DNA from: Thermoanaerobaculia bacterium
Lineage (GTDB): Bacteria; Acidobacteriota; Thermoanaerobaculia; UBA5066
Assembly (NCBI GenBank): GCA_963816185.1
Contig: CAWFJJ010000028.1
Coordinates: 320,001 to 384,000 of the forward strand
Length of the DNA: 64,000 nt
Reading direction: 5' to 3'
Part shown: positions 1-64,000 of the stretch, piece by piece
Layout of the letters: the number at the start of each line of letters is the position of its first letter
Position numbering within the stretch: the first letter of the stretch is position 1
Program-made: the position numbers and the translations under genes
Notes under the pieces: generated by a model
Database searches by the model: none
Told to the model about the DNA's origin: nothing
Seen by the model: only the letters and a program-made list of their open reading frames with translations

Positions 1-2028
1 GAAGCCGGCGGGAGGCCCGTCTCCTCGACGATGAGCCGGACTGCCGCGGCGAAGTCGCGCTGGTGAAACTGGCGTGCCGACACGTTCACGGAGATGCGGA
101 GCTTCGGGACCCCGCGAGCCTGCCACGACCGCGCCTGTTCGCACGCACGTCTCAGGACCCACTCACCCACGCGGCCGATGAGGCCGACATCCTCGGCGAG
201 CGGAATGAACTCGCGAGGCGACAAAATGCCCCTCTCGGGGTGCTGCCAGCGGACGAGCGCTTCCACGCCGATGGGCGCCCGCGTGGCGAGGCACAGGATC
301 GGCTGGTAATGAAGCACGAACTCGCCCCGGGGCAGGGCGCGCCTCAGCCCGCTCTCCATCGCGGCACGCTGCTGTGACTGCTCCTGCATCTTCCGTGTGA
401 AGAACTGGAAGGTGTTGCGGCCGGTCTCCTTCGCGCGGTACATCGCGGTGTCCACGTTCGCCACGAGCATCTCGGCGTCTTCGCCGTCACCGGGGTAGAG
501 GCCGATCCCGATGGACGCCTCGATGAACAGCTCGCGCTTCTGGATCAGGAACGGCTCGGACAGGACCTCCAGAATCTTGCGCGCCATGGTGGCGGCGTCG
601 TTCTCCCGCGCGATGCCGTTCAGGAGAAGCAGAAACTCGTCCCCGCCCACGCGTGCCACGGTGTCGTCCGCCCGTATGCAGCGACGGAGACGGTCGGCGG
701 CCTTGACGAGGAGCTCGTCGCCGGCCGAATGGCCGAGCGTGTCGTTCACGCGCTTGAAATGATCGAGGTCCAGGAACATCACCGCGAGCGACTGTCGCCG
801 GCGGTGCGCGTGCAGGATCGCGAGGGAGAGCCGGTCGTTGAACAGCACCCGGTTCGGCAGGTCGGTCAGCGCATCATGATTCGCCTGGTGCCACCGCTGC
901 TGCTCGGCGCGCTTACGGTCTGTGATGTCGATGAGGCTGCCTTCCATAACACTCTCGCCCCCGCCTTCCGGCTCGAGGAGGCTCTCGTTCGCGAGGACCC
1001 ATACCGTCGTGCCGTCCCGGCGCTTCAGGCAGAGCTCGAAATTGACGAGGACCCTCTGGTGCGAAAGCCGGGCCAGGAAGGACGCCCGATCGGAGGGCTC
1101 GGCATAAAGGTCGAGCGCGGAAACCTTGAGGACGTCCTCGCGGGAGGGATAGCCGAGGATCCGGGCGAAGGCTGAGTTGCAATCGAGGATCCTGCCGTCG
1201 AGAGTCGTCCGGAAAAGACCGGCCAGGTTTCGCTCGAAGAGCAGGCGGTAACGCTGTTCGGAGGAGCGGAGCGCCTCGTCGCGCCGGCGAAGCAGCCGCG
1301 CGATCAAGGCCGACGCGCCCACCGAAAGGGCCCCCAGAAGGCACGTCATGACCAGGATTGCGACGATCAGCCGGCCGCGAGCCCAGCGCGTGGTCTGACC
1401 GACGGCCGCGGAGAAGGCGTCCTCGAGGACGGTGGCGCGCTCGTTGAGGCGGTCGATCTCCCTCGCGAACGCCGCATGATCTGCCGGCGAGAGCGGCGCC
1501 TGCGCGCCGTGAATCCGCGTACCGAGGTCGAGCATCTCGTCGACGAGAAGGTCGCCGCGCTCCCAGGCTTCGATCGCGCGAGCGAACGCCGCAATGCCCT
1601 GGTAGCGGAGGAAGAGCCGGGCCATCTCGTCCACGCTGGACACGCTTGTTGCCGCCTTCGAGGAAGCCCTGCTGGGCGGCGTGCACGTCCGGCGAAGGTT
1701 GCTGCAGAGCGAGGCGTGCCTTCCGATCGCCGAGCGGCACGGCGAGCCGGCCGAGGAAACGGCGGTAATCGGCCTCGTCGCCGGAATCGAGGTAGCGCGA
1801 GAGCGCAAGAGAGGCGTCTTTCTGGCCTTTCGACCAGTGGGACTCGGCGCTCACGAACGCCTGAAGGCCGGCCAGGATGTTCAGTCCGGAGGTACCCAGC
1901 GCCACGAGGGAGCCGATGACGATCAGGAACAGAACGACCAGGATCGCGATCCAGCGCGTTACGGGGAGCGGCGCTTCGGGAGCGGCGCCCGCCCCCTTGC
2001 GACCCCGGGTCAAGATCGGCACGGGCAA
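1..2028 (-). CDS. Membrane sensor PAS-GGDEF-EAL diguanylate cyclase/phosphodiesterase (apparent frameshift near 1640; runs off the window)
   Basis: N-terminal TM segment in ORF 913..2028. The reverse strand at about 631-660 reads VARVGGDEFL, and 150-330 reads LHYQP..VEALVRWQHPERG (EAL domain). Confidence 0.85.
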
Positions 2029-2775
2029 TTATAGGGACGGGGGCGCCGGCGGCGCCTCGGCGACGTTCAGGCCCATGGTGCCGAGGAGCCGACTCTCGTA
2101 GCGTGCGCCGTCGAGCCCCGCCTCACGCATGAGCGCCTGTACGCCTCGCTGGGCCGGATAGCGCTCGAGCGACTCCGGAATGTAGAGGTAGGTCTCGGCA
2201 TCGCCGTGGAAGAGCCAGCCCACGAACGGCATCATCGTCCGGAGAAAGGCCCGATAGACGAGGCCGGCGGCGCGGCTGTCGGGCTTGCCGAAGTCGAGGA
2301 CGACGACGCGCCCCCGGGGCGCGAGCACGCGACGCATCTCCCGCAGGGCCGCGAGCGGGTCGGCGATGTTGCGCAGGCCGTAGCCCACCGTCACGATCTC
2401 GAAGGCTCGGTTCGGGAACGGCAGGCGCAGGGCGTCGCCCTGCACGAACGCGCTCCGGCTCCGCGCGGCGGAACGGCGGCGGGCCGCGACGCCGAGCATG
2501 GGCAGCGTGAAATCGAGGCCCGTGATCCTGGACTCGGGCCCGGCGTTCGCTTCGGCGAGGAACGAGAGGTCGCCCGTTCCGCAGCACAGGTCGAGGACGC
2601 GGACCGGGCCCGAGCGTCCTTCGAGGGCGAGCCGGATCGTGTCCTTCTTCCAACGCCGGTGGAGCCCGAAGCTCATGACGTCGTTGACGACGTCGTAACG
2701 GCCCGCGAGACGCGAGAACATCGCGCGCACCTTCGGCGCCCGCTGGTCGTCGTACGAGAGATACTTGTTCCCCAC
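2029..2775 (-). CDS. menG: Ubiquinone/menaquinone biosynthesis C-methyltransferase (UbiE/MenG family)
   Basis: VRAMFSRLAGRYDVVNDVMSFGLHRRWK, SAM motif VLDLCCGTGD, GDALRLPF, GYGLRN; GTG start at 2775. Confidence 0.85.
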   Translation of the reverse strand: MGNKYLSYDDQRAPKVRAMFSRLAGRYDVVNDVMSFGLHRRWKKDTIRLALEGRSGPVRVLDLCCGTGDLSFLAEANAGPESRITGLDFTLPMLGVAARRRSAARSRSAFVQGDALRLPFPNRAFEIVTVGYGLRNIADPLAALREMRRVLAPRGRVVVLDFGKPDSRAAGLVYRAFLRTMMPFVGWLFHGDAETYLYIPESLERYPAQRGVQALMREAGLDGARYESRLLGTMGLNVAEAPPAPPSL

Positions 2776-2788
2776 GGAGCGATTGTAG

Positions 2789-3439
2789 GTGGAGCGGTTT
2801 CTGTTCGACGGCCCGGCGCGCGCCCTGCGCACGCTCGTTCTCGCGCACGGTGCGGGAGCCCCGATGGATTCTCCCTTCCTGGAGACGATCGCGAAGGGGA
2901 TCTCTTCCGCCGGCTTCCGCGTCGCGCGCTTCGAGTTCCCGTACATGCGCGGTCGCCGCGAGGAGGGCAAGAGACGCCCGCCGGACCGTGGCCCCGTCCT
3001 CTCCGAAAGCTGGCGGGAGGCGATCCGCGATCTCTCGGGGGAGGACGGCCCGGGCGCCCTCGTCATCGGGGGGAAATCGATGGGAGGACGCATCGCGAGC
3101 ATGGTCGCCGACGAAGCGGACGTCGCCGGCCTCGTCTGCCTCGGATACCCTTTCCATCCGCCCGGAAAGCCGGACAAGCTCCGCGTCGCGCACCTCGAAA
3201 ACCTGAGGACTCCCGCGCTGATCGTCCAGGGCGAGCGCGACGCTTTCGGAACGCGCGAGGAGGTCGCCCGCTATCGCCTTTCGAAGAACATCCGGATTCT
3301 CTTCCTGAAGGACGGCGACCACTCGTTCAAGCCGCGGGCGTCCTCGGGCCGCACGGAGGCTCAGAACCTCCAGGAGGCCGTTGCGCACGTCACGGCTTTC
3401 CTCGAGAAGGAGTCGCGCGGGTCTCCCCGATCCGCATGA
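2789..3439 (+). CDS. Alpha/beta hydrolase (KANL3/Tex30-like)
   Basis: LAHGAGAPMDS, nucleophile GGKSMGGR, GYPFHPPGK, QGERDAFG, GDHSF. Confidence 0.85.
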   Translation: MERFLFDGPARALRTLVLAHGAGAPMDSPFLETIAKGISSAGFRVARFEFPYMRGRREEGKRRPPDRGPVLSESWREAIRDLSGEDGPGALVIGGKSMGGRIASMVADEADVAGLVCLGYPFHPPGKPDKLRVAHLENLRTPALIVQGERDAFGTREEVARYRLSKNIRILFLKDGDHSFKPRASSGRTEAQNLQEAVAHVTAFLEKESRGSPRSA

Positions 3440-4406
3440 TCCACGCGCGTCCGTCCGGAATTCCCGCGCGGCTCGCGGCGGCCCGGAAGCGGCCCGGCGG
3501 CTCGAAGGCCGGCTCGTCTGTCAGGACGACCGTACCCCAGTGCATCGCGACGAGCGTGTGCGCACCGAGATCGCGGCCGACGGAGACGGCCTCCTCGGGG
3601 TTGCAGTGCACCGGCTGCATGATCGACTTGGGCTCGTAGGCGCCGATCGGCACGAGCGCGATGTCGAACGGGCCGATGCGGCGGCCGATCTCGCCGAAGA
3701 CCGGGCCGTAGCCGGTGTCGCCCGCGAAGAAGACCTTGCGCCCCGCGGACTCGATCGACCAGGAGCACCAAAGGGTGGCATTGCGGTCGAACGGCGTGCG
3801 CCCCGAGAAGTGGATGCAGGGAAGACAGGAGAAAGAAACCGGGGAGAAAGAAGAAGATTTTCTTAGAAGGGTGCCCTCTCCCCACGTCAGCTCGCGGACA
3901 TCTGAGTACCGCCGCGACGAAAAGAACGGCCCGAGGCCGGAGGGTACGACGGCCACAGGCGCCCCTCTTCCTTTCAGGGAAATCTCCTCTACGGACCTCG
4001 CATCGAGGTGATCGTAGTGATTGTGGGAGATCACGATCGCGTCGATCGGAGGCAGCTCCCGGAGCGGCAGACCGGGCGGGACGAAACGCTTCGGGCCGAA
4101 GCCCGCCGTGGGGCTCGCGCGGTCGGAAAGGAAAGGATCCGTCAGAACGGTCAGGCCGCCCGTCCGGAGGAGGAACGAAGCGTGTCCGAGCCACGTGAGG
4201 GACTCCGGGCCTGCTGTCCGGAGCATCTCCCTGGCCTCGGGAAGGGGCACGACGTGGCCTGTCGGAACAGGGGGCGGGAGCCGGTCCCGCAACCGGCGCA
4301 GGAAGAACGGCGCGAATTCCACGAGCCCCGCGGTCCGGGGGAGGCTTCCTTCTGGGTTGCGAAACCGCACGCGGGAAGAGGATAGCGGAGGCGAGCGCGG
4401 TACCAT
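3390..4406 (-). CDS. MBL-fold metallohydrolase (NAPE-PLD/RomA-like)
   Basis: TWLGHASF, ISHNHYDHLD, FAGDTGY, PIGAYEP, MHWGT in the C-terminal half of ORF 3390..5438. Start uncertain. Confidence 0.85.
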   Translation of the reverse strand: MVPRSPPLSSSRVRFRNPEGSLPRTAGLVEFAPFFLRRLRDRLPPPVPTGHVVPLPEAREMLRTAGPESLTWLGHASFLLRTGGLTVLTDPFLSDRASPTAGFGPKRFVPPGLPLRELPPIDAIVISHNHYDHLDARSVEEISLKGRGAPVAVVPSGLGPFFSSRRYSDVRELTWGEGTLLRKSSSFSPVSFSCLPCIHFSGRTPFDRNATLWCSWSIESAGRKVFFAGDTGYGPVFGEIGRRIGPFDIALVPIGAYEPKSIMQPVHCNPEEAVSVGRDLGAHTLVAMHWGTVVLTDEPAFEPPGRFRAAASRAGIPDGRAWIMRIGETRATPSRGKP

Positions 4407-4415
4407 CCGCGCGTC

Positions 4416-5510
4416 GTGATGCCGCTTGCCCTCGTCCTCCTCGCCGCACCACGGCCCCCATCCCTCACTCCGGTGTTCGACGAGACCGCCGCCGAGCGAT
4501 TCGCGAATCTCGCGCTCGCGTGCGTGGCCCGCGAATACCCGAACAAGATCGCGCACACGCTGGAAAGCGACCGGGACGCGAGGCCCCCGCGCCTCCTGAC
4601 GCCTGTTTTCTTCGGGTGCTACGACTGGCACTCTTCGGTGCACGCTCACTGGCTTCTCGCGCGCCTCGCGAGCCGGTACCCGACCGCCCGATTCGTTCTG
4701 CGCGCGAGAGTCGCTCTGGGAGCGTCCTTTACGAAGGAGAAGGTGGCGGGGGAGGTCGCATATCTCGAAGGAGTCGGCCGCGCCACGTTCGAAAGGCCTT
4801 ACGGCCTCGCGTGGCTCCTGCAGCTCGCCGCCGAGCTCAGGGCGTGGGACGACCCTGAAGCACGTGCCTGGTCGGCGACGCTCGCGCCGCTCGAAAGAGC
4901 GGCTGCGTCCCGTCTCGCCGACTGGCTGCCCAAGCTCGCCTACCCGATCCGCGAGGGCGAGCACGGACAAACCGCGTTCGCCTTCGGGCTCGTCCTCGAT
5001 TGGGCCCGAGCGGCGAAGGACGTGCGGATGGAGAAGCTCGTGTCGGCGAAGACACGCGATCTCTATTCCACGGATCGGGACTGTCCGACGGCGTACGAAC
5101 CGTCCGGGCAGGACTTTCTCTCGCCCTGCCTCGCGGAGGCCGATCTGATGCGCCGGGTGCTCGCGCCGCCCGCGTTCTCTTCGTGGCTTCGGGCGTTCAT
5201 GCCCGGAATCCCCGAAGAAGCTGCGCCCTGGATGAAGGTCGCGACCGTCACGGATCCTTCCGATGGAAAGCTCGCTCATCTCGATGGATTGAATCTCTCC
5301 CGCGCCTGGATGCTGGAGGGCATCGCGGCCTCCCTGCCGCCGAACGACCCGCGGTTGCCCGCCCTCCGCTCCGCCGCAGCGGAGCACCGGTCGTCCGGTC
5401 TCGCGTCCGTAACCGGCGCGCACTACGAAGGCGGCCACTGGCTCGGCACGTTCGCGGTCTACCTCGTCACGGGGGCCGGCCTTCCCAAATCGCCGGGCGC
5501 GGCGCCGTGA
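4416..5510 (+). CDS. DUF2891 family protein (likely secreted)
   Basis: EYPNK, FFGCYDWHSSVH, FERPYGLAW, HLDGLNLSRAW, YEGGHWLGTFAVY. Confidence 0.8.
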   Translation: MMPLALVLLAAPRPPSLTPVFDETAAERFANLALACVAREYPNKIAHTLESDRDARPPRLLTPVFFGCYDWHSSVHAHWLLARLASRYPTARFVLRARVALGASFTKEKVAGEVAYLEGVGRATFERPYGLAWLLQLAAELRAWDDPEARAWSATLAPLERAAASRLADWLPKLAYPIREGEHGQTAFAFGLVLDWARAAKDVRMEKLVSAKTRDLYSTDRDCPTAYEPSGQDFLSPCLAEADLMRRVLAPPAFSSWLRAFMPGIPEEAAPWMKVATVTDPSDGKLAHLDGLNLSRAWMLEGIAASLPPNDPRLPALRSAAAEHRSSGLASVTGAHYEGGHWLGTFAVYLVTGAGLPKSPGAAP

Positions 5511-6265
5511 CGGCCACGCGGATCGCCCTTCTCGTGGGCTCGGCGATCACAGCCGGGATCATGAACGCGCTCGCGGGCGGCGGGACGATCCTGACGTTTC
5601 CCGCTCTCCTCCTCGTGGGCGTGCCCGCGATCCAGGCGAACGCGACCTCGACCGTGGCCCTCGTCCCCGGCGCGTTCTCGAGCCTTGCCGGCTATCGGCG
5701 CGAGGTGGGCACTCACCGCCAGTGGCTCACGCGCCTCCTCGTCCCGAGCCTCCTCGGCGGCGCCCTCGGTTCGGTCCTGCTTCTCAGGACGCCGGAGAAG
5801 ATCTTCGCGTCTCTCGCACCGTATCTCGTGCTCTTCGCGACGCTCCTGTTTCTCTTCCAGATCTTCTGGGCACGGCGGGCTCCGGCCGGCGGTGGCGGCG
5901 AGCACACTTCATGGACGTTCGCGTCTCTCGTGCAGTTCTTCGCCGCGATCTATGGCGGTTACTTCGGCGCCGGCGTGGGCATCGTGATGCTCGTGATCCT
6001 GGGCTCCCTCGGTCTGACCGACATCCACGCCATGAACGGCCTGAAGAATTTCTTCGGGATCTGCATCAACGCCGTCGCGTCCGCCTGGTTCATCTTCAAC
6101 GGCGTCGTGATCTGGCCGCTCGCTCTCCTCATGATGACCGGGGCGATCGCGGGGGGATGGGCGGGTGCCGGGTTCGCGCGCCGGATCGGAAAGGACAAGG
6201 CGCGTGTCGCGGTCGTTGTGATCGGTTTCGGCATCACGGTCGTGCTATTTCTCCAGCGCTCGTGA
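5507..6265 (+). CDS. Sulfite exporter TauE/SafE family membrane protein
   Basis: AGIMNALAGGGTILTFP, ANATST, YGGYFGAGVG; GTGA overlap with the upstream stop. Confidence 0.85.
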   Translation: MTATRIALLVGSAITAGIMNALAGGGTILTFPALLLVGVPAIQANATSTVALVPGAFSSLAGYRREVGTHRQWLTRLLVPSLLGGALGSVLLLRTPEKIFASLAPYLVLFATLLFLFQIFWARRAPAGGGGEHTSWTFASLVQFFAAIYGGYFGAGVGIVMLVILGSLGLTDIHAMNGLKNFFGICINAVASAWFIFNGVVIWPLALLMMTGAIAGGWAGAGFARRIGKDKARVAVVVIGFGITVVLFLQRS

Positions 6266-6385
6266 GGCAGAGACCCGAAATGCCGGGCGCTTCGCGCCGT
6301 GCTTAGAATTGGAGGAGAAGAAAACCAAAACGCGTGCGCTGCGTATCCGGAGATCAGGTCGATTGGAATAAGGAGGAGAACGAAA

Positions 6386-7057
6386 ATGAAGCGCTTCCGA
6401 ATCTCCGCTCGTACTTTCTCAGCAGCTCTTTCTCTCGTAGGTCTTACGCTTCTCATACCCTCCTTGGCGCTCGGCGACGAGAAGCCCAAGGAAGCCACGA
6501 AGGCGGCGGCGCCCGCCTCGAAGGCCGGCGCGCCGGCACATCTGCCCAGTCCGGAAGAGATGACGAAGGCCTGGATGGCGGCCGGGACGCCCGGCGAGGC
6601 CCACAAGAAGCTCGAGCCGATGGTCGGCTCGTTCACCGTCGCCACGAAGATGTGGATGGATCCGAAGAAGCCCCCGGAGGAGACGACGGGCACGACGGAG
6701 AGCAAATGGGTGCTCGGCGGCCGTTTCGTCGAGGAACGCGTGGAGGGAACGGCGATGGGTCAGCCTTTCAGCGGCATCGGGCTCACGGGCTACGACAACT
6801 ACAAGAAGAAGTACGTCGGGTCGTGGGCGGACAGCATGGGGACGATGATCATGACGTCCACCGGGACGGCGGACGCCTCCGGTAAGAAGTTCACGTTCTG
6901 GTCCACGATCGACGACGTCGTCATGAAGAAGCCCACGAAGGTCAAGGGAGTCCTGACGGTGGTCGACGACGACCACCACACTTACGAGATGTGGGGCACC
7001 GGGCCGAACGGCAAGATGTTCAAATCGCTCGAAATCCAGTACACGCGGAAGAAGTAG
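6386..7057 (+). CDS. Secreted DUF1579 family protein
   Basis: Signal peptide; TPGEAHKKLEPMVG, WVLGGRF, GIGLTGYDNYKKKYVGSWADSMGT; AGGAGG SD upstream. Confidence 0.75.
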   Translation: MKRFRISARTFSAALSLVGLTLLIPSLALGDEKPKEATKAAAPASKAGAPAHLPSPEEMTKAWMAAGTPGEAHKKLEPMVGSFTVATKMWMDPKKPPEETTGTTESKWVLGGRFVEERVEGTAMGQPFSGIGLTGYDNYKKKYVGSWADSMGTMIMTSTGTADASGKKFTFWSTIDDVVMKKPTKVKGVLTVVDDDHHTYEMWGTGPNGKMFKSLEIQYTRKK

Positions 7058-7058
7058 C

Positions 7059-8885
7059 TCAGAGCCTCTTCAGCGCCTCCATCGCTTTTTTCAGCGACTG
7101 CCGGCTCCGGAAGAACCCGGCCCACGGGTCGGGCTTCCGGAGCCGCTCGGCGAAGTTGCCGATGTTGAAATCGGCCGCCTTCAGAGACGTCTTCACCTCG
7201 GACCATTCGAGCGGCGTCGAGACGGGAGCGTGCGGGCGGCGTCGCACGGAGTAGGGTGTGACAACCGTCTGCCCGAGCGCGTTTCGGAAGGAGTCGAGGA
7301 AGACGCGGCCCTTCCGCGCCGCGATGCGCATCTCCACGGTCAGCTCCTTCGGGTACGCCGCGCTGAGGCGCGTCCCGAGCTCCTTCGCGAACCACGTGAC
7401 CTCTTTCGTGTCGGGGCCGGGCCTGATCGGCAGGAAGATGTGCAGGCCCTTTCCCCCCGACGTCTTCACGAAGGCCTTGAGGCCGAGCGCGTCCAGAGCC
7501 TGCTTCACTTTCAGCGCCGCGTTCACGGCGTCGACCATCTCGCCCGAGTCCGGGTCGAGATCGAAGCAGACCCAGTCGGGCCGGTCGAGATCGTCGACCC
7601 GGCTGTTCCAGACGTGAACGGCGATGCATCCGAGATTCGCGAGGGCGAGCTGCGTCTCGAGTTTTCCTCCCACGACCGTGTTCGTGACGCCGCGGCCGTG
7701 CTTCACGGGGATCGTCGGCGTGTCCTTCGGCATTCCGGCGGGCTTCTCCTTCTGGTAGAAGCACTCACCTCCCAGCCCGTCCGGACAGCGCTCCAGGGAA
7801 AGCGGGCGCTCGTCGACGAAGGGCTTCAGGCTCGGGAAGATCCCCTGATAGAACGCGACGAGATCCGCCTTCGTGTAGCCCTCCTCGGGCCAGAAGACCT
7901 TGTCGGGGTTCGAGACGGGGACGGGGAAAGAAGGATTTGAGGGAGACGAAGAGGAAGACGAAGACGAAAACGAAGAGGAAGATCTCTTAGAAAGGGTCTT
8001 GGTTTTCGATGCGCGCGATGAGGGCCCGCCGCCTTGTGGTGCGGGAGACCGACCGGGGGATTTCTTAGAAGGGGGCGTTGCTTTCGATGCGCGGGTCGAC
8101 TTTTCGCCGCGCGTCGGCGATGCCTCCGCCGTCTTCACTTTCAAAGAAATCTTCTCTTCGTGCTCTTCGGAGCTCACATTTTCGGCGGCAGTCTTGTTCG
8201 AATGCCAGACCGCGGGGACCTTTTTCCGCGCGCGCTCGAGGTTCTTCGGGTTCGCCAGGAGCTTTTCCACGTCGGCCACGGGGTCGCCGGTCGAAGCTTT
8301 CTCGACGTCGCCGCCCTCGTCGATCGCGATCTCGGTCAGGAGCCGATTCGACACGGCGGAGCGTGGCCGGGTATCCGCGATGTCCTCGCCCGAGGCGAAG
8401 TCGTCGCGGTGCTTGATGAGGAGCCATGTGGGCTTGGACGAACCGCCCCAGCCCTTCGTGCGCACGAGGACCCACGAGCCCTTGAGCTTGTCGCCCTGCA
8501 GGGTGAATTTGAGGTCGCCCTTCTCGAGCGCCGCATCGACGTCGGGTGAGTCAGGGCTCCATGTGCCGTTGTCCCAGATCATCACGGTCCCGCCGCCGTA
8601 TTCGCCCGCCGGGATGATCCCCTCGAAGCTCGCGTATTCGATCGGGTGATCCTCCACGTGAGTGGCGAAGCGTTTCACCGAGGGGTCGAGCGAGGGCCCC
8701 TTCGGGACGGCCCACGACAGAAGGACCCCATTCCATTCGAGGCGGAAGTCGTAGTGCAACGCGGTCGCGCGGTGCTTCTGGATGACGTAGGCGAGCCCCC
8801 CTTTTCGCGTTTTCGGCGCCCTGCCGCCCGCGGGCTCGTTCGTGACGTGGAAGCGGCGCTTTTTCCGATACTCCTCGAGCGGCAT
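7059..8885 (-). CDS. ligD: LigD-type protein: 3'-phosphoesterase domain + primase-polymerase domain, no ligase domain
   Basis: PE motifs IQKHRATALHYDFRLE, SWAVPKGPS, EDHPIEY. POL motifs SNPDKVFWP, FDLDP, KTSGGKGLHI, PYSVR. Ser/Lys-rich linker between them. Confidence 0.85.
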   Translation of the reverse strand: MPLEEYRKKRRFHVTNEPAGGRAPKTRKGGLAYVIQKHRATALHYDFRLEWNGVLLSWAVPKGPSLDPSVKRFATHVEDHPIEYASFEGIIPAGEYGGGTVMIWDNGTWSPDSPDVDAALEKGDLKFTLQGDKLKGSWVLVRTKGWGGSSKPTWLLIKHRDDFASGEDIADTRPRSAVSNRLLTEIAIDEGGDVEKASTGDPVADVEKLLANPKNLERARKKVPAVWHSNKTAAENVSSEEHEEKISLKVKTAEASPTRGEKSTRASKATPPSKKSPGRSPAPQGGGPSSRASKTKTLSKRSSSSFSSSSSSSSPSNPSFPVPVSNPDKVFWPEEGYTKADLVAFYQGIFPSLKPFVDERPLSLERCPDGLGGECFYQKEKPAGMPKDTPTIPVKHGRGVTNTVVGGKLETQLALANLGCIAVHVWNSRVDDLDRPDWVCFDLDPDSGEMVDAVNAALKVKQALDALGLKAFVKTSGGKGLHIFLPIRPGPDTKEVTWFAKELGTRLSAAYPKELTVEMRIAARKGRVFLDSFRNALGQTVVTPYSVRRRPHAPVSTPLEWSEVKTSLKAADFNIGNFAERLRKPDPWAGFFRSRQSLKKAMEALKRL

Positions 8886-9037
8886 GTCAAGACGATAGTG
8901 GCCGAGGCGAGAGAAGCCAAGCGAGCGCGGGAACGCCTCTCGGTCGAACGAGAAGCGGGTCCGGCGCGTGCTACGATCGATGCGTTTCGAGGTCATCGCG
9001 GAGCTCCGATGCCTCGGCGACGGAAGGCCTCGGGGGA

Positions 9038-11632
9038 GTGTTTTCCAGCGTGTCGAGGGAAGAGGACCAGCAACCGCTCAATCCGGACGTCCGCGAGGCG
9101 CTCTACGAGCTCCAGCGCTACCTGTCCGACACTTTGGCGCCGCTGATGGTCGCCGATTCCGTCAATCTTCTGCTCGACTATCCCGCCGACCTCGCCGCGA
9201 ACGAGATCCAAGCGTGGACGACCGCGCAATTTCGGAGCGCAAAGCCGGCGCCGGTTTCGGATTACCTTTATCACGCCGTGGAAAAGCTGCACGCGATGGG
9301 GCAGTACCAGCTCGTACCGAAGGACTCGCTTCAGCGGTACCTCGATGACCTCAAGCCCCTCGTCCTCGAGCTGTGTCCGGCCGCGGACCGCACCCTTCTT
9401 GCCCAGAACCTGGGCCGCCTCGGCAACACGGAAAGCGTCTTGTCGGCCCCCGTGGAGTTCCTGAGACGACAAGGCGGGCTCGCGGCCGGAGGCGGCCCCA
9501 CGTCGAGCGGTCTGAGGAGCGAGGACGGGCTTCCGGATACCGCGCCGCACTTGCGCGAGCTTTCATTCCTCATCGAGCGCCTCGGCCCGATGCTCGCGGC
9601 GGGCGCAACGTCCGCCCTCGGCGAGCCGAGCGGGCGCCAGGGCCCGGGCGGGCCGGCTGGATCGCGAGGCGCTGCGGCCGCGGCTGGCGCGGCTCTCGTA
9701 GGGGGGGCGGCGGCGGCCGCACTTCCGGGGGCGAGCGCGGAGCGGCGCGACGTCCTTCTGTCGCAGATTCTCTCGGTCGCGGCGATGGCCGCCCGTACCG
9801 ACGCCGAGCTGCACGCCGCTCTCGACAAGCTCCGGATCATCGGAGTCGACGTCCCGACCGCGGAGATCTTTCGTTCGCTTGGTCGCTCGGTTCCGCCGTG
9901 GTCCGTGTCGGCTCCGTCCGCACCCATCGAGCAGGCTCTCATGGCCGCGAAGAGGGCGCCGACTGCGGCGATGCGCCGTGTCGTCACCCTGCCCGAGAAT
10001 CCCGAGGAGATCGGCCGCCGCTTCAACGAGATGATCGCGGCCGCCATCGAGCAGCTCAATCAAGGCTCACTCCCTCGGGCGGCGCGGATGTTCGCCGTCG
10101 CCGAGAAGCTCGTCGCCGAGAGGCGGGTCGATCCCCGGATGACCGAGAGCGCGCGTCTCAGGGGGAAGGAAAGGGTGGACCTCGAGCGCGTCCGCTCGCT
10201 CGGAGAGGATTCCCGGAATCACGAGCCCCTCGCCCGGATCCTGTCGTTCTTCCCCGACCTGACGGCGATGAAGCTCATGGACGATCTTCGGGGCGAGGAG
10301 AAGCGCGAGCGCCGGCGCCTGCTGCTCTCCCTTCTCGAAATCCACGGCGCCGAGGCGCGCGCGACGGCGCTCGACCTCCTGGCCCGTCCCGATGAGGGCG
10401 AAACCGCGTACGACTGGCACTTCAAACGCAATCTCCTCTATCTGCTGAGGCGCATTCCACGCGCAACGGAGGAGCCGGCCAGCGCCGAGCTCGACGTCCT
10501 CATCTCGTTCGCCGACCCCTCGCTGCCGCCTGCTCTCGTGAAGGAGGCGATCGCGGGGCTCGGCACCGCGCGGCACGAGAGGTCCGAGGCGGCGCTCGTC
10601 TCGATCGTCCAGGGGCTCGAGTCCATGCTCGCGAAAAAGGCCGACGCTCCCTTCGACGAAGCCGAGCTGGCGCCGCTTCTCGACCGCGCCGTCTCGGCAC
10701 TCGCCCGCTTCGGAAGCGGGACATCGCGACGGGTCGTCGTGGAGCACGGACTGCGCCGAAAAGGAGGGCTCGGGGACGCCCGGGCGCGCCTCACGGAGCT
10801 CGCGGGTCAGGATCTCTCGGACGACCCAGAGCTCGTAGGCGTTCTTCTGAGAGGGCTGAAGGCCGAGCTGCCGTTCAGGGTCTTCGGGCTCACGCTCAAG
10901 AAGCGTGACGACAAGATCGGCCCGATCATCGACGCCCTTTCCTCCACGCCTCTGCCTCAAGTGAAGAGTGCGTTCGAGGAGATCGTGGAGCGTCACCCCG
11001 GCACCGAGTTCGCGAAGGCCGCTGCGCATGCGCTCGCGGCCTTCGCGGCGCCCAAACCCGACGAGAGCGCGCCGGTCGCGAGCCTCTCGGGCGACCTCGC
11101 GATCTTCGAGCTACCCGCTCTTCTCCAGAGCCTCGCGGCCTCGGAGGTGACGGGAACGCTGACGCTCAAGAACTCGTCCAACGCCGTCATGGGACGACTG
11201 CTCCTCGAATCCGGCCGGATCCGGGCCGCCGAGTGCGGAGCCCTTCGCGGTGACGAGGCGTGTTACCAGTTCTTCGAACGCCCGGGCGGCGCGACGTTCG
11301 CCTTCGTCCGGCAGGCGAACCTTGCGCCCCGGACCGGAGACGAGGCGCCGCCCCGCGAAGTCGTGTCGGTCCTCCTCGAGGGAATGCGCCGGTACGACGA
11401 GCTCCAGCGCTGTTCGGCCCTCGCGCCGGATGACGCGGTCTTCAAGCAGACGAGCTCGAAGCCGTCGGCCGAGCCCGAGGAACCCGACGCCGCCTTTCAG
11501 CAGGCAGTCTTCTCGAAGGCGGTTTCAGGCCTCAATTCGCGCGCCATCGAAGGCGCGGTCGCCGCGGACTCGTTCCGAGTCCGGAGGTTGCTCGCGCGCT
11601 GGGTCGAAGACGGGAGCTTGAGGGCGGCCTGA
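9038..11632 (+). CDS. Large alpha-helical protein with C-terminal DUF4388 (PATAN-like) domain
   Basis: C-terminal LSGDLAIFELPALLQSL..TGTLTL..GRI..A..GALRGDEACYQFF, then VLLEGMRRYDE. Confidence 0.7.
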   Translation: MFSSVSREEDQQPLNPDVREALYELQRYLSDTLAPLMVADSVNLLLDYPADLAANEIQAWTTAQFRSAKPAPVSDYLYHAVEKLHAMGQYQLVPKDSLQRYLDDLKPLVLELCPAADRTLLAQNLGRLGNTESVLSAPVEFLRRQGGLAAGGGPTSSGLRSEDGLPDTAPHLRELSFLIERLGPMLAAGATSALGEPSGRQGPGGPAGSRGAAAAAGAALVGGAAAAALPGASAERRDVLLSQILSVAAMAARTDAELHAALDKLRIIGVDVPTAEIFRSLGRSVPPWSVSAPSAPIEQALMAAKRAPTAAMRRVVTLPENPEEIGRRFNEMIAAAIEQLNQGSLPRAARMFAVAEKLVAERRVDPRMTESARLRGKERVDLERVRSLGEDSRNHEPLARILSFFPDLTAMKLMDDLRGEEKRERRRLLLSLLEIHGAEARATALDLLARPDEGETAYDWHFKRNLLYLLRRIPRATEEPASAELDVLISFADPSLPPALVKEAIAGLGTARHERSEAALVSIVQGLESMLAKKADAPFDEAELAPLLDRAVSALARFGSGTSRRVVVEHGLRRKGGLGDARARLTELAGQDLSDDPELVGVLLRGLKAELPFRVFGLTLKKRDDKIGPIIDALSSTPLPQVKSAFEEIVERHPGTEFAKAAAHALAAFAAPKPDESAPVASLSGDLAIFELPALLQSLAASEVTGTLTLKNSSNAVMGRLLLESGRIRAAECGALRGDEACYQFFERPGGATFAFVRQANLAPRTGDEAPPREVVSVLLEGMRRYDELQRCSALAPDDAVFKQTSSKPSAEPEEPDAAFQQAVFSKAVSGLNSRAIEGAVAADSFRVRRLLARWVEDGSLRAA

Positions 11633-11644
11633 GGGCCGCCCCCG

Positions 11645-11678
11645 GGCTCCCGCGGGGCGCAGAGCGCCCCGCGGAGCC
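11645..11678. terminator. GC-rich hairpin between convergent genes (probable bidirectional terminator)
   Basis: CCGCGGGGCGC-aga-GCGCCCCGCGG, a perfect 11-bp stem at 11650-11674. Confidence 0.55.
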
Positions 11679-11692
11679 GCACGAGAAAGGGA

Positions 11693-12832
11693 TTAGTAGT
11701 AGAAGACCTGGAACTGGACGGTGTACTCGTTCGTCGAGGCCACGTTCTTGTTGTCCGGGGCATCCGTCCGCGTGAAGCCGGCCTTGATGTTGAAGTTCGC
11801 GCCGTAGGGGTACCAGCCGAGGCCGCCCTGGTACTTGGTCCGGTTGAGCCCCTTGTTCACGTCGTCCGAGTAACGCTGTTGCTCGTAGCGTATGAACGGC
11901 ATGACCTTGGCCGAGCCGATGTAGACGCCGGCTTCGCCGTAGAGGTCGTCCTGCTTGAGGAGCGCCGCCGTGTTGAACGTGACGCCGCCGTCGTAATGAA
12001 TGTAATCGGCCTGCACCGTGATGCCGTTGCCCGTCCCGACGGGATAGTCGAAGAAGAGGTCGCCGGCGTAGGCGGTGTAATCGCTCTGCGTGTCGTAGCC
12101 CCCGCCGATCGCGAGGATCTTCTTCTTTCCGAAATACGTCCCCGCGTAGAACTGGCCCTTCTCGACGTCGAACACGTCGTACTGGAGGCGCCCGGCGAAC
12201 CGGAACGAGTTCTTCACGCCGGGAGCGCGGAAGCCGGAATAGACGCCCGCGCGGTACTCGAGGTGGTCGTCCGCGAGGTAGCCCTTCGCCTGGAAGCCCG
12301 TGTCACGTCCGACCGAGGACTGCGTCGAGGCGCTCTCCTGGAACGACCAGGTGCCGTAGTCCATCGTGAGGAGGGTCACGGCGCTCGTGTTGCAGTTGCG
12401 GCAGAGCGGAATCAGGATGAGGCCGGCGTCGATCGTGAACTCGTTCGCGATCTTCCAGTCGAGGAACGCGTCCTGGACGATGAAGCCCGTGCCCGGCGCC
12501 TTGCCGCCTGCGCCGCCGGCCACCGTCTGCGTCGACTTGCCGAGGTTCGGGTTGTCGGTCATGAAGAAGAACGTGACGTCCTTCGCGACCTGACCGCCAA
12601 GGAAGAACCTGGCCCGCCGCAGGAACAGGTTCTGCTGGAACCCGGCCGTCTCCCCCGTGGCGTTGGACACGCCGTTCCAGTCGCCCCAGGCCTGCATCAG
12701 GAGTCCGAGCCGGAAGTTGACGGTATCGTTTACCTTGACGATGGCCTGCGCGTTCGCGACTGCCGGTAGCAGCGCGATGAGCAGGGCAAGGGAGACGAGG
12801 GCGAATCGATTCGAAAGAATCTTTGAACGCAC
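11693..12832 (-). CDS. Outer-membrane porin (OprO/P-like beta-barrel)
   Basis: TAAGGAGG SD + GTG start, signal peptide, FLRRARF, alternating beta-strands, aromatic C-terminus QFQVFYY. Confidence 0.8.
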   Translation of the reverse strand: MRSKILSNRFALVSLALLIALLPAVANAQAIVKVNDTVNFRLGLLMQAWGDWNGVSNATGETAGFQQNLFLRRARFFLGGQVAKDVTFFFMTDNPNLGKSTQTVAGGAGGKAPGTGFIVQDAFLDWKIANEFTIDAGLILIPLCRNCNTSAVTLLTMDYGTWSFQESASTQSSVGRDTGFQAKGYLADDHLEYRAGVYSGFRAPGVKNSFRFAGRLQYDVFDVEKGQFYAGTYFGKKKILAIGGGYDTQSDYTAYAGDLFFDYPVGTGNGITVQADYIHYDGGVTFNTAALLKQDDLYGEAGVYIGSAKVMPFIRYEQQRYSDDVNKGLNRTKYQGGLGWYPYGANFNIKAGFTRTDAPDNKNVASTNEYTVQFQVFYY

Positions 12833-12959
12833 ACCTTCCTCCTTAAAGTCAGCACGCCGACGAACGGCACGACAGGAACACATCTGTGCTCAAAATGATA
12901 GACACTCAGCAGAATGCGCGTCAACAGGAATCTCCCGGCCGTGAGTAATGCATCTGCAC

Positions 12960-13077
12960 TAGCGCAGCGGCAGCATTTCGCTTGACATCGAGCGTGAGAG
13001 TGAAAGACTCGCCGCCAGATTTGTTTGAGGTGAACTCAGCTAATGGAGTCCGCTCCGCACGATAGCGCAGCGGCAGC
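12960..13077. promoter_or_regulatory. Two 15-bp direct repeats flanking a TTGACA -35 box in the porin/MFS divergent region
   Basis: TAGCGCAGCGGCAGC at 12960-12974 and 13063-13077; TTGACA at 12982-12987. Confidence 0.5.
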
Positions 13078-13252
13078 CCGGCTTTACGTGAAGCGGGTGC
13101 CGCCTGCTCGAAGAACCGGGCGCACTCCCCGTCTTGTGCGTTAACGCGGAACAAATTTTCGGATCGAACTGGAAAAGAAGACCCTGAGCGAGATCGTCGT
13201 TGTTTCCCTAGGTCCTGGAATGCCATGAACCGAAAGGAAGGGAGGCTCTAAT

Positions 13253-14524
13253 ATGTCAAGTGCTGCTGGAACTCCGGGGGCTGCTGCCGTGCCACGTGGG
13301 GACGTAGGTTTGAATCGATGGTGGCGCGTGGTGGGCGGGCTCCTGATGAACCTGGCCCTGGGCTCGCTTTACGCCTGGAGCGTCTTCGTCGCGCCCCTGG
13401 AGAAGGAGTTCGGCTGGAAGCGGGCGGACACGTCTGCGGTGTTCACATGGGCCGTCGTCGTCTTTGCCATCGCCTTCATCGTCGCGGGGCGCCTCCAGGA
13501 CAAGCTCGGGCCTTTCATGGTCTCGATCATCGGCTGCATCTTGCTGACGGCAGGCTTCATTCTCTGCATGTGGACGAGCAGCCTCACGTACCTGATCGTC
13601 TGCTTCGGGATTCTCGTCGGCATCGGTAACGGATTCGGCTACGCGACGCCGATTCCGGTCATGTCCAAATGGTTCCCGGACAAGCGCGGCCTGGCCGTCG
13701 GTCTGGCCGTCGCGGGTTACGGCGGCGGTTCGGCCATCTTCGGACCCCTGGCGAACCTGTGGCTGATCCCGGCCTACGGCTGGCGGGCCACATTCGCCAT
13801 CCTCGGCGTCATTTTCTTCTTCATGACCCTCGTCGGAGCTTTACTGCTGAAGAACCCTCCGGCCGGATACCAGGTGCCGGGCTGGGTGCCCGCTTCAAAA
13901 CCGAAGTCCCTGGCGACAACCTACGAGTTCACTCCCGGGGAAATGTGGCGCACCCCGGCGGCGTACTTCATGTGGATCGCCTACTGCCTGGGCTGCGCTG
14001 CCGGCCTCATGGTCATCAGCCAGCTGATCCCGTTCGCCAAGAGCGAGGGGATTCCCGGCGCAGCTCTTCCCGTCATCGGGCTCGTCATAGGCGCGGCCGG
14101 GAACGCCTCCGGTCGAATCCTGTCGGGCTGGATGTCGGATGCCATGGGACGTCTCAATGTCCTGCGTCTGATGATCGCGATCTCGGCCATCTCCATGCCG
14201 ATCCTCTACCTCACCGGAAGCAACGTCGCGATGCTCTACGTGATGGTCTTCATCGTCTACTGGTGCTACGGCACGCAGCTCTCGGTGAACGCCTCGACGA
14301 CGGCCGACTTCTGGGGCACGAAGAACGTCGGCATCAACTACGGCATTCTGTTCACCGCCTGGGGTGTCGCAGGCTTCATCGGACCCCGGATCGGCGGCGT
14401 GCTCTTCGACAAGTACAAGAACTACCAGGCAGCCTTCTACACCGCGGCCGCCCTGGCGGTAGTCGCGCTCATCTGCGAGTTCCTGGCGAAGAAGCCGAAC
14501 CCGCCCGTGGGGGCGCACGCTTAG
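13253..14524 (+). CDS. MFS transporter, oxalate/formate antiporter (OFA) family
   Basis: LGSLYAWSVF, KWFPDKRGLAVGLAVAGYGGG, GRILSGWMSD, DFWGTKNVGINYG; about 12 TM segments. Confidence 0.85.
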   Translation: MSSAAGTPGAAAVPRGDVGLNRWWRVVGGLLMNLALGSLYAWSVFVAPLEKEFGWKRADTSAVFTWAVVVFAIAFIVAGRLQDKLGPFMVSIIGCILLTAGFILCMWTSSLTYLIVCFGILVGIGNGFGYATPIPVMSKWFPDKRGLAVGLAVAGYGGGSAIFGPLANLWLIPAYGWRATFAILGVIFFFMTLVGALLLKNPPAGYQVPGWVPASKPKSLATTYEFTPGEMWRTPAAYFMWIAYCLGCAAGLMVISQLIPFAKSEGIPGAALPVIGLVIGAAGNASGRILSGWMSDAMGRLNVLRLMIAISAISMPILYLTGSNVAMLYVMVFIVYWCYGTQLSVNASTTADFWGTKNVGINYGILFTAWGVAGFIGPRIGGVLFDKYKNYQAAFYTAAALAVVALICEFLAKKPNPPVGAHA

Positions 14525-14580
14525 GGGGCCGGCGCGGGTCTTGACACCGAAACTCTTTCGACAACGGACAGGAGAAGAGA

Positions 14581-15996
14581 ATGGCTGACAGCACGTTTCC
14601 CAAACACAAGGTCCTGCCTTGGCCGGCGGTTCCGATCCCGACCCCCGACGAGGTGTACGCGGGTCTTACGGATCAGGCCAAGGAATATCCCCTCTCACTC
14701 GAGAAGCAGCTCAGACAGAGCGAGAACTTCAAGAAGCCCGAGAACCTGACGACGGTGCGGGTCCTCGACCTGAGCAAGGGGATGATCATCGGCAACTGGT
14801 GTTCCTCGATGCTCTCGGAGCTCGGCTCGGACACCATCAAGTGCGAGCCGCCCGACGGCGACCCCTTGCGGTGGCAGACGCCGTTCGGACGCAAGGAGTA
14901 CATGATCAAGGATGCCGAGACCGGCGAGCCGATCGGCCTGCACTTCCTCCACGAGATGAGGAACAAACAGTCGATCACGCTCAATCTCGAGAAGCCGGAG
15001 GGACGCGAGCTCCTCAAGAAGCTCGCCGTCCACTGCGATGTCCTCATCGAGAACTACCCGCCGGGGCAGTTCGACGCATGGGGGATCGGCTATCGGCAGC
15101 TGAAGGAGATCAACCCGCGACTCGTCTACTGCTGGGTGGGGCAGAAGGGCCAGTGGGGCCCGTCGAAAGACAAGCCGGGGAACCTGGACCCGACCGCTCA
15201 GGCGGCGTGCGGATTCATACACGGCACCGGCCTCCCGAAGGAGTTCGGCGGACGGCCCACGCGCTCGGCCATGTGGATGGCGGACCAGGTCGGCGGGACG
15301 TCGGCGGCCATCGGGATTCTCGCCGCGCTCCTTTATCGCGACAAGGTCTCGGGTAAGGGTCAGTTCATCGAGGCGACGGCGGCCGAGGCCATCATCCGGA
15401 TCCTGGACTACAACTGGGGCTGGTACGGGTTCGACGGGAGCATCCGCCCCCGCTACGGGAACTGGGACCTCGCGATCAACATCTACGCCGTCAACCCGTG
15501 CAAGGACGGGTACTTCATGGTGGGCGGCGGACACGATCGCCTCTGGTACCGGATCTGGCGGACGGTGGGGCAGTCACGTCCCGACCTCGAGGACGAGATT
15601 CTCGACGACAAGAGCCTCCGGGTCGTCACGGCGCGGCTTCCGCACCTGAAGCAGGTGAAAACCTACACGGTTCTCGCCGACTGGCAGAAGGACCATTCCC
15701 GGGCGGACGCCATGCACCAGCTCCTCGCCCAGCAGGTCGCGTCCGGCGGCGTCAACTACGTCGACGAGGTGGCCGAAGACCCGCATTTCAAGTACCGCGG
15801 ACACGTCGACGAGTTCGACGATCGGCTCTACGGAAAAGTCCTCTACGGCACGTCGCCCTTGCTCGAGGACAAGGCTCCCGCGCGCCTGAAGTGGATCGGC
15901 CGGCCCTTGGGATACGACAACGAAGAGATTTATCTGAAGCTCCTCGGGCTTGGTCCGGCCGAGGTTGCCGCGCTCAAGAAGCGCGGAGTGGTTTAG
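14581..15996 (+). CDS. Family III CoA-transferase (CaiB/BaiF), subunit 1
   Basis: VRVLDLS, ELGSDTIKCEPPDGD, RNKQSITLNLEKPEGRELL, DVLIENY, MADQVGG (catalytic Asp position). Confidence 0.9.
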   Translation: MADSTFPKHKVLPWPAVPIPTPDEVYAGLTDQAKEYPLSLEKQLRQSENFKKPENLTTVRVLDLSKGMIIGNWCSSMLSELGSDTIKCEPPDGDPLRWQTPFGRKEYMIKDAETGEPIGLHFLHEMRNKQSITLNLEKPEGRELLKKLAVHCDVLIENYPPGQFDAWGIGYRQLKEINPRLVYCWVGQKGQWGPSKDKPGNLDPTAQAACGFIHGTGLPKEFGGRPTRSAMWMADQVGGTSAAIGILAALLYRDKVSGKGQFIEATAAEAIIRILDYNWGWYGFDGSIRPRYGNWDLAINIYAVNPCKDGYFMVGGGHDRLWYRIWRTVGQSRPDLEDEILDDKSLRVVTARLPHLKQVKTYTVLADWQKDHSRADAMHQLLAQQVASGGVNYVDEVAEDPHFKYRGHVDEFDDRLYGKVLYGTSPLLEDKAPARLKWIGRPLGYDNEEIYLKLLGLGPAEVAALKKRGVV

Positions 15997-16015
15997 GTCA
16001 GAGGAGGCAGCGAAG

Positions 16016-17361
16016 ATGGCCACACCCGATTTCGAAACCTACTGTCAGCAGCTCTTCGACCACAAGACGGCTGCCGGAAAGCCTGAGGTCCTGAAGGGCT
16101 ATCGCGTTCTTTCCTGCACGCAGTACATCCTTGGTCCTTCCACCGCGGCGTATCTGGCCGAACTGGGAGCCGAGGTCATCAAGATCGAGACGCCGCGGCG
16201 CGGCGAGCCGATGCGTCACACGACCCCGTTCAACGAGCCCCTCCTCTACCCTCTCTCCCGCTGGGTGCCGGAGGCGGGGACGGGCCTGGGCTTCTTCGGC
16301 GCCAACGACAACGAGGAGTTCGTCAGCCTCGACTTCCACCGGCCGGAGGCGAGGCAGGCCATGCTGGAGCTGGCGGCCAAGTCGGACGTCATGGTCCAGA
16401 ACTTCCGGCCCGGAACATTCGACCGGTGGGGAATGGGCTATCAGCACTTTTCCAAGGTCAACCCCCGCCTCGTCTATCAGTGGCTGGGCGGGTTCGGCGG
16501 CTGGGGGCCCGGACGCGTGCGCGCCTCGTACGACATCCTGGGCCAGGCCATGGGCGGCGCCTTCGGGATCACTGGCGAAGCCGCTGACCGGGGCGGGACG
16601 CCGTCCAAGCACACGATCTGGCTGGCCGACTACTGGGGCGGCATGATGGCTGCGGTCGCGATCCTGGCGGCTCTCTATCGTCGGGACACGGTTTCAGGCG
16701 AGGGGTGCTTCATCGAGTACTCGCAGGTTCACGGCGTCACGCGGCAGCTCGAGTACGCTCTTCCGCTCTACGGGCGGTACGGCATCCGGCGTGAGCGCTG
16801 GGGCAACTGGGACACCGAGCTCTGCGCACACGGGATCGTCCAGTGCGGCAAGTCGTCCTATCCGGGCTCCAAGAACCCGCAGGAAGCCGAGGTGGGGTAC
16901 ATCCTCGTCACGGCCCACACGGACGAGGACTTCAAGAAGCTGTGCGACGTGATCGGGCCGGAAGGACCTTGCCGACGTCACTCGGGAAACACGACGACCG
17001 CGTCAAGGCCGAGAATCAGGGCACCGTCTACGATGCCATCGAGGCCTGGGCGAAGGACAAGAGCAAGGAAGACGTGGCGAACCTTCTCGACAAGGCCGGC
17101 ATCAACAACCAGCCGGTGTGGAACGCGAAGGAGGTCTCCGAGCACCCTCACTGGAAGCTCCGCGGCGCGGTCCAGTGGATCGACGATCCGATCTTCGGCG
17201 ATCTGCACCATCAGGGTCCCGCCTTCATGATGTCCGAGACGCCTCCGCGCCTGAAGTGGGCGCTGAAGCCCGTGGGCGCCGACAACGAGCGGGTCTACGG
17301 ACGGCTCCTCGGGTGGACGAAATCGAAGCTCGCGAAGATGGAAGAGATGGAGGTGATCTGA
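16016..17361 (+). CDS. Family III CoA-transferase, subunit 2 (apparent frameshift near 16960)
   Basis: AELGAEVIKIE, DVMVQNFRPG, LADYWGG. The C-terminus (PVGADNERVYGRLLG) continues in ORF 16843..17361. Confidence 0.88.
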
Positions 17362-17362
17362 G

Positions 17363-17785
17363 ATGGCCAGCGAGACGACCTCCGGCGTCATCAAACAGGG
17401 TCTGGTGCTCACGTGCGCCAAGTGCTCCACCAAGAACTTCCTCGACCCGTATCCGTTCTGGAACTTCAGCGGCAACACGAAATGTGCCGGCTGCGACGCC
17501 ATCTACGCCGTTAAGTTCGTCAAGGGCCAGCAGGAGAGCGGGCCGACGGCCACCTCCGGGAAAGCGGATCTTCTTCCGGGCTACGCCGAAGACAAGAACG
17601 GCGCCGCCATCACCGGGGAAGGAAAGATCCGCCCCGCCCCGCAGGCGCGGCCCGATCCCTTCACCGGGCAGCAGAAGCAGATCACGAAGAGCCTCCGGGG
17701 CAAGCCGGTCAGCGGCAGCCGTCTCAAGAAGGAAGATCTCGTGGGAAGCCGGCCCAAGTTCATCGTGGACTTGCGCAAGAGCTGA
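17363..17785 (+). CDS. Hypothetical Zn-ribbon-like protein (CxxC..CxxC)
   Basis: CAKC and CAGC motifs; ATG 1 bp after the upstream stop; GC3-rich codons. Confidence 0.7.
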   Translation: MASETTSGVIKQGLVLTCAKCSTKNFLDPYPFWNFSGNTKCAGCDAIYAVKFVKGQQESGPTATSGKADLLPGYAEDKNGAAITGEGKIRPAPQARPDPFTGQQKQITKSLRGKPVSGSRLKKEDLVGSRPKFIVDLRKS

Positions 17786-17801
17786 AGAAGGAGAAAAAGC
17801 C

Positions 17802-17996
17802 GTGGCACAGACCGAGAAGAAAAAGGAAACGTCGACTTACAAGTGCTGCGAGCACTTCGAGGCCGCGCTGGATCCGAACATCCTGAGGGCGTACGTCGGC
17901 TACTGCAAGGCGCGCGCATGGCCCTTCACGGTGATGGTCCCCATCGGCGGCCTGGAGGGTGAGTGTCCGAAGCCCCCGATCAAGAAGAAGGCCTAA
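17802..17996 (+). CDS. Hypothetical small Cys-rich protein (64 aa)
   Basis: AAGGAG SD + GTG; MAQTEKKKETSTYKCCEHF..GYCKARAWPF..GECPKPPIKKKA. Confidence 0.6.
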   Translation: MAQTEKKKETSTYKCCEHFEAALDPNILRAYVGYCKARAWPFTVMVPIGGLEGECPKPPIKKKA

Positions 17997-18013
17997 GACG
18001 GCCGGGAACAGGC

Positions 18014-18346
18014 ATGGCGAGCCTCCGAGAGGAGTTCGAGCAGCGGTACGGACGGCTCTGGTCCGGCGCGTCGTCACTCGAAATCGGGGGCGTCACCTAC
18101 GAGCTTGAAGAGGTGATGCACAAGATCGGCTTCGGCTTCGAGGGGCTCAAGCTCATCGACGCCCCTCGGGTCGAAGCCGGCCGCGCCGCCATCCGTTTCT
18201 TCGACGGCGAGGTTCGCTGCATCGTGTGCCTCGAGCTGGGGGAGGATCTTACGATTCTGGAAGAGCATCGCGTCCACATCGCCGAGTGGCTTGGGGATGC
18301 CTACTTCGAGACGGAATGGCAGGTGAACTGCCCCATGGATTTCTGA
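18014..18346 (+). CDS. Hypothetical acidic protein, paralog of 54171..54503
   Basis: 31/85 ungapped identities to 54171..54503 by manual alignment; lies within the operon. Confidence 0.75.
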   Translation: MASLREEFEQRYGRLWSGASSLEIGGVTYELEEVMHKIGFGFEGLKLIDAPRVEAGRAAIRFFDGEVRCIVCLELGEDLTILEEHRVHIAEWLGDAYFETEWQVNCPMDF

Positions 18347-18357
18347 GAGGAGACACC

Positions 18358-18783
18358 ATGAAAGTCAAGTTCTACTACTCCAGCAAGGACAAGCCGGGCG
18401 AGCAGTACCCGTGCAACATCGCGGCCTGCCTCGAGAAGGTCAAGAAATTGAAGGCGCAGGGATACGACGTCGAGGCGATCGACGTCGCCGGTGTGGCGGA
18501 TGTGTTCCGCTTCTACCATTCGGCCCTGACCGGTCCGCCCGCGACCGTCCGCGCCGTCTTCGGCATGAAGGGAGCGCTCGAGGCCGACTTCGGCCGTACG
18601 ACGCCCGCCGTCCTCGCCTTCGGCGATCCGAAGGACCGCTACCCGACCGACGCCTACCCGCGGCAGGATCAGGGCAGGGGCGGACTCGTCGGATGCGAGA
18701 AGGCTCTCGACGACCTCGCCAAGGAGCTCGCCAAGCTGCCGGCGACCGAGGACGAAGAGGAGGAGCAGGAGGCGAGTCGTTGA
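18358..18783 (+). CDS. Hypothetical protein, possibly thioredoxin-like fold
   Basis: GAGGAG SD; MKVKFYYS..PCNIAAC..YDVEAIDV; acidic tail; stop overlaps the next start. Confidence 0.65.
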   Translation: MKVKFYYSSKDKPGEQYPCNIAACLEKVKKLKAQGYDVEAIDVAGVADVFRFYHSALTGPPATVRAVFGMKGALEADFGRTTPAVLAFGDPKDRYPTDAYPRQDQGRGGLVGCEKALDDLAKELAKLPATEDEEEEQEASR

Positions 18784-20447
18784 GCACGATCCCCGCGGAT
18801 TACCTGCCCCCGAAGGAATATCAGCCCCAGCGGATCTACAAGCTCGAGGAGTTCGCGACCTATCCCGATCCGCTGAACAGCACCGAGGAGCTGCTCGACA
18901 AGCAGGTCGCGGCGGGGAGGGGCGACAGCCGCGCGATCCTCTTCGGTGACAAGATCATCACGTATAAGCAGCTCCTGGGGGCTGCCTGCAAGATCGGCAA
19001 TGCCCTCAGGAAGCTCGGCGTCGAGGAAGCGGACCGGGTCATGCTCCGGTCGCCGAACGTTCCGCCCGCCCTCTTCACGAACTTCGGCGTCCTGAGGCTC
19101 GGAGCCGTGATGGTCCCGACCTCGCACATGCTCTCTCCGAACGAGATCGCGCACATCGCGAACAACGCCGAGGCGAAAGTGATCATCGTGGCGGCGGCCT
19201 TCCTCGAGGGGGTCGTCAAGGCCCGGGCGAATCTCAAGACGGTCAAGCATGTCATCGTCTTCGGCGGGAACCCGGAGGAGCTGAAGACGCAGGGGCTGCT
19301 CTCCTACGAAGAGCTCGTCGCGAACGAGTCGCCGGCGCTCGAACCCGTTCGCCGTCCGCGCACCGCCGTCTCCGTCCTCCTCTATACGTCTGGAACGACG
19401 GGGATGCCCAAGGGAACGGCGCACTTCATGGAAGAGGCGCTGATCGTCCCGGACACCATGGGAAAGCACGGATGGAACGTGCAGCCCGAGGACATCCTCT
19501 GCGGCCCGGCCCCCATCTCGTTGGCCGGCGGGTACTCGACGGTGGCGACGATTCCCTTCAGGTTCGGCGCCGCGGCCTCCCTGATCCCGAAGTTCACCCC
19601 AGACGGGCTCTTCGAGCTGATCCAGAGCCACAAGGTGACGATCCTGAGCGCTCTCCCCACGGCGTATCGGAAGATGCTCGAGGTTTCGGGCGCCGAGAAG
19701 AAGTACGACCTGTCGAGCCTCCGCGTTCTGACGGGCGGCGGCGAATCGCTGACCGCAAAGACGTATCTGGATTGGAAAGCCCGCTTCGGCCAGGAGATCT
19801 ACGAGGGCCTCGGAACGACGGAGATGATGTACGTCTTCGTCTCCAGCGTCGTCACCCGCAAGGTGAAGCCGGGCGCGATCGGCACCGCGGTCCCCGGATA
19901 CGAGATCCAGGTCATAACGGAAGATGGCAAGGTCGCGAAGCCGGGAGAGCTGGGAAGGCTCTATGCACGCGGTCCCACGGGACCCCTTTACTGGCGTCCC
20001 CTCGAGGAGGGCGGAAGTCTTCTCGAGAAGCAAAAATCGCTCATCCGCGAAGGCTGGGCCCTGGTCGGCGACTTCTGCACGATGGACGAGGAGGGATACC
20101 TCAGCTTCGTCTCCCGCCAGGAGGATCTGATCAAGAGCTCCGGCTACCGCATCGGACCCGAGGAGATCGAGGATGCGCTCCTCAAACACCCCGCCGTGGC
20201 GGACGCGGGCGTGATCGGGATCCCGGATCCTGTCCGGGGACAGAACGTCAAGGCCGCCGTCATCCTGCGGCCCGGCTACACGCCGAGCGAGGAGCTGAAG
20301 CAGAAGCTCATCGACAGCTGTCGGGACCACATCGCGATTTACAAGCTGCCGCGCATCGTGGAGTTCGTCACGGAGCTGCCGCGAACGCTGCAGGGAAAGC
20401 TCCTTCGGCGGGTCCTGCGAGACAAGGAGGTCGTCGCCACGAGATAG
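18780..20447 (+). CDS. AMP-forming acyl-CoA synthetase (benzoate/2-aminobenzoate-CoA ligase-like)
   Basis: YTSGTTGMPKG, EGLGTTE, IKSSGYRIGPEEIE, PRTLQGKLLR (acetylatable Lys); N-terminal LPP..YP..LN..ELLD. Confidence 0.88.
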   Translation: MSTIPADYLPPKEYQPQRIYKLEEFATYPDPLNSTEELLDKQVAAGRGDSRAILFGDKIITYKQLLGAACKIGNALRKLGVEEADRVMLRSPNVPPALFTNFGVLRLGAVMVPTSHMLSPNEIAHIANNAEAKVIIVAAAFLEGVVKARANLKTVKHVIVFGGNPEELKTQGLLSYEELVANESPALEPVRRPRTAVSVLLYTSGTTGMPKGTAHFMEEALIVPDTMGKHGWNVQPEDILCGPAPISLAGGYSTVATIPFRFGAAASLIPKFTPDGLFELIQSHKVTILSALPTAYRKMLEVSGAEKKYDLSSLRVLTGGGESLTAKTYLDWKARFGQEIYEGLGTTEMMYVFVSSVVTRKVKPGAIGTAVPGYEIQVITEDGKVAKPGELGRLYARGPTGPLYWRPLEEGGSLLEKQKSLIREGWALVGDFCTMDEEGYLSFVSRQEDLIKSSGYRIGPEEIEDALLKHPAVADAGVIGIPDPVRGQNVKAAVILRPGYTPSEELKQKLIDSCRDHIAIYKLPRIVEFVTELPRTLQGKLLRRVLRDKEVVATR

Positions 20448-20502
20448 CGCATCACCCTAGGTCAAGACCGTCTCGCCGAATGACGGCACCTGAACGAAGG
20501 AT

Positions 20503-20913
20503 TCAGGCCGTGACCTTCTCGGGCAGGAGTCGTTGCAGAGTGTCGAGCAGATCGCTGACGGCGAAAGGCTTTGCAATATAGCCATCAGGCGGGGGCACGA
20601 TCTTGCGGTGGTGGATGAACTCCTTGAACTCCGGCTGAATGCCCGTGATCATCACGATGGGGATGCCCGCGAGTTGCAGGATCGTCACGTATCTCCCGAT
20701 AGACGCGAACGCCCGTGGGATCCGGCATCACGATGTCGAGGCAGATCAGATCCGGCAGATGCCGGCGTGCAAGAGCGAGTCCCTCTGTTCCGTCCGTCGC
20801 GCACAGAGGCTCGTACCCGTTGTCGCGCAGGATCGCTCTCCAGGTAGGTGACCACATCGAGATCGTCGTCTATGACGAGCACCTTTTTCGCGGGACTGTT
20901 GCGTGGTCATCAT
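20503..20913 (-). CDS. Single-domain response regulator (frameshifted)
   Basis: Fragments VLVIDDDLDV, PDLICLDIVMP, IPIVMITG, YIAKPF across frames. Confidence 0.75.
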
Positions 20914-20951
20914 TGCCTCCCTTTGGTAAGGTCTCTGTTCCCCTTGCCGTC

Positions 20952-21501
20952 TCACCGCTTCTGTACCCTTTCCTGGCTCGCCCGCAGGCCTTCGAGGAGA
21001 CCCGCCAGGGTTTCCTCGTCCGCGCCGCGCAGAGCGGACTCCAGCTCCTTGCGCAGCTTGCCGGCGCGGTCCTCTTGTACGGGACCGGCGCCAAGCGCCA
21101 CGCCCAGAACGAGAGAGATCTGCTCCAGATAGTGCTGCGGCGTCACGGGCTTCTCGAGATACACGGAGGGTCCCGAGATCGAGCTGTCCTTCAGGACGTC
21201 GGCGAGATCCCTTTTGACCGCTTCGTCGCGGGCGTGGCCGGAGACGATGATGACGGGGATCCGCGACCACTCGGGGTGTTTGCGCAGCTCATGAAGAAGG
21301 CGGATGCCCGACTTGCCCGGCATGACCAGGTCCAGAGAGATGAGGTCGGGAGGGGCCTGGCGGATTCGGTCGAGCGCCTGGGCCCCGTCGTGAGCGGTGA
21401 CCACGTGCATGCCCGGCGTCCTCGAGGACCGTCCCGAGAAATGTGGTGATGTCGGGCTCGTCGTCGACGACGAGGACGGTGACGTCTTCGGGCTGGCGCA
21501 T
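20952..21501 (-). CDS. Response regulator receiver protein (frameshifted; like the regulators in hmc operons)
   Basis: VLVVDDEPD, PDLISLDLVMPGKSG, IPVIIVSG, YLEKP. Confidence 0.78.
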
Positions 21502-21504
21502 GGC

Positions 21505-23378
21505 TCATTCCTCCGAAAGGGGAGAGCCGGGTGACGCGGCACGGTCCTGGCTTGGGCCGGGCGCCTCACGCGGCGAGCCGTCCTCCGGGCTTTCCAGCCG
21601 AGGCAATCTCTTTCGCGGGAAGCGGAGGCGGAAGACCGTCCCCGGCCGGACGTCGAGTCGAAGGTCACCGAGCCGCCGTGCTGCTGCACGATCTTGCGCG
21701 TCAGAAGGAGCCCCAGACCGGTCCCCCGGCTCCTTTGGTCGTGAAGAAGCTCGTGAACGCCTTCTGCTTCACTTCGTAGTCCATGCCGCACCCCGTGTCG
21801 ATCACCTCGAAGGTGATCACCTCGTTCTCCTCCACGAGTCGGACGGTGATGGAGCACGAGGGGGTGTGGCTCACGAGGCAGGCATCGATGGCGTTCGAGA
21901 TCAGGTTCGAGAGGCACGTGTGCAGCCCCTCGGCGTCCAGGGGCGCCGGTCGAACCTCCTCGGCGATCTCGGCCTTGATCGTGATGCCATGCTGCTCGGC
22001 GGCGTCGCGGAACAGGCCGACCACGTCGTGCACGATCGTCGCCGGTGAGACGAGCGCGACCCGCGGCTGCTCGCCGCGAGAGAACGCCAGGAGGCTTCGT
22101 ACCAAAGTCGAGATGCGGCCGACGTTTCGCTCGAGCATCTCCCATCCCTTTCGCACGCGGTCCTGTTCGCCCTTCTGGACGCCGACGGACGCGACGTACA
22201 TCCCGCCTTCGAGCCCGGTGAGGATGTTCTTGATGCCGTGAGCCAGCCCCGCGACGGTCTCACCCACCGCCGCGAGACGTTCCGCCTCGAGCTTCTCGCG
22301 CTGGAGCTGCCTCACTTCTCGAAGATCCTGAAACGTGAAAGCCGAACCGACCAAACGCCCCTCATGGCGCAATCGGACCCCGGCGAGCCGCACCGGGACG
22401 TCCTCGCCGGCGGCCGTCGTCACCTCGGTCTCCTGCAACACACCCGGGTCGTGCTCATCGCGGATGGGGCGCAGGAGGGCCTTCGGGACGAGGCCGGGCG
22501 GAGCCTTCCGGCCCAGCAGCTGCTTTCGTGCGTAGCCGAGAAGCGCCTCGGCCGCGCCGTTGAAGAGCTTGACGCAGCCGTGATTGTCGAGGACGACGAT
22601 GGCGTCCAGGGCGTGCTCGACGAGGGCCTCGCGCAGCATGTGGGCATGGCTCAGCTCCGGCCTCCAGGTGGCGGATCTCGGTCATGTCGAGCGCCATCTG
22701 GATGACGTGCGTCGTGTCTCCGTCCGCGTTCGGCACCGGGGCGGTGGAGACCACGTAGTGCATCGGCTCTCCCGCAGAGGTCACTCCCACCTCGCTTGCG
22801 GTGTGAATCCGGCCGTCCCGGAAGGTCTCCTCGGCGGGACAGTCGTCACATCGCTCGCGGCGTTGCTTGAACAACGCGTAGCAGTGCTCTCCTTTGGCGT
22901 CGCCGAAGGCGCGGCGGGACATCTCGTTGGACTTGACGACCCTCAGGTCGCGGTTGAGCACCGACACGTAGCACGGCACCTTCTCGAAGAGCGTCTGGTA
23001 CTCGCCCTGCAGCCTCTTGGAGGACGTGATGTCCGTGGTGGAGACCGCGACGAACGAGACCGGGCCGCCCGTCTCGAGGACGGGCGTGACCTGCACGAGA
23101 TAGTTCGCGGGCCGCCCGCCCCGGTCGCGGCCCGTCTGCTCCAGCACCCGAACCTGGGCGTCCGCGAACGTCTTCTCGACCGGGCAGCTCGGGCACGGAG
23201 CCGCGCGGTGTCGGGTCGCGGCGAAGCAAGGCCTGCCGCGCGCTTCGCCGAAGATCTCCGCAAAAGCGCCGTTGTGATCGACGATGTGAAGCGAACGGTC
23301 GATGACCGCGATCCCCGACGGGATCTCCTCGAAGAGCGCCGCCCGGCGCGCGCTGTCCCACGCGGCGGCGCGGCTCAT
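21505..23378 (-). CDS. Cytoplasmic multi-PAS sensor histidine kinase (frameshifted)
   Basis: Three PAS domains, H-box GLAHGIKNIL, NLISNAIDA, DTGCGM, FFTTK, GTGLGL; ATGA overlap with the upstream gene. Confidence 0.82.
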
Positions 23379-25417
23379 ATCCCAGGACCTCCGCCGACCC
23401 GACCCTCCCGCAGCCGGAGATCCTCGCCCAGGGACGAGGCGTCGCGATGGCAATTGGGACACCGGCTGAGAGTGAATTGGGTCACGGCGTTCTTCTGCTC
23501 GTGCTCGCGGTGACACGAAATGCACAGCCCGTGCATGGCGGCGCGATAGCCTGGGGCGACGCCCGGCTGCAGTCCGTCGCGCGTCTTCACCTGGAACCGT
23601 GCCGTCCGGCTCACGTCGCGGGCGTGACAGTCGTCGCAAGGTTTGGCCGCAGCGCGGGTCTTGGGCTCCTTCGGGCGACGATGGCAGCTTTCGCACGAGC
23701 CGTTGCGGCCGAGGGCGACGGACGTGCCGTTCGTGGTAGAACGTGTCCGTCGGCGGCGTAGAGGTCGCCGATGGCAGGCCGCGCACGACGTGGCGCGATC
23801 GACGCGGTAGATTGCGATGGTGGCACAGGACGCACGCAGGCAGCCGACTCCGCCGAGCCGCTGCTGGTGCGCCGTCGTGCTCGAAGAGGACGTACCGTCC
23901 CGGGCTCCGCGCCCCTCCGAGGAGCAACGCGGCGCTCCATCGCGGCCCGGCGCGGGGCGTCGCCGAGGCTCGGCGTGCGAAGAGCAGGTGAGAACGAGCC
24001 GATGGCCACCGGGCGTGCTTCCGGGACTCGGAGCGCGAAGGACCGCCTCCGCGCGAGGACGCTGCACCGGGCTCGGGCGCGAAGGCGAGCGCGACGGGCG
24101 ATCTCGCGCCTGCACGTGAGGCCGAGCGCCGAGAAGCGCCCCGACGGCGCAGGCCAGCGCGGAGCGCCGCGCACGCGTCCCAGCCAGGGCGCCCGCGTGA
24201 CGGACAGCGACGGAGACCGGGTCGATGAGACGCGGGGCGGAAGTGGTCGAGACCGGGGCCGGCGGCGACTCCCAGACGCGGAGGTGCTCGACGAAGAAGA
24301 GGAACACGAGCGCCATCGCGGCCACGACGCCGAGGCTGATCGGCGAGCTCGGTGAGGGCCGGAACGTAGGCGTCGCCCGCCGTCGCGGCGATGTGAGAGG
24401 TTCCGCCGGCGTCGGCCCGATAGAGGACGAAGCCGGCGACCGACCGAGGACCGCGCCCGGCGCCGAGGGCGCTGCCGGTCGGTTCGCCGGACGCTGGGCA
24501 GCGTGAAGAGGAGGAGGCGGGCCCACGGTGCTCGAAGAGCCAGCTCGAAGAGGAAGAGTCCACGCGGTCAGCCAGGAGCCCTGGAGAGCACGGCGCAGCT
24601 GGCCGCGCGCGCGCGAGGTCGCCGAGCCGCAGAACGCAGATAGACGCGCGAGCACGAGGCGCGGCGGCGCGGGTCGAGGCCCTGCAGAGGAGGTCCCACT
24701 CCGGCTCCCGGTGGAAAAGCCACGACGCTCGCGAGGCTCTCGACGGTCACCATGGAGAGGCCGAGGGCCACGGCCGAGACCAGGAAGAGCAGCGGAAGGA
24801 GCGGGGAGTACCAGAGAGGGTGGAGGCGGTGCGGGGCGATGACGAGGAGCGTCCCGAGCGAGGATTGGTGGAGGGTCGACAGCGCGATGCCGGCGATCGA
24901 CGAGAGGGCAGGGTGAAGCGGCGCAGGAACGTTGAACGACCTTGTTCGCAGGCGGAAGCCCTTCGAAGACCACGGGGGCGAACTCCAGCGCGAGCACGGT
25001 GAGATAGAGCATCACGCACCAGGCCACCTCGAAGAGCGCGGAGTGCGGCTGCCAGAAGAGCGTCGGGCGCCAGATGTTCCACGGGCTGGCCGAGATCGAC
25101 CAGCAGGCCGAGGACGACGGCGACATAGCCGAGGAACGCCGTCAGGACGGCGGGCCGCAGCAGGGCGCGGTAACGCTCGAGGTGGAAGACGTGGACGGCG
25201 GCCGGCGATCGACGAACCCGCCCGCGGCGAGGGCGACGCCGGCGAGGACGTCGAAGCCGATCCACAGGCCCCACGGGGTCCGGTCGCTGAGCGACCGTCG
25301 TCAGATCCGAGACCCAGGCAGGTAATCGGACGACGGCGACGGCGCCGGCGACGCCGACGAGCAGCCAGAGGACGATCTTCGTGACGGCCAGCCGGGACGC
25401 TCGGTCGGCTCGCTCAC
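23375..25417 (-). CDS. NrfD/HmcC/HybB-type membrane subunit fused to a hexaheme c3-type cytochrome (many frameshifts)
   Basis: PWGLWIGFDV, RPAVLTAFLGY, HSALFEVAWCVMLYLTVLALEF. Six CxxCH motifs: CVLCH, CAACH, CESCH, CDDCH, CISCH, CPNCH. Confidence 0.72.
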
Positions 25418-26258
25418 GTTTCCGTCTTCCCTTCGCGGGCTCTTGCGTCTCAGGCTCGCGCCAAGGCCCCTCGCCCGCCGGCCAGGCGAGCTGCTGGCGG
25501 CGGTCGGATGATCCAGGCCAGCCCGAACGCCGCGGCGCCCACCCCCAGCGAACGTCCGGCGGGACTGACGTGCAGGGCCGGCCGGGTCAAGCGCCGGGTA
25601 AGAGTCCTGCCTGAGACGCAGCGGGCCAGCCCGCCGTCTCCAGGCTCGACGTCCGACACGTAGAGAACCGAGGTGCCGCCCACCTCGTTCTCGCCCCAGA
25701 CGTGGTTCAGATAGCGGTCCGGGGGGTCGCCGCGATGCGCGCTCTTCGCCTCGGCGAGGAGGGCTCGTCGCGCGTCGCCGAAGACCGTGGCCTTCATCGG
25801 GGCACGCTTTCGTGCAGGCCGGCTGGTCCAGCTCGCCGCGCCGTGACCTGCGGTCGTAGCAGAGCACGCACTTGCGGACGCGCGGCGCCGCGGACGACCA
25901 CTCGTAACGGGTCATCTGGAACGGGCAGGCGATCAGGCAGTAGCGGCACCCCATGCAGATGTCGGCGTCGTAGGCCACGAGCGCCCTTCGGGCGTGCGGT
26001 GCAAAGCGCTCCGACGGGGCAGGCCGAGGCGCAGGCAGGATCGAGGCAGTGCCGGCAGTGGAGGCGCACAGGTGCGACCCTTCGGCGCGCCGCGAACGAG
26101 CGTCGTCCAGCGGGTGGCGGAGAGGTCCGACGGCCGTCTCCCTGCCACGCGCCGCGGCGCGTCCTCTCCCGTCCCGTTCGTCCGCTGGCAGGCGAGCGAC
26201 GCACTCCTCGCAGCCGATGCAGCGGGTGACGTCGGTCAGGATCGCCCATGGAGGTCAT
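25414..26258 (-). CDS. 4Fe-4S dicluster subunit (HmcB/HybA/FdnH-like), frameshifted
   Basis: TDVTRCIGC, CRHCLDPACASACPVGAL, ICMGCRYCLIACPF, KCVLCYDR, PACTKACP, GENEVGGTSVLYVS; C-terminal TM. Confidence 0.8.
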
Positions 26259-26979
26259 ACCGTCTCGTCCTCCTTTCCGAGCGCGATCGCAACGTGCCGG
26301 CCGGTCTCGGCCGGGAAGTGCCAGCCCGAGCTCGAAGATGAGCTGGAGCGAAGGGGAACAGGATGCAGTGGGCGATCTTGGTCGTGGGCGTCAGGACGAG
26401 CGCAAGGTCGGCCAGCAGAAGGTGCGCGAGGAGGATCGACGCGGGCGTCGAACGGCGCAGAGAGCCGGATGTGCGGCGAGGAAGCCCGAGGCCGTCACGA
26501 AGAAGAGCGCCAGAAGGACGAGCAACGTCCTGGGCTTTCGTCAGGCCTCGCGTGAGACGCGAGACCGGATCCGGCCGATGAGGAGCCCCGCCAGGCCGCC
26601 AGGATCGCCGCGAGGGAGAGGACGTCGGCGGCGCGCGGCGTGCAGCACGGGCCACGGGATCCGGAGGTCTCGGTCTGCCAGAGCGCCACGTGCCCGAGCG
26701 AGAAGAGCGGCACGAGGAGGATGCCCGGCGTGGAAAAGGAAGGACGCGGCGCTCGTAAAGCGGGATGCGCGCGCATCAGCCGGACGCGGCAGGAGCCAGC
26801 GCGAGCGTGGAGCGCGCGATCGCCGCCGAGGGGCAGCACGCGGTCGCCGGCTCGGCGCCACGCCGAGGCGACGCTGGACAGGATCGTGCTCGCCGACCAG
26901 GTAGCCGAGCCCGAGCACGCAGACGGCAAGGGCAGAAGCGGAAGAGCGGCCCGCGCGCGAAGGCGATCCAGGCGTCCAT
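26255..26979 (-). CDS. NarI/HmcE-like cytochrome b membrane subunit, frameshifted
   Basis: MDAWIAFARGPLFR, FLFHAG, LGHVALW, LLAHLL, TKIAHCILFP (heme-ligating His). Confidence 0.7.
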
Positions 26980-28416
26980 CACGTGCTCGCCTTTCTGTCC
27001 GTCCGCCGCTGGAGAGCGAGCGGGGACGCGCATGCGCATGAACGCGGGAGGCGTGGATGCGCCAGGCAGCACGAGGTCGTGCAGCCCGACGACCTTGACG
27101 TGCCCGAGGCCGTTGTCGTCGCAGACCTCGCGGAGCTGCTTCTTGCAGTTGGCGCAGGGAGCGACCACGCAGTCGTCGCGCCGGTGCGCCGGATCTGCTC
27201 GGCCTTCGTCGCTCCGCCGACCCGCGTCCGAAACGGCCGGATCTCGTCGATCGAGACCGATGCCGCTGCCGCCGCCGCAGCAGTAGTTCTCTCGTCCGTT
27301 CGGGCGTCATGTCGACGAAGTCCCCGCAGATGGCTTCGCAGGATCTCGCGCGGCTGCTCGACGATCCACCCCGACCGGGCGATGTTGCACGGATCGTGGT
27401 AGGTGACGCGCGCCTCGATCGCGTCCGGCTTCAGCTGGAGCGTCCCGCGCGCAGCTCTCGGCAGGTGTACTCGCATGATGTTCACGACCTCGGGCGGCGC
27501 TCCCTGCCGCCCGCAGAAGGTCGGGACGAAGGCCTTGGCCGCCCGCGAGGCATGCCCGCACTCGCCGATCAGGATCTTCTTCGCGCGCTGCAGCCGCGTC
27601 ATCCTCGGCGACCTCGCATCGAGACGATGCGGTCGAGCATCCGGTCGGAGTAGAAGAGGCCGTAGTTGATCCCGTCGAAGTAGCGGGTGCCGATCGTCCA
27701 CGAGGCGCCGGTCGCCGTCATCACCGCGGCCACGCCCATGAGCGTGTCGGGCTCGAGCAGGTAGTCGCTGACGGCCGGGAAGAAGATGTACTCCGCAACC
27801 CTCGCACGTCGATCGGGAACAGCACGATCTTCATGTGATAGGTGTCGCGGCAGTCCTCCTCGAGGAACTCGCAGGTGTCCCGGAGGGCGGCCGCCGGGAT
27901 GGCGGAGGTGTTGTGGGTCTTCCCCTCGAGCTGCTCGCGGACCGCGACCCGAAGAGCCTTCGGGACGATCCCCACCTCCGCCAGGATCCAGCGGGCCGAG
28001 GTGGGTGATCATGCGCGTGGTCGATCCCGAACGGGCACTCGAGCTTGCAGCGCCGGCACGCCGTGCAGCGGTAGAAGCTCCTCGGCCATCGTGTTGATGT
28101 GGCTCCTCGGTCGAGGGTGAACGCGGACGAGAGAACCGCGCGCGCAGCATCCCGGCGGGGGTGAAATACCGCCGATAGACCGCAGCAGCAGCTCGGAGCG
28201 GTTGCAGGGGATGTCTCGCGCCTCGCCCGACTGGCTTGAAACACCTGGCAGGCCACGGAGCAACGCCCGCACCTGCGCCGCGGCCCGTGCGGCAAGCGTC
28301 CAGCGCCAGGAGCGTAGTTCGAGTGCTCGAGGATCGCCGCGAAGGCCTCGAGGAAGCGGCGCGGCAGGTCAGCCGGTGTCGACCGGTTCCAGATAGTACG
28401 AGCACTTGATCGCCAT
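26979..28416 (-). CDS. HdrD/DsrK/HmcF-like Fe-S protein with CCG domains, frameshifted
   Basis: C..CGRCSVAC, YRCTACRRCKLECPFGID, GECGHA, YHDPCNIARS, APCANCKKQL; TGATG coupling to the next gene. Confidence 0.8.
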
Positions 28417-28463
28417 CCCGTTTTTCTCCCCAGGCTGCGGCTGCCTCTGTCGGTTCTCCTAAG

Positions 28464-28480
28464 CGCAACACGTGTGCCGG
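28464..28480 (-). promoter_or_regulatory. Sigma54 (-24/-12) promoter for the Hmc-like operon
   Basis: The minus strand reads CCGGCACACGTGTTGCG, i.e. GG-N10-GC with GGCAC and TTGC, about 50 bp upstream of the start at 28416. Confidence 0.7.
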
Positions 28481-28578
28481 CAAAGCCAGGCCGAGTGTGT
28501 CGAGGCCGCAACCGCTCATTCGAAACTGGTTCCGATCGATTGCGCAAGAAATCGAGGAGCGGTCAAGGGCTGACCCAC

Positions 28579-28630
28579 TGTCTCGATTCCATGACACACA
28601 TCTCGAACATGTTGCGATTCCGAGAGCACA
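28579..28630. promoter_or_regulatory. Candidate tandem enhancer (UAS) sites for the sigma54 activator
   Basis: TGTCTCGATTCCATGACACA (28579-28598) and TGTTGCGATTCCGAGAGCACA (28610-28630), both TGT..CGATTCC..CACA. Confidence 0.45.
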
Positions 28631-28647
28631 TGATCCAGACTGATGGT

Positions 28648-29985
28648 ATGAGAAAGGCGCTACTCCTTCAGTACGCAGACGTCCTGTTCAACTCGATCCC
28701 GCACGCCATCTTCACCGTCGACGAGCGCTGTCAGATCACCCAATTCAACAAGACGGCCGAGCAGATAACAGGATGGAGATGTGAGGAAGTGCTCGGCCGC
28801 CGCTGCGCCGAGGTCCTGCGCAGCCAGAGCTGCGAACACGGCTGCGTGCTGCAGGACAGCATGAAGGGCGGCGAGAAGCACCGCGATGACGAGACGATGA
28901 TCCTGACCCGGGACGGACGGACCGTCGCCCATCGCCGTGAGCACCGCAGCGCTCCGGGACGGGGAGGGTCGCCTCATCGGCGGGGTGGAGATGTTCCGGG
29001 ATCTTTCCGAGGTCGCGGAGCTTCGACGAAAGCTCCTCGGGACCTACGTGTGCGAGGACATCATCACGAAGAGCAACGCCATGCAAGGCGTGCGTGAGAT
29101 CCTCCCGCTCGTGGCCCGGAGCGACAGCACCGTCCTCATCGAAGGGGAGCCGGGAACGGGAAAGGAGCTCGTGGCTCGGGCGATCCACAACCTCGGCCCG
29201 CGCCGAGAGCGTCCCTTCGTGGCGGTCAACTGCGGCGCCATCCCGGATACGCTCGTCGAGTCGGAGCTCTTCGGCCACCTGCAAGGCGCCTTCACGGACG
29301 CCAAGAGAGACAAGCCGGGCCGTTTCGCGGTCGCGGAAGGGGGAAGCCTCTCTGCTGGACGAGGTGGGCGAGCTGTCGCCGTCGGTCCAGGTCAAGCTCC
29401 TTCGCGTGCTGCAGGAGCGGAAGTACACGCCGCTGGGCGGGGTCGAGGCGATCAAGGCTGACGTCCGAGATCCTGGCGGCCACCAACCGGGACCTCTCGG
29501 CCGAGGTGCTGAAGGGGCGTTTCCGGCAGGACCTCTACTTCCGTCTCAACGTCGTCCGGGTCACGTTGCCGCCGCTGCGCAGCCGGACCGAGGACATCCC
29601 GCTCCTCGTGCAGCACTTCATCGCGCGCTTCAACGCCCTGCAGGGACGGAGAATCAAGGGGATTTCCGTGCACGCGATGGCTGCGCTTCTCGCCCATTCA
29701 TTTCCCGGCAACGTGAGGGAGCTGGAGAACGCCATCGAGCACGCCTTCGTCGTGTGTTGCTCGAATACGATCGAGGTCGGGGACCTCCCGCTGCACGTCG
29801 GGCGCGACACGGCCATCCCCCACACGCACGCGAAGGACGATCTCGCGCCGCTGGAACAAGCCGAGTGCCTCACCATTCGCGAGGCCCTGGACCGCCACCG
29901 GAGGAATCGGGGCGAAACGGCGAAGGATCTGGGGATCTCCCGAAACACCCTTTGGCGCAAGATGAAGGCCTATGGAATAGCATAA
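28648..29985 (+). CDS. PAS-domain sigma54-dependent enhancer-binding protein with Fis HTH (frameshifted)
   Basis: GEPGTGKE, FVAVNCGA, ESELFGH..GAFTDA, LLDEVGE, FRQDLYFRLN, FPGNVRELEN, LGISRNTLWRK. Confidence 0.88.
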
Positions 29986-30072
29986 GGGTCACTCGGCGGG
30001 ATCGCCCGGAACCTGGACCATCTGATCTGACGGTTGCGCGAATGGGGCCTGCCGGAGGCAAGGAGATCCCCG

Positions 30073-30885
30073 ATGGCGGTCGTGACCGTATCGCGCGGAG
30101 CGGGGAGCAAGGGCCAAGTCTTCGCGCAGGACCTCGCCGCCCGTCTCGACTACGAGATCGTGAGCCGCGAGGACGTGGTTCAGGAGGCTGCGAAGCACGG
30201 GGTCCCGGCCGAGAGGCTGCAGAAGGCGCTCCTCGAAGCTCCCGGCTTCTGGGACCGGCTCTCCCTGGACCGCAAGCGCTACCTGGCGTTCGTGCAGGAG
30301 GCTTTGGCGGAACGTGCGCGCAAGGACCGAATCGTCTACGAGGGAAACGCAGGCCACCTGCTGCTCCGCGGAATCTCGCACGTCGTGTGCATACGCCTCC
30401 TTGCTCCCCTCTCCCAGCGCGTCCAGACGGCGATGGAAAGCCTCGGGATGGACGACACCAACGCGCTCCGGTACATCGAAGACTCGGATCGCGAACGTGA
30501 GAATTGGACGCGCTTCCTTTACGGAGTCGACTGGCTCGATCCGACCCTGTATGACGTCACGCTCAACCTGAGGACCCTCGCGCTCGGGGGTGCCGTCGAT
30601 GCGGCGCTGGCGGTGGTCCAGCGTCCGGAGTTCGCTCCGACAGACGACAGCCGGCTCGCGATGGATAACCTCCTGCTCGAGAGCCGCGTTCGGGCTGCCC
30701 TGGCGGCGGAGGACGAGACCGCCGCAGCGGCCGTCCAGGTCCTTGCCAATCGGGGGGTCGTTTCGCTGCGCGGCCGGGTCCGCCCGAGCCGGATGGTCGA
30801 TGCCGTCGTCGGCGTCGTGCGCCATGTGGAGGGTGTGAGGCAGATCGACCAGCGAGACCTCGACGCCCCCGAGTACACCGTCTAG
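30073..30885 (+). CDS. Cytidylate-kinase-like family protein with C-terminal BON domain
   Basis: VVTVSRGAGSKG, LAARLDYEIVSRE, D..R..W.RFLYGVDWLDPTLYD; BON-like GVVSLRGRV..VEGVRQI. Confidence 0.8.
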   Translation: MAVVTVSRGAGSKGQVFAQDLAARLDYEIVSREDVVQEAAKHGVPAERLQKALLEAPGFWDRLSLDRKRYLAFVQEALAERARKDRIVYEGNAGHLLLRGISHVVCIRLLAPLSQRVQTAMESLGMDDTNALRYIEDSDRERENWTRFLYGVDWLDPTLYDVTLNLRTLALGGAVDAALAVVQRPEFAPTDDSRLAMDNLLLESRVRAALAAEDETAAAAVQVLANRGVVSLRGRVRPSRMVDAVVGVVRHVEGVRQIDQRDLDAPEYTV

Positions 30886-30925
30886 CCCCGCGACGCCTGC
30901 GCGGGAAGCGCTAGGGGCGGGACCG

Positions 30926-31303
30926 TCAGATTTGGAAGCCTCCGGTCAGGCTCACGATGAGGTCCCGCAGCTGGGTGATCTTGAACGGCTTGGGAATGAA
31001 CTCCGCGGCTCCGCTCCTCAGGGCTTCGCGGGCCGTCTCCACGGTGGCGAAGCCGGTGATGATGATCACCTTGGTCGCGGGGGCCTGCTCTCTCGCGAAC
31101 CGGAGGACGTCGATGCCGTCCGGCCCCTGCATCTTGAGATCCGTGACGAGGACGTCGAACTTCTTTTCCATGAGCCGGTCGATGGCCTTTTGGCTCTCGG
31201 TGTAGGTCTCCACCTCGAATCCGCTCTTTTCCAGGGCGGGCTTGAGCCTCTCGCACACGATGGGCTCGTCGTCGAGGATCAGGATCTGTCGTTTGCCCTT
31301 CAT
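30926..31303 (-). CDS. Single-domain response regulator
   Basis: ILILDDEP, DVLVTDLKM, IITGFAT, FIPKPF. Confidence 0.88.
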   Translation of the reverse strand: MKGKRQILILDDEPIVCERLKPALEKSGFEVETYTESQKAIDRLMEKKFDVLVTDLKMQGPDGIDVLRFAREQAPATKVIIITGFATVETAREALRSGAAEFIPKPFKITQLRDLIVSLTGGFQI

Positions 31304-33903
31304 GACGGCTGTCGTCTCCTCTCCGCGCCGCCTCCGTCTCCTCGAGAGAATGCGAAGTACCGGCCCTCCATGAAGCTGTTCGCGTATTGCTCGACGAGGC
31401 GGTCGTCACGCAGGAGGACGTCGAGCTGTCTCGTGAAGCCGATCAACCGTCCGATCATCCGCAAACGCTCGATCGTGGCCTCATAAGGAATCTTGTTGAC
31501 CCTTCCGATCACGAGATCCCCCGATGCCTCCACGACGAAGTCGTGGGCCATGAGAATGCGCCTGAGGAGCGCAGCGCGCCGCGACCTGCGGGTCATTTCG
31601 GTGACCCCGCCGGCGAACCGAAAATAGATGTAATTGTCGTTCCGGACCTTGGAGACGAGGGCGTCCACGATGTTGAAGTGATACCCAAGACGGAGGCTCA
31701 GGTTGAGATAGTCGTCGGAGACGATGGCCACGTTCAACTCGGGACGCATGGCCAGCTCGTCGGTCAGCGCCTGGGAGCGCGTCAGGCTCGACATGAATCC
31801 ATCGAGGTCCATATCCGCCGGTCCGGTGGCCCAAACGCCTTCGGTCGTCATCCCTTCGATCACGGCCCGGAGCGGAAGAGACGCCACCTGATCCGGGCGC
31901 AGATGCGCCGTTTCCTCACTGCGTTCGACGCCTCCACCCAGATCGATGACGACGAGGTCGAGCGGCACCCGGAGATCCAGCCGGCGGACGTATCGGCCGC
32001 CGAGCCGGGGCGTCAAGTCGTGGCCCTCGGCGAGCTCCTCCATGGCCTTTTCGTGGGCGAACCGGATGATGTCGTGGTACGTCCTGCAATACTGCGGAAA
32101 GAAGTTCGCTCCGCGCGGGTCCTTGAGGTTGAGCGGCGCGATCTTCTTGAGCATCCTTCGCAGCAAACGAAACTCCGGCGCGTCCGAATAGGTCTCGCGG
32201 CGGAGAAGCTGGTCGTCGAGAAGCTCGGTGACGCACCCTTCGTAAACCACGTTCTCCTCCGCGTCGACGGTGACCTCGGCAACGCCCTTGAGAACTTGCG
32301 TCGCGTTCCCGGTGTCGACGATGGTGGGGACATGGAACTCCCTCGCGATCGCCGCCAGGTGGCCGGTGGAGGTACCGATGTCGGTGATGACGGCGCTGGC
32401 CTGGGCGACGGTCGCGGCGAGGCGCGGAGAGGAGGTCCGCGCCACCAGCACGACGCCCTGCGGAATGGACTCCGCCTCTTCGCCGCCCGTCAGGACGTGC
32501 ACGGGCCCTGCGCCGATGCCCCGGCAGGCCACGACGCCCTGGTCCTTCAGGAGGACGGAATACCGGCTCGTCACCTCGGAAAGGTCGCGGGGCCGCGGGG
32601 CCGCGGCGGCCGTGAGGCGGAGCGGCCTGGCTTGCAGAATGAAGAGGCGCCCCTCGGGATCGATCGCCCATTCGATGTCCTGTGCGGCCTTCATGTACCT
32701 TTCGACCCGGAGGGCGGCGTCGACCACCGACGCGATCTCTTCGTCCGAGACCGAGGAGGCCGCCCGTTCGGCCGAGGGGACCGGAACGCGCTCCACCTTC
32801 CCGCTTCGACCGACGACGTACATTTCGTCTTTGTGGGCCACCGACCTCGAGAGCAGGGCGTGCGGCACGTCCCGCGACACCTCGAACCGGTCTACGGGGA
32901 CGTTTCCCTCGACGACGGCCCGGCCAAGGCCGCGGGCCGCGCCGATCTGGAGGACCCGTCTCGACGGATCGTTGGGGTCGAGAGTGTAGACGACGCCCGA
33001 CGCGCGGGCCGGGACCATGGCGAGACAGCCCACGGCCATCACCCCGTGCGCCGGATCGAGGCCTCCCGCCTTCCGGTACTGCATGACTCCGGCCGAGAAA
33101 AGGCTTGCGACGACTTGTCTGTACGCCGCGAGGACGTCGGCCGAGGCGACCCCGAGCTCGGTTGCATATTGCCCGGCGAAGCTGAGCTCGCCGTCTTCAC
33201 CGAGCGCGCTGCTCCGTACGGCGAGCGCGGGGAGCCGGCATTTTCCCTTGAGGTCATCGAGCGCGTTGCGGACTGCACGCGAGAGCTCCTTCGGAATCCC
33301 GGCGGCCTTGACCCGGGACTGGAGCTCCTCCGATAGGTCCGCGAGCTCGGTCGGGTAACCCGTTTGACTCTTGGCACGCCAGCGCTCGATGGCCTCGGTC
33401 GTGCCGGCATGCTCGAGAAACCGTTGGCAGGCGTATGCCGTGATCGCAAAGCCCTCGGGAACCCTGCAGCCCTCCAGCTTCCTGAGGGAGCCGAGGCGAG
33501 CCATCTTCGCGCCGACGGCGTCGGCCAACTCCTCGCCGATGCTCTCGATGGGGATGACGTAGTCGGCCTCCGGGACGAAGATGCGCGACTCCAGGGTGGC
33601 TCGAACGGAGGCGTCGGCGCGCTTCAGCGCGTCCACGAGGTCCGGATAACGGTCGCCGGTGATTGCGTTGAGGTTGAAGACGACGGCGCGAGTGGCCGTC
33701 TCGAGCTCCTTCGCCAGGGTGACGAGCGAGTTACGATCGAAGACGTACTCGCCCCCGAGCATCTCGCCCGCCTGCGCGATGAGCTCGAGCACCTGGTTGT
33801 TCTTGTCGACGAGGTCGCGCAGCTCCCCGATCCTCCGGCGCACGGCCTCGACGGTGTCTTCGGTGCGACGGCCGCCGGTGACTTTCTTCCAGAAGCTTGC
33901 CAT
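31300..33903 (-). CDS. PEP-synthase/PPDK-like phosphotransferase (ATP-grasp + phospho-His swivel domain, no PEP-binding barrel)
   Basis: VGAKMARLG, AVRSSALGEDG, SFAGQY, QDIEWA, ILQARP, TSTGHLAAIARE; non-TIM C-terminus (HDIIRFAHE, RLGYHF). Confidence 0.82.
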   Translation of the reverse strand: MASFWKKVTGGRRTEDTVEAVRRRIGELRDLVDKNNQVLELIAQAGEMLGGEYVFDRNSLVTLAKELETATRAVVFNLNAITGDRYPDLVDALKRADASVRATLESRIFVPEADYVIPIESIGEELADAVGAKMARLGSLRKLEGCRVPEGFAITAYACQRFLEHAGTTEAIERWRAKSQTGYPTELADLSEELQSRVKAAGIPKELSRAVRNALDDLKGKCRLPALAVRSSALGEDGELSFAGQYATELGVASADVLAAYRQVVASLFSAGVMQYRKAGGLDPAHGVMAVGCLAMVPARASGVVYTLDPNDPSRRVLQIGAARGLGRAVVEGNVPVDRFEVSRDVPHALLSRSVAHKDEMYVVGRSGKVERVPVPSAERAASSVSDEEIASVVDAALRVERYMKAAQDIEWAIDPEGRLFILQARPLRLTAAAAPRPRDLSEVTSRYSVLLKDQGVVACRGIGAGPVHVLTGGEEAESIPQGVVLVARTSSPRLAATVAQASAVITDIGTSTGHLAAIAREFHVPTIVDTGNATQVLKGVAEVTVDAEENVVYEGCVTELLDDQLLRRETYSDAPEFRLLRRMLKKIAPLNLKDPRGANFFPQYCRTYHDIIRFAHEKAMEELAEGHDLTPRLGGRYVRRLDLRVPLDLVVIDLGGGVERSEETAHLRPDQVASLPLRAVIEGMTTEGVWATGPADMDLDGFMSSLTRSQALTDELAMRPELNVAIVSDDYLNLSLRLGYHFNIVDALVSKVRNDNYIYFRFAGGVTEMTRRSRRAALLRRILMAHDFVVEASGDLVIGRVNKIPYEATIERLRMIGRLIGFTRQLDVLLRDDRLVEQYANSFMEGRYFAFSRGDGGGAERRRQPS

Positions 33904-33917
33904 GGCCGCGAGGCGAC

Positions 33918-34769
33918 CTACTTGCGCCGCTTCGAGCCGCGGCCGAAGGCAATCCCCGTCAGCATGCCCGCGGCGATCGCGAGCAGCACCGACGCGATCC
34001 CGTAAAGGAGGCCGCGTTCGTGAGCCATCCTCGAGGTGAAGGCGGCAAAGCCCACCTGCCTGAGGAGCACGGTCGTTTCTCCCACGAGGGCGCCGTTTCC
34101 ATCCCGGAAGGAGAACAGCCGGACCTGGTAGCTGCCGGGAGGTGTGCGCGGCGGCAGGAACAGGTCCGCGGCCACTTCGAGCCGATCCGGAACGCCGCGT
34201 TCCAGGGCGACGGCGCCCTCCACGACGGAGAAGAGTTCTTCGTGCGTTTTCAGGCGCACGAGCTCGCGAAAGGTCGCGTGGACGTCGCCGGAGGAATCCG
34301 TTGGAGTCGCCCGAGCCTCGAGGCCGCCGTAGCCCACCCCGAGGCGGGCGAGAACGTCGAGGGGAGCGAGCTGCGCCACGGGCGCGGAGGTACGGAGAAC
34401 ATAGAGGGAGGGGACGTGATCGAACGCAACGTCGGCCGTGTTCATCCAGAAGAGGCCCCAGACGCGTCCTTTCCGCTTGAGATCCAATCTGGTCTCATTG
34501 CCAACGCACAACACGGCGGCCTGGTGGCCGGCCGGGATCGTTCCGAGGACTTGCAGCGTGGTCCCGTTGAAAAAAAGGTCGACGCCGATGCGAGCAGGAG
34601 TCACCGCGAGCCCGCCTTGGGCGGCCGGAACGGCAGGAGGTGTCGTGCTGAATCCTCGGTCCGATCGGAGCGCGACACCCAGCAGGCTCAGAGCCAGCAG
34701 GCCGAAGCCCAGGGTCTCCCCGAGGCGTGGGGATTTCGAGGTCCGCGAATCTCGCCGGAGGCCGCGCAT
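33918..34769 (-). CDS. TIGR02186-family membrane protein
   Basis: FFNGTTL, LKRKGRVWGLFWMN, PSLY, PPGSYQV, LLYGIASVLLAIAAG; adjacent to TauE. Start uncertain. Confidence 0.75.
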   Translation of the reverse strand: MRGLRRDSRTSKSPRLGETLGFGLLALSLLGVALRSDRGFSTTPPAVPAAQGGLAVTPARIGVDLFFNGTTLQVLGTIPAGHQAAVLCVGNETRLDLKRKGRVWGLFWMNTADVAFDHVPSLYVLRTSAPVAQLAPLDVLARLGVGYGGLEARATPTDSSGDVHATFRELVRLKTHEELFSVVEGAVALERGVPDRLEVAADLFLPPRTPPGSYQVRLFSFRDGNGALVGETTVLLRQVGFAAFTSRMAHERGLLYGIASVLLAIAAGMLTGIAFGRGSKRRK

Positions 34770-34772
34770 CGC

Positions 34773-35702
34773 TCAGTGCCCTCCTCCGTAGCCGAGCATC
34801 ACGTCCGGGCGAAGGAGCAGGCTCAGGAGCATCTTCACCATGACGACCAGGACGATGACGGACATCAGGATCTTGAGCTGATCGGCCTGCAGCCGTTTGC
34901 TGAACCGTGCGCCGAGCTGCGCACCGATGACCGATCCGATGAGCAGGATCAGCGCCAGGACGACATCCACGGTGTGGTTGACCGTGGCCTGGAGGATCGT
35001 CACGTTGATACACGTCGCGAGAATCTGAAAGAGGCTCGTCCCGACGACCACGTGCATCGGCATACGGAGGAGATACACCATGACCGGAACCATGATGAAT
35101 CCGCCCCCCACCCCCATGACGGCGGCGAGCACGCCGACCACGATTCCGAAGAAAACGGGCACAAGCGCCGAGAAAGTGACGTTCGAGCGCGCGAAATGCG
35201 TCCTGAGCGGAAGCGCATCGAGGAGGCGCGTGACTGCCGAGCGGCGCTCTTCAACGCCTTCTCGAGGCGGCCGCCGGCCTCCGCGCAACCCCTGGAGGCT
35301 CTCGGCGAACATGTAGCTGCCGATCCCGCCCAGCATGAGAACGTAAGTCGCGGTGATCGCGAAGTTCGCCTCTCCGACGCTGCGGAGGAGCCTGATCACC
35401 AGGACGCCGAGCGATCCGCCGACGACTCCGCCGGCGAGCAGGAGGCCGCCCATCTTGAAGTCCACGGAGCCGGCCCTCGCGTGAGCGTAGGTCCCCGAAG
35501 CCGAAGCCGCCACGATCTGGTTGGAATCCGAGGCCGCCGCGATCGTCGCCGGAACCCCGATCATCATGAGAAGGGGAGTCATCAAGAAACCGCCTCCCAC
35601 CCCGAAGAGGCCCGAGAGAAAACCGACGAGCCCGCCGAGCCCCAGGAGGAGAAAGACGTTGACGGCGTTGCCGGCGATCGGGAGGTACACCGAGAAGGTC
35701 AT
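34773..35702 (-). CDS. Sulfite exporter TauE/SafE family protein
   Basis: YLPIAG, GFLSGLFGVGGGFLMTPLL, MGVGGGFIMVP, VVGTSLFQI. Confidence 0.88.
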   Translation of the reverse strand: MTFSVYLPIAGNAVNVFLLLGLGGLVGFLSGLFGVGGGFLMTPLLMMIGVPATIAAASDSNQIVAASASGTYAHARAGSVDFKMGGLLLAGGVVGGSLGVLVIRLLRSVGEANFAITATYVLMLGGIGSYMFAESLQGLRGGRRPPREGVEERRSAVTRLLDALPLRTHFARSNVTFSALVPVFFGIVVGVLAAVMGVGGGFIMVPVMVYLLRMPMHVVVGTSLFQILATCINVTILQATVNHTVDVVLALILLIGSVIGAQLGARFSKRLQADQLKILMSVIVLVVMVKMLLSLLLRPDVMLGYGGGH

Positions 35703-35710
35703 GTGATCCG

Positions 35711-37231
35711 TCAAGCCTCCTTTTCTTGCTTCCGGGCGACAGGCAGAAAGACGGTGAACGTCGTCCCCTTGCCGACCTCGCTTTCGACCGCGATCTTGCC
35801 GCCGTGCTTCTCCACGATCGTGTGCGCCACCGTGAGGCCGAGCCCCGTGCCTTGCCCGGCCTCTTTCGTCGTGAAGAAGGGATCGAAAATCTTGCCTAAG
35901 TTCTCGGCCGCGATTCCCACGCCGGAGTCGCTGATCTCGATGCGAACCTGGGAATCCCCTTCGGGGCGCGCTCGAATGCCGAGCACGCCGCCCTTCGGCA
36001 TCGCCTGGATTCCGTTGAGGCAGAGGTTCAGGAACACCTGCTGAAGGTTGCGGGGATTGCCCAGGATGGTGGGCAAGGTCCCGTCGAGATCCAAGCAGGC
36101 CTCGACCTTCGCCAGGCTGACCTCGTTGGCGATCAGCCTGAGGGTCGATTCGAGGAGCCGCGGAACGGCTACCCGCGTGAAGGCGGGCTGGTCCTTGCGT
36201 GTGAAATCGAGGAGCTGGGAGACGGTCGCGCTCGCCCGCTCCACCTGCGTGGCGATCTGGCCGAGCATGTGGATCTTCTCGTCGTCCGAGAAGCTCGCAA
36301 AGTCACTGAGCAAGGTCTCGGTTGTCAGGCTGAGGTTATTGAGCGGGTTATTCAGCTCGTGGGCGATTCCGGAGGTCAAGGACCCCACCGCGGCCATGCG
36401 CTCCGAGTGGACCAATCTCTCTTGGTGAGCCTTGAGCTCGTGCATCGTGCGGTTCATCGCCATGGCGAGGTTCGAGAACTCGTCGCGGTACCTGCGTACC
36501 GGCGTAATGGGCGAATAGTCTCCTTCGCCGATGCGCTCCATGTATCGCATGAAACGCCCGAGCGGCTGCAGAACCGTGCGGGCGAGAAAGGCTCCGACGA
36601 GGGCCATCGTGACGACCATGAAGACGAGGAACCCGACCGCGGACACCATGGCGGTGTTGAGCGCGGCGTGCACGGCAAGGCGCTCCTGGTCGAGCGCTTC
36701 CTGCGCATCCACGACGATCTGCGCACCGTGACGCCGCAGGAGGGTCTGGACGCCCAGCCGTTCGTCCGCATGCGGCGCAGCCGGGTCTCGGGTCAGATGA
36801 AGGAGGCGCTCGAGATTCGTCTGGTAGGCGCCGAGGCTGGCGCGCATGCTGGCGAGCTTCCCGGCGCCGAGAACCGACGCCAGCTCTTGTCGATTGCGGT
36901 CGAGGGTGGCATCCGCCATGTGAACGCTCGTGAGGGCGTCGTCGAGGTTCGTCCCGTACAGGAAGAAGTTCTTCTCGTAGCGGCGAGCCTGCTGAATCTC
37001 GAACTCGTAGCCTGCGGCCCGCTCGAGGAAGCCCTGCTTGACCTTGAGGTTCGAGATGAGCAACACGGCCGTCACGGTGATGGCCGACAAGACGACGAAG
37101 ACGGCGCCAAAAGCGGCGGCGATGCGCACCGCGACGCTGATCCGCGGACGTTGGAAAAGGGCCCGCTGCGCTTCGAGCTCTGGCCCGTCGTCGACTGCTT
37201 CTGGTCGAGGCGATGGTTCCGGAGAGGTCAC
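35711..37231 (-). CDS. Membrane HAMP sensor histidine kinase
   Basis: Two TMs, ARRYEKNFFLY, HAMP, GIAHELNNPL, QVFLN, DSGVGI, FFTTK, GTGLGL. Start uncertain (up to 37372). Confidence 0.85.
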   Translation of the reverse strand: MTSPEPSPRPEAVDDGPELEAQRALFQRPRISVAVRIAAAFGAVFVVLSAITVTAVLLISNLKVKQGFLERAAGYEFEIQQARRYEKNFFLYGTNLDDALTSVHMADATLDRNRQELASVLGAGKLASMRASLGAYQTNLERLLHLTRDPAAPHADERLGVQTLLRRHGAQIVVDAQEALDQERLAVHAALNTAMVSAVGFLVFMVVTMALVGAFLARTVLQPLGRFMRYMERIGEGDYSPITPVRRYRDEFSNLAMAMNRTMHELKAHQERLVHSERMAAVGSLTSGIAHELNNPLNNLSLTTETLLSDFASFSDDEKIHMLGQIATQVERASATVSQLLDFTRKDQPAFTRVAVPRLLESTLRLIANEVSLAKVEACLDLDGTLPTILGNPRNLQQVFLNLCLNGIQAMPKGGVLGIRARPEGDSQVRIEISDSGVGIAAENLGKIFDPFFTTKEAGQGTGLGLTVAHTIVEKHGGKIAVESEVGKGTTFTVFLPVARKQEKEA

Positions 37232-37373
37232 GCGCGAGACCCCTCGAGCAGGCTCTCGAAGGGCGCGAGAACGGACCTCTTCACGATATCTCATCGTGGC
37301 ATCGTTCCGGCGTCGCGTCAACACACGGAAAACATCGCCGGAACCTGATCTATGATCTCGTTCCGTGGGCACG

Positions 37374-38222
37374 ATGCTGCTTCAGGCAGTCGCGTCCGGC
37401 CTCGTGCTCGGCCTCGTCTATGCCGGAATCGGGGCCGGCTTCTCGCTCATCATGACGACCGGACGCCTGATGAATCTCGCCCACGGGGAGTTCGTTCTCG
37501 TCGGCGGCTACATCCTCTTTGTTCTTTGTCGTGGCTTCGGATGGCCGTGGGCGCCCGCCCTCGCGTTGACCGTGCTCGGCGGGGCGCTTCTCGGGGCCGC
37601 GCTGCCCCCTCTCGTCCGCCGGCTGCCCCGGCGCGAGGTGGACGGACTGGCGATGACACTCGGCGTCGCTTTCGTGCTTCAGAGTCTCCTTCTGCAGGTT
37701 GCGGGCGCGACTTATCGTGTGATACCGGGCGGGACCTGGTCGCGAACGATCGCGCTCGGGCCGGTGACTCTGAGCCGGGTCGCGCTCCTCGCGGCCGGTG
37801 CGGCGGCGGCGGCCCTCGTCGGGCTCGATGTCTGGCTCCACACGTCCTGGACCGGCTCAGGCCTCAGAGCGGTCAGTCAGTCCCGGTCCGCTGCGGCCTG
37901 CCTCGGGATCTCTCCGTCCCGGATGGAGTGGGCGGCTTTTCTCGCGGGGGGAGCAATTGCGGCCGGCGCCGGCGGGCTCGTCCTTCTGACCCGCTTTCTC
38001 ACCCCGGGGGAAGGTCCGGCCTGGACGCTCGTGGCTCTCGCCGTCGTCTTCCTGGCCGCGCGTTCCCGAGCGGGTGCCCTCATCGCGGCGGGAGTCGCGC
38101 TCGGAGTCGTCGAATCGCTTGCGACGGTGCTCGTGGGAGGCGGGTGGCGCGAGATCGTGTCGAGCGGTTGCGTCCTGCTCTGGCTTCTTCTTCCCGGGAG
38201 GTCGGTGGTCACCGATGCGTGA
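37374..38222 (+). CDS. Branched-chain amino acid ABC transporter permease (LivH-like)
   Basis: GLVLGLVYA..GFSLI..MNLAHGEF, G..LRAVSQ..AA..LGI. Confidence 0.8.
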   Translation: MLLQAVASGLVLGLVYAGIGAGFSLIMTTGRLMNLAHGEFVLVGGYILFVLCRGFGWPWAPALALTVLGGALLGAALPPLVRRLPRREVDGLAMTLGVAFVLQSLLLQVAGATYRVIPGGTWSRTIALGPVTLSRVALLAAGAAAAALVGLDVWLHTSWTGSGLRAVSQSRSAAACLGISPSRMEWAAFLAGGAIAAGAGGLVLLTRFLTPGEGPAWTLVALAVVFLAARSRAGALIAAGVALGVVESLATVLVGGGWREIVSSGCVLLWLLLPGRSVVTDA

Positions 38223-39835
38223 GCAGAGGCGATTTGCTCTCCTGTGGGCGATCGTTTTGGGCGCCGGCGGCATCGCCCTGGTAACCCTCGGCCGATACGG
38301 TCTTCACATCGTCGCCTTCGGGCTTCTCTATGCCGCTCTCGCGACGAGCTGGACCTGCCTGCGCGCAACGGGGCTCTTCTCCTTCGGGCAGGCCGCATTC
38401 TTCGGAGTCGGAGCGTTGACGCAAGCCTGGCTCGTCGCAGCCGGCGGGATCTCCCCGTGGCTGGCTCTCTGCGCGAGCGCGGGGGCGGGTGCGTTGGCGG
38501 CGGTCCCGATGATCGCCGGCCTTCGTCTCTCTCCTGCGAGCTTCGGACTGGCGACCCTCGCGTACGCCATCCTTCTGAAGGGTCTGGCGTCAAATGCGCC
38601 CGCCTTCGGAATGGAGGGATTCCTCCTCCCCAAGACGCCTGGCTTCGACGGGCCCGCGGCCCCGCTCGTCGTGACACTGGCCGTACTGGTCTTGGCCATC
38701 ATTCTCGGCTACGAGGCGTTCCTCAGCCGGCCGAGCGGCCGCGCCGCTGCCGCGATTCGCCAGTCGCCCGAGACGACGCTCGCCCTGGGAATCGACCTCG
38801 TCGCGGCGCGCTGGCGCCCGCTCACGCTGAGCGCGGCCACGACGGCGATGGCGGGCGCCCTTTACGCGCATCTCGTCGGAAGTGTCGAAACGGCCGTCGT
38901 TTTTTCGTCGACCTTCTCGGTCATACCGCTGATCTTGGGGATGCTGGGAGGGGCTCTCAACCCTCTCGGCGGATTGGTCGGGACGCTCGCGCTTTATCCG
39001 CTCGACGAGCTCTTGTTCAGGCCTGTCTTTCCACAGGCCCACATCCTCGTCTATGGCCTCGCCCTCTGCTGCTTGCTGCTCTTCAGGCCCGAGGGCCTCC
39101 TCGGGATCCGGACGCCACCGATTCCGATCTACGCGTCTTCGCGGCGGATCGCTCACGGGCCGTGGCCATTGTCCGTTCGCGGGCTGACCGTGCAGCGCAA
39201 TGGGACGACGGTGCTCCGCGACGTCAATTTCGCGCTCGAACCCGGTCAGATTCTCAGGGTTCTCGGGCCCAACGGCGCGGGCAAGACGTCGCTCCTTCTG
39301 GCGATTGCCGGGAGGCATTCCCGCCGCGCGAGGAGCGGTTCTGCTGGGCGGCGCCCCTTCTCCCACCGGCACCGCGGCGCGGGCCCGACGCGGGCTGGGG
39401 CGGACGTTCCAGGCCCCCAGACCGTTTGCAGAGTGGACCGTGCGCGAGAACGTCGCGCTCGCGGCGGAGCGCGGCGGAGCTCCGGGCGAAGTGGAGAAGC
39501 TGCTTCAGGAGCTCGACCTCTCCGAGCTTTCAGACCGCCGGGCGGGCCAGCTCAGCGTGGGGGAGGGCAAGCGCCTCGAGCTCGCGCGGGCGCTCGCGTT
39601 CGAGCCCTCTCTTCTGCTTCTCGATGAACCCCTGGCCGGGCTCAGCCCGATGGCCGCCGAGCGCGTTTCCCATGTGATCGAGAGGAAGCGCCGCGAGGGC
39701 GCCGCGGTCGTCTGGGTCGAGCACGGCCTTGCTTCCGACGACCTGGCGACCACGCTGCTCGTCCTCGAGGGCGGGCGGATCCGTTTCCTCGGGTCGCCCC
39801 GCGACTGGGAGGCGGCGCGTGGAGCGCCGTCATGA
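38215..39835 (+). CDS. ABC permease-ATPase fusion (LivM-LivG-like), frameshift near 39315
   Basis: GLFSFGQAAFFGVGA, LATLA, Walker A GPNGAGKT, LSVGEGKRLELARAL, LLLDEP. Confidence 0.78.
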
Positions 39836-40537
39836 CGGCTCGCCTCGTCGTGGGCGAGCTCACGGGCGGCTACCCCGGGGTGAGCGTCTTTTCGCGAGCG
39901 AGCTTCTCCGTCGAGTCCGGGGAGATCCTGGCGATCCTGGGCGCCAACGGCTCCGGGAAATCCGCCCTGCTCGAGACCTTGCAGGGCCTTCTTGCGAACC
40001 GGGGCGGCGCTGTCCTTCTCGACGGCGAGAGCGTGCAGGACCTCGCGCCTGAAGGACGCGCCGCGCGCGGGATGAGTCTCGTCTCCGACCGGCGCCGGCT
40101 CTTCAGGGACATGACGATCGACGAGCATTTCCGCATCGGCGCGTTTCGCGCCGCGGCGCGACGCGGCTGGCGACAGCGCTCGCTGCGAGCTTCGGGGCAT
40201 CTTCACGGGTCTGGCGCGACACGGCCGTGCGCGACCGGCAGGCCTGAGCGGCGGGCTCCAGCAGCAGCTCGCGCTCGCGAGGTTCGGCATGTCCTCCCCG
40301 CGGGTCTGGTTGCTGGACGATCCTCTTCAGGGGCTCGATGACGTCACGGAGGGTCGCGTCCTCGAGTGGATCCAGAGAGCGGCCGAAAGCGGCGCGGCCG
40401 TGATCCTGACGGGCCAGCACGTCCGCGCGTTTCTCGGCGTGGCGACGAAAGCGATGTTTCTCGAAGGGGGCTGCCTGACCGCAATTCCCACGGGCGCCGA
40501 GGGCCTCGCGGAGCCACGCGTACGCCGGTTGCTCTGA
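39832..40537 (+). CDS. ABC ATPase (LivF-like), frameshifted
   Basis: GANGSGKS; LSGGxQQ and WLLDDP in the shifted frame. Confidence 0.75.
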
Positions 40538-40575
40538 TTGGTGCCCGTCGGAAGCGTCGTATAGTTCGTCGCGCC

Positions 40576-40986
40576 ATGAGCGAACCCGAAGTCAACTCCA
40601 CTGCTTCCGCGCACTTCATCGTGGCGCCCTCCGATCTCGCGAGCGCCCTCAACCTCGAGCCCGCCGACGCTTTCCCGCCTGTCTTCGCGACGTCCCGAAT
40701 GGTGGCTCTCATGGAGCTTGCGGCGGCACGAGTTCTCAGGCCGCACCTTCGTCCAGGCGAGCTCTCCGTCGGCGTCACGCTCGACGTCGTCCACACGGCG
40801 GCCACTCCTCCCGGCGCCACCGTGTCGGCCACGGCGAAATTCCTCGGGCGCGAAGGAAAGCTCTTCGTCTTCGAGATTCTGGCCACGGACGACGCGGGTG
40901 AGATCGGCCGCTGCACGCACAAGCGTGCGGTCGTCACGACCGAGAGGCTCGTCGCGGGCGCGGCTCGCCGCGGAGAGAAGGCCTGA
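40576..40986 (+). CDS. Hot-dog thioesterase, fluoroacetyl-CoA thioesterase (FlK)-like
   Basis: VFATSRMVALME and HTAATPPG, matching the Thr/Glu/His triad. Confidence 0.82.
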   Translation: MSEPEVNSTASAHFIVAPSDLASALNLEPADAFPPVFATSRMVALMELAAARVLRPHLRPGELSVGVTLDVVHTAATPPGATVSATAKFLGREGKLFVFEILATDDAGEIGRCTHKRAVVTTERLVAGAARRGEKA

Positions 40987-40993
40987 GACCTCG

Positions 40994-41787
40994 TTGACGA
41001 ACGTCGAGATCCTCGGGCGGAATCTCGAATACCGCTGGATCGGACCGCCGCCCGGCGACGCGCCGTCGATCGTGTTCCTGCACGAGGGCCTCGGCTGCGC
41101 CGCGATGTGGCGGGACTTCCCCGACCGCGTGGCGTCCGCGGCTGGCTGCGGCGCTCTCGTCTACAGCCGGACGGGCTACGGCGGCTCCGACCCGGTGCTC
41201 GCGCCGCGGCCCGTTCGCTACATTCACGACGAGGCGCTCGAGGTGCTCCCGGCCGTCCTGGAGCATTTCAAGCTCGAGAAGGCCGTTCTTTTCGGTCACA
41301 GCGACGGCGCGTCGATCGCACTCATCCATGCCGGCGCCCGTTCAAGCTCCGTCCGCGCGCTGATCCTCGAGGCTCCGCACGTCGTCGTGGAACGGTCAGC
41401 CTCGAGGGCATCACGCGGATCACAGCGGATTACGAGACGACGAACCTGAGAGAGCGGCTTGCTCGGCATCACGGCCGCAACACCGACTCGATGTTTCGGG
41501 CGTGGTCCGACGTGTGGCTCAGACCCGAGTTCCGGCAGTGGAGCATTGAAGAGTATCTGCCGTCGATCGAGTGCCCCGTCCTCGTCGTGCAAGGCGAGGA
41601 CGACCAGTACGGCACCCGAAAGCAGGTGGACGCCGTCGTGACGAAGGTCAGGGGTCCGGCCGAATCGCTGATCCTTCCGCGTTGCGGCCACTCTCCGCAC
41701 TCGGAGCGGCCGGACGAAGTCCTCGACGCGGCTCTCCGGTTCATCCGAAACACGCTCGATCCGCGGCGCGACGCGCCGCCTGCTTAG
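40994..41787 (+). CDS. Alpha/beta hydrolase (frameshift near 41395)
   Basis: FLHEGLG, GHSDGAS, QGEDDQYGT, CGHSPH. Confidence 0.82.
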
Positions 41788-43816
41788 GAGGGTGAGTGTG
41801 AAGACAGGACGACCCGCGGCGTCGACGACCGTCAGACCCTTCTCGTGCACGATGACCGGGTTCAGGTCCATCTCGTCGATCTCGGGATGTCGCTTCACCA
41901 GGCTGGAGACCTGAACGAGAAGCCGCCGGAGCGCCGCCACATCGGCGGGCTTTCCTCCGCGAACTCCCTCGAGCAGCTTCGCTCCCCGCGTCTCTCCGAT
42001 CATCTCGGCCGCGTCCTTCTCGGAGAACGGAACGATCCGGAACGCGACGTCCTTGAAGACCTCGACAAGGATGCCCCCGATTCCGAACATCACGGCGTGG
42101 CCGAACTGGAGATCGCGGGTCACGCCCACGATGATCTCGAGTCCTCGCGCGGCCATGGCGCTGACGAGGACTCCGCCGGATCGCGCCCCGAGGCGCCGCA
42201 CGACGCCCTCGAGGTCCTGAAACGCTTTCCGGACTCCCGCCTCGTCTTTCACGTTCAGAACGACTCCTCCCACGTCGCTCTTGTGCGTCACGTCCGGAGA
42301 ATTCAACTTGACCGCGACGGGGTAACCGATCTCGCGAGCGGCGGCGACAGCCGACTCCTCGTCCGGGGCCTGCCGCGATAGGACGACTTCGACCCCGTCG
42401 CGTTCCAGAAACGCCATGGAATCGGCAGGGGAGAGCGATCTCGCAGCCGGGGCCGGAGGTGCGACGGCCGGAGACGTCTCGAGCGTCTCGGGGGAAGCGG
42501 TCGCGGGCGAAACGAACGTGGCAGGAATAGGCCTTGACGGCGCGGTCCGGCGTCGGAAAGACGGCGATCCCCTTTTCGTGAAGGAGAAGCCGCTCGGCCC
42601 GCTCAACGTCGGCGCCGCCGAGATACGCCACGAGGTCGGGCCGCCCCGGCTCCAGGGCGTTCGACGCGCCGGGGATCGGATCTCCGAAGATCGTCAGGAC
42701 GACGTCGTAGTGATCCCGTGCGGCGGCGATGACGCTGCGGAAGCGCTCGGCGTCGCCGTCTCCGGTGAGGTCGAGCGGGTTTCCGACGATGAAATGGGAC
42801 GGCAGAACCTCCCGCAGCTTTGCCGCCAGAGGGCCGGGCAACGGGCTGATCCGAAACCCGTTGTCCGCCGCGACGTCCGTCGCGATGATCGCCGATCCTC
42901 CGGAGCTCGTGACGATGAGCATCCGCGGTCCGGCGGGAGCCGGCACGTAGGCGAGGGCCTTCGAGAAGTCATAAAGCTCCTCGAGCGAAGCGGCGCGGTG
43001 GATGCCGAACTGCCGGAAGACGGCGTCGTAGATCTCGTCCTTCCCGGCCAGCGACCGGGTGTGCGACTCGGCGGCCTTGCGCCCCTGCTCGGTCCGGCCC
43101 GCCTTGAAAATCACGATGGGCTTCCGGCACGCCCGGACGGCGGACAGAAAACGCGGGGCGTCCTTCACGCCTTCGATGTAAAGCGTGATCACCTTCGTGT
43201 TCGGGTCGGCGCCGAAGAACTCGATCAGATCGGCTTCGTCGACGTCGATCCTGTTGCCCATGCTCACGAACGCCGAGAACCCGAGCCTCTCCTCGGCCGC
43301 CCAGTCGATGAGCGCCGCCCCGACCGTTCCGCTTTGCGAAGCGATGGCCATCGCGCCCTTGCGGGTGATGAGGGGCCAGGACGCGCAGAGGCCATGGTGC
43401 GGGTAGTTCACGCCCTGACAGTTCGGCCCGACCACACGGATTCCGCACCGGGCCGCGTTCTGCTTGACCTCCTCCTGCAGACGCGCCCCGTCGGCCCCCG
43501 CTTCGGCGAAGCCTCCGGTGATGACGATGGCGGCCCGCACCTTCCGCTCGCCGAGCTGGAGGATGGTGCCGGGGACACTAGCTGCCGGAACGATGACGAC
43601 GGCCAGATCGGTGCCTGATGGAATGTCGTCCGTCGACTTGACGGACGGGACGCCGAGAATCGCCTCTCCCCTCGGGTTCACGGGGATGACCGGACCGGCG
43701 AACCCCGCTTCGAGGATGTTCTTGAAGATCGTGAATCCCAGCTTCCCGGGCTTCGCGGAGGCGCCGACGACAGCCAGCGCGTTCGGACGAAAGAGAGCCT
43801 GCAGGGAGTCGCTCAT
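41784..43816 (-). CDS. ADP-forming acyl-CoA synthetase, fused alpha+beta (frameshifts near 42490 and 41815)
   Basis: AVVGASAKPGKLG, VGPNCQG, SQSG, phospho-His SHT, SSGG, NPLDL; ATP-grasp HKSDVGGV, EMDLNPV. Confidence 0.85.
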
Positions 43817-43927
43817 GTCGCTCCTCGAAAACGGATTAGGCGAAGTCTATCCCGCGGGCCTGGCGCGAGCGGCTAGACTCGTCGGGCGTGATCAGAGATC
43901 GGAGTCGCGCTGATCCGGAGCCATTTC

Positions 43928-45775
43928 GTGTCTCTCTCTAAGGAGGAGATCCTCGAGGATTTCGAGAAGCTGGTTCGGGAGGGCATCCTCCTTGGCGCCG
44001 ACCGCGACCCCGCGATCAGGGACGGAGCCGAGTTCGACCGAGGGCTCGTCAAGAAGAAGGGGAAGGGAAGCCGATTTCTCATCCGGAAGGTCCCCCGGAG
44101 ATCGATTCTCCTGAGGCGCTGGGCACGTCTCTTCGAGAACGCGATCTCGCCGTGCGCCCTGCTCGACGCGCTCTCCGCCAGGATCCACGAGTTCGAGCAC
44201 CGGGAGAAGCTTCTTCTCTTCAGCAGGGACCGGATCATCTATGACGCGGAGATCTTTCACGGGGAGGAGGGCGTCGGCGAGCTCACCCTCAGTTTCGCGT
44301 CGCTCCGGGATCCGTCTCTGGGATTGCGCGGTTATTTCTCGAGCGAGAGGCTGCGGGTCGTCTACATCGAGCACATCCGCCTGACGGCTCAGAAGTCCGG
44401 ATACGCCTCGGCACTCTTCCGTCATTACGAGCGGCTCTTTCACGACCTCGGATTCAACCAGTTCCGGCTCAGTGCCGCCCTCTCCGTCGGCCGGTACTAC
44501 TGGGCGCAGGAAGGGTTCGATTTCTCGGAAGGGTCGGAGGTTGGCACGAGGAAGGCGGAGCTCAGGGCCCTCGTGAAGGAGAGGGGCCTTCCCGTCCGGG
44601 AGGTGGAGATCGGACGTCTGAACCACGCCTACGATTTCGCCCGCTTCAGAAGAGAGCTCAGGATTCCCGTCTATCGGGATGCGGAGGGATTTTATTCGTC
44701 GAAGGGCGACGCCCGCTTTCGCGAGGAAGTCTCCCTGCCGCTTGGAAAGGCGTTTCTTCTCTCCTCGGCGCCCTGGGAGGGATACAAGACGATTTACACG
44801 AACACCCCGCGGAGAACGGGTTTCGTCACGTCGAGGGAGTATCTCTCGCATCGAACGCGCGCCGGGCACGTCGAGAGCCCCGGGCGACTTCGCGTGCTCA
44901 GGAAGGCGATCGACAAGGAAGGCCTGAGAAGGAGCCTCGTGACCCTGTCGCCGTACGTCCCCGACCTCGAATTCCTCGAGGGAATTCACCGGGCCGAGTA
45001 CCTGGCCAGATTTCGCGAAAGCGTCCGGAGCGGCAAGAAGGTGTTCGCCACGGCTGACTGCTCGATTTCCGCGGCAAGCTTCGACGTCGCGCTTCTGGCG
45101 GCCGGCGGCGTAATGGCGGGTGTGGATGCGGTCCTGAACGGGAGGGTCGACAATGTCTTCTGTGCCGTCAGGCCGCCCGGACACCACGCGGGACGGAATT
45201 CCGCGATGGGATTCTGCTTCATCAACAACGTCGCAGTGGGAGCGGTCTACGCGCGGGCGGTCTACGGCGTGGAGAAGATCTTCATCCTCGACTGGGACGT
45301 CCATCACGGCAACGGGACGCAGGAGATCTTCGAGGGAGACCCTCTGACGTATTACTGCAGCCTCCACGAGCACCCCACGTTCTGCTTTCCGGGCACGGGC
45401 CGGAGGATGGAGCGCGGGACGGGCGTAGGCGCCGGGTTCACCCTGAACCTGCCGCTGAAGCCGCACACGAAGGACCAGGAGCTGATGGAGATCTTCGAGC
45501 GAGAAGTCGTCCCGGAGATCGAGCGCTTCGAACCCGGCCTCATCATGGTCTCCGCGGGCTTCGACGCGCACGAAAGCGACCCCATCGCCGACCTCGATCT
45601 CACGGAGAAGTCCTTTGCTTACATGACGCGCAGGGTCTGCGAGCTGGCGGATCGACACTGCGGGGGCAGGATCGTGTCCGTCCTGGAAGGAGGGTACGGT
45701 CCCGCCCTGGCCTCGTCGACACTCGTCCACTTGAAGATTCTTCAGGGAAGGAGTCCGGAATGTTCGTCGGAATAA
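43928..45775 (+). CDS. Zn-dependent deacetylase (HDAC family) with N-terminal GNAT-like domain
   Basis: HDAC motifs RPPGHHA, GFCFINN, DWDVHHGNGTQ, SAGFDAH, LEGGY. N-terminal QKSGYASALF..GRYYWAQEGF. Confidence 0.82.
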   Translation: MSLSKEEILEDFEKLVREGILLGADRDPAIRDGAEFDRGLVKKKGKGSRFLIRKVPRRSILLRRWARLFENAISPCALLDALSARIHEFEHREKLLLFSRDRIIYDAEIFHGEEGVGELTLSFASLRDPSLGLRGYFSSERLRVVYIEHIRLTAQKSGYASALFRHYERLFHDLGFNQFRLSAALSVGRYYWAQEGFDFSEGSEVGTRKAELRALVKERGLPVREVEIGRLNHAYDFARFRRELRIPVYRDAEGFYSSKGDARFREEVSLPLGKAFLLSSAPWEGYKTIYTNTPRRTGFVTSREYLSHRTRAGHVESPGRLRVLRKAIDKEGLRRSLVTLSPYVPDLEFLEGIHRAEYLARFRESVRSGKKVFATADCSISAASFDVALLAAGGVMAGVDAVLNGRVDNVFCAVRPPGHHAGRNSAMGFCFINNVAVGAVYARAVYGVEKIFILDWDVHHGNGTQEIFEGDPLTYYCSLHEHPTFCFPGTGRRMERGTGVGAGFTLNLPLKPHTKDQELMEIFEREVVPEIERFEPGLIMVSAGFDAHESDPIADLDLTEKSFAYMTRRVCELADRHCGGRIVSVLEGGYGPALASSTLVHLKILQGRSPECSSE

Positions 45776-46416
45776 GGATGACACGGAACGTCTTCACGGT
45801 CTCCCCGGGAGACACCTTGAAGTTCGCGAGCAACGTCCTGCACGAGAACCGGATCCATCAGCTTCCCGTCGTCGAACGCGGGGAGCTGGTCGGCTTCGTG
45901 TCGGGTACCGACATACGCAATTCGACGTTCGAGACGTCGACCGTTACGCAGCTCGGCAAGATCCTCGTGAAGAACAAGACCGTCCAGGAGATCATGACGC
46001 GCGAGGTGATCACGGTCAGCCCGGGGGACACGGTCGAAGACGCGCTTCTGATCTTCCACAAGAAAAGGCTGGGCGCCCTGCCCGTCGTGGACGGGAAGAA
46101 GCTCGTCGGAATCATCACGAAAGCCGACGTTCTGGCGGCTTTCTGCGACACCCTCAGGATCGAAGAGCCCGGCGTGAGAATCGAGGTGCTCCTCCCGCGC
46201 GACCCCGGTTCGCTCATTCATCTCGTGCGGCGCCTCGGGGAGCTGAGAACCGAGATCCGAAGCCTGATCTTGTCCCCCTTGCGGGAGGGCTTCGTGGCTT
46301 TCATCCGGCTCTCGACGATCGACGTGGCTCCCGTGAAGAAGTCTCTCAAAGACGCCGGCTTCACCGTGCCCGAGCTTTCGGATTTCTTGGCTGGAACCGT
46401 GCGCGACGAATCATGA
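45760..46416 (+). CDS. acuB: CBS-pair + ACT protein (AcuB-like) 1
   Basis: IHQLPVVE, IMTREVITV, LGALPVVD, C-terminal ACT-like domain. Confidence 0.75.
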   Translation: MFVGIRMTRNVFTVSPGDTLKFASNVLHENRIHQLPVVERGELVGFVSGTDIRNSTFETSTVTQLGKILVKNKTVQEIMTREVITVSPGDTVEDALLIFHKKRLGALPVVDGKKLVGIITKADVLAAFCDTLRIEEPGVRIEVLLPRDPGSLIHLVRRLGELRTEIRSLILSPLREGFVAFIRLSTIDVAPVKKSLKDAGFTVPELSDFLAGTVRDES

Positions 46417-46432
46417 GGACTCGAGGTGTGCC

Positions 46433-47062
46433 ATGTTGATTCGAGACATCATGCGGAGCCCGGCCGTTGCCATCTCCGCCGATACGACGCTCCAGGACGC
46501 CTACCAGACCATGCGCGACAGGGAAATCCGGCACCTGCCGGTTCTCGAGGGCGAAAAGCTCGTCGGAGTCGTCACGGATCGTGACCTGAGGCTGGCGACC
46601 AGCGCGCTCGCGCCATCACCGTTCCCGCCAGGCAGCCGCGTCTGCGAGGTGATGACGCTGGAACCGCTGACGGCGGACGCCTCGGACCCGGTCGAGGACG
46701 CGGCGCGCGCGATGCGCGAGCGGAAGATCGGCTGCCTGCCGGTCCTGGACGACGGGCGTTTGATCGGCATCGTCACGGGCCTCGATCTGCTGGACGCCTT
46801 GATGCGCTTGACGGGCGTGCACAAGCCCTCGGGCCGCCTGGAAGTGCGGCTCGCCGACCATCCGGGCGAGCTCGCGCGGCTCACGGGCTTCGTCAGCCAC
46901 CGTGACCTGAACATTCACTCGATCCTGACGTATCCCGAAGGCTCCGACTCGGTTCGGACCGTCCTGCGCATCGGCTCGATCGAAACCGGGCTGCTCGCAC
47001 AAGACCTGCGCCGTGCCGGTTTCGAGGTGCTGTGGCCCCCGGAGAAGCCGTGCCCGCGGTGA
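46433..47062 (+). CDS. acuB: CBS-pair + ACT protein (AcuB-like) 2
   Basis: IRHLPVL, VTDRDLR, KIGCLPV, LTGVHKPSGRLEV..DHPGEL, GFEVLWP. Confidence 0.82.
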   Translation: MLIRDIMRSPAVAISADTTLQDAYQTMRDREIRHLPVLEGEKLVGVVTDRDLRLATSALAPSPFPPGSRVCEVMTLEPLTADASDPVEDAARAMRERKIGCLPVLDDGRLIGIVTGLDLLDALMRLTGVHKPSGRLEVRLADHPGELARLTGFVSHRDLNIHSILTYPEGSDSVRTVLRIGSIETGLLAQDLRRAGFEVLWPPEKPCPR

Positions 47063-48189
47063 TCTACTCACCGGCCTACGGGAGATACTCCTTCGGCGAC
47101 GAGCATCCCTTCAGCCCCGCCCGCACCGACATGTTGCTCGACCTCGTCCGTGCGCTCGGGCACCCCGTGGAAACGGTCGAACCGAAGCCGGCGACACGGG
47201 AGGAGCTCCTCGACGTGCACGCGGACGCGTATGTCCGCCGCGTGGAGAAGCTGAGCGTGGGCGAGCTCGTTCCGGACGGACCGGAGTATGGGCTCGGAAC
47301 GCAGGACACGCCTTCGTTCCCCGGCATGGACGAGGCGGCGCGGTTGCTCGTCGGCGGAACTTTGCTTGGGGCGCGGCTGATCTCGGAAGGGAAAGAGAAA
47401 CGCGTCCTCCAGCTCGGCGGGGGGCTGCATCACGCGCGCCCCGGCGTCGCGTCGGGTTTCTGCATCTACAACGACCTCGCGATCGCGATCAACTTCCTCA
47501 CCCGGAACGGACTGAAAGTGGGCTATCTCGACATCGACGTCCACCACGCCGACGGTGTTCAGCAAATCCTCGACGAAGACCCGCGCGTCTTGACGGTGAG
47601 CCTTCACGAGTCGGGGAAGTACCTCTTCCCGGGGAGCGGCGAGATTCGTGAGCTCGGCTCGGGTGCCGGCCGCGGCCTGAAGCTCAATCTGCCGCTGGAG
47701 CCATTCACCGAAGGCGAGAGCTACCTGGAAGTTTTCGAGAGGGTGATCCCGGCGGCGCTGCGGCACTTTCGCCCCGACGTCCTCGTCGTCCAGGCGGGCG
47801 CGGACGCGCATTTCGACGACCCGCTCGCCGACCTCATGCTGACGACGCGCGATTACGAAGCCATCTTCAAGCGGATTCTGGAGTTGGCGGACGAATTCAC
47901 CACGGGCCGGGTGCTTTTCACGCTCGGAGGCGGCTACTCGTTCCGCGCCGTGCCGCGCGTGTGGGCGATCCTCTACCTCCTGATTCACGGTCTCCCCGTG
48001 GCGCGGGACCTTCCGGAGTCGTGGCGGAGCAAATGGAGCCGCGCTTCGGAAAGCGAGCTCCCGCTCACCTTCCACGATCCGAATCCGTCGCATGCCGACA
48101 TTCCGAACCGCTACGAGATCGCGCACCGCAACCGGCAAGTGGCCGAGCGGCTGTTGGACCTGACGCGGCAATACTGGTTCCCGAGGTAA
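47050..48189 (+). CDS. acuC: Acetoin utilization protein AcuC (protein lysine deacetylase)
   Basis: FGDEHPFSP, YGLGTQDTPSF, GGLHHA, SGFCIYND, DIDVHHADG, LHESGKYLFPG, GADAHFDDPL, GGGY. Confidence 0.9.
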   Translation: MPAVIYSPAYGRYSFGDEHPFSPARTDMLLDLVRALGHPVETVEPKPATREELLDVHADAYVRRVEKLSVGELVPDGPEYGLGTQDTPSFPGMDEAARLLVGGTLLGARLISEGKEKRVLQLGGGLHHARPGVASGFCIYNDLAIAINFLTRNGLKVGYLDIDVHHADGVQQILDEDPRVLTVSLHESGKYLFPGSGEIRELGSGAGRGLKLNLPLEPFTEGESYLEVFERVIPAALRHFRPDVLVVQAGADAHFDDPLADLMLTTRDYEAIFKRILELADEFTTGRVLFTLGGGYSFRAVPRVWAILYLLIHGLPVARDLPESWRSKWSRASESELPLTFHDPNPSHADIPNRYEIAHRNRQVAERLLDLTRQYWFPR

Positions 48190-48226
48190 GCGGGCGGCGG
48201 CTGGGAAATCTTCTTCCCCCGCGTTG

Positions 48227-49420
48227 TTACTTCGGCGCGATCATCTTTCCGGCGGCCTTCGCAGGAGGGTAGAGAAGGACGTGTCGTCCGTTCTGGATCT
48301 GGAAGATGCCGACTTGGTAATGCTGCGGGTTCCCGTGCTCGTCGAATTGCAGCCGCTCCAGCGGGAGCAGCAGGTCGGTTTCGCGTAGGGCGTCGCGGAC
48401 GGCATCCCGCTCCGGAACTGCGGACGCGCGGGACGCCTTCTCGAACGCCGCCAACACCGCCCGCGCCGCGGTGTATCCGTACATGCTGAGCGGCGCCGGC
48501 GGATGCTTGAACTCCCTCGTGAATCCCGCCTCGTAAGAGCGGCTGCCCGCGAGATCTCCGGAGAGCGACATCCCGGGCTCCCAGACGATCGCGCCGATTG
48601 CGCCCTCCGCGACGGGGCCGAGCTGCGCGACGAGCGCCGGGAACTCCATTCCGAAGGCGCCCACGACTGCGAACCCGGAGCTCGTCTGGCCGGAGACCTG
48701 CCGGAGAAGAACGAGGTTGTCCGCGAAAAACCCGTCCATGAGGAGGAGCCGCGCGCCGCTTGCCTTCACGCGGGCAAGGAGAGGGATGAAATCCGGCGTC
48801 CCTGTCTGGAAGCTCTCGAACGTGGAGACTCTGACCCCGTTCGCCTCGAGCCGTTCTTTCTGGAGCCGGGCGAGCTGCGTCGCGCCCGGCGTCGCCGAAT
48901 GGAGGATTGCAACGTCTTTCGCGGGCAGGAGCTCGAGAGGAACGGCCGTCGTGGCGTCCACGAACGGCTCGAGTCGGCTGATCCTGAAGAACCAGGCGTT
49001 TCCGCGCTGCGTCAGCCGCTGATCGAGCGAGGAGCTCGCCACGTAAGGGACGCGTTCTCGCTCGGCCACCTGGGCCACCGGGCCGACGATGCTGTCGACG
49101 TATCCGCCCACGAGCGCGCTGACTCGTTTGTGCGTGGTCAGCTCCTGGGCTGCGGTCGTCGCTTCGTCCGGTCTCCCGCTGTCGTCCCGCGTGATCAGGG
49201 TGACCGGGCGTCCGCGGACCCCGCCGGCGGCGTTCGCCTCCGAGACGGCGTAGACGACGCCTTCGTGCACGGCCGCTCCCTGGGCCGCCATGACGCCGCT
49301 GAGGGACTCGACCTCGCCGATTCGCAGGTCCACGGCGCTCTTCGGGTCGCGGGAGCACCGCGCGGCGTAAAGCCCCAACGCCAGCAGCGGGCCGAATGCG
49401 GCGAACCGTGGAACCTTCAC
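48227..49420 (-). CDS. Branched-chain ABC transporter substrate-binding protein (LivJ/K family)
   Basis: Signal peptide with Cys, LRIG...SLSG, NAAGGVRGRPVTLITRDD, WFFR, LQFDEHG. Confidence 0.85.
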   Translation of the reverse strand: MKVPRFAAFGPLLALGLYAARCSRDPKSAVDLRIGEVESLSGVMAAQGAAVHEGVVYAVSEANAAGGVRGRPVTLITRDDSGRPDEATTAAQELTTHKRVSALVGGYVDSIVGPVAQVAERERVPYVASSSLDQRLTQRGNAWFFRISRLEPFVDATTAVPLELLPAKDVAILHSATPGATQLARLQKERLEANGVRVSTFESFQTGTPDFIPLLARVKASGARLLLMDGFFADNLVLLRQVSGQTSSGFAVVGAFGMEFPALVAQLGPVAEGAIGAIVWEPGMSLSGDLAGSRSYEAGFTREFKHPPAPLSMYGYTAARAVLAAFEKASRASAVPERDAVRDALRETDLLLPLERLQFDEHGNPQHYQVGIFQIQNGRHVLLYPPAKAAGKMIAPK

Positions 49421-49445
49421 GCGGTGACCGGTTCCGTGCCGAGGG

Positions 49446-50414
49446 TCAGAAGGCGGGCAGAGGCTGCCGCGCTTCCATCAAGAGCTGCCTGGTCCCGTCG
49501 GACCGGGCCGTGTCGCGCTCCATCTGGATGGAAGCGAGGCGAGAACGCCATGGGGTGAGGTCGAACGTTTCGTCCTTCGGCGAGGCGAGGCAGGCGTCGA
49601 TCAGGTCCCGGTAGAAGCGGACCATGCGCTCGACGAGAGGCACGGGGTATTCGCGCCCTTGTACTTTCAGGCACGCGACATCGAGATCGATCAGGTGCGG
49701 GATGTCTTCCAGAAGAAAGAATGCATCGTTCTTCAGCGCCACGCTGCTTTCCCACTTCTCGTCGCCGGAATAGAGGTCCCAGGACTCCAGGCAGACGCGG
49801 TAATCGAGACCGCCGCGGTTCGGACTTCCCTTGAACAGGTCCTTCCCGAAGGCGTCCGTCGTGCGCTCGAGACGGTGATAGGGAGACATCCAGCATTTCC
49901 CGAGGTACGTGTAGCACTTGTTCGCGTGGATCAGGATCTCGATCCCGACGTCGATGCGCTCTTTCCGGGAGGCCAGCTCCCTGAGGGTCAGCTTCGTGTC
50001 GGCGACCACCTGCGAGACGCCGATCGACCGGTAGAACCTCACGTCCTCGTCGTTGAGGATATTGGCCCCGATCGAGGCGTGGATCGTGAGATGCGGAAAT
50101 CTCCGGTGGACCTCGGCGATCGCACCGATGTCGGTCATGATCGCCCCGTCCACTCCCCAGGATACGAATCGCTCCATCTTTGCCAGCATGGGGGCGATCT
50201 CGTGAGACTGCATGTTCGTGTTGAAGGCCACGCGCAGCTTGGCGCCGCCCGCGTGGGCGATTTCGATCGCGGTGCGGACGTCCTCGTCGGACATCTCGTA
50301 TTTGTCGCGCCTCCGGCTCCAGCCGCGAGGACCGACGTAGATGGCGTTCGCACCGTTCGCGGCCGCCCCTCGGACCATCGGAAGATTCCCTGCCGGCGCC
50401 AGAAGTTCGACCAT
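49446..50414 (-). CDS. Peptidase U32-family Fe-S protein (UbiU/TrhP-like; third Cys replaced by Asp)
   Basis: ELLAPAGNL, NAIYVG, HASIGA, HANKCYTYLGKCWMS, NRGGLDYRVC, LKVQGR. Confidence 0.88.
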   Translation of the reverse strand: MVELLAPAGNLPMVRGAAANGANAIYVGPRGWSRRRDKYEMSDEDVRTAIEIAHAGGAKLRVAFNTNMQSHEIAPMLAKMERFVSWGVDGAIMTDIGAIAEVHRRFPHLTIHASIGANILNDEDVRFYRSIGVSQVVADTKLTLRELASRKERIDVGIEILIHANKCYTYLGKCWMSPYHRLERTTDAFGKDLFKGSPNRGGLDYRVCLESWDLYSGDEKWESSVALKNDAFFLLEDIPHLIDLDVACLKVQGREYPVPLVERMVRFYRDLIDACLASPKDETFDLTPWRSRLASIQMERDTARSDGTRQLLMEARQPLPAF

Positions 50415-50434
50415 GATCTTCCTCCTCGAGCTGC

Positions 50435-51388
50435 CTATGATTCCGCGCGCGAGATCGTCGGAAGGGACCCGAGCGCTTCCGGCCGAAGCCCCTGGTACTC
50501 CATTCCGCTCTTGCCGAAGTAGAAGCCGTTGCAGAGACCGACGTGCGCGTGACGCCGAAGCGTTTCCCACCACGTCTCGTTTACGTCGCCGTCGCCTGCG
50601 ATCGCCCCTTCCAGAGCCGCGCGATACACGGCCGCGACCTCACGCCGGTAATCGGGAGTCTCCGAGACGGTTTCGATCCGGAAGTGCCGGTGGCCCCCGG
50701 CGATCAGACGCGGCAGATGGTCGAGCATGCACACGTCCTTGCCGCTCAGAATTCCCTTTCCCAGCGACTTCATCGCCCAGTCTCCCTGCTTCAGGAACAG
50801 CTCTTTCTGGCAGAGGTCGGGGCACTTAATTCCCCACTTCTCCTCGTAATCCAGCAGGAAGCAATAATCCGAGACGCCTAGCGGCATCTTGCCGTGGACG
50901 AGAAGCTCCAGGGGCGCGGAACAGGCTGCCGTGATCTCGTGGATCTCGTCCAGGCTCAGCTCGTAATTCGGTGTGAACCTCACGGCCCCGAAGCCGCGGA
51001 GGACCTCGGCGCCAGCCGCGGTGTAGACGTTCGCGAAGCCCCCGACGTGGACGGGGAGCTCCGGAAACTCCTCGTGTGCGATCCTCAGGATCCCGAGGTT
51101 GTGGACCTCGACCGCTTCGGCGCCCGCTGCCGCCGACGCTTCCAGCATCTTTCTCACCTTCGGCAGGAAATCGTTCCGCGGCGCCGCGTACGTCGCCGCA
51201 TAGGCCTTCTTTCCCTGGTCGCGAAGGATGTGGAGCCCTTCCTTGAGGTCTCCGAGCTGCTCCAGGAAGTTCGATTCGTAGAGCCGGCAGTAGATGTCGC
51301 CGAGGTAAACCGCGTCGTAGCCGGTCAGGTTCGAGGCTCGGAGGTCTCGCAGGTTCGCGATCGTCGTGTTCAGCTCGAAGCCGGTCAT
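50435..51388 (-). CDS. Peptidase U32-family Fe-S protein (UbiV-like Cys pattern)
   Basis: AVYLGDIYCRLY, NVYT, ELSLDEI, HGKMPLGVSDYC, KCPDLC, CNGFYFGKSG. Confidence 0.85.
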   Translation of the reverse strand: MTGFELNTTIANLRDLRASNLTGYDAVYLGDIYCRLYESNFLEQLGDLKEGLHILRDQGKKAYAATYAAPRNDFLPKVRKMLEASAAAGAEAVEVHNLGILRIAHEEFPELPVHVGGFANVYTAAGAEVLRGFGAVRFTPNYELSLDEIHEITAACSAPLELLVHGKMPLGVSDYCFLLDYEEKWGIKCPDLCQKELFLKQGDWAMKSLGKGILSGKDVCMLDHLPRLIAGGHRHFRIETVSETPDYRREVAAVYRAALEGAIAGDGDVNETWWETLRRHAHVGLCNGFYFGKSGMEYQGLRPEALGSLPTISRAES

Positions 51389-51438
51389 GAGCGGTCAGTC
51401 TCCCGTCGCATTTCGCGCCTCGCCATTCGTCCTCTCCC

Positions 51439-52389
51439 TCATCGTCCGACGACGGCCCACGCCGTCGGCAAGGAGGCCGGTGGCGGCTCGAACGGGTCCG
51501 TCATCGCCCGAGCGTCGAGCGCCTTACGGTAGCGGCGCACGAGCGGCGCCAGCAGCTCCACCGGAAGGCTTCGGCCTTGCAGCTTCAGGACATCGGCTCC
51601 CGCCTCGGCATAGGCGCCGACATCCGCGATCCGGCTGATCTGCCGGCTCGGAAAAAGGCGCGTGTCGACATGACGACCGGCGGCGAAGAGCTCCCACGGT
51701 TGCTGGCAGATTCTGAAGCAGGCCCCGACGCCCCCTCGCTTCACGCTGCCGGTCTGCCGCAAACCCTGATGAGCACCCTCCGGCGCCTCGCCCGCGAAGT
51801 CCCTCGACGAGCCTGCGGCCCGGAAGGGCGACGGCTTCAAATGCACGTAGCTCGGCATCCAGCATTTTCCGAGCAGGACGAACTCCTCGACCATGTGGAC
51901 CATGATCTCCACGGAGATTCCCCCGACCGTTCTGATCTCGCGCACCTCGGCGGGGCTCACCGTCCCCGGCAGGACGACGGCGTGGGCGCCCAGGTCCCGG
52001 AAGAGAGCGACGTCGGCGACGGTCTGGGCGCCGCAGCCGATGCTGGCGGTCAGCCGCAACCTCTCGAAGCGTCGCTTGAGGTCCGCGAGGATTCCGACGT
52101 CGTTCACGATGACATCCCGAATCCCGAGCTCCAGGAGGGCGGCGACATGCTCGAAGAGTCGTGCACGTTCCGCGGGCTTCGGAATCGTGTTGAGGGCGAC
52201 CTGGAGACCCCGGCCGGCCGAGGTCACCTCGTCCCACGCGGCCTCGAGCTCGTCCCAGCGCAGCTCTCTCCGCGCCCCGCCGCGGCTCCAGCCCTCGAGG
52301 CCCACATACACGGCGTCTGCCCCCGCGCCGAGAGCGGCCCGGACGGCCTCGAGACTTCCGGCCGGCACGAGGAGGAGAGGCACTGCCAT
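51439..52389 (-). CDS. Peptidase U32-family Fe-S protein (UbiU/TrhP-like; first Cys replaced by Glu)
   Basis: LLVPAGSLEAV..GADAVYVG, ASIGCG, HMVEEFVLLGKCWM, GACFRICQQPW, LKLQGR. Confidence 0.85.
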   Translation of the reverse strand: MAVPLLLVPAGSLEAVRAALGAGADAVYVGLEGWSRGGARRELRWDELEAAWDEVTSAGRGLQVALNTIPKPAERARLFEHVAALLELGIRDVIVNDVGILADLKRRFERLRLTASIGCGAQTVADVALFRDLGAHAVVLPGTVSPAEVREIRTVGGISVEIMVHMVEEFVLLGKCWMPSYVHLKPSPFRAAGSSRDFAGEAPEGAHQGLRQTGSVKRGGVGACFRICQQPWELFAAGRHVDTRLFPSRQISRIADVGAYAEAGADVLKLQGRSLPVELLAPLVRRYRKALDARAMTDPFEPPPASLPTAWAVVGR

Positions 52390-52510
52390 CACCCCGGCCA
52401 AAATACTACGTGCCGTCGACTATTCATCGCGTCGAGTGATTTTAGGCTGCGATTCCGGCCGCGAGTCAAGATGTTTCTCTCGATTCGCTCGTACCCTGTA
52501 ATCTCCGGCG

Positions 52511-53035
52511 ATGGCAGCGCGCCACGGTCTCACGGAAACGTACCGCACGATGGCGAATCTGCGGCGGTTTTTCGAGTCGGTCCGGAGGACGATCACGGCC
52601 GAGCCGACGACCGGGGGCCTCACGCCCGCCCAGCAGTTCGCCCTCCTGACGCTCGCGGGCAGCCCGTCGGACGCCCCCCTGACGATCGGCGACCTGGCGC
52701 GCGAGACGTTTGCCACGATGAACACGACCTCCGCCCTCGTGAGGAGGATGGAGCGCACCGGCCTCGTCCGCACGACGCGCTCCCCGAGGGATCGCCGCTT
52801 CGTCTACGTCAAGCTGACGGCATCCGGCGAACGCCGCCTTCGTCCATCCACGGCCGCCGTTGCAAAGGCCCTGCGCGCTGCGGCCGACGAGCAGGGAAGA
52901 GCCCAGCTCCGCACCGCGTTCGAGACGTGGTTCGACAACTGGGGCGCCGTCATCAAGGCGCTGTCGTCCTCTCCCCGCAGGCGTGGGCGCCGAACGCGCC
53001 GGCAAGTCGCCGGGAGATGGCGGGCTCGCCCTTAA
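52511..53035 (+). CDS. MarR family transcriptional regulator
   Basis: GLTPAQQFAL, TIGDLA, LVRRMERTGLV, DRRFVYVKLTASG; divergent from the U32 genes. Confidence 0.85.
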   Translation: MAARHGLTETYRTMANLRRFFESVRRTITAEPTTGGLTPAQQFALLTLAGSPSDAPLTIGDLARETFATMNTTSALVRRMERTGLVRTTRSPRDRRFVYVKLTASGERRLRPSTAAVAKALRAAADEQGRAQLRTAFETWFDNWGAVIKALSSSPRRRGRRTRRQVAGRWRARP

Positions 53036-53040
53036 GGCTC

Positions 53041-53346
53041 CTACTTCCTCTTGTCGCTCACCTGGGTCAGCAGCGAGTCGCTGACGTGCGTGACGAGGCC
53101 GTGGAAGACGACCTTGACCTTGCGGAAGCCCGGGTCGGTGAGGATCTTCTCGAGCGCCGCGAGGCTCTCGAGGTCGACCTGGACGAGCCGCTGCGGGGAG
53201 GATCCGCCCAGCATGCTCTTGTAGGTGCGGACGGCCTTGACGCCTTTGAACTTCAACCAGATGTTCTTGCCGGGGCCCTTGGTGTACCTCTCGTACTCCC
53301 TGAGCTTCCCGGGCAGGACGTCGAACCTGTACTCGAACGTGACCAT
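53041..53346 (-). CDS. Hypothetical small protein, possible dimeric alpha+beta barrel (NIPSNAP/EthD-like)
   Basis: AAGGAGG SD; YRFDVLPGKLREY..GVKAVRTY..VDLESLAALEKIL. Confidence 0.6.
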   Translation of the reverse strand: MVTFEYRFDVLPGKLREYERYTKGPGKNIWLKFKGVKAVRTYKSMLGGSSPQRLVQVDLESLAALEKILTDPGFRKVKVVFHGLVTHVSDSLLTQVSDKRK

Positions 53347-53365
53347 GGAACTGCCTCCTTGATTC

Positions 53366-54142
53366 CTATCTTCCCGTCCAGACGGCCGCTCTCTTGCCGA
53401 GGAACGCCGAGATCCCTTCCTGTGCATCGGACGTCATGGAGCTCATCGACATGATCTCCTTGGTGTACGCGTACGCTTTCGGCTGATCGAGGTCGATCTG
53501 CGAGTAGAAAGCCTGTTTCCCGATGGCGAGCGTGACGGGGCTCGCCTCCGCAATGTGCGCCGCGAGCTTGCGAGTCTCCTCACGGAGCGCGCCTGAAGGC
53601 ACGACGCCGTTGACGAGCCCCCAGTCAGCGGCCGTCGTCGCGTCGATCGGGTCCCCGGTCAAAAGCATCCGGAGGGCGCGCTTGCGACCGACCGCACGGG
53701 TCAACGCGACCATCGGAGTCGCGCAGAAGAGGCCGATCTTGACTCCCGGCGTGGCGAACCAGGCCTCCTCGGCGGCGACCGCGAGGTCACAGGTCGCCAC
53801 GAGCTGGCATCCCGCCGCGGTGGCGACGCCCTGAACCTCGGCGATGACGGGCTGCGGAATCGACTGGATCTTCATCATCAGCTCGGCACAGACGTCGAAG
53901 ATCTGGCGGTAATCGTTGATGTTCCTCCCGACCAGCTCGCTGAGATCGTGTCCCGAGCTGAAGACCTTCCCGGCCGCGGCGAGAATGACGGCGCGGAGCT
54001 GCCGGTCCTCTCCGATGCGTCCGAGGCAGTCCAGCAGCTCCCGCATGAGCGCCAGCGAAAGGGCGTTGCGCCTCGCGGGTCGGTTCAGCGTCACGACCGC
54101 GACGGCCCCATCCGTCTCGAAGCAAAGGCTTTCGTATCCCAT
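53366..54142 (-). CDS. Enoyl-CoA hydratase/isomerase (crotonase, ECHDC3-like)
   Basis: TLNRPARRNALS, FSSGHDL, ATAAGCQLVATCDL, TPGVKIGLFC, DAQEGISAFLGKR. Confidence 0.88.
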   Translation of the reverse strand: MGYESLCFETDGAVAVVTLNRPARRNALSLALMRELLDCLGRIGEDRQLRAVILAAAGKVFSSGHDLSELVGRNINDYRQIFDVCAELMMKIQSIPQPVIAEVQGVATAAGCQLVATCDLAVAAEEAWFATPGVKIGLFCATPMVALTRAVGRKRALRMLLTGDPIDATTAADWGLVNGVVPSGALREETRKLAAHIAEASPVTLAIGKQAFYSQIDLDQPKAYAYTKEIMSMSSMTSDAQEGISAFLGKRAAVWTGR

Positions 54143-54170
54143 CTGAAGTCTCCTTTGCCGGCCGCTCTCT

Positions 54171-54503
54171 CTAGTGCCCGCAATATTGCGGGAAGTACTC
54201 GTCGTCCCCGATGAACTCGGGGAACTGGACGCGCACTTCGCCCAGGGGATGGAAGTCGGCGTCGAACTCCAGGGCGACCACACGCTGGTCCTGGCCGTCG
54301 TAGTACCGGAAGACATAGCGCCCGTCAGGCAGAGCCAGAGCATCGATCGCGCGGCTGTCGTCGAAGTTGAGAGCCATGCTTACCAGCAGGTCGGGGACCG
54401 AATAGACGACGCCCTTGATCGTCAGGGTCTGTTCGCCGCTCCCGAGGGGGCCGTAGCGGCTCTCCATCAGCGCCGGGCCTTTCAACCCAGCCACGGCGCT
54501 CAC
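54171..54503 (-). CDS. Hypothetical acidic protein, paralog of 18014..18346
   Basis: RYGPLGSG..IKGVVY..IDA..GR..RYYDG..VVALE..EVRV..EFIGD; overlaps the upstream stop. Confidence 0.75.
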   Translation of the reverse strand: MSAVAGLKGPALMESRYGPLGSGEQTLTIKGVVYSVPDLLVSMALNFDDSRAIDALALPDGRYVFRYYDGQDQRVVALEFDADFHPLGEVRVQFPEFIGDDEYFPQYCGH

Positions 54504-54718
54504 GCTTCCTTCGGAGCCGCCGCGGGCCGCTTGAAGATCAGGTGCAGACCGATCGTCCCGTAGGCCACGCCATCTTTGTTCGGAGCGATGAGCGGGGCAG
54601 CCGAGACGAGCTCCCAGCCTTCGGAGCCGGCGCCGTTAATCCAGGTGTCCAGGCCGCTCACCATGCCACCTTCTCCGTCGCTGAAGATGACCATTCGATC
54701 GAAGTACTCCCACTGCAT
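54500..54718 (-). CDS. DUF4177-like small protein
   Basis: MQWEY..INGAGSEGWELVS..LIFKRP. Confidence 0.7.
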   Translation of the reverse strand: MQWEYFDRMVIFSDGEGGMVSGLDTWINGAGSEGWELVSAAPLIAPNKDGVAYGTIGLHLIFKRPAAAPKEA

Positions 54719-54776
54719 GATCGCTCCCGTTACGCACCTCAGCCTAGCACAGGGCCACGGGAGAACCGGCGTCTCG

Positions 54777-55514
54777 TCAGGCTTTTGCGAGGTGGTCGCC
54801 GAGCCAGGCGCTGAGGGTCTCGCAGGCCGAGCGGTTGAACCGCAGCTCGCTGTGGTTGAACCAGCGCGGGAGGTAACGGATCAGGCCGCTCTCGTGCTGG
54901 ACGTCGGGGCGGATATTCTCGGAGACGAGGCGCTTTTCGGAGGCGGGGAGCTCGGCCTGCAGGCCCGCGGCGCCGTCGAGAAGCGCCTGGATGTCGCGCT
55001 CCGAGTAGAGGAGGAGACAGGGGCGGCCATGCGACGGGACGGGGCCGAGCTTTTCGAGGAGCTCGAGGACGTATCCCGAGTAAGGCTCGCGGAGCCCGGG
55101 GCTCGGGAGGTTCTCGAACATCCATTTGCCCTGCGGGGACATTTGCATCATGACGGACGGCGACATCGCCACCATGACGTCCGCCGACGACATGAGCGCG
55201 AGCCTCCCCCCGAGGCTGTGGCCGATCACCGCCGTCTTGCCGAAACGCCGGACGAACGCGACGGCGGCCTCGAGCTCATCGCGCATCGCCGGGCCGATCG
55301 GCGCCATGTTCTCGCCGTGCCCGCAGAGGTCGACCGCGAGAACGGCGATCCCTTTCTCGGCCACGGCCGTGGCGATCCCGAGCATCTGCTCCTTCGACGA
55401 GCCGTAGCCGGGGCACGCCACGGCACCGCCGCGCGGCGAGGCCGGGACGAAAAGAAAGCCGGGGATGACATGGCCGTCCGGCGCCCTCAAGTCGTTCACC
55501 CTCCGAAATTCCAT
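54777..55514 (-). CDS. Alpha/beta hydrolase
   Basis: CPGYGSSKE, VDLCGHGE, GHSLGG. Confidence 0.75.
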   Translation of the reverse strand: MEFRRVNDLRAPDGHVIPGFLFVPASPRGGAVACPGYGSSKEQMLGIATAVAEKGIAVLAVDLCGHGENMAPIGPAMRDELEAAVAFVRRFGKTAVIGHSLGGRLALMSSADVMVAMSPSVMMQMSPQGKWMFENLPSPGLREPYSGYVLELLEKLGPVPSHGRPCLLLYSERDIQALLDGAAGLQAELPASEKRLVSENIRPDVQHESGLIRYLPRWFNHSELRFNRSACETLSAWLGDHLAKA

Positions 55515-55515
55515 C

Positions 55516-55962
55516 TCACTGCTCCTTCGCCTTGGCCTCGAGGGCCGCGAGGCGCACGTTGAGCTCTTTTTGCTTCTGCCAGCGGGCCGTCACGTCCTGG
55601 ACGATCGCGGCCACGCCGGCAAGCTCGCCGCTGCCTCCGCGGACGAGGACGACGTTGAACTCGATGGAGATCCGCGAGCCGTCTTTCCGCACGGCCGGAA
55701 CCGCAAGCGGGTCGCGCCCATATTTCGTGACCCCGCTCGCCATGACTTTCTCCCAGCCTTCCCAGTGTCTCTGCCTCTGGCGCTCGGGCACGATCAGGTC
55801 CAGCGACTGTCCGAGCGCCTCTTTTTCCGTGTAGCCGAACACGGTCTCGGCTCCGGAGTTCCAGAGGCGAATCTTCCCCTCGCGGTCGGCGAAGAGGATC
55901 GCCATCGGGCTGTTCTCGACGATTCTCCGGCAAAGCCAGCCGTGGTCAGGGGACTCGGTCAT
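55516..55962 (-). CDS. Stand-alone PAS domain protein
   Basis: AILFADREGKIRLWNSGAETVFGY..ALGQSLDLIVPE, RKDGSRISIEF, coiled-coil tail. Confidence 0.82.
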   Translation of the reverse strand: MTESPDHGWLCRRIVENSPMAILFADREGKIRLWNSGAETVFGYTEKEALGQSLDLIVPERQRQRHWEGWEKVMASGVTKYGRDPLAVPAVRKDGSRISIEFNVVLVRGGSGELAGVAAIVQDVTARWQKQKELNVRLAALEAKAKEQ

Positions 55963-58783
55963 GTGATTCTCCTTCGACGGTCACGCTCGCGACCTGGGCG
56001 GAAGGGTCTGCGGCGCGCGGGCGTGCCGGCGCCGTCGTCGTGTAACGGGCGGCCCGTTCCTTGTGAGGACGCGCCACGCGAATGCGCGCATCGAGGATGC
56101 GGCAGCCGTCGCCGGGAGACCCGACGAAGATCGGGCTGAGCTCGAGCTCCGCGATGTCCGGCGCTTCCTCGACCAGACGGGAGACGCGCAGCAGGACGTC
56201 CTGGATCGCCTCGATGTCGGCGGGCGGGTACCCGCGATAACCCGTGAGCAGGGGATAGCCGCGGGCTTCCCGCACCATGGCGGCGGCGGCGCGGTCTGTC
56301 AGGGGAGTCACGCGCACGGCACGATCCGCGATCGCCTCTACATGAATTCCGCCGAGACCGAACGCGATGAGAGGACCGAAGGAAGGGTCCTCGAACATTC
56401 CGACCGTCACCTCGACGTCTCCCTTGAACATCGGCAGGACGAGCACGCCTTCCTTCGCCTCGAACGTGCCGTCCGCCGTCAGGGAATCGCGAATCACGTC
56501 GAAGGCTCTCCGGGCCGCGACCTCGTCGGGGACGTTCAGATGGACCGCCCTCTTCTCGGTCTTGTGAAAGACCTGGGGGCTGGCCGACTTGACCGCGACC
56601 GGGAACCCTACGCTCCGGGCCATCTTGGCGGTCTCGTCGGCGGTGCGGGCGACCCCACCCGCAGCGACGGGAAGGCGCATGGCTCGAAGGACTGCCCTTG
56701 CTTCCTCCGCCGTGAGCCAACCCGCCCCGCGCTCTTCGATCGCCCGCCGGCACGTTCCGCGCGCGGACGCCGGCTCGATGTCGTCGAAGTCGGGAACGAT
56801 CCCGTGCGGGCCTGCTCGCCACACGGCGTACGTCGCGATCTTGCCGAGCACGCGCGCAGCAGATTCCGGGTACGCATACGTGGGAATGCTCTCGCCGCCG
56901 AGCGCAATCGGCCCGCTGGCATCTTCCTTCGCCACGAGGCAGACCAGAACCGGCTTGCCGGCTCCGCCCGCAGCGCGCGCGCCCGCCGTGCCCCGCCGGA
57001 TCGCCTCCAGCATCGCGGCCGATCCTTCCTCGTCGAGCGGGGTTTGGATCGCGATCACGGAATCCACGTCGCGATCGACGAGGAGCGACTCGAGCGCCTG
57101 AGAGTACTGATCCGCCGAGGCCGAAGCGCCAAGCACGAGCGGATTGCCGATCGCCGCACCGGGCGAGAGAAAGGCCTCGAGCCGCCTTGCCGTCGAGTCG
57201 GAAAAGGGACTGACGGAAAGCCGGGCCGCCTCGCAGGCGCCCTCGCAGAGGATGCCGGGGCCGATTCGGTCCGAGAGGATCGCCACGCGGCGCCCCAGAG
57301 GCAAAGGCTGCCGGTCAAGCGCGGAAGCGAGATCGAACATCTCGTCCAGCGTCTCGGCGCGGATGACTCCAGTCTGGCGGAAGAGCGCATCCACTGCGGC
57401 GTCGTCCGCGACGAGAGCCGCCTCGCCGGATCCGGTCTCCACGCTCGCCGCCCGGCGCCCCGGTTTCACGACCACGATCGGCTTCTCTCGGCTCACGCCC
57501 CGGGCGATTCGCGCGAACCGCCGTGGATTCCCGAACGACTGGAGGTAAAGGAGGATGACGCGCGTCGCTTCGTCGCCTTCCCAGTACTGGAGGAGGTCGT
57601 TGCCGGAGATGTCGGCCTTGTTTCCCACGTTGATGAAAGTCGAGATGCCCACGTGTCGCTGCCGCGCGAGGGACAGCATGGCGAGACCCAGCGCGCCGCT
57701 CTGGGACAGCATCGCGACGCTTCCGCTCGGCGGGAGAATCGGGGATGCCGAAGCGTTGAGCCGGATCGCCGGATCGGCGTTCAGGAGGCCCATGGAGTTG
57801 GGCCCGACCAGGCGCATCCCGTGGCCTCGAGCTTTCTCGAGGAGTTTCTCCTGCAGGGAACGCCCCTCGGCCCCCGCCTCGGCGAATCCCGCGGTGACGA
57901 CGACGAGCGCCCGGACGCCGGCCGCGGCGCAGTCGTCCACCGCATCCAGCACCGCGTCGCGCGGCGCGACCATGATGGCGAGATCCGTCCCTTGCGGGAT
58001 CTCGCGTGCGGAGGGAAAGGCCGGCCATGGCGCGATGGAGGGCAAAGTCGGGCTGGCCGCGTAGACAGGGCCCTGGAAACCTCCCTTGGACAGCGCCTCG
58101 AGGATGCGCAATCCGATGCTCGAGGTCTCGCGGGACGCGCCGACGACCGCGATGGACCGCGGCCGGAAGAAGGGACGAAGCGAGGCGGTCGTGAAGACGC
58201 GGTCCCTCATTTCCGAACGGCTGACGCTGTCCTCGCTCGGAGCGACCGTGAAGTCGATCTCGACGGATTCATCCTCGATCCTGGAGTGGATCGGAAATCC
58301 CGACTGCCGAAACGTCTCCAGCATGAGCTGGTTCCCCAGCAACGTCAGAGCCCAGAAGCGAACGAAGCCGTGCCGCGCCGCAAGGAGGGCCAGCCGCTCG
58401 AGGAGAAGACCTCCGAGGCCCTTCCCTTGAAACTCGTCATCCACCGCGAAGGCGACCTCGGCGCTCGCCTCGTCGCGCGCGACGTAGGAGCCGGTCGCGA
58501 TGATCCGGGACGTGCCCTCCACGACCCGGCTCACGATCAGCGTGAGCTGCACCCGAGGGTTGGACGAATCGCACTGCCGCTTGAGCAGCGACTCTGCCGG
58601 ATCGGCGGCCGAGAAGAAGCGGCGCCGCTTCGACTCGGGCGAGAGCTGATGGAAGAACTCGCGCAGCGCGTCGAGGTCTCCCGGCTCCGAAAGGCGGATG
58701 AACGCGGTGGAGCCGTCGCGCAGAATGAGACGGCCGGATTCCGCGGAGTCCTGATAGGTCGGCGGCAGGAAAAGGGTTCGCAT
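55946..58783 (-). CDS. pat: Protein lysine acetyltransferase Pat (N-terminal GNAT + NDP-forming acyl-CoA synthetase-like domains)
   Basis: LRDGS..IR, LSPESKRRRFF, AEVAFAVDDEFQGKGLG, PRSIAVVGAS, VGPNSMG, SQSGALG, ATP-grasp; lacks the SHT phospho-His. Confidence 0.85.
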   Translation of the reverse strand: MRTLFLPPTYQDSAESGRLILRDGSTAFIRLSEPGDLDALREFFHQLSPESKRRRFFSAADPAESLLKRQCDSSNPRVQLTLIVSRVVEGTSRIIATGSYVARDEASAEVAFAVDDEFQGKGLGGLLLERLALLAARHGFVRFWALTLLGNQLMLETFRQSGFPIHSRIEDESVEIDFTVAPSEDSVSRSEMRDRVFTTASLRPFFRPRSIAVVGASRETSSIGLRILEALSKGGFQGPVYAASPTLPSIAPWPAFPSAREIPQGTDLAIMVAPRDAVLDAVDDCAAAGVRALVVVTAGFAEAGAEGRSLQEKLLEKARGHGMRLVGPNSMGLLNADPAIRLNASASPILPPSGSVAMLSQSGALGLAMLSLARQRHVGISTFINVGNKADISGNDLLQYWEGDEATRVILLYLQSFGNPRRFARIARGVSREKPIVVVKPGRRAASVETGSGEAALVADDAAVDALFRQTGVIRAETLDEMFDLASALDRQPLPLGRRVAILSDRIGPGILCEGACEAARLSVSPFSDSTARRLEAFLSPGAAIGNPLVLGASASADQYSQALESLLVDRDVDSVIAIQTPLDEEGSAAMLEAIRRGTAGARAAGGAGKPVLVCLVAKEDASGPIALGGESIPTYAYPESAARVLGKIATYAVWRAGPHGIVPDFDDIEPASARGTCRRAIEERGAGWLTAEEARAVLRAMRLPVAAGGVARTADETAKMARSVGFPVAVKSASPQVFHKTEKRAVHLNVPDEVAARRAFDVIRDSLTADGTFEAKEGVLVLPMFKGDVEVTVGMFEDPSFGPLIAFGLGGIHVEAIADRAVRVTPLTDRAAAAMVREARGYPLLTGYRGYPPADIEAIQDVLLRVSRLVEEAPDIAELELSPIFVGSPGDGCRILDARIRVARPHKERAARYTTTAPARPRAADPSAQVASVTVEGESHDRVP

Positions 58784-58879
58784 GAAAGCGGACGTCGTGC
58801 CTACCCGCCCGGGGCGTCAGCGTGACCGGTCATCTTAGCACCGCATCGGCGGCGGCGGGGGTCCGCTATCATCCTGCGC

Positions 58880-59740
58880 GTGTCAGCGGCCGTCCCGATT
58901 TTCGACGCGCACATTCACGTCGGCCCGCACGATCGGATGAACGAAGGGGCCCGCCGCATCATGCTGGACGGGCGAGACGATCTCGACCTCCTCGAGCGGG
59001 TCATGGGCTCGGCGGACGAGCTCCTCCGGGCGATGGATGCCGAGGGCATCGCGCGCGCGGCTCTCATCAACTCCGTGGCTCCCGACACCCTCGGAATCAC
59101 CGACATGGTGAACCCCTGGATCGCGCGATACGTGGAGGGTCACCGCGACCGGCTCGTTCCGGTCGGAGGGATCCACCCGCGGCACTCCCGCGACGTCGCC
59201 CAAGACATGAAGAAGCTGCTCGACGTCTACCGTCTGGGCGCGATCAAGCTCCACCCGCCCCACATGGAGATGGCCGCGAATGCGTACCGGACGGACTGCC
59301 CCTCCCTCGCCGACGTCTACCGCCTGGCGGGGGAGGCCAACCGGCCGGTCCTGATCCACACGGGGACTTCCATTTTTCCCGGCGCGCGCAACGTCTATGC
59401 GGACCCGATGGCGTGCGACGACGTGGCCGTCGACTTCCCCGGGACCACGCTCGTTCTCTGCCACGCCGGCCGCCCTCTTTGGTACGAGACGGCGTTCTTC
59501 CTCGCGAGGCGCCATCCGAACGTCCTGCTCGACCTCTCGGGCATCCCGCCGCGGAAGCTCCTCGAGGTCCTTCCCCGGATCTCCGAGATCGCCGATCGCG
59601 TCTTGTGGGGAACCGACTGGCCCTCGAAGGGCGTCCGCTCGATGCGCCGGAACGTCGACGATTTCCTGGCGCTTCCCCTTTCGGACTCGGTGCGGCGGAA
59701 GATCCTGTTCGACAACGCGGCCGCGCTCTTTCCGGTCTGA
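58880..59740 (+). CDS. Amidohydrolase_2 family metal-dependent hydrolase
   Basis: DAHIHV, IKLHP, IHTG, CHAGRP, LWGTDWP, ILFDNA. Confidence 0.85.
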   Translation: MSAAVPIFDAHIHVGPHDRMNEGARRIMLDGRDDLDLLERVMGSADELLRAMDAEGIARAALINSVAPDTLGITDMVNPWIARYVEGHRDRLVPVGGIHPRHSRDVAQDMKKLLDVYRLGAIKLHPPHMEMAANAYRTDCPSLADVYRLAGEANRPVLIHTGTSIFPGARNVYADPMACDDVAVDFPGTTLVLCHAGRPLWYETAFFLARRHPNVLLDLSGIPPRKLLEVLPRISEIADRVLWGTDWPSKGVRSMRRNVDDFLALPLSDSVRRKILFDNAAALFPV

Positions 59741-59832
59741 CGGCATGATGACCGCGCCTGCAGATTCCCGTTAGACTTCTTCCATCTTGTCCCTGACAGC
59801 CGGGACGAAACTGGGGCCTTACGAGACGCTCT

Positions 59833-59875
59833 CCGGGGGGCGCCTTCGGCCGCCCCCCGGTACCCCCCGCGGGGT
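59833..59875. repeat. REP-like double hairpin (cUUCGg-capped 10-bp stem plus a small stem)
   Basis: CCGGGGGGCG-c-CTTCGG-c-CGCCCCCCGG (59833-59860) followed by ACCCC-ccgc-GGGGT. Confidence 0.55.
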
Positions 59876-59885
59876 GACGATCTGA

Positions 59886-62535
59886 GTCTGGTCTGCGGCG
59901 CACAAGTTAGGTCCCTACGAGATCCTCGCGCCGCTCGGCGCGGGCGGGATGGGCGAGGTTTATCGGGCGCGGGACCAGAAGCTCGACCGGGATGTCGCGA
60001 TCAAGGTGCTGCCGGAAGCCGTCGCCGCCGATGCGGACGCGCTGGCGAGGTTCGAGCGGGAGGCCAAGGCGGTCGCGGCGCTCTCGCACCCGAACATCCT
60101 CGCGATCTCACGACTTCGGAACGCACGACGGCATCGCCTATGCCGTCATGGAGCTTGCTCGAAGGCGAGACGCTGCGCGGCAAGCTCGACGCCGGACCGA
60201 TCCCGCAGAAGCAGGCCGTGGACTACGCCGCTGCAGATCGCGAAGGGCCTCTCCGCCGCCCACGAGAAGGGGATCGTCCACCGGGACCTGAAGCCCGAGA
60301 ACCTCTTCGTCCCGAAGGACGGCCACGTGAAGATCCTCGACTTCGGCCTGGCAAAGAGAGTCGAGGCGGTCAGCCCCGGAGCGAGGAGACGAGCGCGCCG
60401 ACGGTCTCGGGTCACACGGAGCCCGGGACGGTCATGGGCACGATGGGCTACATGTCGCCCGAGCAGGTGCGGGGGCTCCCCGTCGATCACCGCTCGGACA
60501 TCTTCTCGTTCGGGGCGATCCTCTACGAGATGCTTCGGGCAAGAAGGCGTTCAAGAGGGACACGGCGAGCGACACGATGGCGGCGATCCTGCGGGACGAG
60601 CCGCCGGAGCTCTCGGGGTCGGGACGGAACATCTCGTCCGCTCTCGACAGCATCGTCCGGCATTGCCTGGAGAAGGACCGGGACAACCGTTTTCAGTCGG
60701 CGAAGGACATCGTGTTCGCGCTCTCGGAGCAGTCCTCGGCGACCGTCGACGAGCGGCGCGCGGCTGGCGGCGCCACCGGCCGGAAAGAGGATCGTCCTCG
60801 GCGCCGTTGCGGCCCTCGCCGTTCTCGCGGTCGCTGGCATCTTCCTCCTGCGCCGGCCGCACACGACGTCGGGCGGGATCGGGGGCGTGAAGCGCCTGGC
60901 CGTGCTGCCGTTCGAGAACGTGGGAGCTCCCCAGGACGAGTATTTCGCCGACGGCATGGCCGACGCCGTGCGCGGCAAGCTCACGTCGCTTGCCGGGCGT
61001 CGAGGTGATTGCCAGAGCCAGCTCGACCCCGTACAAGAAGACGACGAAGACGCCGAAGCAGATCGCCCGACGAGCTCGACGCGAGATATCTGCTGACGGC
61101 GACCGTGCGCTGGGAGAAGAGCGGAGGCACGAGCCGCGTGCAGGTCAGCCCGGAGCTGGTCGAGGTGAACGAGCCCGGCGCCGCCACCTCGAGGTGGCAG
61201 CAGCCCTTCGACGCGGCGCTGACGGATGTCTTCCAGGTGCAGTCGGACATCGCGACGCGCGTGGCGCAGGCTCTCGATGTCGCGCTCGGGGCGGGCGACG
61301 AGAAGCGGCTTGCGGAGAACCCCACGCAGAACCTGGCCGCCTACGACGCCTTCCTGAAGGGCGAGGAAGTCTCGAGGAGCATGGCCATCAACGATCCGGC
61401 CAGCCTGCGCAAGGCGCTCGGGCTCTACGAGCAAGCCGTGGCCCTCGATCCCGGCTTCGCGCGGGCCTGGGCGCAGATTTCCAAAGCCGACTCGATCCTG
61501 TACGGCAACAGCGTGCCGACGCCGGAGCTGGCCGAGCGCGCGCGCCAGGCAGCGGAGAAGGCGGTCGCCCTCGCGCCAGACCAGCCCGACGGATACCTGG
61601 CCCTCGGCACCTACATGCGCGTGGTCGTCGCGGACCTCAGCCGCGCGCTGGAGCAGTACGCGAAGGGGCGGCGCGTTGCGCCTGGCAACGCCGACTTGCT
61701 CAGGGCAACCGCGTTGACCGAGCAGAGCCTCGGACACTGGGACGCGGCGGTGGAGCACTTCAAGCAGGCAGAGCGCCTCGATCCCCGGTCGATCAACAAC
61801 AAGTGGACGCTCGGCATCGCGCTGCTTCGTCTGAGGCGATATCCCGAAGCGCGCGAAGCCTTCGACCGCGGGCTCGCCCTCGCGCCCGCAAACCTCACCC
61901 TGATCGAGCAAAAGGCGATGACGTTCCTCGGGGAGGGAGATCTCGCGGGAGCGCGATCCGTGTTGCACGCCGTGCCCAAAGAGGTCGAGCCCACGGCAAT
62001 GGTGTCCTATCTGGCGACTTACTTCGATCTCGTCTGGGTCCTCGACGAGGAGCAGCGTGAGCTGCTTCTGCGTCTGACACCGAGCGCCTTCGACAACAAC
62101 AGGGGGGCCTGGAGCCTCTGCCTCGTCCAAGCCTATGCGCTCAAGGGCGATGCGGCCAACGTACGCTCCCACGCCGAGGAAGCGAGAAAGGCCTTCCAGC
62201 AGCAGCTTCTCGCCGCGCCACAGGACCCGCAGCTTCACATCCTGCTCGGCCTCGCACTCGCCTACCTCGGCCAGAAAGACGAAGCGATCCGAGAGGGAGA
62301 ACGCGGTGTCGCGCTCCTGCCCGTGACCAAAGATGCGTACCTCGGTCCCTATCTCGAGCACCAGCTCGTGCGCATCTACATCCTCGTCGGCGAGCCGGAA
62401 AAGGCGCTCGACCAGCTGGAGCCGCTCCTGAAGATCCCGTACGTCCTCTCGCCCGGCTGGCTCAGGATCGACCCGAATTTCGACCCGCTGCGCAAGAACC
62501 CGAGGTTCCAAAGGCTCGTCGAGAGGGCGAAATGA
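59886..62535 (+). CDS. Ser/Thr protein kinase with TolB-N-like and TPR domains (frameshifted; start unclear)
   Basis: [48 protein letters not shown], TPRs, [11 protein letters not shown]. Confidence 0.85.
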
Positions 62536-64000
62536 CCCTCGCGTCCGGAACGCGGCTCGGGCCCCTACGAGATCCTCGCGCCGCTCGGCGCAGGCGGGAT
62601 GGGGGAGGTTTACCGGGCGAGAGACACGCGGCTCGCGCGGGAGGTCGCGGTCAAGGTGCTGCCGGAAGAGTTCTTCGAAGAGCGAAGAGAAGCGGCAGAG
62701 GTTCGAGCGGGAAGCGAAGCTGCTGGCCTCGCTGAACCATCCCAACATCGCGGTCATCTACTCATTCGAAGAAATCCCCGCTTCCTCTCGTCCTCGTCGC
62801 GACACCTCCTGGTCATGGAGCTGCTCGAAGGCGAGACGCTGTCGGAGCGGCTCGCGAAAGGGCCGCTGCCGCTCGACCAGGCGTTGCGGTATCGGCGGGG
62901 AGATCGCGCGAGGCGCTCGACAAGGCCCACCGCCGGGGGATCGTCCACCGGGACCTCAAGCCCGGCAACGTGATGCTGACGAAGTCGGGCGTGAAGCTGC
63001 TCGACTTCGGGCTCGCGAAGGCAGATCGCGCCGGACGCGCCGAACGGCGCGCTGTCGGCGCTGCCGACGCAGACAGGTCACTGACGGCGGAGGGCGCCGT
63101 CATCGGGACGTTCGCAGTACATGGCGCCGGAGCAGCTGGAAGGGAAGGAGGCCGACGCGCGGACCGACATCTTCGCGTTCGGCGCCGTGCTCTACGAGAT
63201 GGCGACCGGGAGGAGGGCGTTCGCGGGGGCGAGCCGGGCTTCGCTGGTCGCGGCGATCATGTCGAGCGAGCCCACCGTCGATCTCCTCGATTCAGCCCGA
63301 CGACGCCGCCGGCGCTCGACCGCTCGTGAAGACGTGCCTCGCGAAGGACCCCGACGACCGCTGGCAGAGCGCCGGAGATGTCGCCAGGGAGTTGAAATGG
63401 ATCGCGGAGGGCTCGGCGCCGGCTGGCGCCGCCTCTCCGGCCGTCGCCGGCGCCGCAGTCGCCGCGAGGGCTCGCGTGGGCCGTCGCGGCGCTGCGCGAT
63501 CGTCGCTCGGCGCTTTGCGGCGCCTCCTGTCTCGCCGGTCGCCGGCGCCCGAGGAGCTGACGCGCTTCACGATCATGCCGCCCTCCGGCCAGGGCTTCCT
63601 GCGGATGGTCACGCTCTCTCCGGACGCGCGGCGCATTGCTGTTCCTTCTCCAGGACGAGGGAGGAAGAACCTCGATCGCGGTTCGCCCGCTCGACAGCCT
63701 CGAGACCCGGCGGCTGCCGGGCACCGAGGACGCCCGCGGCATGTTCTGGTCGCCCGACGGCCGCGAGATCGCTTTCTTCTCGGAAGGGAGGCTGAAGCGC
63801 ATGGGCGCGGACGGCGGCCCCGTCCAGACGATCTGCGAGAGCGGGGGCGCGTTCTCCGGCGCGTGGGGCCGCCAGGGCACGATCCTCTTCACGAAGGAGT
63901 TCGGCGACCCCATCGTCGCCGTCTCCGCGGCAGGAGGCACGCCTCGGCCGGTCACGGCGCTCGACCCGGCGCGTGGCGAAGTCGCGCACTTCCATCCCGC
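62532..64000 (+). CDS. Ser/Thr protein kinase with PD40/WD40-like propeller (frameshifted, truncated by the window)
   Basis: [59 protein letters not shown]. Confidence 0.82.

Follow-up and report, generated by a model that had tools for sequence, protein, structure and literature searches.

What does the operon in the first third of this stretch do, and what do the small proteins encoded in its middle contribute? The window, i.e. the whole analyzed stretch of 64,000 nt from a Thermoanaerobaculia bacterium, contains at 13253-20447 (+) a run of eight translationally coupled genes, at the coordinates given in the initial annotation. An importer, a two-subunit CoA-transferase, a ligase and a set of orphan small proteins are conserved together, and therefore this operon of uncultured soil Acidobacteria probably serves to activate a small organic acid by a hitherto undescribed route. 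More specifically, and with slightly less than even confidence, we regard the locus as an accessory operon, carried by uncultured Thermoanaerobaculia (Acidobacteriota), by which a short monocarboxylate is taken up and converted to its CoA thioester. The genes discussed are listed in the table.

Table. Genes of the operon and of the linked regions in the window.
Feature	Position	Strand	Description
Porin, ExtI-like	11693..12883	-	Divergent from MFS; NCBIfam porin_ExtI 105.7 bits, cut-off 150
MFS	13253-14524	+	SfMCT-type monocarboxylate transporter; MFS_1 (Pfam)
CT1	14581-15996	+	Family-III CoA-transferase subunit; PF02515, E = 5e-83
CT2	16016-17361	+	Second family-III CoA-transferase subunit; PF02515 over two frames
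ZnR140	17363-17785	+	Zn-ribbon protein with four Cys; cluster core member
Cys64	17802-17996	+	64 aa, GTG start; small domain with four conserved Cys; core member
ac111	18014-18346	+	110 aa; alpha+beta, orphan family; accessory to the cluster
trx141	18358-18783	+	141 aa; thioredoxin-like topology, redox Cys not conserved
Ligase	18780-20447	+	AMP-forming acyl-CoA ligase; TTG start
U32-family paralogues (three)	49446..52401	-	UbiU/UbiV/TrhP-like; PF01136 x3
128-aa ORF, enoyl-CoA hydratase, ac-family paralogue (54171-54503), DUF4177, alpha/beta-hydrolase, standalone PAS	53041..55962	-	
Amidohydro_2 protein	58880..59740	+	PF04909

The genes of the operon are separated by 56, 19, 1, 16, 17 and 11 nt, and the ligase gene starts within the last 4 nt of trx141 (TTGA start/stop overlap), in agreement with the gaps of 1-56 bp and the single overlap described initially. 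Shine-Dalgarno-like purine runs lie 5' of each gene start. The Pfam matches in the operon are MFS_1, CoA_transf_3 (twice) and AMP-binding with AMP-binding_C. A synteny survey, which the initial annotation had suggested, found the same gene order in all 103 related loci (23 from genomes and 80 from metagenomes) as far as the contigs reach. CT1, CT2, ZnR, Cys64 and the ligase were complete and ordered in 52 of the 103, and the conserved core order is CT1-CT2-ZnR-Cys64-(trx)-ligase. Order was also the same in the first relatives retrieved (11/11), and orthologues of ZnR and ac111 occurred as single copies in the same 12 of 61 relatives. The order of the operon is conserved far beyond chance. Metatranscriptome contigs from two soil runs of one study span 30/30 bins of the stretch, but they carry little weight as evidence, since DNA carry-over is possible and most of the contigs come from relatives.

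The MFS protein was initially described as OFA-type. This is correct for the OFA subfamily in the wide sense, but the protein fails the NCBIfam equivalog for the oxalate/formate antiporter OxlT (201 bits, cut-off 335) and passes the one for the L-lactate transporter SfMCT (392 bits, cut-off 320). It matches the structure of SfMCT, the L-lactate:H+ symporter of Syntrophobacter fumaroxidans (PDB 6g9x), with E = 3.5e-69. Five of the seven SfMCT ligand-site residues (L28, Y119, L145, N276, R280, Y331 and F335) are kept in this alignment, among them Y119, N276, R280 and Y331, whereas L145 is changed to Y and F335 to L. These two residues confine the carboxylate in SfMCT according to PMC6573034. Since both are changed, the substrate may differ from that of SfMCT, and lactate itself is not established. 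Three of three further linked MFS lineages tested (L052, L129 and L139, with 38%, 38% and 63% identity to the window MFS) passed the SfMCT cut-off of 320 as well, with 375-437 bits, and at one related locus the MFS gene is replaced by an AceTr acetate transporter. All linked transporters examined are of the lactate or acetate type. The ExtI-like porin gene also adjoins the MFS gene in four loci of the same genus (81-86% identity), and the porin is likely the outer-membrane entry for the substrate. In one lineage a TonB-type outer-membrane barrel adjoins the MFS gene.

OFA membership and the partial matches of both transferases to formyl-CoA transferase models would also fit an oxalate/formate system of the Frc-OxlT type whose decarboxylase was lost or relocated, but this seems extremely unlikely. 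Besides the OxlT score and the passed SfMCT model, the Frc equivalog of NCBIfam gave only 139 and 111 bits for the two transferases (cut-off 504). Among the ORFs scanned in the window and in related loci, there was no thiamine-diphosphate enzyme that could serve as oxalyl-CoA decarboxylase. Furthermore, oxalate gave no inhibition of SfMCT according to PMC6573034.

Two family-III CoA-transferases were claimed for this operon. Both proteins indeed match CoA_transf_3, but CT2 is not a single ORF in this assembly. Its frame is broken into ORFs 15950-17230 and 16843-17361 (net +2 nt), and its PF02515 match is likewise split (E = 4.6e-69 and 6.1e-12), with the two parts jointly spanning positions 1-366 of the profile. 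The gene is uninterrupted in 11/11 orthologues first fetched (448 aa when intact). In a near-identical strain, a 266-nt DNA contig that shows four other differences has one base fewer at 16954 and one at 16975. The two single-base insertions, which this contig lacks, are probably an assembly error.

CT1 and CT2 are 34-39% identical to each other, and CT1 orthologues are 90-98% identical. The best PDB matches of CT1 are a formyl-CoA-transferase-like chain (10uh) and SUGCT, and it also matches both chains of BbsEF (9fn0), while benzylsuccinate CoA-transferase chain B (9fn0_B) is the best match of CT2 (E = 2.4e-35). In CT1, the MADQVGG Asp lines up with the one in MTDIVAG and MTDLATG of 10uh and SUGCT, and the LADYWGG Asp of CT2 is likewise matched by an Asp of 9fn0_B; both transferases thus have an Asp at the catalytic position, as had been noted before. 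We take this Asp to be the catalytic residue that forms the acyl-anhydride. CT1 and CT2 remain far under every NCBIfam equivalog cut-off, including that of L-carnitine CoA-transferase (85 and 76 bits, cut-off 413). Like the heteromeric BbsEF, they are encoded by two adjacent paralogous family-III genes, and CT1 and CT2 probably form a heteromer as well. SmtAB, the succinyl-CoA:L-malate CoA-transferase, is a second two-gene example of this family. The similarity to BbsEF is low, however, and the operon described here has no bbs beta-oxidation genes, a lactate-type transporter, and orphan small proteins encoded between the transferase and ligase genes.

The ligase matches PF00501 (E = 4.7e-72) and PF13193 (E = 7.3e-22), and its best PDB matches are, in this order, anthranilate-CoA ligase (4wv3), acetyl-CoA synthetase (9g79), 3etc and benzoate-CoA ligases. 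By these similarities it is an AMP-forming ligase of the short/medium-chain or aryl type. We tentatively propose, at a confidence not quite reaching even, that the operon encodes a module for a short monocarboxylate in which a ligase primes a CoA-transferase and the small proteins are obligate and partly metal-binding partners. The acid would enter through the porin and the SfMCT-type proton symporter, and the AMP-forming ligase would make the first acyl-CoA as a priming step. The putative CT1-CT2 heteromer could then pass CoA from the product or another donor thioester to fresh substrate, which would save ATP. Such ATP-saving recycling of CoA has precedents in carnitine (CaiB/CaiC) and benzylsuccinate (BbsEF) metabolism. 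The caiTABCDE operon combines a transporter with the priming AMP-forming ligase CaiC, the recycling family-III transferase CaiB and the crotonase CaiD. The logic here would be the same, with the enoyl-CoA hydratase as part of a linked module, but the transferase has two subunits, an acyl-CoA dehydrogenase is lacking and the small proteins are unrelated to CaiE. ZnR140 and Cys64, together with trx141 and sometimes an ac-family protein, would be obligate partners of the transferase/ligase machinery, and the long conserved tail of ZnR140 would most likely serve as a scaffold or clamp that docks on the large enzymes. Several points count against this proposal. The set of small proteins varies in ac111 and trx141, which is unusual for fixed subunits, and the conserved motifs of trx141 may belong to an active site as well as to an interface (see below). 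Two pocket residues of the transporter are changed. Anthranilate-CoA ligase as the closest solved relative of the ligase and the TonB-type barrel fit better with a larger or aromatic acid.

The small proteins were initially described as unknown, and this was borne out: ZnR140, Cys64, ac111 and trx141 gave no Pfam match even at E ≤ 10 and no NCBIfam match, and single-sequence and profile searches of Pfam, NCBIfam and PDB recovered no described subunit. They also adjoin the transferases elsewhere: no locus with a contig that extends far enough lacks ZnR or Cys64. Neither of the two outcomes that the initial annotation had named as contrary to its view, a match to a known subunit or a lack of conserved adjacency, was encountered. 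In ZnR140 none of the four Cys of the CxxC/CxxC pattern (C18, C21, C41 and C44) varies among 13 sequences. The ribbon is followed by a long conserved tail of ~95 residues with low predicted structure. Among 1.84 billion representatives, 74 clusters belong to the family at E ≤ 1e-3, and its most distant members are 32-43% identical. Zinc-ribbon partners of CoA-ester enzymes are known from the DUF35/BbsA type, in which a DUF35_N ribbon is combined with an OB-fold. ZnR140 resembles this type as a small four-Cys ribbon protein encoded near CoA-ester enzymes, which provides a precedent for a scaffold. It differs, however, in having no DUF35 match at E ≤ 10, with generic zinc-ribbon matches only (E ≥ 0.02), and, as judged from sequence, in having an extended tail instead of an OB-fold. 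Cys64 has two invariant Cys (C35 and C55) and two nearly invariant ones (C15 and C16) in 18 sequences. On these patterns, the zinc ribbon of ZnR140 and the four-Cys domain of Cys64 most likely hold a metal.

trx141 was described as a thioredoxin-like Cys protein. The topology agrees with this in a low-confidence AF2 model (pLDDT 64.7, order b-a-b-a-b-b-a), for which the VIA matches were weak (Z 4-5.3) but nearly all to thioredoxin-fold chains, and Foldseek gave no match at E ≤ 0.001. The Cys part of the description does not hold, since neither Cys of CNIAAC (C19 and C24, CX4C) is invariant in 18 orthologues, some of which have N, S or A instead. The motifs FGMKGxLExDFGR and RYPTDAYPR are invariant in the same orthologues. 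These most conserved motifs are located in low-confidence loops of the model and could mark an active site as well as an interface. The AF2 model of ac111 (pLDDT 85.6) had no Foldseek match at E ≤ 0.001 and a best VIA Z of 5.0. The gene is in its slot in 65/90 loci and missing from it in 25/90, and its paralogues adjoin an alpha/beta-hydrolase gene. In 24/89 loci a single ORF encodes both Cys64 and trx141, a fusion that marks another clade and also occurs in three complete genomes of another family, and trx141 is missing in one variant (L129). A core of four small proteins, as first claimed, is therefore not supported.

An alternative is that ZnR140 and Cys64-trx141, with or without the ac-family protein, constitute a new metalloenzyme that converts the acyl-CoA, for instance an isomerase, dehydratase or lyase, while the transferase closes the CoA loop. 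CoA loops around one transforming enzyme, as in cai, are characterized by the combination of a ligase and a family-III transferase, and this pairing is present here. The conserved core has no other candidate for the transforming step, the four-Cys sites are kept in ZnR140 and Cys64, and the invariant polar motifs of trx141 (FGMKGxLExDFGR and RYPTDAYPRxD) resemble a site more than a surface. Still, we consider a metalloenzyme unlikely, given that no fold or sequence link of the small proteins to any enzyme was found with Pfam, NCBIfam, PDB, Foldseek or VIA, that ac111 is optional and trx141 missing in one variant, and that ZnR140 appears to be mostly extended tail and not a pocket-forming fold. 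It is equally doubtful that ZnR140, Cys64-trx141 and the ac-family protein are subunits of a new metal-dependent enzyme or carrier that acts on a small acid, for example lactate, as its CoA thioester. In that case Cys64 might swing on an Ala/Lys/Pro-rich linker between the ligase/transferase and the thioredoxin-like domain. If true, this would be a new enzyme architecture in CoA-ester biochemistry and a new route of short-acid turnover in soil Acidobacteria.

The initial annotation recognized no decarboxylase, dehydrogenase or lyase, which is correct within 13-20 kb, but in other lineages Amidohydro_2, U32, hydrolase, hydratase and thioesterase genes lie beside the core. In L113 and L127, CT1 is directly preceded by three U32 genes, an ABM-like 105-aa ORF and an Amidohydro_2 gene, all in the same orientation as CT1. 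The Amidohydro_2 protein of the window is 43% identical to the one at L113:6033-6875, which abuts CT1 on the upstream side. U32 genes adjoin the core in L113, L127, L121, L101 and L051; the link is frequent but not universal. In L113, L127, L121 and L139-L141, the PAS, hydrolase and ac-family genes come immediately after the ligase gene, and an enoyl-CoA hydratase and a hotdog thioesterase also directly adjoin the core in other lineages. In the window, the PAS, hydrolase, ac-family paralogue, U32 and Amidohydro_2 genes are located apart from the operon, at 49-60 kb. The U32 proteins of the window, here a set of three, match UbiU/UbiV and TrhP, but with 136, 95 and 87 bits they fall far under the equivalog cut-offs of 275-534. 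Their Cys motifs are partial, as read by eye.

These linkages could imply that the operon is one arm of an O2-independent pathway for a (hetero)aromatic acid, in which the U32 trio would hydroxylate the CoA ester and the Amidohydro_2 protein, alpha/beta-hydrolase, enoyl-CoA hydratase and hotdog thioesterase would complete the conversion. Known U32 oxidases hydroxylate aromatic and heteroaromatic carbons without O2, according to PMC11574389 and the abstract of PMC10990095, and anthranilate- and benzoate-CoA ligases are among the best solved relatives of the ligase. Nevertheless, such a pathway seems quite unlikely. No match to U32a at E ≤ 1e-20 was found in three genomes that are 100% complete and carry the core cluster, and in a genome of the same genus (G017) the U32 cluster was present while ZnR was not found, which indicates that the core and U32 modules are separable. 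The lactate- or acetate-type transporters examined also argue against it.

Lastly, the region encodes a Pat-like GNAT acetyltransferase, two HDAC-family proteins and the standalone PAS protein, in the window as well as in relatives. The C-terminus of the ligase (...PRTLQGKLLRR) contains the PxxxxGK lysine motif, and its GK Lys is presumably both the catalytic and the acetylatable residue targeted by acetylation systems. The small proteins could then be regulators or assembly factors that sense the acid or redox state, or that control the ligase together with lysine acetylation. We consider this very unlikely, as Pfam and NCBIfam revealed no DNA-binding or sensor domain in the small proteins, and their strict position between CT2 and the ligase, their translational coupling and their very high identity across two families (77-98%) are more typical of stoichiometric partners.

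The eight genes of the operon are separated by 56, 19, 1, 16, 17 and 11 nt, except that the TTG start of the ligase gene at 18780 overlaps the trx141 stop by 4 nt (overlap sequence TTGA). The starts are preceded by purine-rich ribosome-binding sites. Pfam assigns the first gene to MFS_1, the second and third (the CoA-transferases CT1 and CT2) to CoA_transf_3 and the last to AMP-binding and AMP-binding_C. ORF positions, gaps and Pfam assignments therefore agree with the coordinates, spacing and gene list of the initial annotation. For the four small ORFs between CT2 and the ligase (ZnR140, Cys64, ac111 and trx141) Pfam gave no family even at E≤10, and NCBIfam gave none either. An Rfam scan of 12700-14700 found no riboswitch at E≤1, and a promoter/terminator scan gave no signal higher than shuffled expectation. 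The response-regulator and kinase genes located 3' of the ligase (20.5-24.5 kb) were dropped as candidate regulators of the operon because none is present in 11 related loci. Two soil metatranscriptome runs, both from the same study, yielded 649 and 655 contigs at ≥88% identity, which cover the operon end to end, in 30/30 bins of the stretch. This hints at transcription in soil, with most contigs coming from relatives and DNA carry-over being possible.

Features of the window, with positions, strand and size or content
Feature	Position	Strand	Size or content
LigD-type protein	7062-9077	-	phosphoesterase and primase-polymerase domains
Operon	13253-20447	+	eight genes
CT2, first ORF	15950-17230	+	N-terminal 315 residues
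CT2, second ORF	16843-17361	+	last 123 residues
ZnR140	17363-17785	+	140 aa
Cys64	17802-17996	+	64 aa
ac111	18014-18346	+	110 aa
trx141	18358-18783	+	141 aa
Sigma-54 activator	28907-30500		split across frames
ABC ATPase/permease	38074-39832		split across frames
ADP-forming acyl-CoA synthetase	41299-43816		split across frames
HDAC/CBS genes	43928-48189	+	two HDAC-family deacetylases, two CBS-domain proteins
U32 trio	49446-52401	-	three adjacent U32-family paralogues (UbiU/UbiV/TrhP-like, all below cut-off)
Second module	53041-59740		128-aa orphan, enoyl-CoA hydratase (PRK08139, above cut-off), ac-family paralogue, DUF4177, alpha/beta-hydrolase, standalone PAS, 945-aa Pat-like GNAT/ADP-forming-ACS protein, Amidohydro_2
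ac-family paralogue	54171-54503	-	33-37% identical
Ser/Thr kinase	59949-60890		split across frames

CT2, one of the two family-III CoA-transferases of the initial annotation, is not intact in this assembly, where two extra bases within a 25-nt stretch divide it over two reading frames. CT2 is uninterrupted in all 11 orthologues first compared, and DNA alignment with orthologues places the two surplus bases in the window. A 266-nt public DNA contig with only 4 other differences lacks a single base at each of 16954 and 16975, and the three RNA-library contigs of relatives that span the break are also short by net 2 nt modulo 3. At least four further genes of the window are split in the same way, with Pfam domains running across overlapping ORFs, which suggests many indel errors in the assembly. 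Broken cluster genes were also found in two relatives assembled into few long contigs (the ligase in G007, trx141 in G008). The break in CT2 is thus probably an assembly artefact and not the mark of a pseudogene. RNA-library contigs of relatives also skip 44-61 nt at 18716-18778, which matches the variable-length acidic C-terminal tail of trx141 in alignments.

The gene order MFS (or another MFS), CT1, CT2, ZnR, Cys64, ac111, trx141, ligase is the same in 11/11 first relatives. A further 23 genome loci and 80 metagenome loci (103 together) have the cluster genes in order in every case up to the contig ends, and CT1, CT2, ZnR, Cys64 and the ligase are all complete in 52 of them. The small ORFs are thus kept beside the transferases elsewhere, ZnR and Cys64 in every locus whose contig extends to them. 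A further candidate, L053, matched trx141 at 41% over 53 residues inside long opposite-strand ORFs, with no other cluster gene, and was treated as spurious. In the 11 first relatives the cluster proteins share 77-98% amino acid identity, against 55-86% for the porin on the flank and for a nearby 864-aa gene, and CT1 is 90-98% identical across two families. The operon is under unusually strong purifying selection. Recent transfer as the cause of the high identity between families was not adopted, because the genes of the second module, too, show 73-87% identity between these families.

By their source labels, carriers are uncultured Acidobacteriota, mostly of the class Thermoanaerobaculia, and come from metagenomes of soil, peat, sediment and groundwater; three carrier bins labelled as other phyla may be mis-binned. 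The ac111 orthologue and the ZnR family occur, single-copy, in the identical 12 of 61 genomes of the window's order: 8/29 in the genus (the window's genome counted), 4/17 in a second family and 0/7 in a third. In an even sample of the phylum, ZnR was found in 5 of 401 genomes, and three of the five are members of a single genus in a different family. Because of this spotty occurrence the operon is a patchy, accessory trait. In a metagenome scan, at least 554 stretches encoded ZnR relatives. A ZnR140 profile retrieved 74 clusters at E≤1e-3 (42 at E≤1e-10) from 1.84 billion representative proteins, nearly all of them small proteins. For ac111, a collection of 5.8 billion proteins gave 159 matches, and every source name among the matches listed was 'hypothetical protein'.

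Comparison of the loci separates constant from variable parts of the cluster. ac111 lies between Cys64 and trx141 in 65/90 loci and is missing from this slot in 25/90; it is accessory to the cluster. In 24 of these 25 loci Cys64 and trx141 form a single ORF of about 212 aa, with an Ala/Lys/Pro-rich joint. The fused gene is also present in three 100%-complete genomes of another family. Gene fusion is classical evidence for two proteins working together, and the Cys64-trx141 fusion is such a pointer to joint function. Among 1384 candidates, none turned out to be a longer, fused relative of trx141 at E≤0.001, which is weak evidence. In one variant (L129) ZnR is followed by an ac-family gene, Cys64 and the ligase, without trx141. 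The slot, fusion and variant comparison therefore defines a stable core of CT1, CT2, ZnR, Cys64 and ligase, usually with trx141. The joint of the fused proteins (L113:10405-11043, L127:10399-11034, L121:7194-7856, L139:13303-13956) is 20-30 residues long and resembles the flexible linkers of swinging-arm domains. The ac111 family has paralogues, one of them in the window, and the fused-gene clade carries two ac-family copies right after an alpha/beta-hydrolase gene.

In alignments, ZnR140 keeps C18, C21, C41 and C44, and the invariant residues GKxDxLPGYAE, RGxPxSG and LxGS follow in its otherwise low-complexity tail. Cys64 retains C35 and C55 in 18/18 sequences and C15 and C16 in nearly all. 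In trx141, described earlier as a thioredoxin-like Cys protein, the cysteines are not conserved, as several of 18 orthologues have N, S or A in place of C19 and C24; its invariant motifs lie elsewhere (FGMKGxLExDFGR, RYPTDAYPRxD). The trx141 model is mediocre (pLDDT 64.7, order b-a-b-a-b-b-a), with the most conserved motifs in low-confidence loops. Its VIA matches are weak (Z 4-5.3), and nearly every one is a thioredoxin-fold chain, redox-inactive PDI b' domains among them. For ac111, 21 sequences gave a confident alpha+beta model (pLDDT 85.6). The best Z values in the wide VIA search were 5.0 for ac111 and 5.3 for trx141, both below the noise range that the tool states as 7-8, and Foldseek against the PDB returned nothing at E≤0.001 for either. 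PDB sequence and profile searches with all four small families reached a best E of 0.067. The ESM Atlas gave no usable match for trx141 and, for an ac111 orthologue, only matches of ≤0.78, all to unnamed clusters. A complex prediction for trx141 and Cys64 with ZnR140 as the partner scored 0.01 against a mark of 0.32, without controls, and is uninformative either way.

CT1 and CT2 are 34-39% identical to each other. The best solved relatives of CT1 are a formyl-CoA-transferase-like chain and SUGCT, that of CT2 is chain B of the heteromeric benzylsuccinate CoA-transferase, and the Asp noted earlier in both transferases aligns with these structures. Neither comes near any NCBIfam equivalog cut-off, and homology does not reveal the acid that they act on. 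Transport is the only consistent pointer to the substrate. The initial annotation had named the MFS an oxalate/formate type, but it is of the lactate type: with 392 bits it passes the SfMCT cut-off of 320, and with 201 bits it stays under the OxlT cut-off of 335. Another three linked MFS lineages, which share 38-63% identity with that of the window, likewise pass the SfMCT cut-off, and one related locus has an AceTr acetate-uptake protein in place of the MFS. Aligned to SfMCT, the MFS keeps the carboxylate-binding Y119, N276, R280 and Y331, and L145 and F335 are changed. According to the SfMCT paper, these two residues confine the carboxylate, and the transporter is specific for L-lactate and not inhibited by oxalate (PMC6573034). 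Since the linked transporters are lactate-type or acetate-type, a short monocarboxylate, possibly 2-hydroxy-substituted, is the favoured candidate substrate. The ligase has anthranilate-CoA ligase, an acetyl-CoA synthetase, the medium-chain enzyme 3etc and benzoate-CoA ligases as nearest solved relatives, and the aryl-type enzymes among them keep an aromatic acid open as substrate. Candidate outer-membrane routes are a porin 5' of the operon in the window and a TonB-type barrel between MFS and CT1 in another family. Two divergent loci carry a citrate synthase gene at a distance of at most 3-4 kb from the ligase (L051:13162-14463, same strand; L113:15368-16678, opposite strand), which may hint at acetyl-CoA as end product.

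In the fused-gene clade the core is part of a longer same-strand run. The order in L113 is hotdog thioesterase, three U32 genes, an ABM-like 105-aa ORF, Amidohydro_2, CT1, CT2, ZnR, Cys64-trx, ligase, PAS, alpha/beta-hydrolase and two ac-family genes, and L127 and L121 are arranged similarly. In L101 an enoyl-CoA hydratase gene is located 5' of CT1, and thioesterase, hydrolase and U32 genes 3' of the ligase. The counterparts in the window lie 30-40 kb from the operon, at 49.4-59.7 kb. This second module is kept in relatives and also in the core-free genomes G017, G026 and G027. U32a had no match at E≤1e-20 in three complete genomes that carry the core, and in the same genomes the PAS, hydrolase and ac-family genes are still 3' of the ligase; the link of these genes to the core is therefore general. 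The link of U32 and Amidohydro_2 to the core is frequent but separable. The alpha/beta-hydrolase of the second module has no PDB relative at E≤0.001. In one metagenome locus (L097:13113-16638) the ligase is immediately followed by another pair of family-III CoA-transferases together with an enoyl-CoA hydratase.

In the mechanism that we propose, the acid would be imported, the ligase would prime the system, and a CT1-CT2 heteromer would recycle CoA, with ZnR and Cys64(-trx) as obligate partners that probably hold metal. A ligase combined with a family-III transferase follows the logic of the carnitine system, and DUF35/BbsA proteins offer a precedent for a small zinc-ribbon partner of CoA-ester enzymes, although ZnR140 is no DUF35 member. 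For the small proteins a purely scaffolding role is tentatively favoured; that they carry out the missing chemical step themselves is less likely. The operon type, CoA-transferase with ligase, is known. New are the orphan proteins as obligate partners, the way in which they are fused, and the connection with the PAS, hydrolase and ac-family genes, and literature searches found no cluster of this kind described. Searches on peptidase U32 with CoA-transferase in anaerobic settings found none; those on a U32, CoA transferase, CoA ligase and hydroxylase gene cluster (by title and abstract) and on Thermoanaerobaculia CoA transferase in metatranscriptomes gave nothing relevant among the matches listed.

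Soils, peat and sediments commonly harbour Thermoanaerobaculia and related Acidobacteriota, of which, to our knowledge, almost none are cultured. Half of the operon genes come from families without name, structure or literature. Provided that the transporters point the right way, the operon would handle a lactate- or acetate-like acid, among the main currencies of anoxic soil carbon flow, by chemistry invisible to current annotation. Three or four compact orphan families gain a precise biochemical neighbourhood, so that co-purification, metal analysis and substrate screens can address them directly.

Some other genes of the window deserve mention. In the ORF of a LigD-type protein no ligase domain was detected. 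Beside the U32 trio lie a MarR gene and one for a periplasmic binding protein of the branched-chain type; a U32 set of three is unusual in a catabolic-looking cluster, and it abuts the CoA-transferase core in other lineages. Lastly, the two HDAC-family deacetylases flank the CBS-domain proteins beside the ADP-forming acyl-CoA synthetase and, together with the Pat-like gene, resemble a control system based on lysine acetylation, close to several acyl-CoA enzymes.

Follow-up and report, generated by a model that had tools for sequence, protein, structure and literature searches.

Two copies of an undescribed small protein probably mark the halves of one acyl-CoA gene system in a Thermoanaerobaculia genome

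The window analyzed here, 64,000 nucleotides of a contig from a Thermoanaerobaculia bacterium, carries two small genes that lie 36 kb apart and encode similar proteins, one (copy 1) among genes for CoA-transferases and a ligase and the other (copy 2) near a gene for a Pat-type protein. The question is whether the two are truly related and, if so, what one kind of small protein does in two places. Features are collected in Table 1, where synteny is counted as k/n loci, n being the loci with sufficient flank.

Table 1. Genes of the two arrays and their flanks in the window.
Feature	Position	Strand	Evidence and conservation
MFS transporter, first gene of copy-1 array	13253..14524	+	Pfam MFS_1, E 1.8e-45
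Family III CoA-transferase, subunit a	14581..15996	+	Pfam CoA_transf_3, E 5e-83; 8/8 loci
Family III CoA-transferase, subunit b	15950..17361	+	Pfam profile split across two frames; 10/10 loci
140-aa Zn-ribbon protein, two CxxC pairs, disordered Lys/Gly/Pro tail	17363..17785	+	Weak zinc-ribbon matches only
Cys-rich protein, ~64 aa, directly 5′ of copy 1	17802..17996	+	tblastn with L072 orthologue, 73% identity
Small protein copy 1	18014..18346	+	Clade beta; tail W-x3-C-P-M-D-F
141-aa conserved unknown protein	18358..18783	+	Stand-alone gene in L090 and others, 56% identity; 15/15 loci
AMP-forming acyl-CoA ligase	18780..20447	+	Pfam AMP-binding, AMP-binding_C; 13/13 loci
HDAC-type deacetylase (615 aa), CBS protein, CBS+ACT protein (AcuB-like), HDAC-type deacetylase (AcuC-like)	43928..48189	+	Pfam Hist_deacetyl, CBS, ACT
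Periplasmic binding protein and three U32-family proteins (UbiU/UbiV/TrhP-like)	48227..52401	-	Separate transcription unit
MarR-family regulator, divergent from U32 genes	52511..53035	+	Pfam MarR_2, 43.9 bits; 18/20 loci
Conserved unknown protein, ~101 aa, last gene of copy-2 array	53041..53346	-	22/22 loci
Enoyl-CoA hydratase	53366..54142	-	Pfam ECH_1, E 9.5e-62
Small protein copy 2	54171..54503	-	Clade alpha; tail Y-C-G-H; probable start 54494
DUF4177-like 72-aa protein	54500..54718	-	Pfam PF13783, 23.7 bits, below cut-off of 25; 24/24 loci
Alpha/beta-fold serine hydrolase (GHSLGG)	54777..55514	-	Pfam; 22/22 copy-2 and 8/8 Terriglobia-class loci
Stand-alone PAS-domain protein	55516..55962	-	Pfam PAS_4, PAS; 21/22 copy-2 and 7/7 Terriglobia-class loci
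Pat-type protein, GNAT plus ADP-forming acyl-CoA synthetase-like part	55946..58783	-	Pfam Acetyltransf_1, CoA_binding_2, Succ_CoA_lig, ATP-grasp_5; 18/20 loci
Amidohydrolase_2 family protein, divergent from Pat	58880..59740	+	Pfam PF04909, E 3.5e-33; 15/17 loci

Both reading frames are open over the spans given in Table 1, and BLASTP of the pair gives a gapless alignment with 32/94 identities (E 8e-20), slightly better than the 31/85 of the preliminary description, whose motifs (RYGxLxSG, IDA, GR, R[FY][FY]DG, LE, ExRV and E[WF][LI]GD) fall within it, most of them being kept across the whole family. At E < 0.1, the 5.09-Mb assembly contains exactly these two family members. Separate groups of orthologues match the two copies at 67-94% identity (159 proteins for copy 1 and 319 for copy 2), and a profile made from both copies recovers each one in other genomes. 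Against their orthologues, copy 1 has a dN/dS of 0.15-0.24 (13 pairs) and copy 2 of 0.08-0.21 (15 pairs), so both are under purifying selection (0.08-0.24 overall), and AlphaFold2 folds the protein confidently (mean pLDDT 83, pTM 0.75). Because of the orthologue sets, the two-copy profile matches, the low dN/dS and the confident fold, we conclude that the likeness is homology and not chance. A chance likeness of two spurious ORFs could be imagined in GC-rich DNA of 62-72% G+C with many long shadow ORFs, but its probability is next to nil, and it is refuted by the pair score, the hundreds of orthologues per copy, dN/dS values well below 1, the fold and the operon positions that are kept.

Ancient paralogues, the two copies share an undescribed alpha+beta domain of ~105 residues, and their family has two deep clades, with copy 2 in alpha and copy 1 in beta. 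The family had been called unannotated, and this stands: Pfam and NCBIfam searches of both copies matched no family, and the source names of the orthologues are all "hypothetical protein". It is also rare, with 78 clusters among 1.84 billion representatives in a profile search, and the small protein occurs in 6 of 401 sampled Acidobacteriota genomes. For copy 2, the second GTG at 54494 (107 aa) is the more likely start because most database orthologues are 107 aa long and AAGGAAG lies 10 nt upstream. A Cys near the C-terminus of both copies had also been pointed out, and the tails NCPMDF and YCGH do exist, but the Cys is invariant in the copy-1 clade only: all extracted clade-beta sequences have Cys-Pro in the tail, while the copy-2 Cys is Ser or Gly in several orthologues of its clade, many clade-alpha members have lost it, and several distant members are without it. 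The tail is predicted by AlphaFold2 to be disordered. A Foldseek search with the fold returned nothing at E <= 1e-3, and a VIA search reached a top Z of 4.9, neither giving a pointer to function; the weak structural neighbors (Z under 5) are carriers of lipids and ligands, LolA and NTF2-like proteins among them. The family alignments lack an enzyme-typical residue pattern; the invariant positions (Gly, Asp, Arg, Glu) are scattered over the sheet, and the model places the charged or polar ones (Glu9, Asp49, Arg61, Asp64, Glu74 and Glu84) on strands of one sheet.

The placing of copy 1 within a CoA-transferase/ligase operon is borne out by an array whose order is strictly conserved (ligase 13/13 and CoA-transferase b 10/10): MFS transporter, two family III CoA-transferases, Zn-ribbon protein, Cys-rich 64-aa protein, copy 1, 141-aa protein and AMP-forming ligase. 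The transporter matches the NCBIfam L-lactate MFS transporter equivalog at 392 bits (cut-off 320), and an MFS gene is upstream in 8/8 copy-1 loci with enough flank. The catalytic Asp of subunit a aligns with that of a solved formyl-CoA transferase and is kept in subunit b, which has an apparent frameshift near 16957-16969, an intact orthologue aligning in two frames. Zn-ribbon orthologues are present in every lineage with the CoA-transferase pair (13/13 loci) and the Cys-rich protein in 14/14 copy-1 loci, and in L071 the Cys-rich and 141-aa proteins are fused. The 141-aa gene was also considered as an N-terminal extension of the ligase and rejected as such, since it stands alone elsewhere; it was found in 5 of the 401 sampled genomes, each also carrying the small protein. 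The TTG start of the ligase overlaps the stop of this gene (TTGA), and the ligase ends in PRTLQGK, which would fit PX4GK, the motif at which Pat/AcuA targets are acetylated.

The copy-2 array runs Pat, PAS, alpha/beta hydrolase, DUF4177-like, copy 2 and enoyl-CoA hydratase. The gaps beside both copies are not empty but contain more small genes, the Cys-rich and DUF4177-like genes having been overlooked in the preliminary description. The stop of the DUF4177-like gene overlaps the first GTG of copy 2; its product has 23 invariant columns across 31 sequences from several lineages, and the type occurs in 3 of the 401 sampled genomes, again only alongside the small protein. In the hydrolase, Ser100, Asp174 and His221 are invariant in the alignment. 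The hydratase truly starts at ATG 54142, behind the ribosome-binding site AAGGAGA, and is dispensable, as it is in just 16/22 loci. The ~101-aa protein that ends the array had no match in a Pfam search, and a minus-strand "117-aa ORF" was rejected as a gene because it is a shadow of the MarR gene. RNA-library contigs of relatives cross the hydrolase/DUF4177, DUF4177/copy-2 and copy-2/hydratase junctions, where DNA carry-over is possible. A suggested link to the U32 trio holds at best in part, with U32c in 17/19 copy-2 loci and U32b and U32a in 16/18, a trio 68-77% identical beside an NC10 member fused to a ubiquitin-like (Ubl) domain, and a further recurrence beside one other lineage; but the trio is a separate unit behind the opposite-strand MarR gene and is absent from Terriglobia arrays.

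Do the two arrays belong together? The CoA-transferase pair, Zn-ribbon, ligase, PAS, hydrolase and small protein(s) form one contiguous array in Terriglobia and Acidiferrales (8 loci); the Terriglobales array is without the DUF4177 gene (4/8 loci), and the Amidohydrolase_2 gene is 3′ of the small genes in 4/8 Terriglobia-class loci. In 7 other Thermoanaerobaculia-type genomes, a single contig carries both copies, at distances of 9.7-35.5 kb. Distant members on metagenome contigs L070-L072 and L075-L095 again have these array genes around them, and the module with CoA-transferase and ligase is beside the family in every lineage with readable flanks. From the contiguous Terriglobia arrays and the shared contigs, together with phyletic co-occurrence, we conclude, in agreement with the preliminary description, that the two copies probably mark halves of one conserved gene system that is split in this genome. 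Eleven ORFs scanned in the intervening DNA (22-22.5 and 28.5-38 kb), a putative Hmc-like redox block in the preliminary description, fall into signaling, PEP-utilising, TauE and transport families. The gene set is a conserved, uncharacterized one for making acyl-CoA, with a core of heteromeric family III CoA-transferase, AMP-forming ligase with its three tiny companions (the Zn-ribbon, Cys-rich 64-aa and 141-aa proteins), PAS protein, serine hydrolase and DUF4177-like protein. The set of this genome further includes writers and erasers of lysine acylation: Pat, a pair of HDAC-type deacetylases and a CBS/ACT protein resembling AcuB.

The proposed tie to acyl-CoA metabolism thus stands as far as the module goes, but fusions in relatives point equally to control of protein modification. 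The fusion partner there is an AcuC-like deacetylase, a JAB peptidase or a ubiquitin-like domain. The deacetylase fusion is found in 17/41 metagenome loci and also as a 43-member protein cluster with the source name "AcuC-like"; its loci have the hydrolase directly upstream (10/10 loci reaching far enough) and GNAT and PAS genes downstream, the window's PAS protein being 63% identical to that of this lineage. The Prok-JAB fusion is in L067 and L068 (Pfam-confirmed), the latter also with a ThiF-type E1, an 85-aa Ubl-like gene, GNAT, DUF4177 and hydrolase, and 42 NC10-type proteins carry the fusion with the Ubl-like domain. Lysine erasers are not universal partners, since no deacetylase or GNAT is in the visible flanking DNA of Terriglobia arrays, L070/L071 and L060-L066; the universal neighbors are the hydrolase and, mostly, DUF4177.

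Because copies lie in both halves of the system and relatives are fused to lysine-demodifying enzymes, the small protein probably serves the acyl-CoA gene set in an accessory or regulatory role. Our best guess, a tentative one, is that it is an adaptor or regulatory domain for control of the ligase by lysine modification. As a non-catalytic docking or regulatory module, it would link the acyl-CoA ligase both to lysine-amide hydrolases, whether deacetylase or isopeptidase, and to the hydrolase/DUF4177 pair and thereby tune reversible modification of the ligase's catalytic lysine. The flexible tail at its C-terminus, with Cys-Pro in clade beta and Gly-His-COOH in clade alpha, would reach into a partner. 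Several observations run against this adaptor. The invariance of Cys-Pro in clade beta exceeds the needs of a plain docking domain; only 9/17 loci place HDAC2 within 10.5 kb of copy 2, and erasers are missing from several arrays; and in one Terriglobales genus a second copy adjoins xanthine-dehydrogenase-type genes, away from all genes of the module. No docking is apparent in the model of the deacetylase fusion (linker 279-295 and tail 401-403 at pLDDT < 50; pTM 0.59), and the fold searches were uninformative on function.

Alternatively, though we think it unlikely, the protein could be a thiol carrier whose clade-beta Cys-Pro tail moves an acyl group or persulfide between the ligase/CoA-transferase pair and the hydrolase, the clade-alpha copy being a non-carrying partner. 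The constancy and predicted disorder of that tail would suit a carrier, as would the Cys-rich and Zn-ribbon proteins encoded alongside and the relatives in which the domain is beside ThiF, a Ubl ending GEKG(G) and JAB, with a weak TusA match on one contig. But PtmU4-type enzymes are fused two-domain proteins, while the window's CoA-transferases are two one-domain genes with a catalytic Asp in both; neither window copy has a ThiF, Ubl or JAB gene nearby, the Cys is lost or missing in the members described above, the domain is neither beta-grasp nor a known carrier family, and the deacetylase fusions are left without explanation.

Less probable still is that the small protein is a structural subunit of a metabolic hydrolase. 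Together with the DUF4177-like protein and the alpha/beta hydrolase, it would make up a single enzyme that cleaves an ester or thioester of the pathway supplied through the transporter, CoA-transferases and ligase, and its fusions to other hydrolases would be incidental. The hydrolase is the most constant neighbor, being present also in L060-L065 and L070/L071, its catalytic residues are invariant, and the highly conserved DUF4177-like gene overlaps or abuts copy 2; the junction-spanning RNA contigs, weak and from relatives, point the same way. Against such a subunit, copy 1 is 36 kb from the hydrolase and adjoins the ligase side, the Terriglobales array can do without DUF4177, and the fusions to deacetylase, JAB peptidase and Ubl are again unaccounted for. 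We give similarly low weight to a small-molecule sensor like ACT, CBS or PAS that binds an acid, acyl-CoA or nucleotide of the pathway and signals to a fused or neighboring enzyme. Stand-alone forms together with C-terminal fusions to different enzymes are the usual pattern of regulatory ligand-binding domains, and the polar residues of the sheet and the lipid and ligand carriers among the structural neighbors agree with it, but those structural matches are below a meaningful level, and a sensor leaves the conserved C-terminal tails unexplained.

Two known systems can be set beside this one. In the thioacid cassette (PMC6006322), an acyl-CoA synthetase beside a type III CoA-transferase works with sulfur-carrier proteins, and the proposed thiol carrier would act in a pathway of that kind. 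For the adaptor that we prefer, a precedent is AcuB, a small protein with no catalytic role that two papers (PMC13039410, PMC13121692) describe as binding an AcuC-type deacetylase and controlling it.

The small proteins encoded by copy 1 and copy 2 align by BLASTP without gaps between residues 9-102 of the former and residues 14-107 of the latter, with 32 of 94 positions identical, 51 similar, and an E value of 8e-20. Both reading frames are open, and the earlier statement that the same small protein occurs twice, 36 kb apart, is thus borne out. Searched in six frames, the complete assembly (5.09 Mb in 30 contigs, with the window at 320001-384000 of contig 28) contains no third copy below E 0.1. 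A collection of 5.8 billion proteins includes 159 relatives of copy 1 and 319 of copy 2, with 67-94% identity among the matches listed, and the sources name them "hypothetical protein" or nothing at all. Nei-Gojobori comparisons with equal-length orthologues place dN/dS between 0.15 and 0.24 in the 13 pairs for copy 1 and between 0.08 and 0.21 in the 15 pairs for copy 2. Both small ORFs are genuine genes.

The family is also unannotated, as had been claimed, since neither small protein reaches a curated cut-off in Pfam-A or NCBIfam; the small protein P0001 has no match there, and P0002 has only chance-level 12-bit matches against cut-offs of 27 and 400. A profile search with the family found nothing below E 0.2 among PDB sequences, Rfam has no match anywhere in the 64-kb window, and the PADLOC models match neither the small proteins nor their window neighbors nor the fused forms described below. 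The sole PADLOC match is to generic TPR models, in a TPR neighbor of the small gene at the relative locus L062.

The genes around the two copies are listed in the following table. We rejected a ligase with a 160-aa N-terminal extension or a frameshift, because that stretch is a separate 141-aa gene.

Genes bearing on the two small-protein loci (window coordinates)
Feature	Position	Strand	Remark
Cys-rich gene, ~64 aa	17802-17996		fills the 229-bp "gap" before copy 1; overlooked in the preliminary description
Copy 1	18014-18346	+	
141-aa gene	18358-18783		separate gene after copy 1, also overlooked
AMP-forming ligase	start 18780 (TTG)		overlaps stop of the 141-aa gene
HDAC-type gene 1	43928-45775		
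CBS+ACT gene	46433-47062		
HDAC-type gene 2	47032-48189		
MarR-family regulator	52511-53035	+	divergent from the U32 genes
Enoyl-CoA hydratase	start 54142		28 nt past the end of copy 2
Copy 2	54171-54503	-	
DUF4177-like gene, 72 aa	54500-54718		occupies the 273-bp "gap" upstream of copy 2, likewise overlooked; its stop codon overlaps that copy's first GTG
Pat-type GNAT	55946-58783		

The 72-aa protein scores 23.7 bits against PF13783 (cut-off 25; E 5.7e-5; positions 13-65 of 65), and its orthologue in L062 scores 21.5 bits against the same cut-off. To our knowledge DUF4177 has no known function, and a search of the full-text literature gave nothing on its function among the matches listed (titles and abstract openings). 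Neither this protein nor the 141-aa protein has a significant match among PDB sequences. The best PDB sequence matches of the hydrolase are monoacylglycerol lipases, at 36.8 bits; an RsbQ-like signaling hydrolase was considered and set aside, with no RsbQ-type structure among the PDB matches listed. The junctions between genes of the copy-2 array are bridged by contigs, mostly 85-95% alike, from soil metatranscriptomes (two studies, three runs). These contigs are not proof of expression, because their source organisms are relatives, carried-over DNA may have contributed, and a contig does not demonstrate a single transcript.

Several other features of the window deserve mention. Apparent frameshifts interrupt CoA-transferase b (16957-16969), a PAS/histidine-kinase/receiver gene (20952-22639), and a sigma-54 activator (28474-29985); in all three the Pfam profile is divided over overlapping ORFs in different frames, reflecting either assembly indels or pseudogenes. 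Beside the MFS gene, a 396-aa protein (11693-12883) scores 105.7 bits against the ExtI selenite/tellurite-operon porin model (cut-off 150), and several copy-1 loci also have a homologue upstream of their array. The transporter itself suggests lactate and other short acids as candidate substrates of the ligase. At its N terminus, the first HDAC-type deacetylase is extended by ~310 aa that match no Pfam family. The CBS+ACT gene stands directly upstream of the second deacetylase (46433-48189), which is the AcuB-AcuC arrangement of Bacillus.

To follow the neighborhoods, the window proteins were compared by tblastn with all loci that carry a family member, and the counts are given in the next table.

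Conservation of window genes near the small gene (loci with the gene/loci with enough flank)
Gene	Copy-1 loci (15)	Thermoanaerobaculia-type copy-2 loci (29)	Terriglobia-class loci (8)
MFS	8/8		
CoA-transferase a	8/8		4/4
CoA-transferase b	10/10		5/5
Zn-ribbon	13/13		5/5
Cys-rich	14/14		6/6
141-aa	15/15		6/6
Ligase	13/13		6/6
Pat		18/20	
PAS		21/22	7/7
Hydrolase		22/22	8/8
DUF4177-like		24/24	4/8
Enoyl-CoA hydratase		16/22	
101-aa protein		22/22	
Amidohydrolase		15/17	4/8
MarR		18/20	
U32a		16/18	
U32b		16/18	
U32c		17/19	
Binding protein		11/18	
HDAC2		9/17	

The Terriglobia-class array runs CoA-transferase a, b, Zn-ribbon, Cys-rich, 141-aa, ligase, PAS, an extra hydrolase in some loci, hydrolase, DUF4177 where present, small gene, a second small gene in some, and amidohydrolase. 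It is both window clusters joined, with two small-gene copies in tandem in Acidiferrales and one in Terriglobales. Seven other genomes have the two copies on a single contig at distances of 9.7-35.5 kb, and the 36.5 kb of the window is the widest spacing. The proposal that the two window blocks belong to one system, made in the preliminary description, therefore holds. The U32 trio is kept near copy 2 (16-17 of 18-19 loci) but is a separate transcription unit. Between the U32 genes and the end of the array, a conserved "117-aa ORF" was rejected as a gene, being the reverse-strand shadow of MarR, and the U32 trio with the binding protein thus forms its own unit, divergent from MarR. The hydratase is an optional part of the array, because six loci lack it altogether; in two other genomes (L034:10286-11195 and L036:10286-10754) copy 2 is separated from the hydratase by 0.5-0.9 kb of additional DNA. 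An exception to the shared context is the second copy in one Terriglobales genus, which adjoins xanthine-dehydrogenase-type genes, and no module gene was found within 15-20 kb around it in L096 (G239:C21) and L097 (G147:C93). At both of these loci the small gene is downstream of the genes for the 2Fe-2S, molybdopterin-binding, and FAD subunits of that enzyme type.

The family is rare. A profile of both subfamilies found 78 proteins at E <= 0.001 and 43 at E <= 1e-10 among 1.84 billion cluster representatives, and a few of the 78 are RHS-repeat or VWA proteins matched through short stretches. Within an even sample of the window's phylum, the family occurs in 6 of 401 genomes and 2 of 227 genera. 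The 141-aa protein is in 5 of these genomes and the window-type DUF4177 in 3, all among the 6 with the small protein, a pattern to be read as co-distribution rather than as a statistical test because the genomes are close kin. A peptide-pattern scan of 185,579 species genomes gave at least 51 loci, a lower bound because a single pattern was used, nearly all of them labeled Thermoanaerobaculia, Terriglobia/Terriglobales, or Acidiferrales. Among 26 diverse members Gly13, Asp49, and Arg61 are invariant, and Glu9, Gly18, Asp64, Glu74, and Glu84 are conserved in more than 90%. In a maximum-likelihood tree, 86 domain sequences fall into two deep clades (separating branch 100/99): clade alpha consists of copy 2 and all Terriglobia-class sequences and nothing else, and clade beta comprises copy 1 together with every fused form and the remaining stand-alone forms. 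Two contigs labeled Acidithiobacillales (L006) and Rhizobium sp. (L026) carry arrays 80% identical to that of the window; their small proteins nest within the Thermoanaerobaculia clades of the tree, and the contigs are probably mis-binned.

Fused forms came from a metagenome scan seeded with the divergent forms, which yielded 41 loci that we annotated by Pfam (60 + 30 ORFs) and tblastn. At 17 of the 41 the domain is the C terminus of an AcuC-like deacetylase (protein cluster of 43 members). Where the contig allows, the neighbors of this fusion are a 4HBT thioesterase and the hydrolase (directly upstream in 10 of 10), followed by GNAT, DUF4177-like, PAS, citrate synthase, ligase, 141-aa, Zn-ribbon, and CoA-transferase pair genes; in L080-L092 a few genes separate the ligase from the GNAT and the deacetylase fusion. 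In NC10-type contigs (L055-L059) the domain is preceded by a separate N-terminal, ubiquitin-like (Ubl-like) domain of ~90 aa ending in GEKGG, an architecture shared by 42 proteins, of which two carry the name Methylomirabilis/NC10 in their source. At L067 and L068 a Prok-JAB domain precedes the small domain according to Pfam, and L069 looks alike; L068 also has a ThiF-type E1, an 85-aa homologue of the NC10 N-terminal domain, GNAT, DUF4177, and hydrolase. An alignment search found no fused form of 710-2025 aa, and the range of 200-700 aa was covered by the search of cluster representatives only.

Stand-alone distant members keep similar company. L070/L071 encode the CoA-transferase pair, Zn-ribbon, a Cys-rich/141-aa fusion, ligase, small, DUF4177-like, and hydrolase, and L060-L066 encode hydrolase, an uncharacterized 285-aa protein, small, an uncharacterized 459-aa protein, DUF4177-like, and TPR. 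In both L060-L066 and L055-L059 the small gene is followed by the larger of these uncharacterized proteins (459-463 aa, with 41% identity between the groups) and by a TPR protein, and L062 has a HEPN gene and a weak TusA match downstream. Beside the NC10-type fusion lies a U32 trio 68-77% identical to that of the window; the three window proteins (49446-52401) match their counterparts at L058:3289-6280 with 77%, 74%, and 68% identity, which is unusually high for such distant phyla, and in L058 a PrmA-like methyltransferase adjoins the trio.

AlphaFold2 predicts the small protein with a mean pLDDT of 83 and a pTM of 0.75 (27-sequence alignment), in the order helix, beta-hairpin, helix, four-stranded meander, helix, with the last residues disordered. 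Foldseek found no PDB match at E <= 1e-3 (best E 0.076), the ESM Atlas gave no usable match, and VIA-align found no chain at Z >= 5 among 48,161; its best Z of 4.9 (72 aligned residues, rmsd 5.6) falls short of what models without a true relative typically reach at best, and none of these searches points to a function. The top matches of the structure searches, PepSY, BLIP, and cystatin-like as well as LolA and NTF2-like folds, likewise pack a helix on a curved antiparallel sheet, but all are weak (Foldseek E >= 0.076, VIA Z <= 4.9) and do not share the motifs. Unlike ThiS/MoaD sulfur carriers and ubiquitin-like proteins, the small protein has neither the beta-grasp order nor a Gly-Gly end, and the two copies end in CPMDF and CGH. 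No catalytic motif is recognizable in the domain. In a model of the deacetylase fusion (mean pLDDT 67.7) the linker and tail are disordered and the deacetylase part is poorly modeled from a shallow alignment, so this model is uninformative on docking.

The observation of the pair is real, and the function of the small protein is what we infer from its surroundings. With the exception of the second Terriglobales copy, the domain is encoded with the ligase/CoA-transferase/hydrolase set, and it is fused in three ways to lysine-modification machinery, namely a deacetylase, a JAB isopeptidase, and a ubiquitin-like domain. The ligase of the window ends in ...ELPRTLQGKLLRR, which includes PRTLQGK. 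PX4GK is the motif with the acetylatable catalytic Lys in Acu/Pat-controlled acyl-CoA synthetases, and we take PRTLQGK to fit it. Taken together, the gene-set context, the three fusions, the flexible conserved tail, the Pat, HDAC, and AcuB-like neighbors, the PRTLQGK end, and the precedent of AcuB lead us to propose, tentatively, that the small domain may be a docking or regulatory module tying lysine-modification erasers and the hydrolase/DUF4177 pair to the ligase. It would dock deacetylase- or isopeptidase-type erasers to the ligase and would link the hydrolase/DUF4177 pair to it as well.

The main rival, which we regard as unlikely, is that the small protein is a thiol carrier. Every clade-beta sequence with a complete end has a tail of W-x3-C-P plus 2-3 residues, and this invariant Cys-Pro suits a carrier; in clade alpha the usual ending is [C/S/G]-G-H, and several sequences have Ser or Gly where the Cys would be. 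A Cys near the C terminus, noted earlier in both copies, is accordingly a feature of the copy-1 type and not of the family, and its frequent absence from clade alpha speaks against a carrier. The Cys-rich and Zn-ribbon neighbors favor one, as do the ThiF, Ubl, and JAB contexts in relatives and the thioacid cassette of the PtmA3/PtmU4 type, which PMC6006322 describes as an acyl-CoA synthetase encoded near type III CoA-transferase domains with sulfur-carrier proteins and which the ThiF, Ubl, and JAB genes adjoining the small domain in some relatives also recall. PtmU4 is a single two-domain protein, whereas here the transferases are two separate one-domain genes (471 aa for a, ~450 aa for b), set apart by domain architecture and each with the catalytic Asp, and the window has no sulfur-carrier genes. 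Four small genes lie between CoA-transferase b and the ligase in one tight operon; the cassette is defined by a spacing within two genes.

A structural subunit of the hydrolase seems quite improbable to us, and a small-molecule sensor domain equally so. Slightly less likely still, in our view, is a new protein-thiol shuttle, in which the Cys-Pro tail of the clade-beta copy would be charged with an acyl group or persulfide by the AMP-forming ligase or by the CoA-transferase pair and discharged by the serine hydrolase, copy 2 and the DUF4177-like protein would act as a scaffold, the Ubl, JAB, and AcuC-like amidase fusions would be different ways to load or clear the tail, and the whole would carry groups by a system with no kinship to ACP, ThiS/MoaD, or DsrC.

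If the docking proposal is true, an unnamed domain family links acyl-CoA formation to erasers of lysine modification (deacetylase, JAB/ubiquitin-like) in soil Acidobacteriota, NC10-type bacteria, and other uncultured soil lineages. The conserved set has ~12-15 genes, at least five of them for small proteins without described function, and we found no description of family or gene set in the libraries and papers searched. For annotation, the rule is that the two clusters belong together. Candidate partners of the small protein are the deacetylase, the hydrolase or DUF4177-like protein, and the ligase. Because the family is rare and its hosts uncultured, wider impact is limited unless the tail chemistry is new.

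Among known systems, the heteromeric benzylsuccinate CoA-transferase BbsEF likewise has two adjacent paralogous family III subunits. Each window transferase matches both of the solved Bbs subunits. The subunits 9fn0_A and 9fn0_B score 94-95 bits with CoA-transferase a, and 9fn0_B scores 85 bits with b, but the best solved matches are formyl-CoA and succinate-hydroxymethylglutarate transferases, and there are no other bbs genes. This likeness concerns the neighboring CoA-transferases, as that to DUF4177 concerns a partner gene, and neither concerns the small protein itself. The Acu/Pat type of control is another such system. In Bacillus, the small, non-catalytic AcuB binds and inhibits AcuC and thereby sets the acetylation of acetyl-CoA synthetase, according to PMC13039410 and PMC13121692. 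The window neighborhood similarly has a Pat-type GNAT, HDAC-type deacetylases, an AcuB-like CBS+ACT protein, and an AMP-forming ligase, and one lineage fuses the small domain to an AcuC-like enzyme. The GNAT and deacetylases, however, are in the conserved neighborhood of the ligase and not in its operon, several lineages have the small protein without a deacetylase in the DNA seen, and the small domain shows no relationship to CBS, ACT, or any other Pfam family. Compared with the acu operon, the system adds the CoA-transferase pair, four tiny proteins, a PAS protein, and a serine hydrolase. The system resembles the control of acyl-CoA synthetases by acetylation that is already known, to which it adds new parts.

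Follow-up and report, generated by a model that had tools for sequence, protein, structure and literature searches.

A conserved trio of U32 protein genes in two soil bacterial phyla: a possible inducible hydroxylase of CoA-activated acids

What is the role of three U32 protein genes that lie side by side in the genome of a Thermoanaerobaculia bacterium, next to a regulatory gene and within reach of genes for CoA-thioester enzymes? The genes (U32_1, U32_2 and U32_3, the trio) were found in a stretch of 64,000 nucleotides, referred to here as the window (Table 1). An initial annotation had described them as tandem genes without a C-terminal extension, and this description stands. PF01136 is the sole Pfam domain of all three proteins, each above the gathering score of 22.4 bits (77.7, 130.6 and 125.3), and a Pfam search detects neither Peptidase_U32_C (PF16325) nor a DUF3656 extension in any of them. 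Members of the PF01136 superfamily would be expected to adopt a TIM-barrel fold that binds a [4Fe-4S] cluster; the PDB has no sequence relative at E <= 0.01. The 5.09 Mb genome (G000) has no U32 genes other than the trio, and the trio is likewise the sole U32 complement of the other genomes checked (4/4, or 5/5 with G000). The start of U32_1 is most likely the ATG at 52389, which gives 316 aa, because a database protein (P0001) has the same length and conserved non-coding sequence extends up to 52403. Residue numbers for U32_1 count from the TTG at 52401.

Table 1. Features of the window discussed in the text
Feature	Coordinates	Strand	Evidence or details
Distal partner cluster	13253..20447	+	Pfam, NCBIfam
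Monocarboxylate MFS transporter (distal cluster)	13253-14524	+	
Two family III CoA-transferases (distal cluster)	14581-15996, 15950-17230	+	
s133-like Zn-ribbon protein (distal cluster)	17363-17785	+	
unk110 paralogue (distal cluster)	17963-18346	+	
s131-like protein (distal cluster)	about 18349-18717	+	
AMP-ligase (distal cluster)	about 18780-20447	+	
LivJ-type periplasmic binding protein	48227..49420	-	PF13458 6.3e-49
Three tandem U32 genes (trio)	49446-52389	-	
U32_3, UbiU-like short U32 protein	49446..50414	-	PF01136 3.1e-36
U32_2, UbiV-type U32 protein	50435..51388	-	PF01136 7.1e-38
U32_1, UbiU-like short U32 protein	51439..52389	-	PF01136 1e-21 (ORF 51439-52401)
Conserved region, candidate control region	52403..52469	-	TTGACT 52469-52464, TAAAAT 52444-52439, block 52440-52403
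MarR-family regulator, no Cys	52511..53035	+	Pfam MarR_2 2.6e-11; divergent from trio
Adjacent block	53041..55514	-	Pfam, NCBIfam
unk128 (adjacent block)	probable start 53346	-	
Enoyl-CoA hydratase (adjacent block)	53366-54133	-	
unk110 (adjacent block)	54171-54503	-	
Alpha/beta hydrolase (adjacent block)	54777-55514	-	

In two phyla of soil bacteria the trio is conserved as a unit. Its gene order is the same in each of the 36 related loci with a full set of three (25/25 of Thermoanaerobaculia type and 11/11 others), which come from Thermoanaerobaculia, one Terriglobales MAG and Methylomirabilota. Since these are the genome's only three U32 genes and their order recurs, the arrangement is more than chance. 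Soil metatranscriptome contigs are about 90% identical across all the genes, and one spans the U32_2/U32_3 junction. The distribution is patchy and accessory, with 140 of the 151 genomes of the class devoid of any U32 gene. The high cross-phylum identity of U32_2 and U32_3 (77-83%) points to co-transfer, by which genes can become linked even if they have no function in common.

One clue to function is the set of predicted Fe-S ligands. In an alignment with E. coli UbiU, UbiV, TrhP and RlhA, the ligand positions of U32_1 read E173-x6-C180 ... C228-x3-C232. Those of U32_3 read C167-x6-C174 ... D204-x3-C208, with an additional C248 ahead of KVQGR. Glu therefore stands at the first canonical position of U32_1 and Asp at the third of U32_3, and neither of their codons (GAG and GAT) can be turned into TGY with fewer than two changes, in line with the earlier view that they are not single-base errors. 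The initial annotation also required both substitutions to be conserved rather than signs of decay. For Glu this holds throughout: it is invariant, the E-C-C-C pattern is found in 40/40 loci, and C123, E173, C180, C228 and C232 are all retained in 38/38 genomes of other lineages. For Asp it holds in most cases. C-C-D-C is found in 30/35 orthologues of the 40-locus set and in 28/33 orthologues of other lineages (21 with C248 and 7 with T248), whereas 5/33, of Rokubacteriales type, have C-C-C-C. C123 of U32_1, a fourth invariant Cys that had been overlooked, appears as good a candidate for the fourth cluster ligand as E173.

Other residues are shared more widely. Two residues, E165 and C180 in U32_1 numbering, do not vary among the trio and the four E. 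coli proteins; C180 is the second Cys in the CX6C region. The corresponding Glu (E162 in TrhP, E161 in RlhA) and second Cys are essential in TrhP and RlhA (PMC6599085). The first Cys is also essential in these two (C170 and C169), but in U32_1 it is Glu. In place of the KIEGR of the E. coli proteins, U32_1 and U32_3 have K[LV]QGR, as originally described. The UbiV-type assignment of U32_2 is upheld as well. It matches the pattern CXnCX12CX3C with C34 (in GDIYC) and C176-x12-C189-x3-C193, it has Pro at the first canonical position, as UbiV does, and its four Cys are present in 37/37 evaluable loci.

How close are these proteins to U32 enzymes of known function? In the tree, U32_1 and U32_3 fall in a 45-row clade (SH-aLRT 99) that excludes UbiU, TrhP and RlhA of E. 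coli. This supports the expectation that they would not nest in those branches; the U32_1 orthologues form a clade with support of 100. Their scores against the UbiU equivalogue NF047963 (87.1 and 121.3 bits) lie below its cut-off of 440. Neither contains CX6CX16CX38C, the UbiU ligand motif (10.1101/587956), or a counterpart of UbiU C232. Against the TrhP equivalogue (cut-off 534 bits) the trio scores 83.9-135.9 bits. U32_2 joins UbiV of E. coli with SH-aLRT 98, though the tree was a quick one and the branches are long (2.76 and 1.14); its score against the UbiV equivalogue NF047965 is 78.9 bits (cut-off 275). In the short-U32 clade as a whole, 36 of 53 aligned rows have a residue other than Cys at the first ligand position, two UbiV-type rows being left out. 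The published U32 tree, with the PepU32#1-#6 subfamilies of Kimura, has 12 subfamilies. A four-U32 cluster of Methylomirabilota (L086) resembles the trio in combining one UbiV-type with several UbiU-like genes in tandem, and all its U32 proteins lack the first canonical Cys (N, P or Q instead). However, it has four U32 genes with only 29-40% identity to the trio, and its partners are a cytoplasmic NMT1/THI5-like protein, a PEP-utilising enzyme, an aminotransferase and a LuxR-PAS regulator.

UbiU-UbiV (E. coli YhbU/YhbV) is like the trio in several respects. The proteins are U32-only, of about 300-330 aa, and encoded side by side; one partner has a far-upstream first Cys and CX12CX3C, which U32_2 matches exactly; and the molecule acted on is not RNA but an aromatic ring, similar to what is proposed below. 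UbiU and UbiV form a heterodimer (10.1101/587956) that uses prephenate as O donor (PMC10990095). If prephenate served the trio too, one molecule of it would be spent on each hydroxylation in bulk catabolism, which counts against the reading proposed below. However, UbiU-UbiV comprises two genes and not three, and neither a UbiT gene beside the trio nor a ubiquinone pathway in its genome was found. Unlike UbiU-UbiV, it is tied to genes for CoA-ligase, CoA-transferases and MarR or IclR.

The regulators and the binding protein deserve separate consideration. A binding protein gene that starts 25 nt past the U32_3 stop and a divergent MarR gene had both been reported, and both are present. However, neither is a general partner of the trio. 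The binding protein is a facultative neighbour, perhaps co-transcribed with the trio. Of the evaluable Thermoanaerobaculia-type loci 13/21 have it, although one copy is a fragment of 58 aa and another lies 2.6 kb off, and in other lineages the count is 0/11. Its closest solved relatives are amino-acid binders (7e-22), and the nearest LivH/M permeases without a binding protein of their own lie at 37392-39060 of the window. MarR accompanies the trio in 26/26 evaluable Thermoanaerobaculia-type loci, 101-291 nt upstream of U32_1 in 25 of them, and in 0/10 elsewhere. Columns at least 80% conserved in 19 aligned intergenic regions define a candidate promoter and MarR operator; the conserved block contains TCGAC-N10-GTCGAC half-sites, with a GTCGAC palindrome at 52415-52420. 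A consensus promoter scan of this region with a 16-18 nt spacer made no call; the spacer here is 19 nt. Methylomirabilales-type genomes have a different regulator family. IclR is encoded immediately ahead of U32_1 in 11 of these genomes, and a second IclR heads the ligase operon in 5/5 loci examined.

A link with CoA-thioester enzymes and a ligand-type regulator, as initially proposed, was encountered independently in this other phylum. In Methylomirabilales-type genomes the trio comes after an operon that encodes IclR, two family III CoA-transferases and an AMP-ligase of aryl type; in 22/23 evaluable genomes this ligase gene is less than 10 kb upstream and has the trio's orientation. The linkage is kept through at least three different arrangements. 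In the window, orthologues of the operon lie 29 kb from the trio; members of this distal cluster have orthologues (47-65% identity) that immediately precede the trio in genomes of Methylomirabilales type. Orthologues of the AMP-ligase are found in 45/53 trio genomes vs 25/198 others in Methylomirabilota and in 8/9 vs 1/142 in Thermoanaerobaculia, counts that overstate the link because related genomes are non-independent samples. The ligase has an anthranilate-CoA ligase (2.8e-79) and benzoate-CoA ligases as its closest solved relatives, and scores 293 bits against the benzoate-CoA-ligase family, under the cut-off of 375. The ligase pathway can do without the trio, since 25 Methylomirabilota genomes have the ligase but lack the three genes, and so does one genome (G072) in which the adjacent block is also present. 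Homology between G072 and a trio-bearing relative ends exactly at the unk128/MarR boundary. Homologues of unk110 and the hydrolase are found near the trio in Methylomirabilota (38-56% identity to window or L090 proteins), and some contexts there have an FNT channel, a monocarboxylate transporter, in place of the MFS transporter seen here. In Rokubacteriales-type and Terriglobales loci none of these CoA genes is near the trio, which stands alone among unrelated neighbours.

What, then, might the trio do? The preferred reading, to which we assign a probability of roughly 0.45, is that it is an inducible heteromeric hydroxylase of the U32 family whose substrate is a CoA-activated acid. The three genes would encode subunits of one Fe-S enzyme built like UbiU-UbiV, with U32_2 as the UbiV-type partner and U32_1 and U32_3 as two distinct UbiU-like subunits. 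A carboxylic acid, probably aromatic, would be taken up and converted to its CoA thioester by the AMP-ligase and the family III CoA-transferases. The trio would then oxidise (hydroxylate) the thioester without O2, and expression would be turned on through a regulator that responds to a ligand, which is MarR in this genome but IclR in Methylomirabilales. With E173 and D204 in place of Cys, one iron per cluster would have a labile or relocated ligand. The molybdenum-dependent hydroxylases of anaerobic aromatic and CoA-ester catabolism have the role proposed for the trio, namely hydroxylation without O2 in inducible CoA-linked degradation (PMC11574389). However, they have an unrelated fold and cofactor and take O from water, and no molybdenum enzyme genes were seen beside the trio.

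The same context could be read in another way. The 2-hydroxyacyl-CoA dehydratases work beside family III CoA-transferases, and by analogy the trio might be an Fe-S enzyme on acyl-CoA whose clusters with non-Cys ligands act as Lewis acid or redox centres in dehydration, reduction or some other reaction. A non-Cys first ligand as the rule in the short-U32 clade would suit this idea, as would KxQGR and the company of CoA-transferases, an enoyl-CoA hydratase and monocarboxylate transporters. In addition, according to two reports, direct hydroxylase activity in vitro is still undemonstrated for any U32 protein (PMC10990095, PMC11574389). We consider this alternative rather unlikely, because all characterised U32 functions are C-hydroxylations on aromatic or pyrimidine rings and the trio keeps both the conserved Glu and the Cys scaffold. 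What if the CoA genes are mere neighbours? The trio might then hydroxylate an endogenous lipid, quinone or cofactor precursor in an O2-independent bypass like that of UbiUV. The UbiV-type subunit, the subunit size of about 320 aa with no RNA-binding extension, the loci where the trio stands alone and a patchy distribution like that of UbiUVT all fit. However, no ubiquinone pathway was found in this genome (94.9% complete). None of its four UbiA-family genes is a ubiA_proteo equivalogue, its single UbiD is menaquinone-type, and two MqnA/D-family (futalosine) genes point to menaquinone synthesis by the futalosine route, which needs no ring hydroxylation. Nor was an SCP2/UbiT-like gene seen beside the trio. 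With the separation from E. coli UbiU in the tree, this makes an endogenous precursor an unlikely substrate.

RNA is a further candidate substrate. TrhP1/TrhP2 (B. subtilis YrrO/YrrN), TrhP and RlhA are U32 Fe-S proteins that share with the trio the conserved Glu, the CX6C region and, if the trio binds one, the cluster. TrhP1 and TrhP2 are a paralogue pair from one operon, both of which are needed, and in such systems one partner is U32 domain only. RNA action has been proposed for uncharacterised U32 subfamilies, and the trio provides the only U32 genes of its genome. Yet the chance that it hydroxylates tRNA U34 or 23S rRNA C2501 appears slim. The RNA enzymes carry PF16325 or DUF3656 at the C-terminus of at least one partner, whereas none of the trio does. 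Neither genes that follow up xo5U formation nor the partner pathway of TrhO were found in the genome: the best CmoA match reaches 28.8 bits against a cut-off of 193.3, and TrhO (PF17773) has no match. The low TrhP scores and the rarity of U32 genes in the class also speak against RNA, and ligand-type regulators and a CoA operon would be unusual for RNA-modification genes. Finally, the trio could consist of ordinary (collagenase-like) peptidases, as the name of the family and the reported collagenolytic activity of PrtC and HP0169 (PMC5727448) might suggest, or of paralogues with one decaying. This is highly improbable. The genes are intact, with 70-99 invariant columns per protein among 22 orthologues, and frameshifted copies (L049, L072) are limited to single assemblies. 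The proteins have no signal peptide, judging from sequence, and their Fe-S scaffold is conserved.

If the trio is indeed a hydroxylase of CoA-activated acids, it may, though this is doubtful, be the first enzyme of the U32 family to serve in the catabolism of small molecules. As such it would be an aryl- or acyl-CoA hydroxylase of three subunits, independent of molybdenum and O2, in which two different catalytic subunits with site-differentiated [4Fe-4S] clusters (Glu or Asp for Cys) would bind the substrate or the O donor directly. In that case, a soluble substrate could permit the first in vitro assay of a U32 hydroxylase.

The window (G000:C28:320001-384000) carries the three tandem U32 genes U32_1, U32_2 and U32_3 and belongs to a metagenome-assembled genome of 5.09 Mb that is 94.9% complete. 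The sources of homologous proteins label them Thermoanaerobaculia, in the phylum Acidobacteriota. PF01136 is the sole Pfam domain in each of the three proteins, and their NCBIfam scores fall far under the UbiU, UbiV and TrhP equivalogue cut-offs. A homologue of a window protein is annotated in its database entry as 'U32/UbiU-like', and a PDB sequence search with U32_1 and U32_3 gave no match at E <= 0.01. The leading interpretation, to which a probability of roughly 45% is assigned, is that the trio constitutes a putative heteromeric, UbiUV-like U32 Fe-S enzyme that would oxidise a CoA-activated acid under a ligand-sensing regulator. The oxidation would probably be a hydroxylation and the acid is probably aromatic.

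The trio and its immediate neighbours (window coordinates)
Feature	Position	Strand	Remark
U32_1	51439-52401, probable start ATG at 52389	-	PF01136
U32_2	50435-51388	-	PF01136
U32_3	49446-50414	-	PF01136
Peripla_BP_6 binding protein	48227-49420	-	25 nt after U32_3
MarR gene	52511-53035	+	divergent from trio

The cluster ligands were read from an alignment with E. coli UbiU, UbiV, TrhP and RlhA (taken from NC_000913). The published ligand motif is CX6CX16CX38C in UbiU, CXnCX12CX3C in UbiV and CX6CX15CX3/4C in most other U32 families (10.1101/587956). U32_2 resembles UbiV, with the pattern C34 ... C176-x12-C189-x3-C193. In the alignment the first ligand position of U32_1 is Glu173 (counted from the TTG at 52401) and the third ligand position of U32_3 is Asp204. 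All three proteins retain the Glu known to be essential for TrhP and RlhA (PMC6599085). Across 40 loci from genome contigs U32_1 invariably reads E-C-C-C (40/40) and U32_2 reads C-C-C-C wherever it can be evaluated (37/37). Among the 35 orthologous hits for U32_3, 30 read C-C-D-C and five C-C-C-C; the remaining five rows were paralogue hits or unreadable. In 38 genomes from other lineages, C123, E173, C180, C228 and C232 of U32_1 are kept without exception (38/38), and U32_3 is C-C-D-C in 28/33 orthologous hits and C-C-C-C in 5/33. The initial annotation had held that the Glu and Asp substitutions are not single-base errors. Because they are kept across these loci and lineages, the comparison indicates that they are selected features.

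What might compensate for the missing Cys? C123 is the fourth invariant Cys of U32_1 orthologues and, by analogy with UbiV, it could be a relocated cluster ligand. In the wider family, 39 rows lack Cys at the first ligand position and 20 of these have Cys at the C123 position, against 2 of the 17 rows that keep the first-position Cys, a contrast that is suggestive only. The equivalent idea for U32_3, that C248 stands in for the absent third Cys, the part played by C232 in UbiU, was rejected. UbiU C232 aligns elsewhere, and the replacement fails because D204 coexists with Thr248 in 7 genomes, as it does in the representative protein P0157. The first ligand position is non-Cys, mostly E or D, in 36 of 53 alignment rows (50%-identity representatives plus references, with two UbiV-type rows left out). 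Across this alignment, therefore, a non-Cys first position is a family trait and no peculiarity of the trio.

A quick IQ-TREE analysis of 81 rows (P0132, P0162, P0170 and P0215, fragmentary or misaligned, were dropped beforehand) took only 14 long RlhA-like representatives, and its sample is biased to relatives of U32_1 because it was drawn with U32_1 as query. Within that sample, 45 rows of short U32 proteins, U32_1 and U32_3 among them, form one clade (SH-aLRT 99), and E. coli UbiU, TrhP, RlhA and UbiV are on the opposite side of the tree (support 98). In this quick tree U32_2 joins E. coli UbiV (support 98), on long branches.

The trio is rare in its own class. It is present in 9 of 151 genomes, including four of the ten others of its genus, and 140 of the 151 have no U32 gene whatsoever. 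A sample of the phylum has it in 3/401 genomes. No U32 genes other than the trio are present in G000 or in four genomes from other lineages. In Methylomirabilota the U32_1 profile is matched in 62/251 genomes, 53 of them at orthologue level (tallies that take in the unpublished genomes G548 and G558). The window and the NC10-type loci L056, L058-L060 and L064 share 77-83% identity in U32_2 and U32_3, which points to transfer of the module between the two phyla. The AMP-ligase of the partner operon described below is 57-64% identical over the same comparison of Thermoanaerobaculia with Methylomirabilota. L036 and L063, two contigs of Thermoanaerobaculia-type arrangement, come from MAGs labelled Solirubrobacterales and Acidithiobacillales; MarR adjoins U32_1 in L036, and binding protein, deacetylase and CBS genes follow the trio in L063. 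Their lineage labels are probably binning errors.

The extent of the mobile unit can be read from G072, which shares its genus with one of the trio-bearing genomes. It keeps the block next to MarR (unk128, hydratase, unk110, hydrolase) at 87% identity and has no U32 gene. Because the homology stops exactly at the unk128/MarR boundary, the mobile unit on the unk128 side consists of MarR plus the trio. The MarR neighbour noted initially is indeed constant in Thermoanaerobaculia-type loci (26/26 evaluable), but it is not found with the trio in other lineages (0/10). Likewise, the LivJ-type binding protein stands as a neighbour in the window but not as a constant partner, being present in 13/21 Thermoanaerobaculia-type loci and 0/11 elsewhere. 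Its ligand could not be read from solved relatives, of which amino-acid binders score best (7e-22) and aromatic-acid binders reach 4e-12. A LivH/M-type ABC permease pair at 37392-39060 of the window lacks an adjacent binding-protein gene; the Peripla_BP_6 gene closest to it lies 9 kb away and is that which follows the trio. Between MarR and U32_1, conserved hexamers resembling -35 and -10 elements are present together with a conserved TCGAC-N10-GTCGAC block. A consensus promoter scan that included this region called no sigma-70 site, and terminators are no more numerous than in shuffled sequence.

The next link is to CoA enzymes. In Methylomirabilales-type loci the trio lies downstream of a conserved operon on the same strand, in the order IclR, two family III CoA-transferases, three small proteins, an AMP-ligase and often a second IclR; IclR immediately precedes U32_1 in 11 genomes. 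The AMP-ligase is within 10 kb upstream of the trio in 22/23 evaluable genomes of this type (21 from fetched loci, the 22nd, G573, from coordinates). Between ligase and trio, some variants carry TPR-o450-unk110 and others YnfA-FNT channel-P-type ATPase. The ligase-trio linkage has thus outlasted rearrangement. In one Methylomirabilota subgroup (L107, L109, L117, L088) the intervening gene encodes a formate/nitrite-family channel, accompanied by a P-type cation ATPase in all except L117 and by a YnfA-like protein in two of the four loci.

Orthologues of the same operon occur in the window at 14581-20447 (47-65% identity), 29 kb from the trio, preceded by an MFS transporter gene with a passing score against the NCBIfam model for L-lactate MFS. 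The ligase orthologue is found in 45/53 trio genomes of Methylomirabilota (44/52 without G548) versus 25/198 others, and in 8/9 trio genomes of Thermoanaerobaculia versus 1/142 others, figures that are inflated by kinship among the genomes. Among proteins of solved structure, its closest relatives are anthranilate- and benzoate-CoA ligases. None of the operon genes is near the trio in 11 Rokubacteriales-type loci or one Terriglobales locus; the ligase is elsewhere in 7/9 trio genomes of these types that have a G handle.

Other neighbours deserve mention in their own right. Around the trio (window 41741-48189 and 55516-59740) are acyl-CoA and acetylation genes: an ADP-forming acyl-CoA synthetase, a 615-aa deacetylase-domain protein, two CBS-pair proteins, an AcuC-like deacetylase, a PAS protein, a 945-aa GNAT plus ADP-forming synthetase (Pat-like) and an amidohydrolase. 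In 5/5 trio-lacking relatives checked, neither unk128 nor the AcuC-like deacetylase was found. No Pfam or NCBIfam match was obtained for unk110, unk128, s133, s131 and several other neighbours. The window has two copies of unk110 (54171-54503 and 17963-18346). In NC10-type loci (L058:5839-6507) it forms the rear part of a fusion with a ~95-aa domain that is ThiS/MoaD-like by eye, and its neighbours are genes for TPR, a 450-aa unknown, VWA, MoxR-type AAA and a protein with a JAMM-like H-x-H-x7-S-x2-D motif. The C-terminal domain of unk110 occurs in 30/53 Methylomirabilota trio genomes versus 16/198 others (including G548 and G558). A conserved 87-89-aa CxxC ... CxxC protein after the trio in four NC10-type loci (L056, L058-L060; L058:11119-11382) has a weak rubredoxin-like/zinc-ribbon match (E 0.0024) and could be an electron carrier. 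In three Rokubacteriales-type loci (L065, L067, L072) the trio is immediately preceded by a co-oriented Kelch-repeat gene (3/3); downstream are FecR, OmpA and CHASE2-SpoIIE genes (3/3) and an anti-sigma-type kinase gene (HATPase_c_2; 2/3).

A second type of multi-U32 cluster was seen in a 2.75 Mb Methylomirabilota genome (L086, G567:C1:2022000-2040000, 6866-14590). It begins with a LuxR-PAS regulator, a class I/II aminotransferase, a nucleotidyltransferase and a UbiV-type U32. Next come two UbiU-like U32 proteins whose first ligand residues are N and P, then a cytoplasmic NMT1/THI5-like protein, a fourth U32 (Q plus a C123-type Cys) and a PPDK_N/PEP-utilising enzyme. Triple U32 hits resembling L086 occur in several other genomes.

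Expression of such loci is hinted at by soil metatranscriptome contigs ~90% identical over the binding protein, the three U32 genes and MarR, one of which spans the U32_2/U32_3 junction (50335-50782). These come from relatives and exist as contigs only, with DNA carry-over in the RNA library possible; since all runs are contigs, coverage gaps and depth differences in the mapping carry no meaning.

What else might the trio do? The characterised U32 'oxidases' serve only ubiquinone synthesis and RNA modification (PMC11574389). RNA is a very unlikely substrate here. The search of G000 found no TrhO, nor a CmoA match that passes the cut-off. Isoelectric points were compared as well, but U32 proteins that act on RNA and those that act on small molecules do not differ in them. 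An endogenous lipid or cofactor, the counterpart of the ubiquinone role, is quite unlikely. G000 carries two MqnA/D-family genes, an MqnP-like prenyltransferase and a menaquinone-type UbiD, and the genome search, at the completeness given, returned no UbiA equivalogue; the published methyl-plastoquinone pathway was considered and has no bearing on these phyla. By tree and gene searches, the trio does not show the combination that would have counted against the initial annotation, namely nesting in true UbiUV or TrhP/RlhA clades together with a full ubi pathway in the genome. A peptidase, or paralogues in decay, is next to negligible as an explanation: the ligand patterns are kept as described.

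Other Fe-S chemistry acting on an acyl-CoA is unlikely; it would differ from the leading interpretation in the reaction. Prephenate is the O donor for UbiUV (PMC10990095); should the trio use it too, its stoichiometric cost would argue against bulk catabolism. There are twelve U32 subfamilies, most of them uncharacterised, and there has so far been no in vitro assay of U32 oxidases (PMC10990095). A literature search that had subscription journals and supplements outside its scope found no published description of such a module.

The trio is a U32 system with putatively three subunits, linked to enzymes of CoA activation and to regulators that sense ligands. If the leading interpretation is true, U32 chemistry would reach into organic-acid metabolism in abundant uncultured phyla of soil and sediment. 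It would be a second enzyme class for O2-free hydroxylation, beside the molybdenum enzymes. The mechanism, and with it the role of the non-Cys cluster ligands, could then also be dissected with a soluble substrate.
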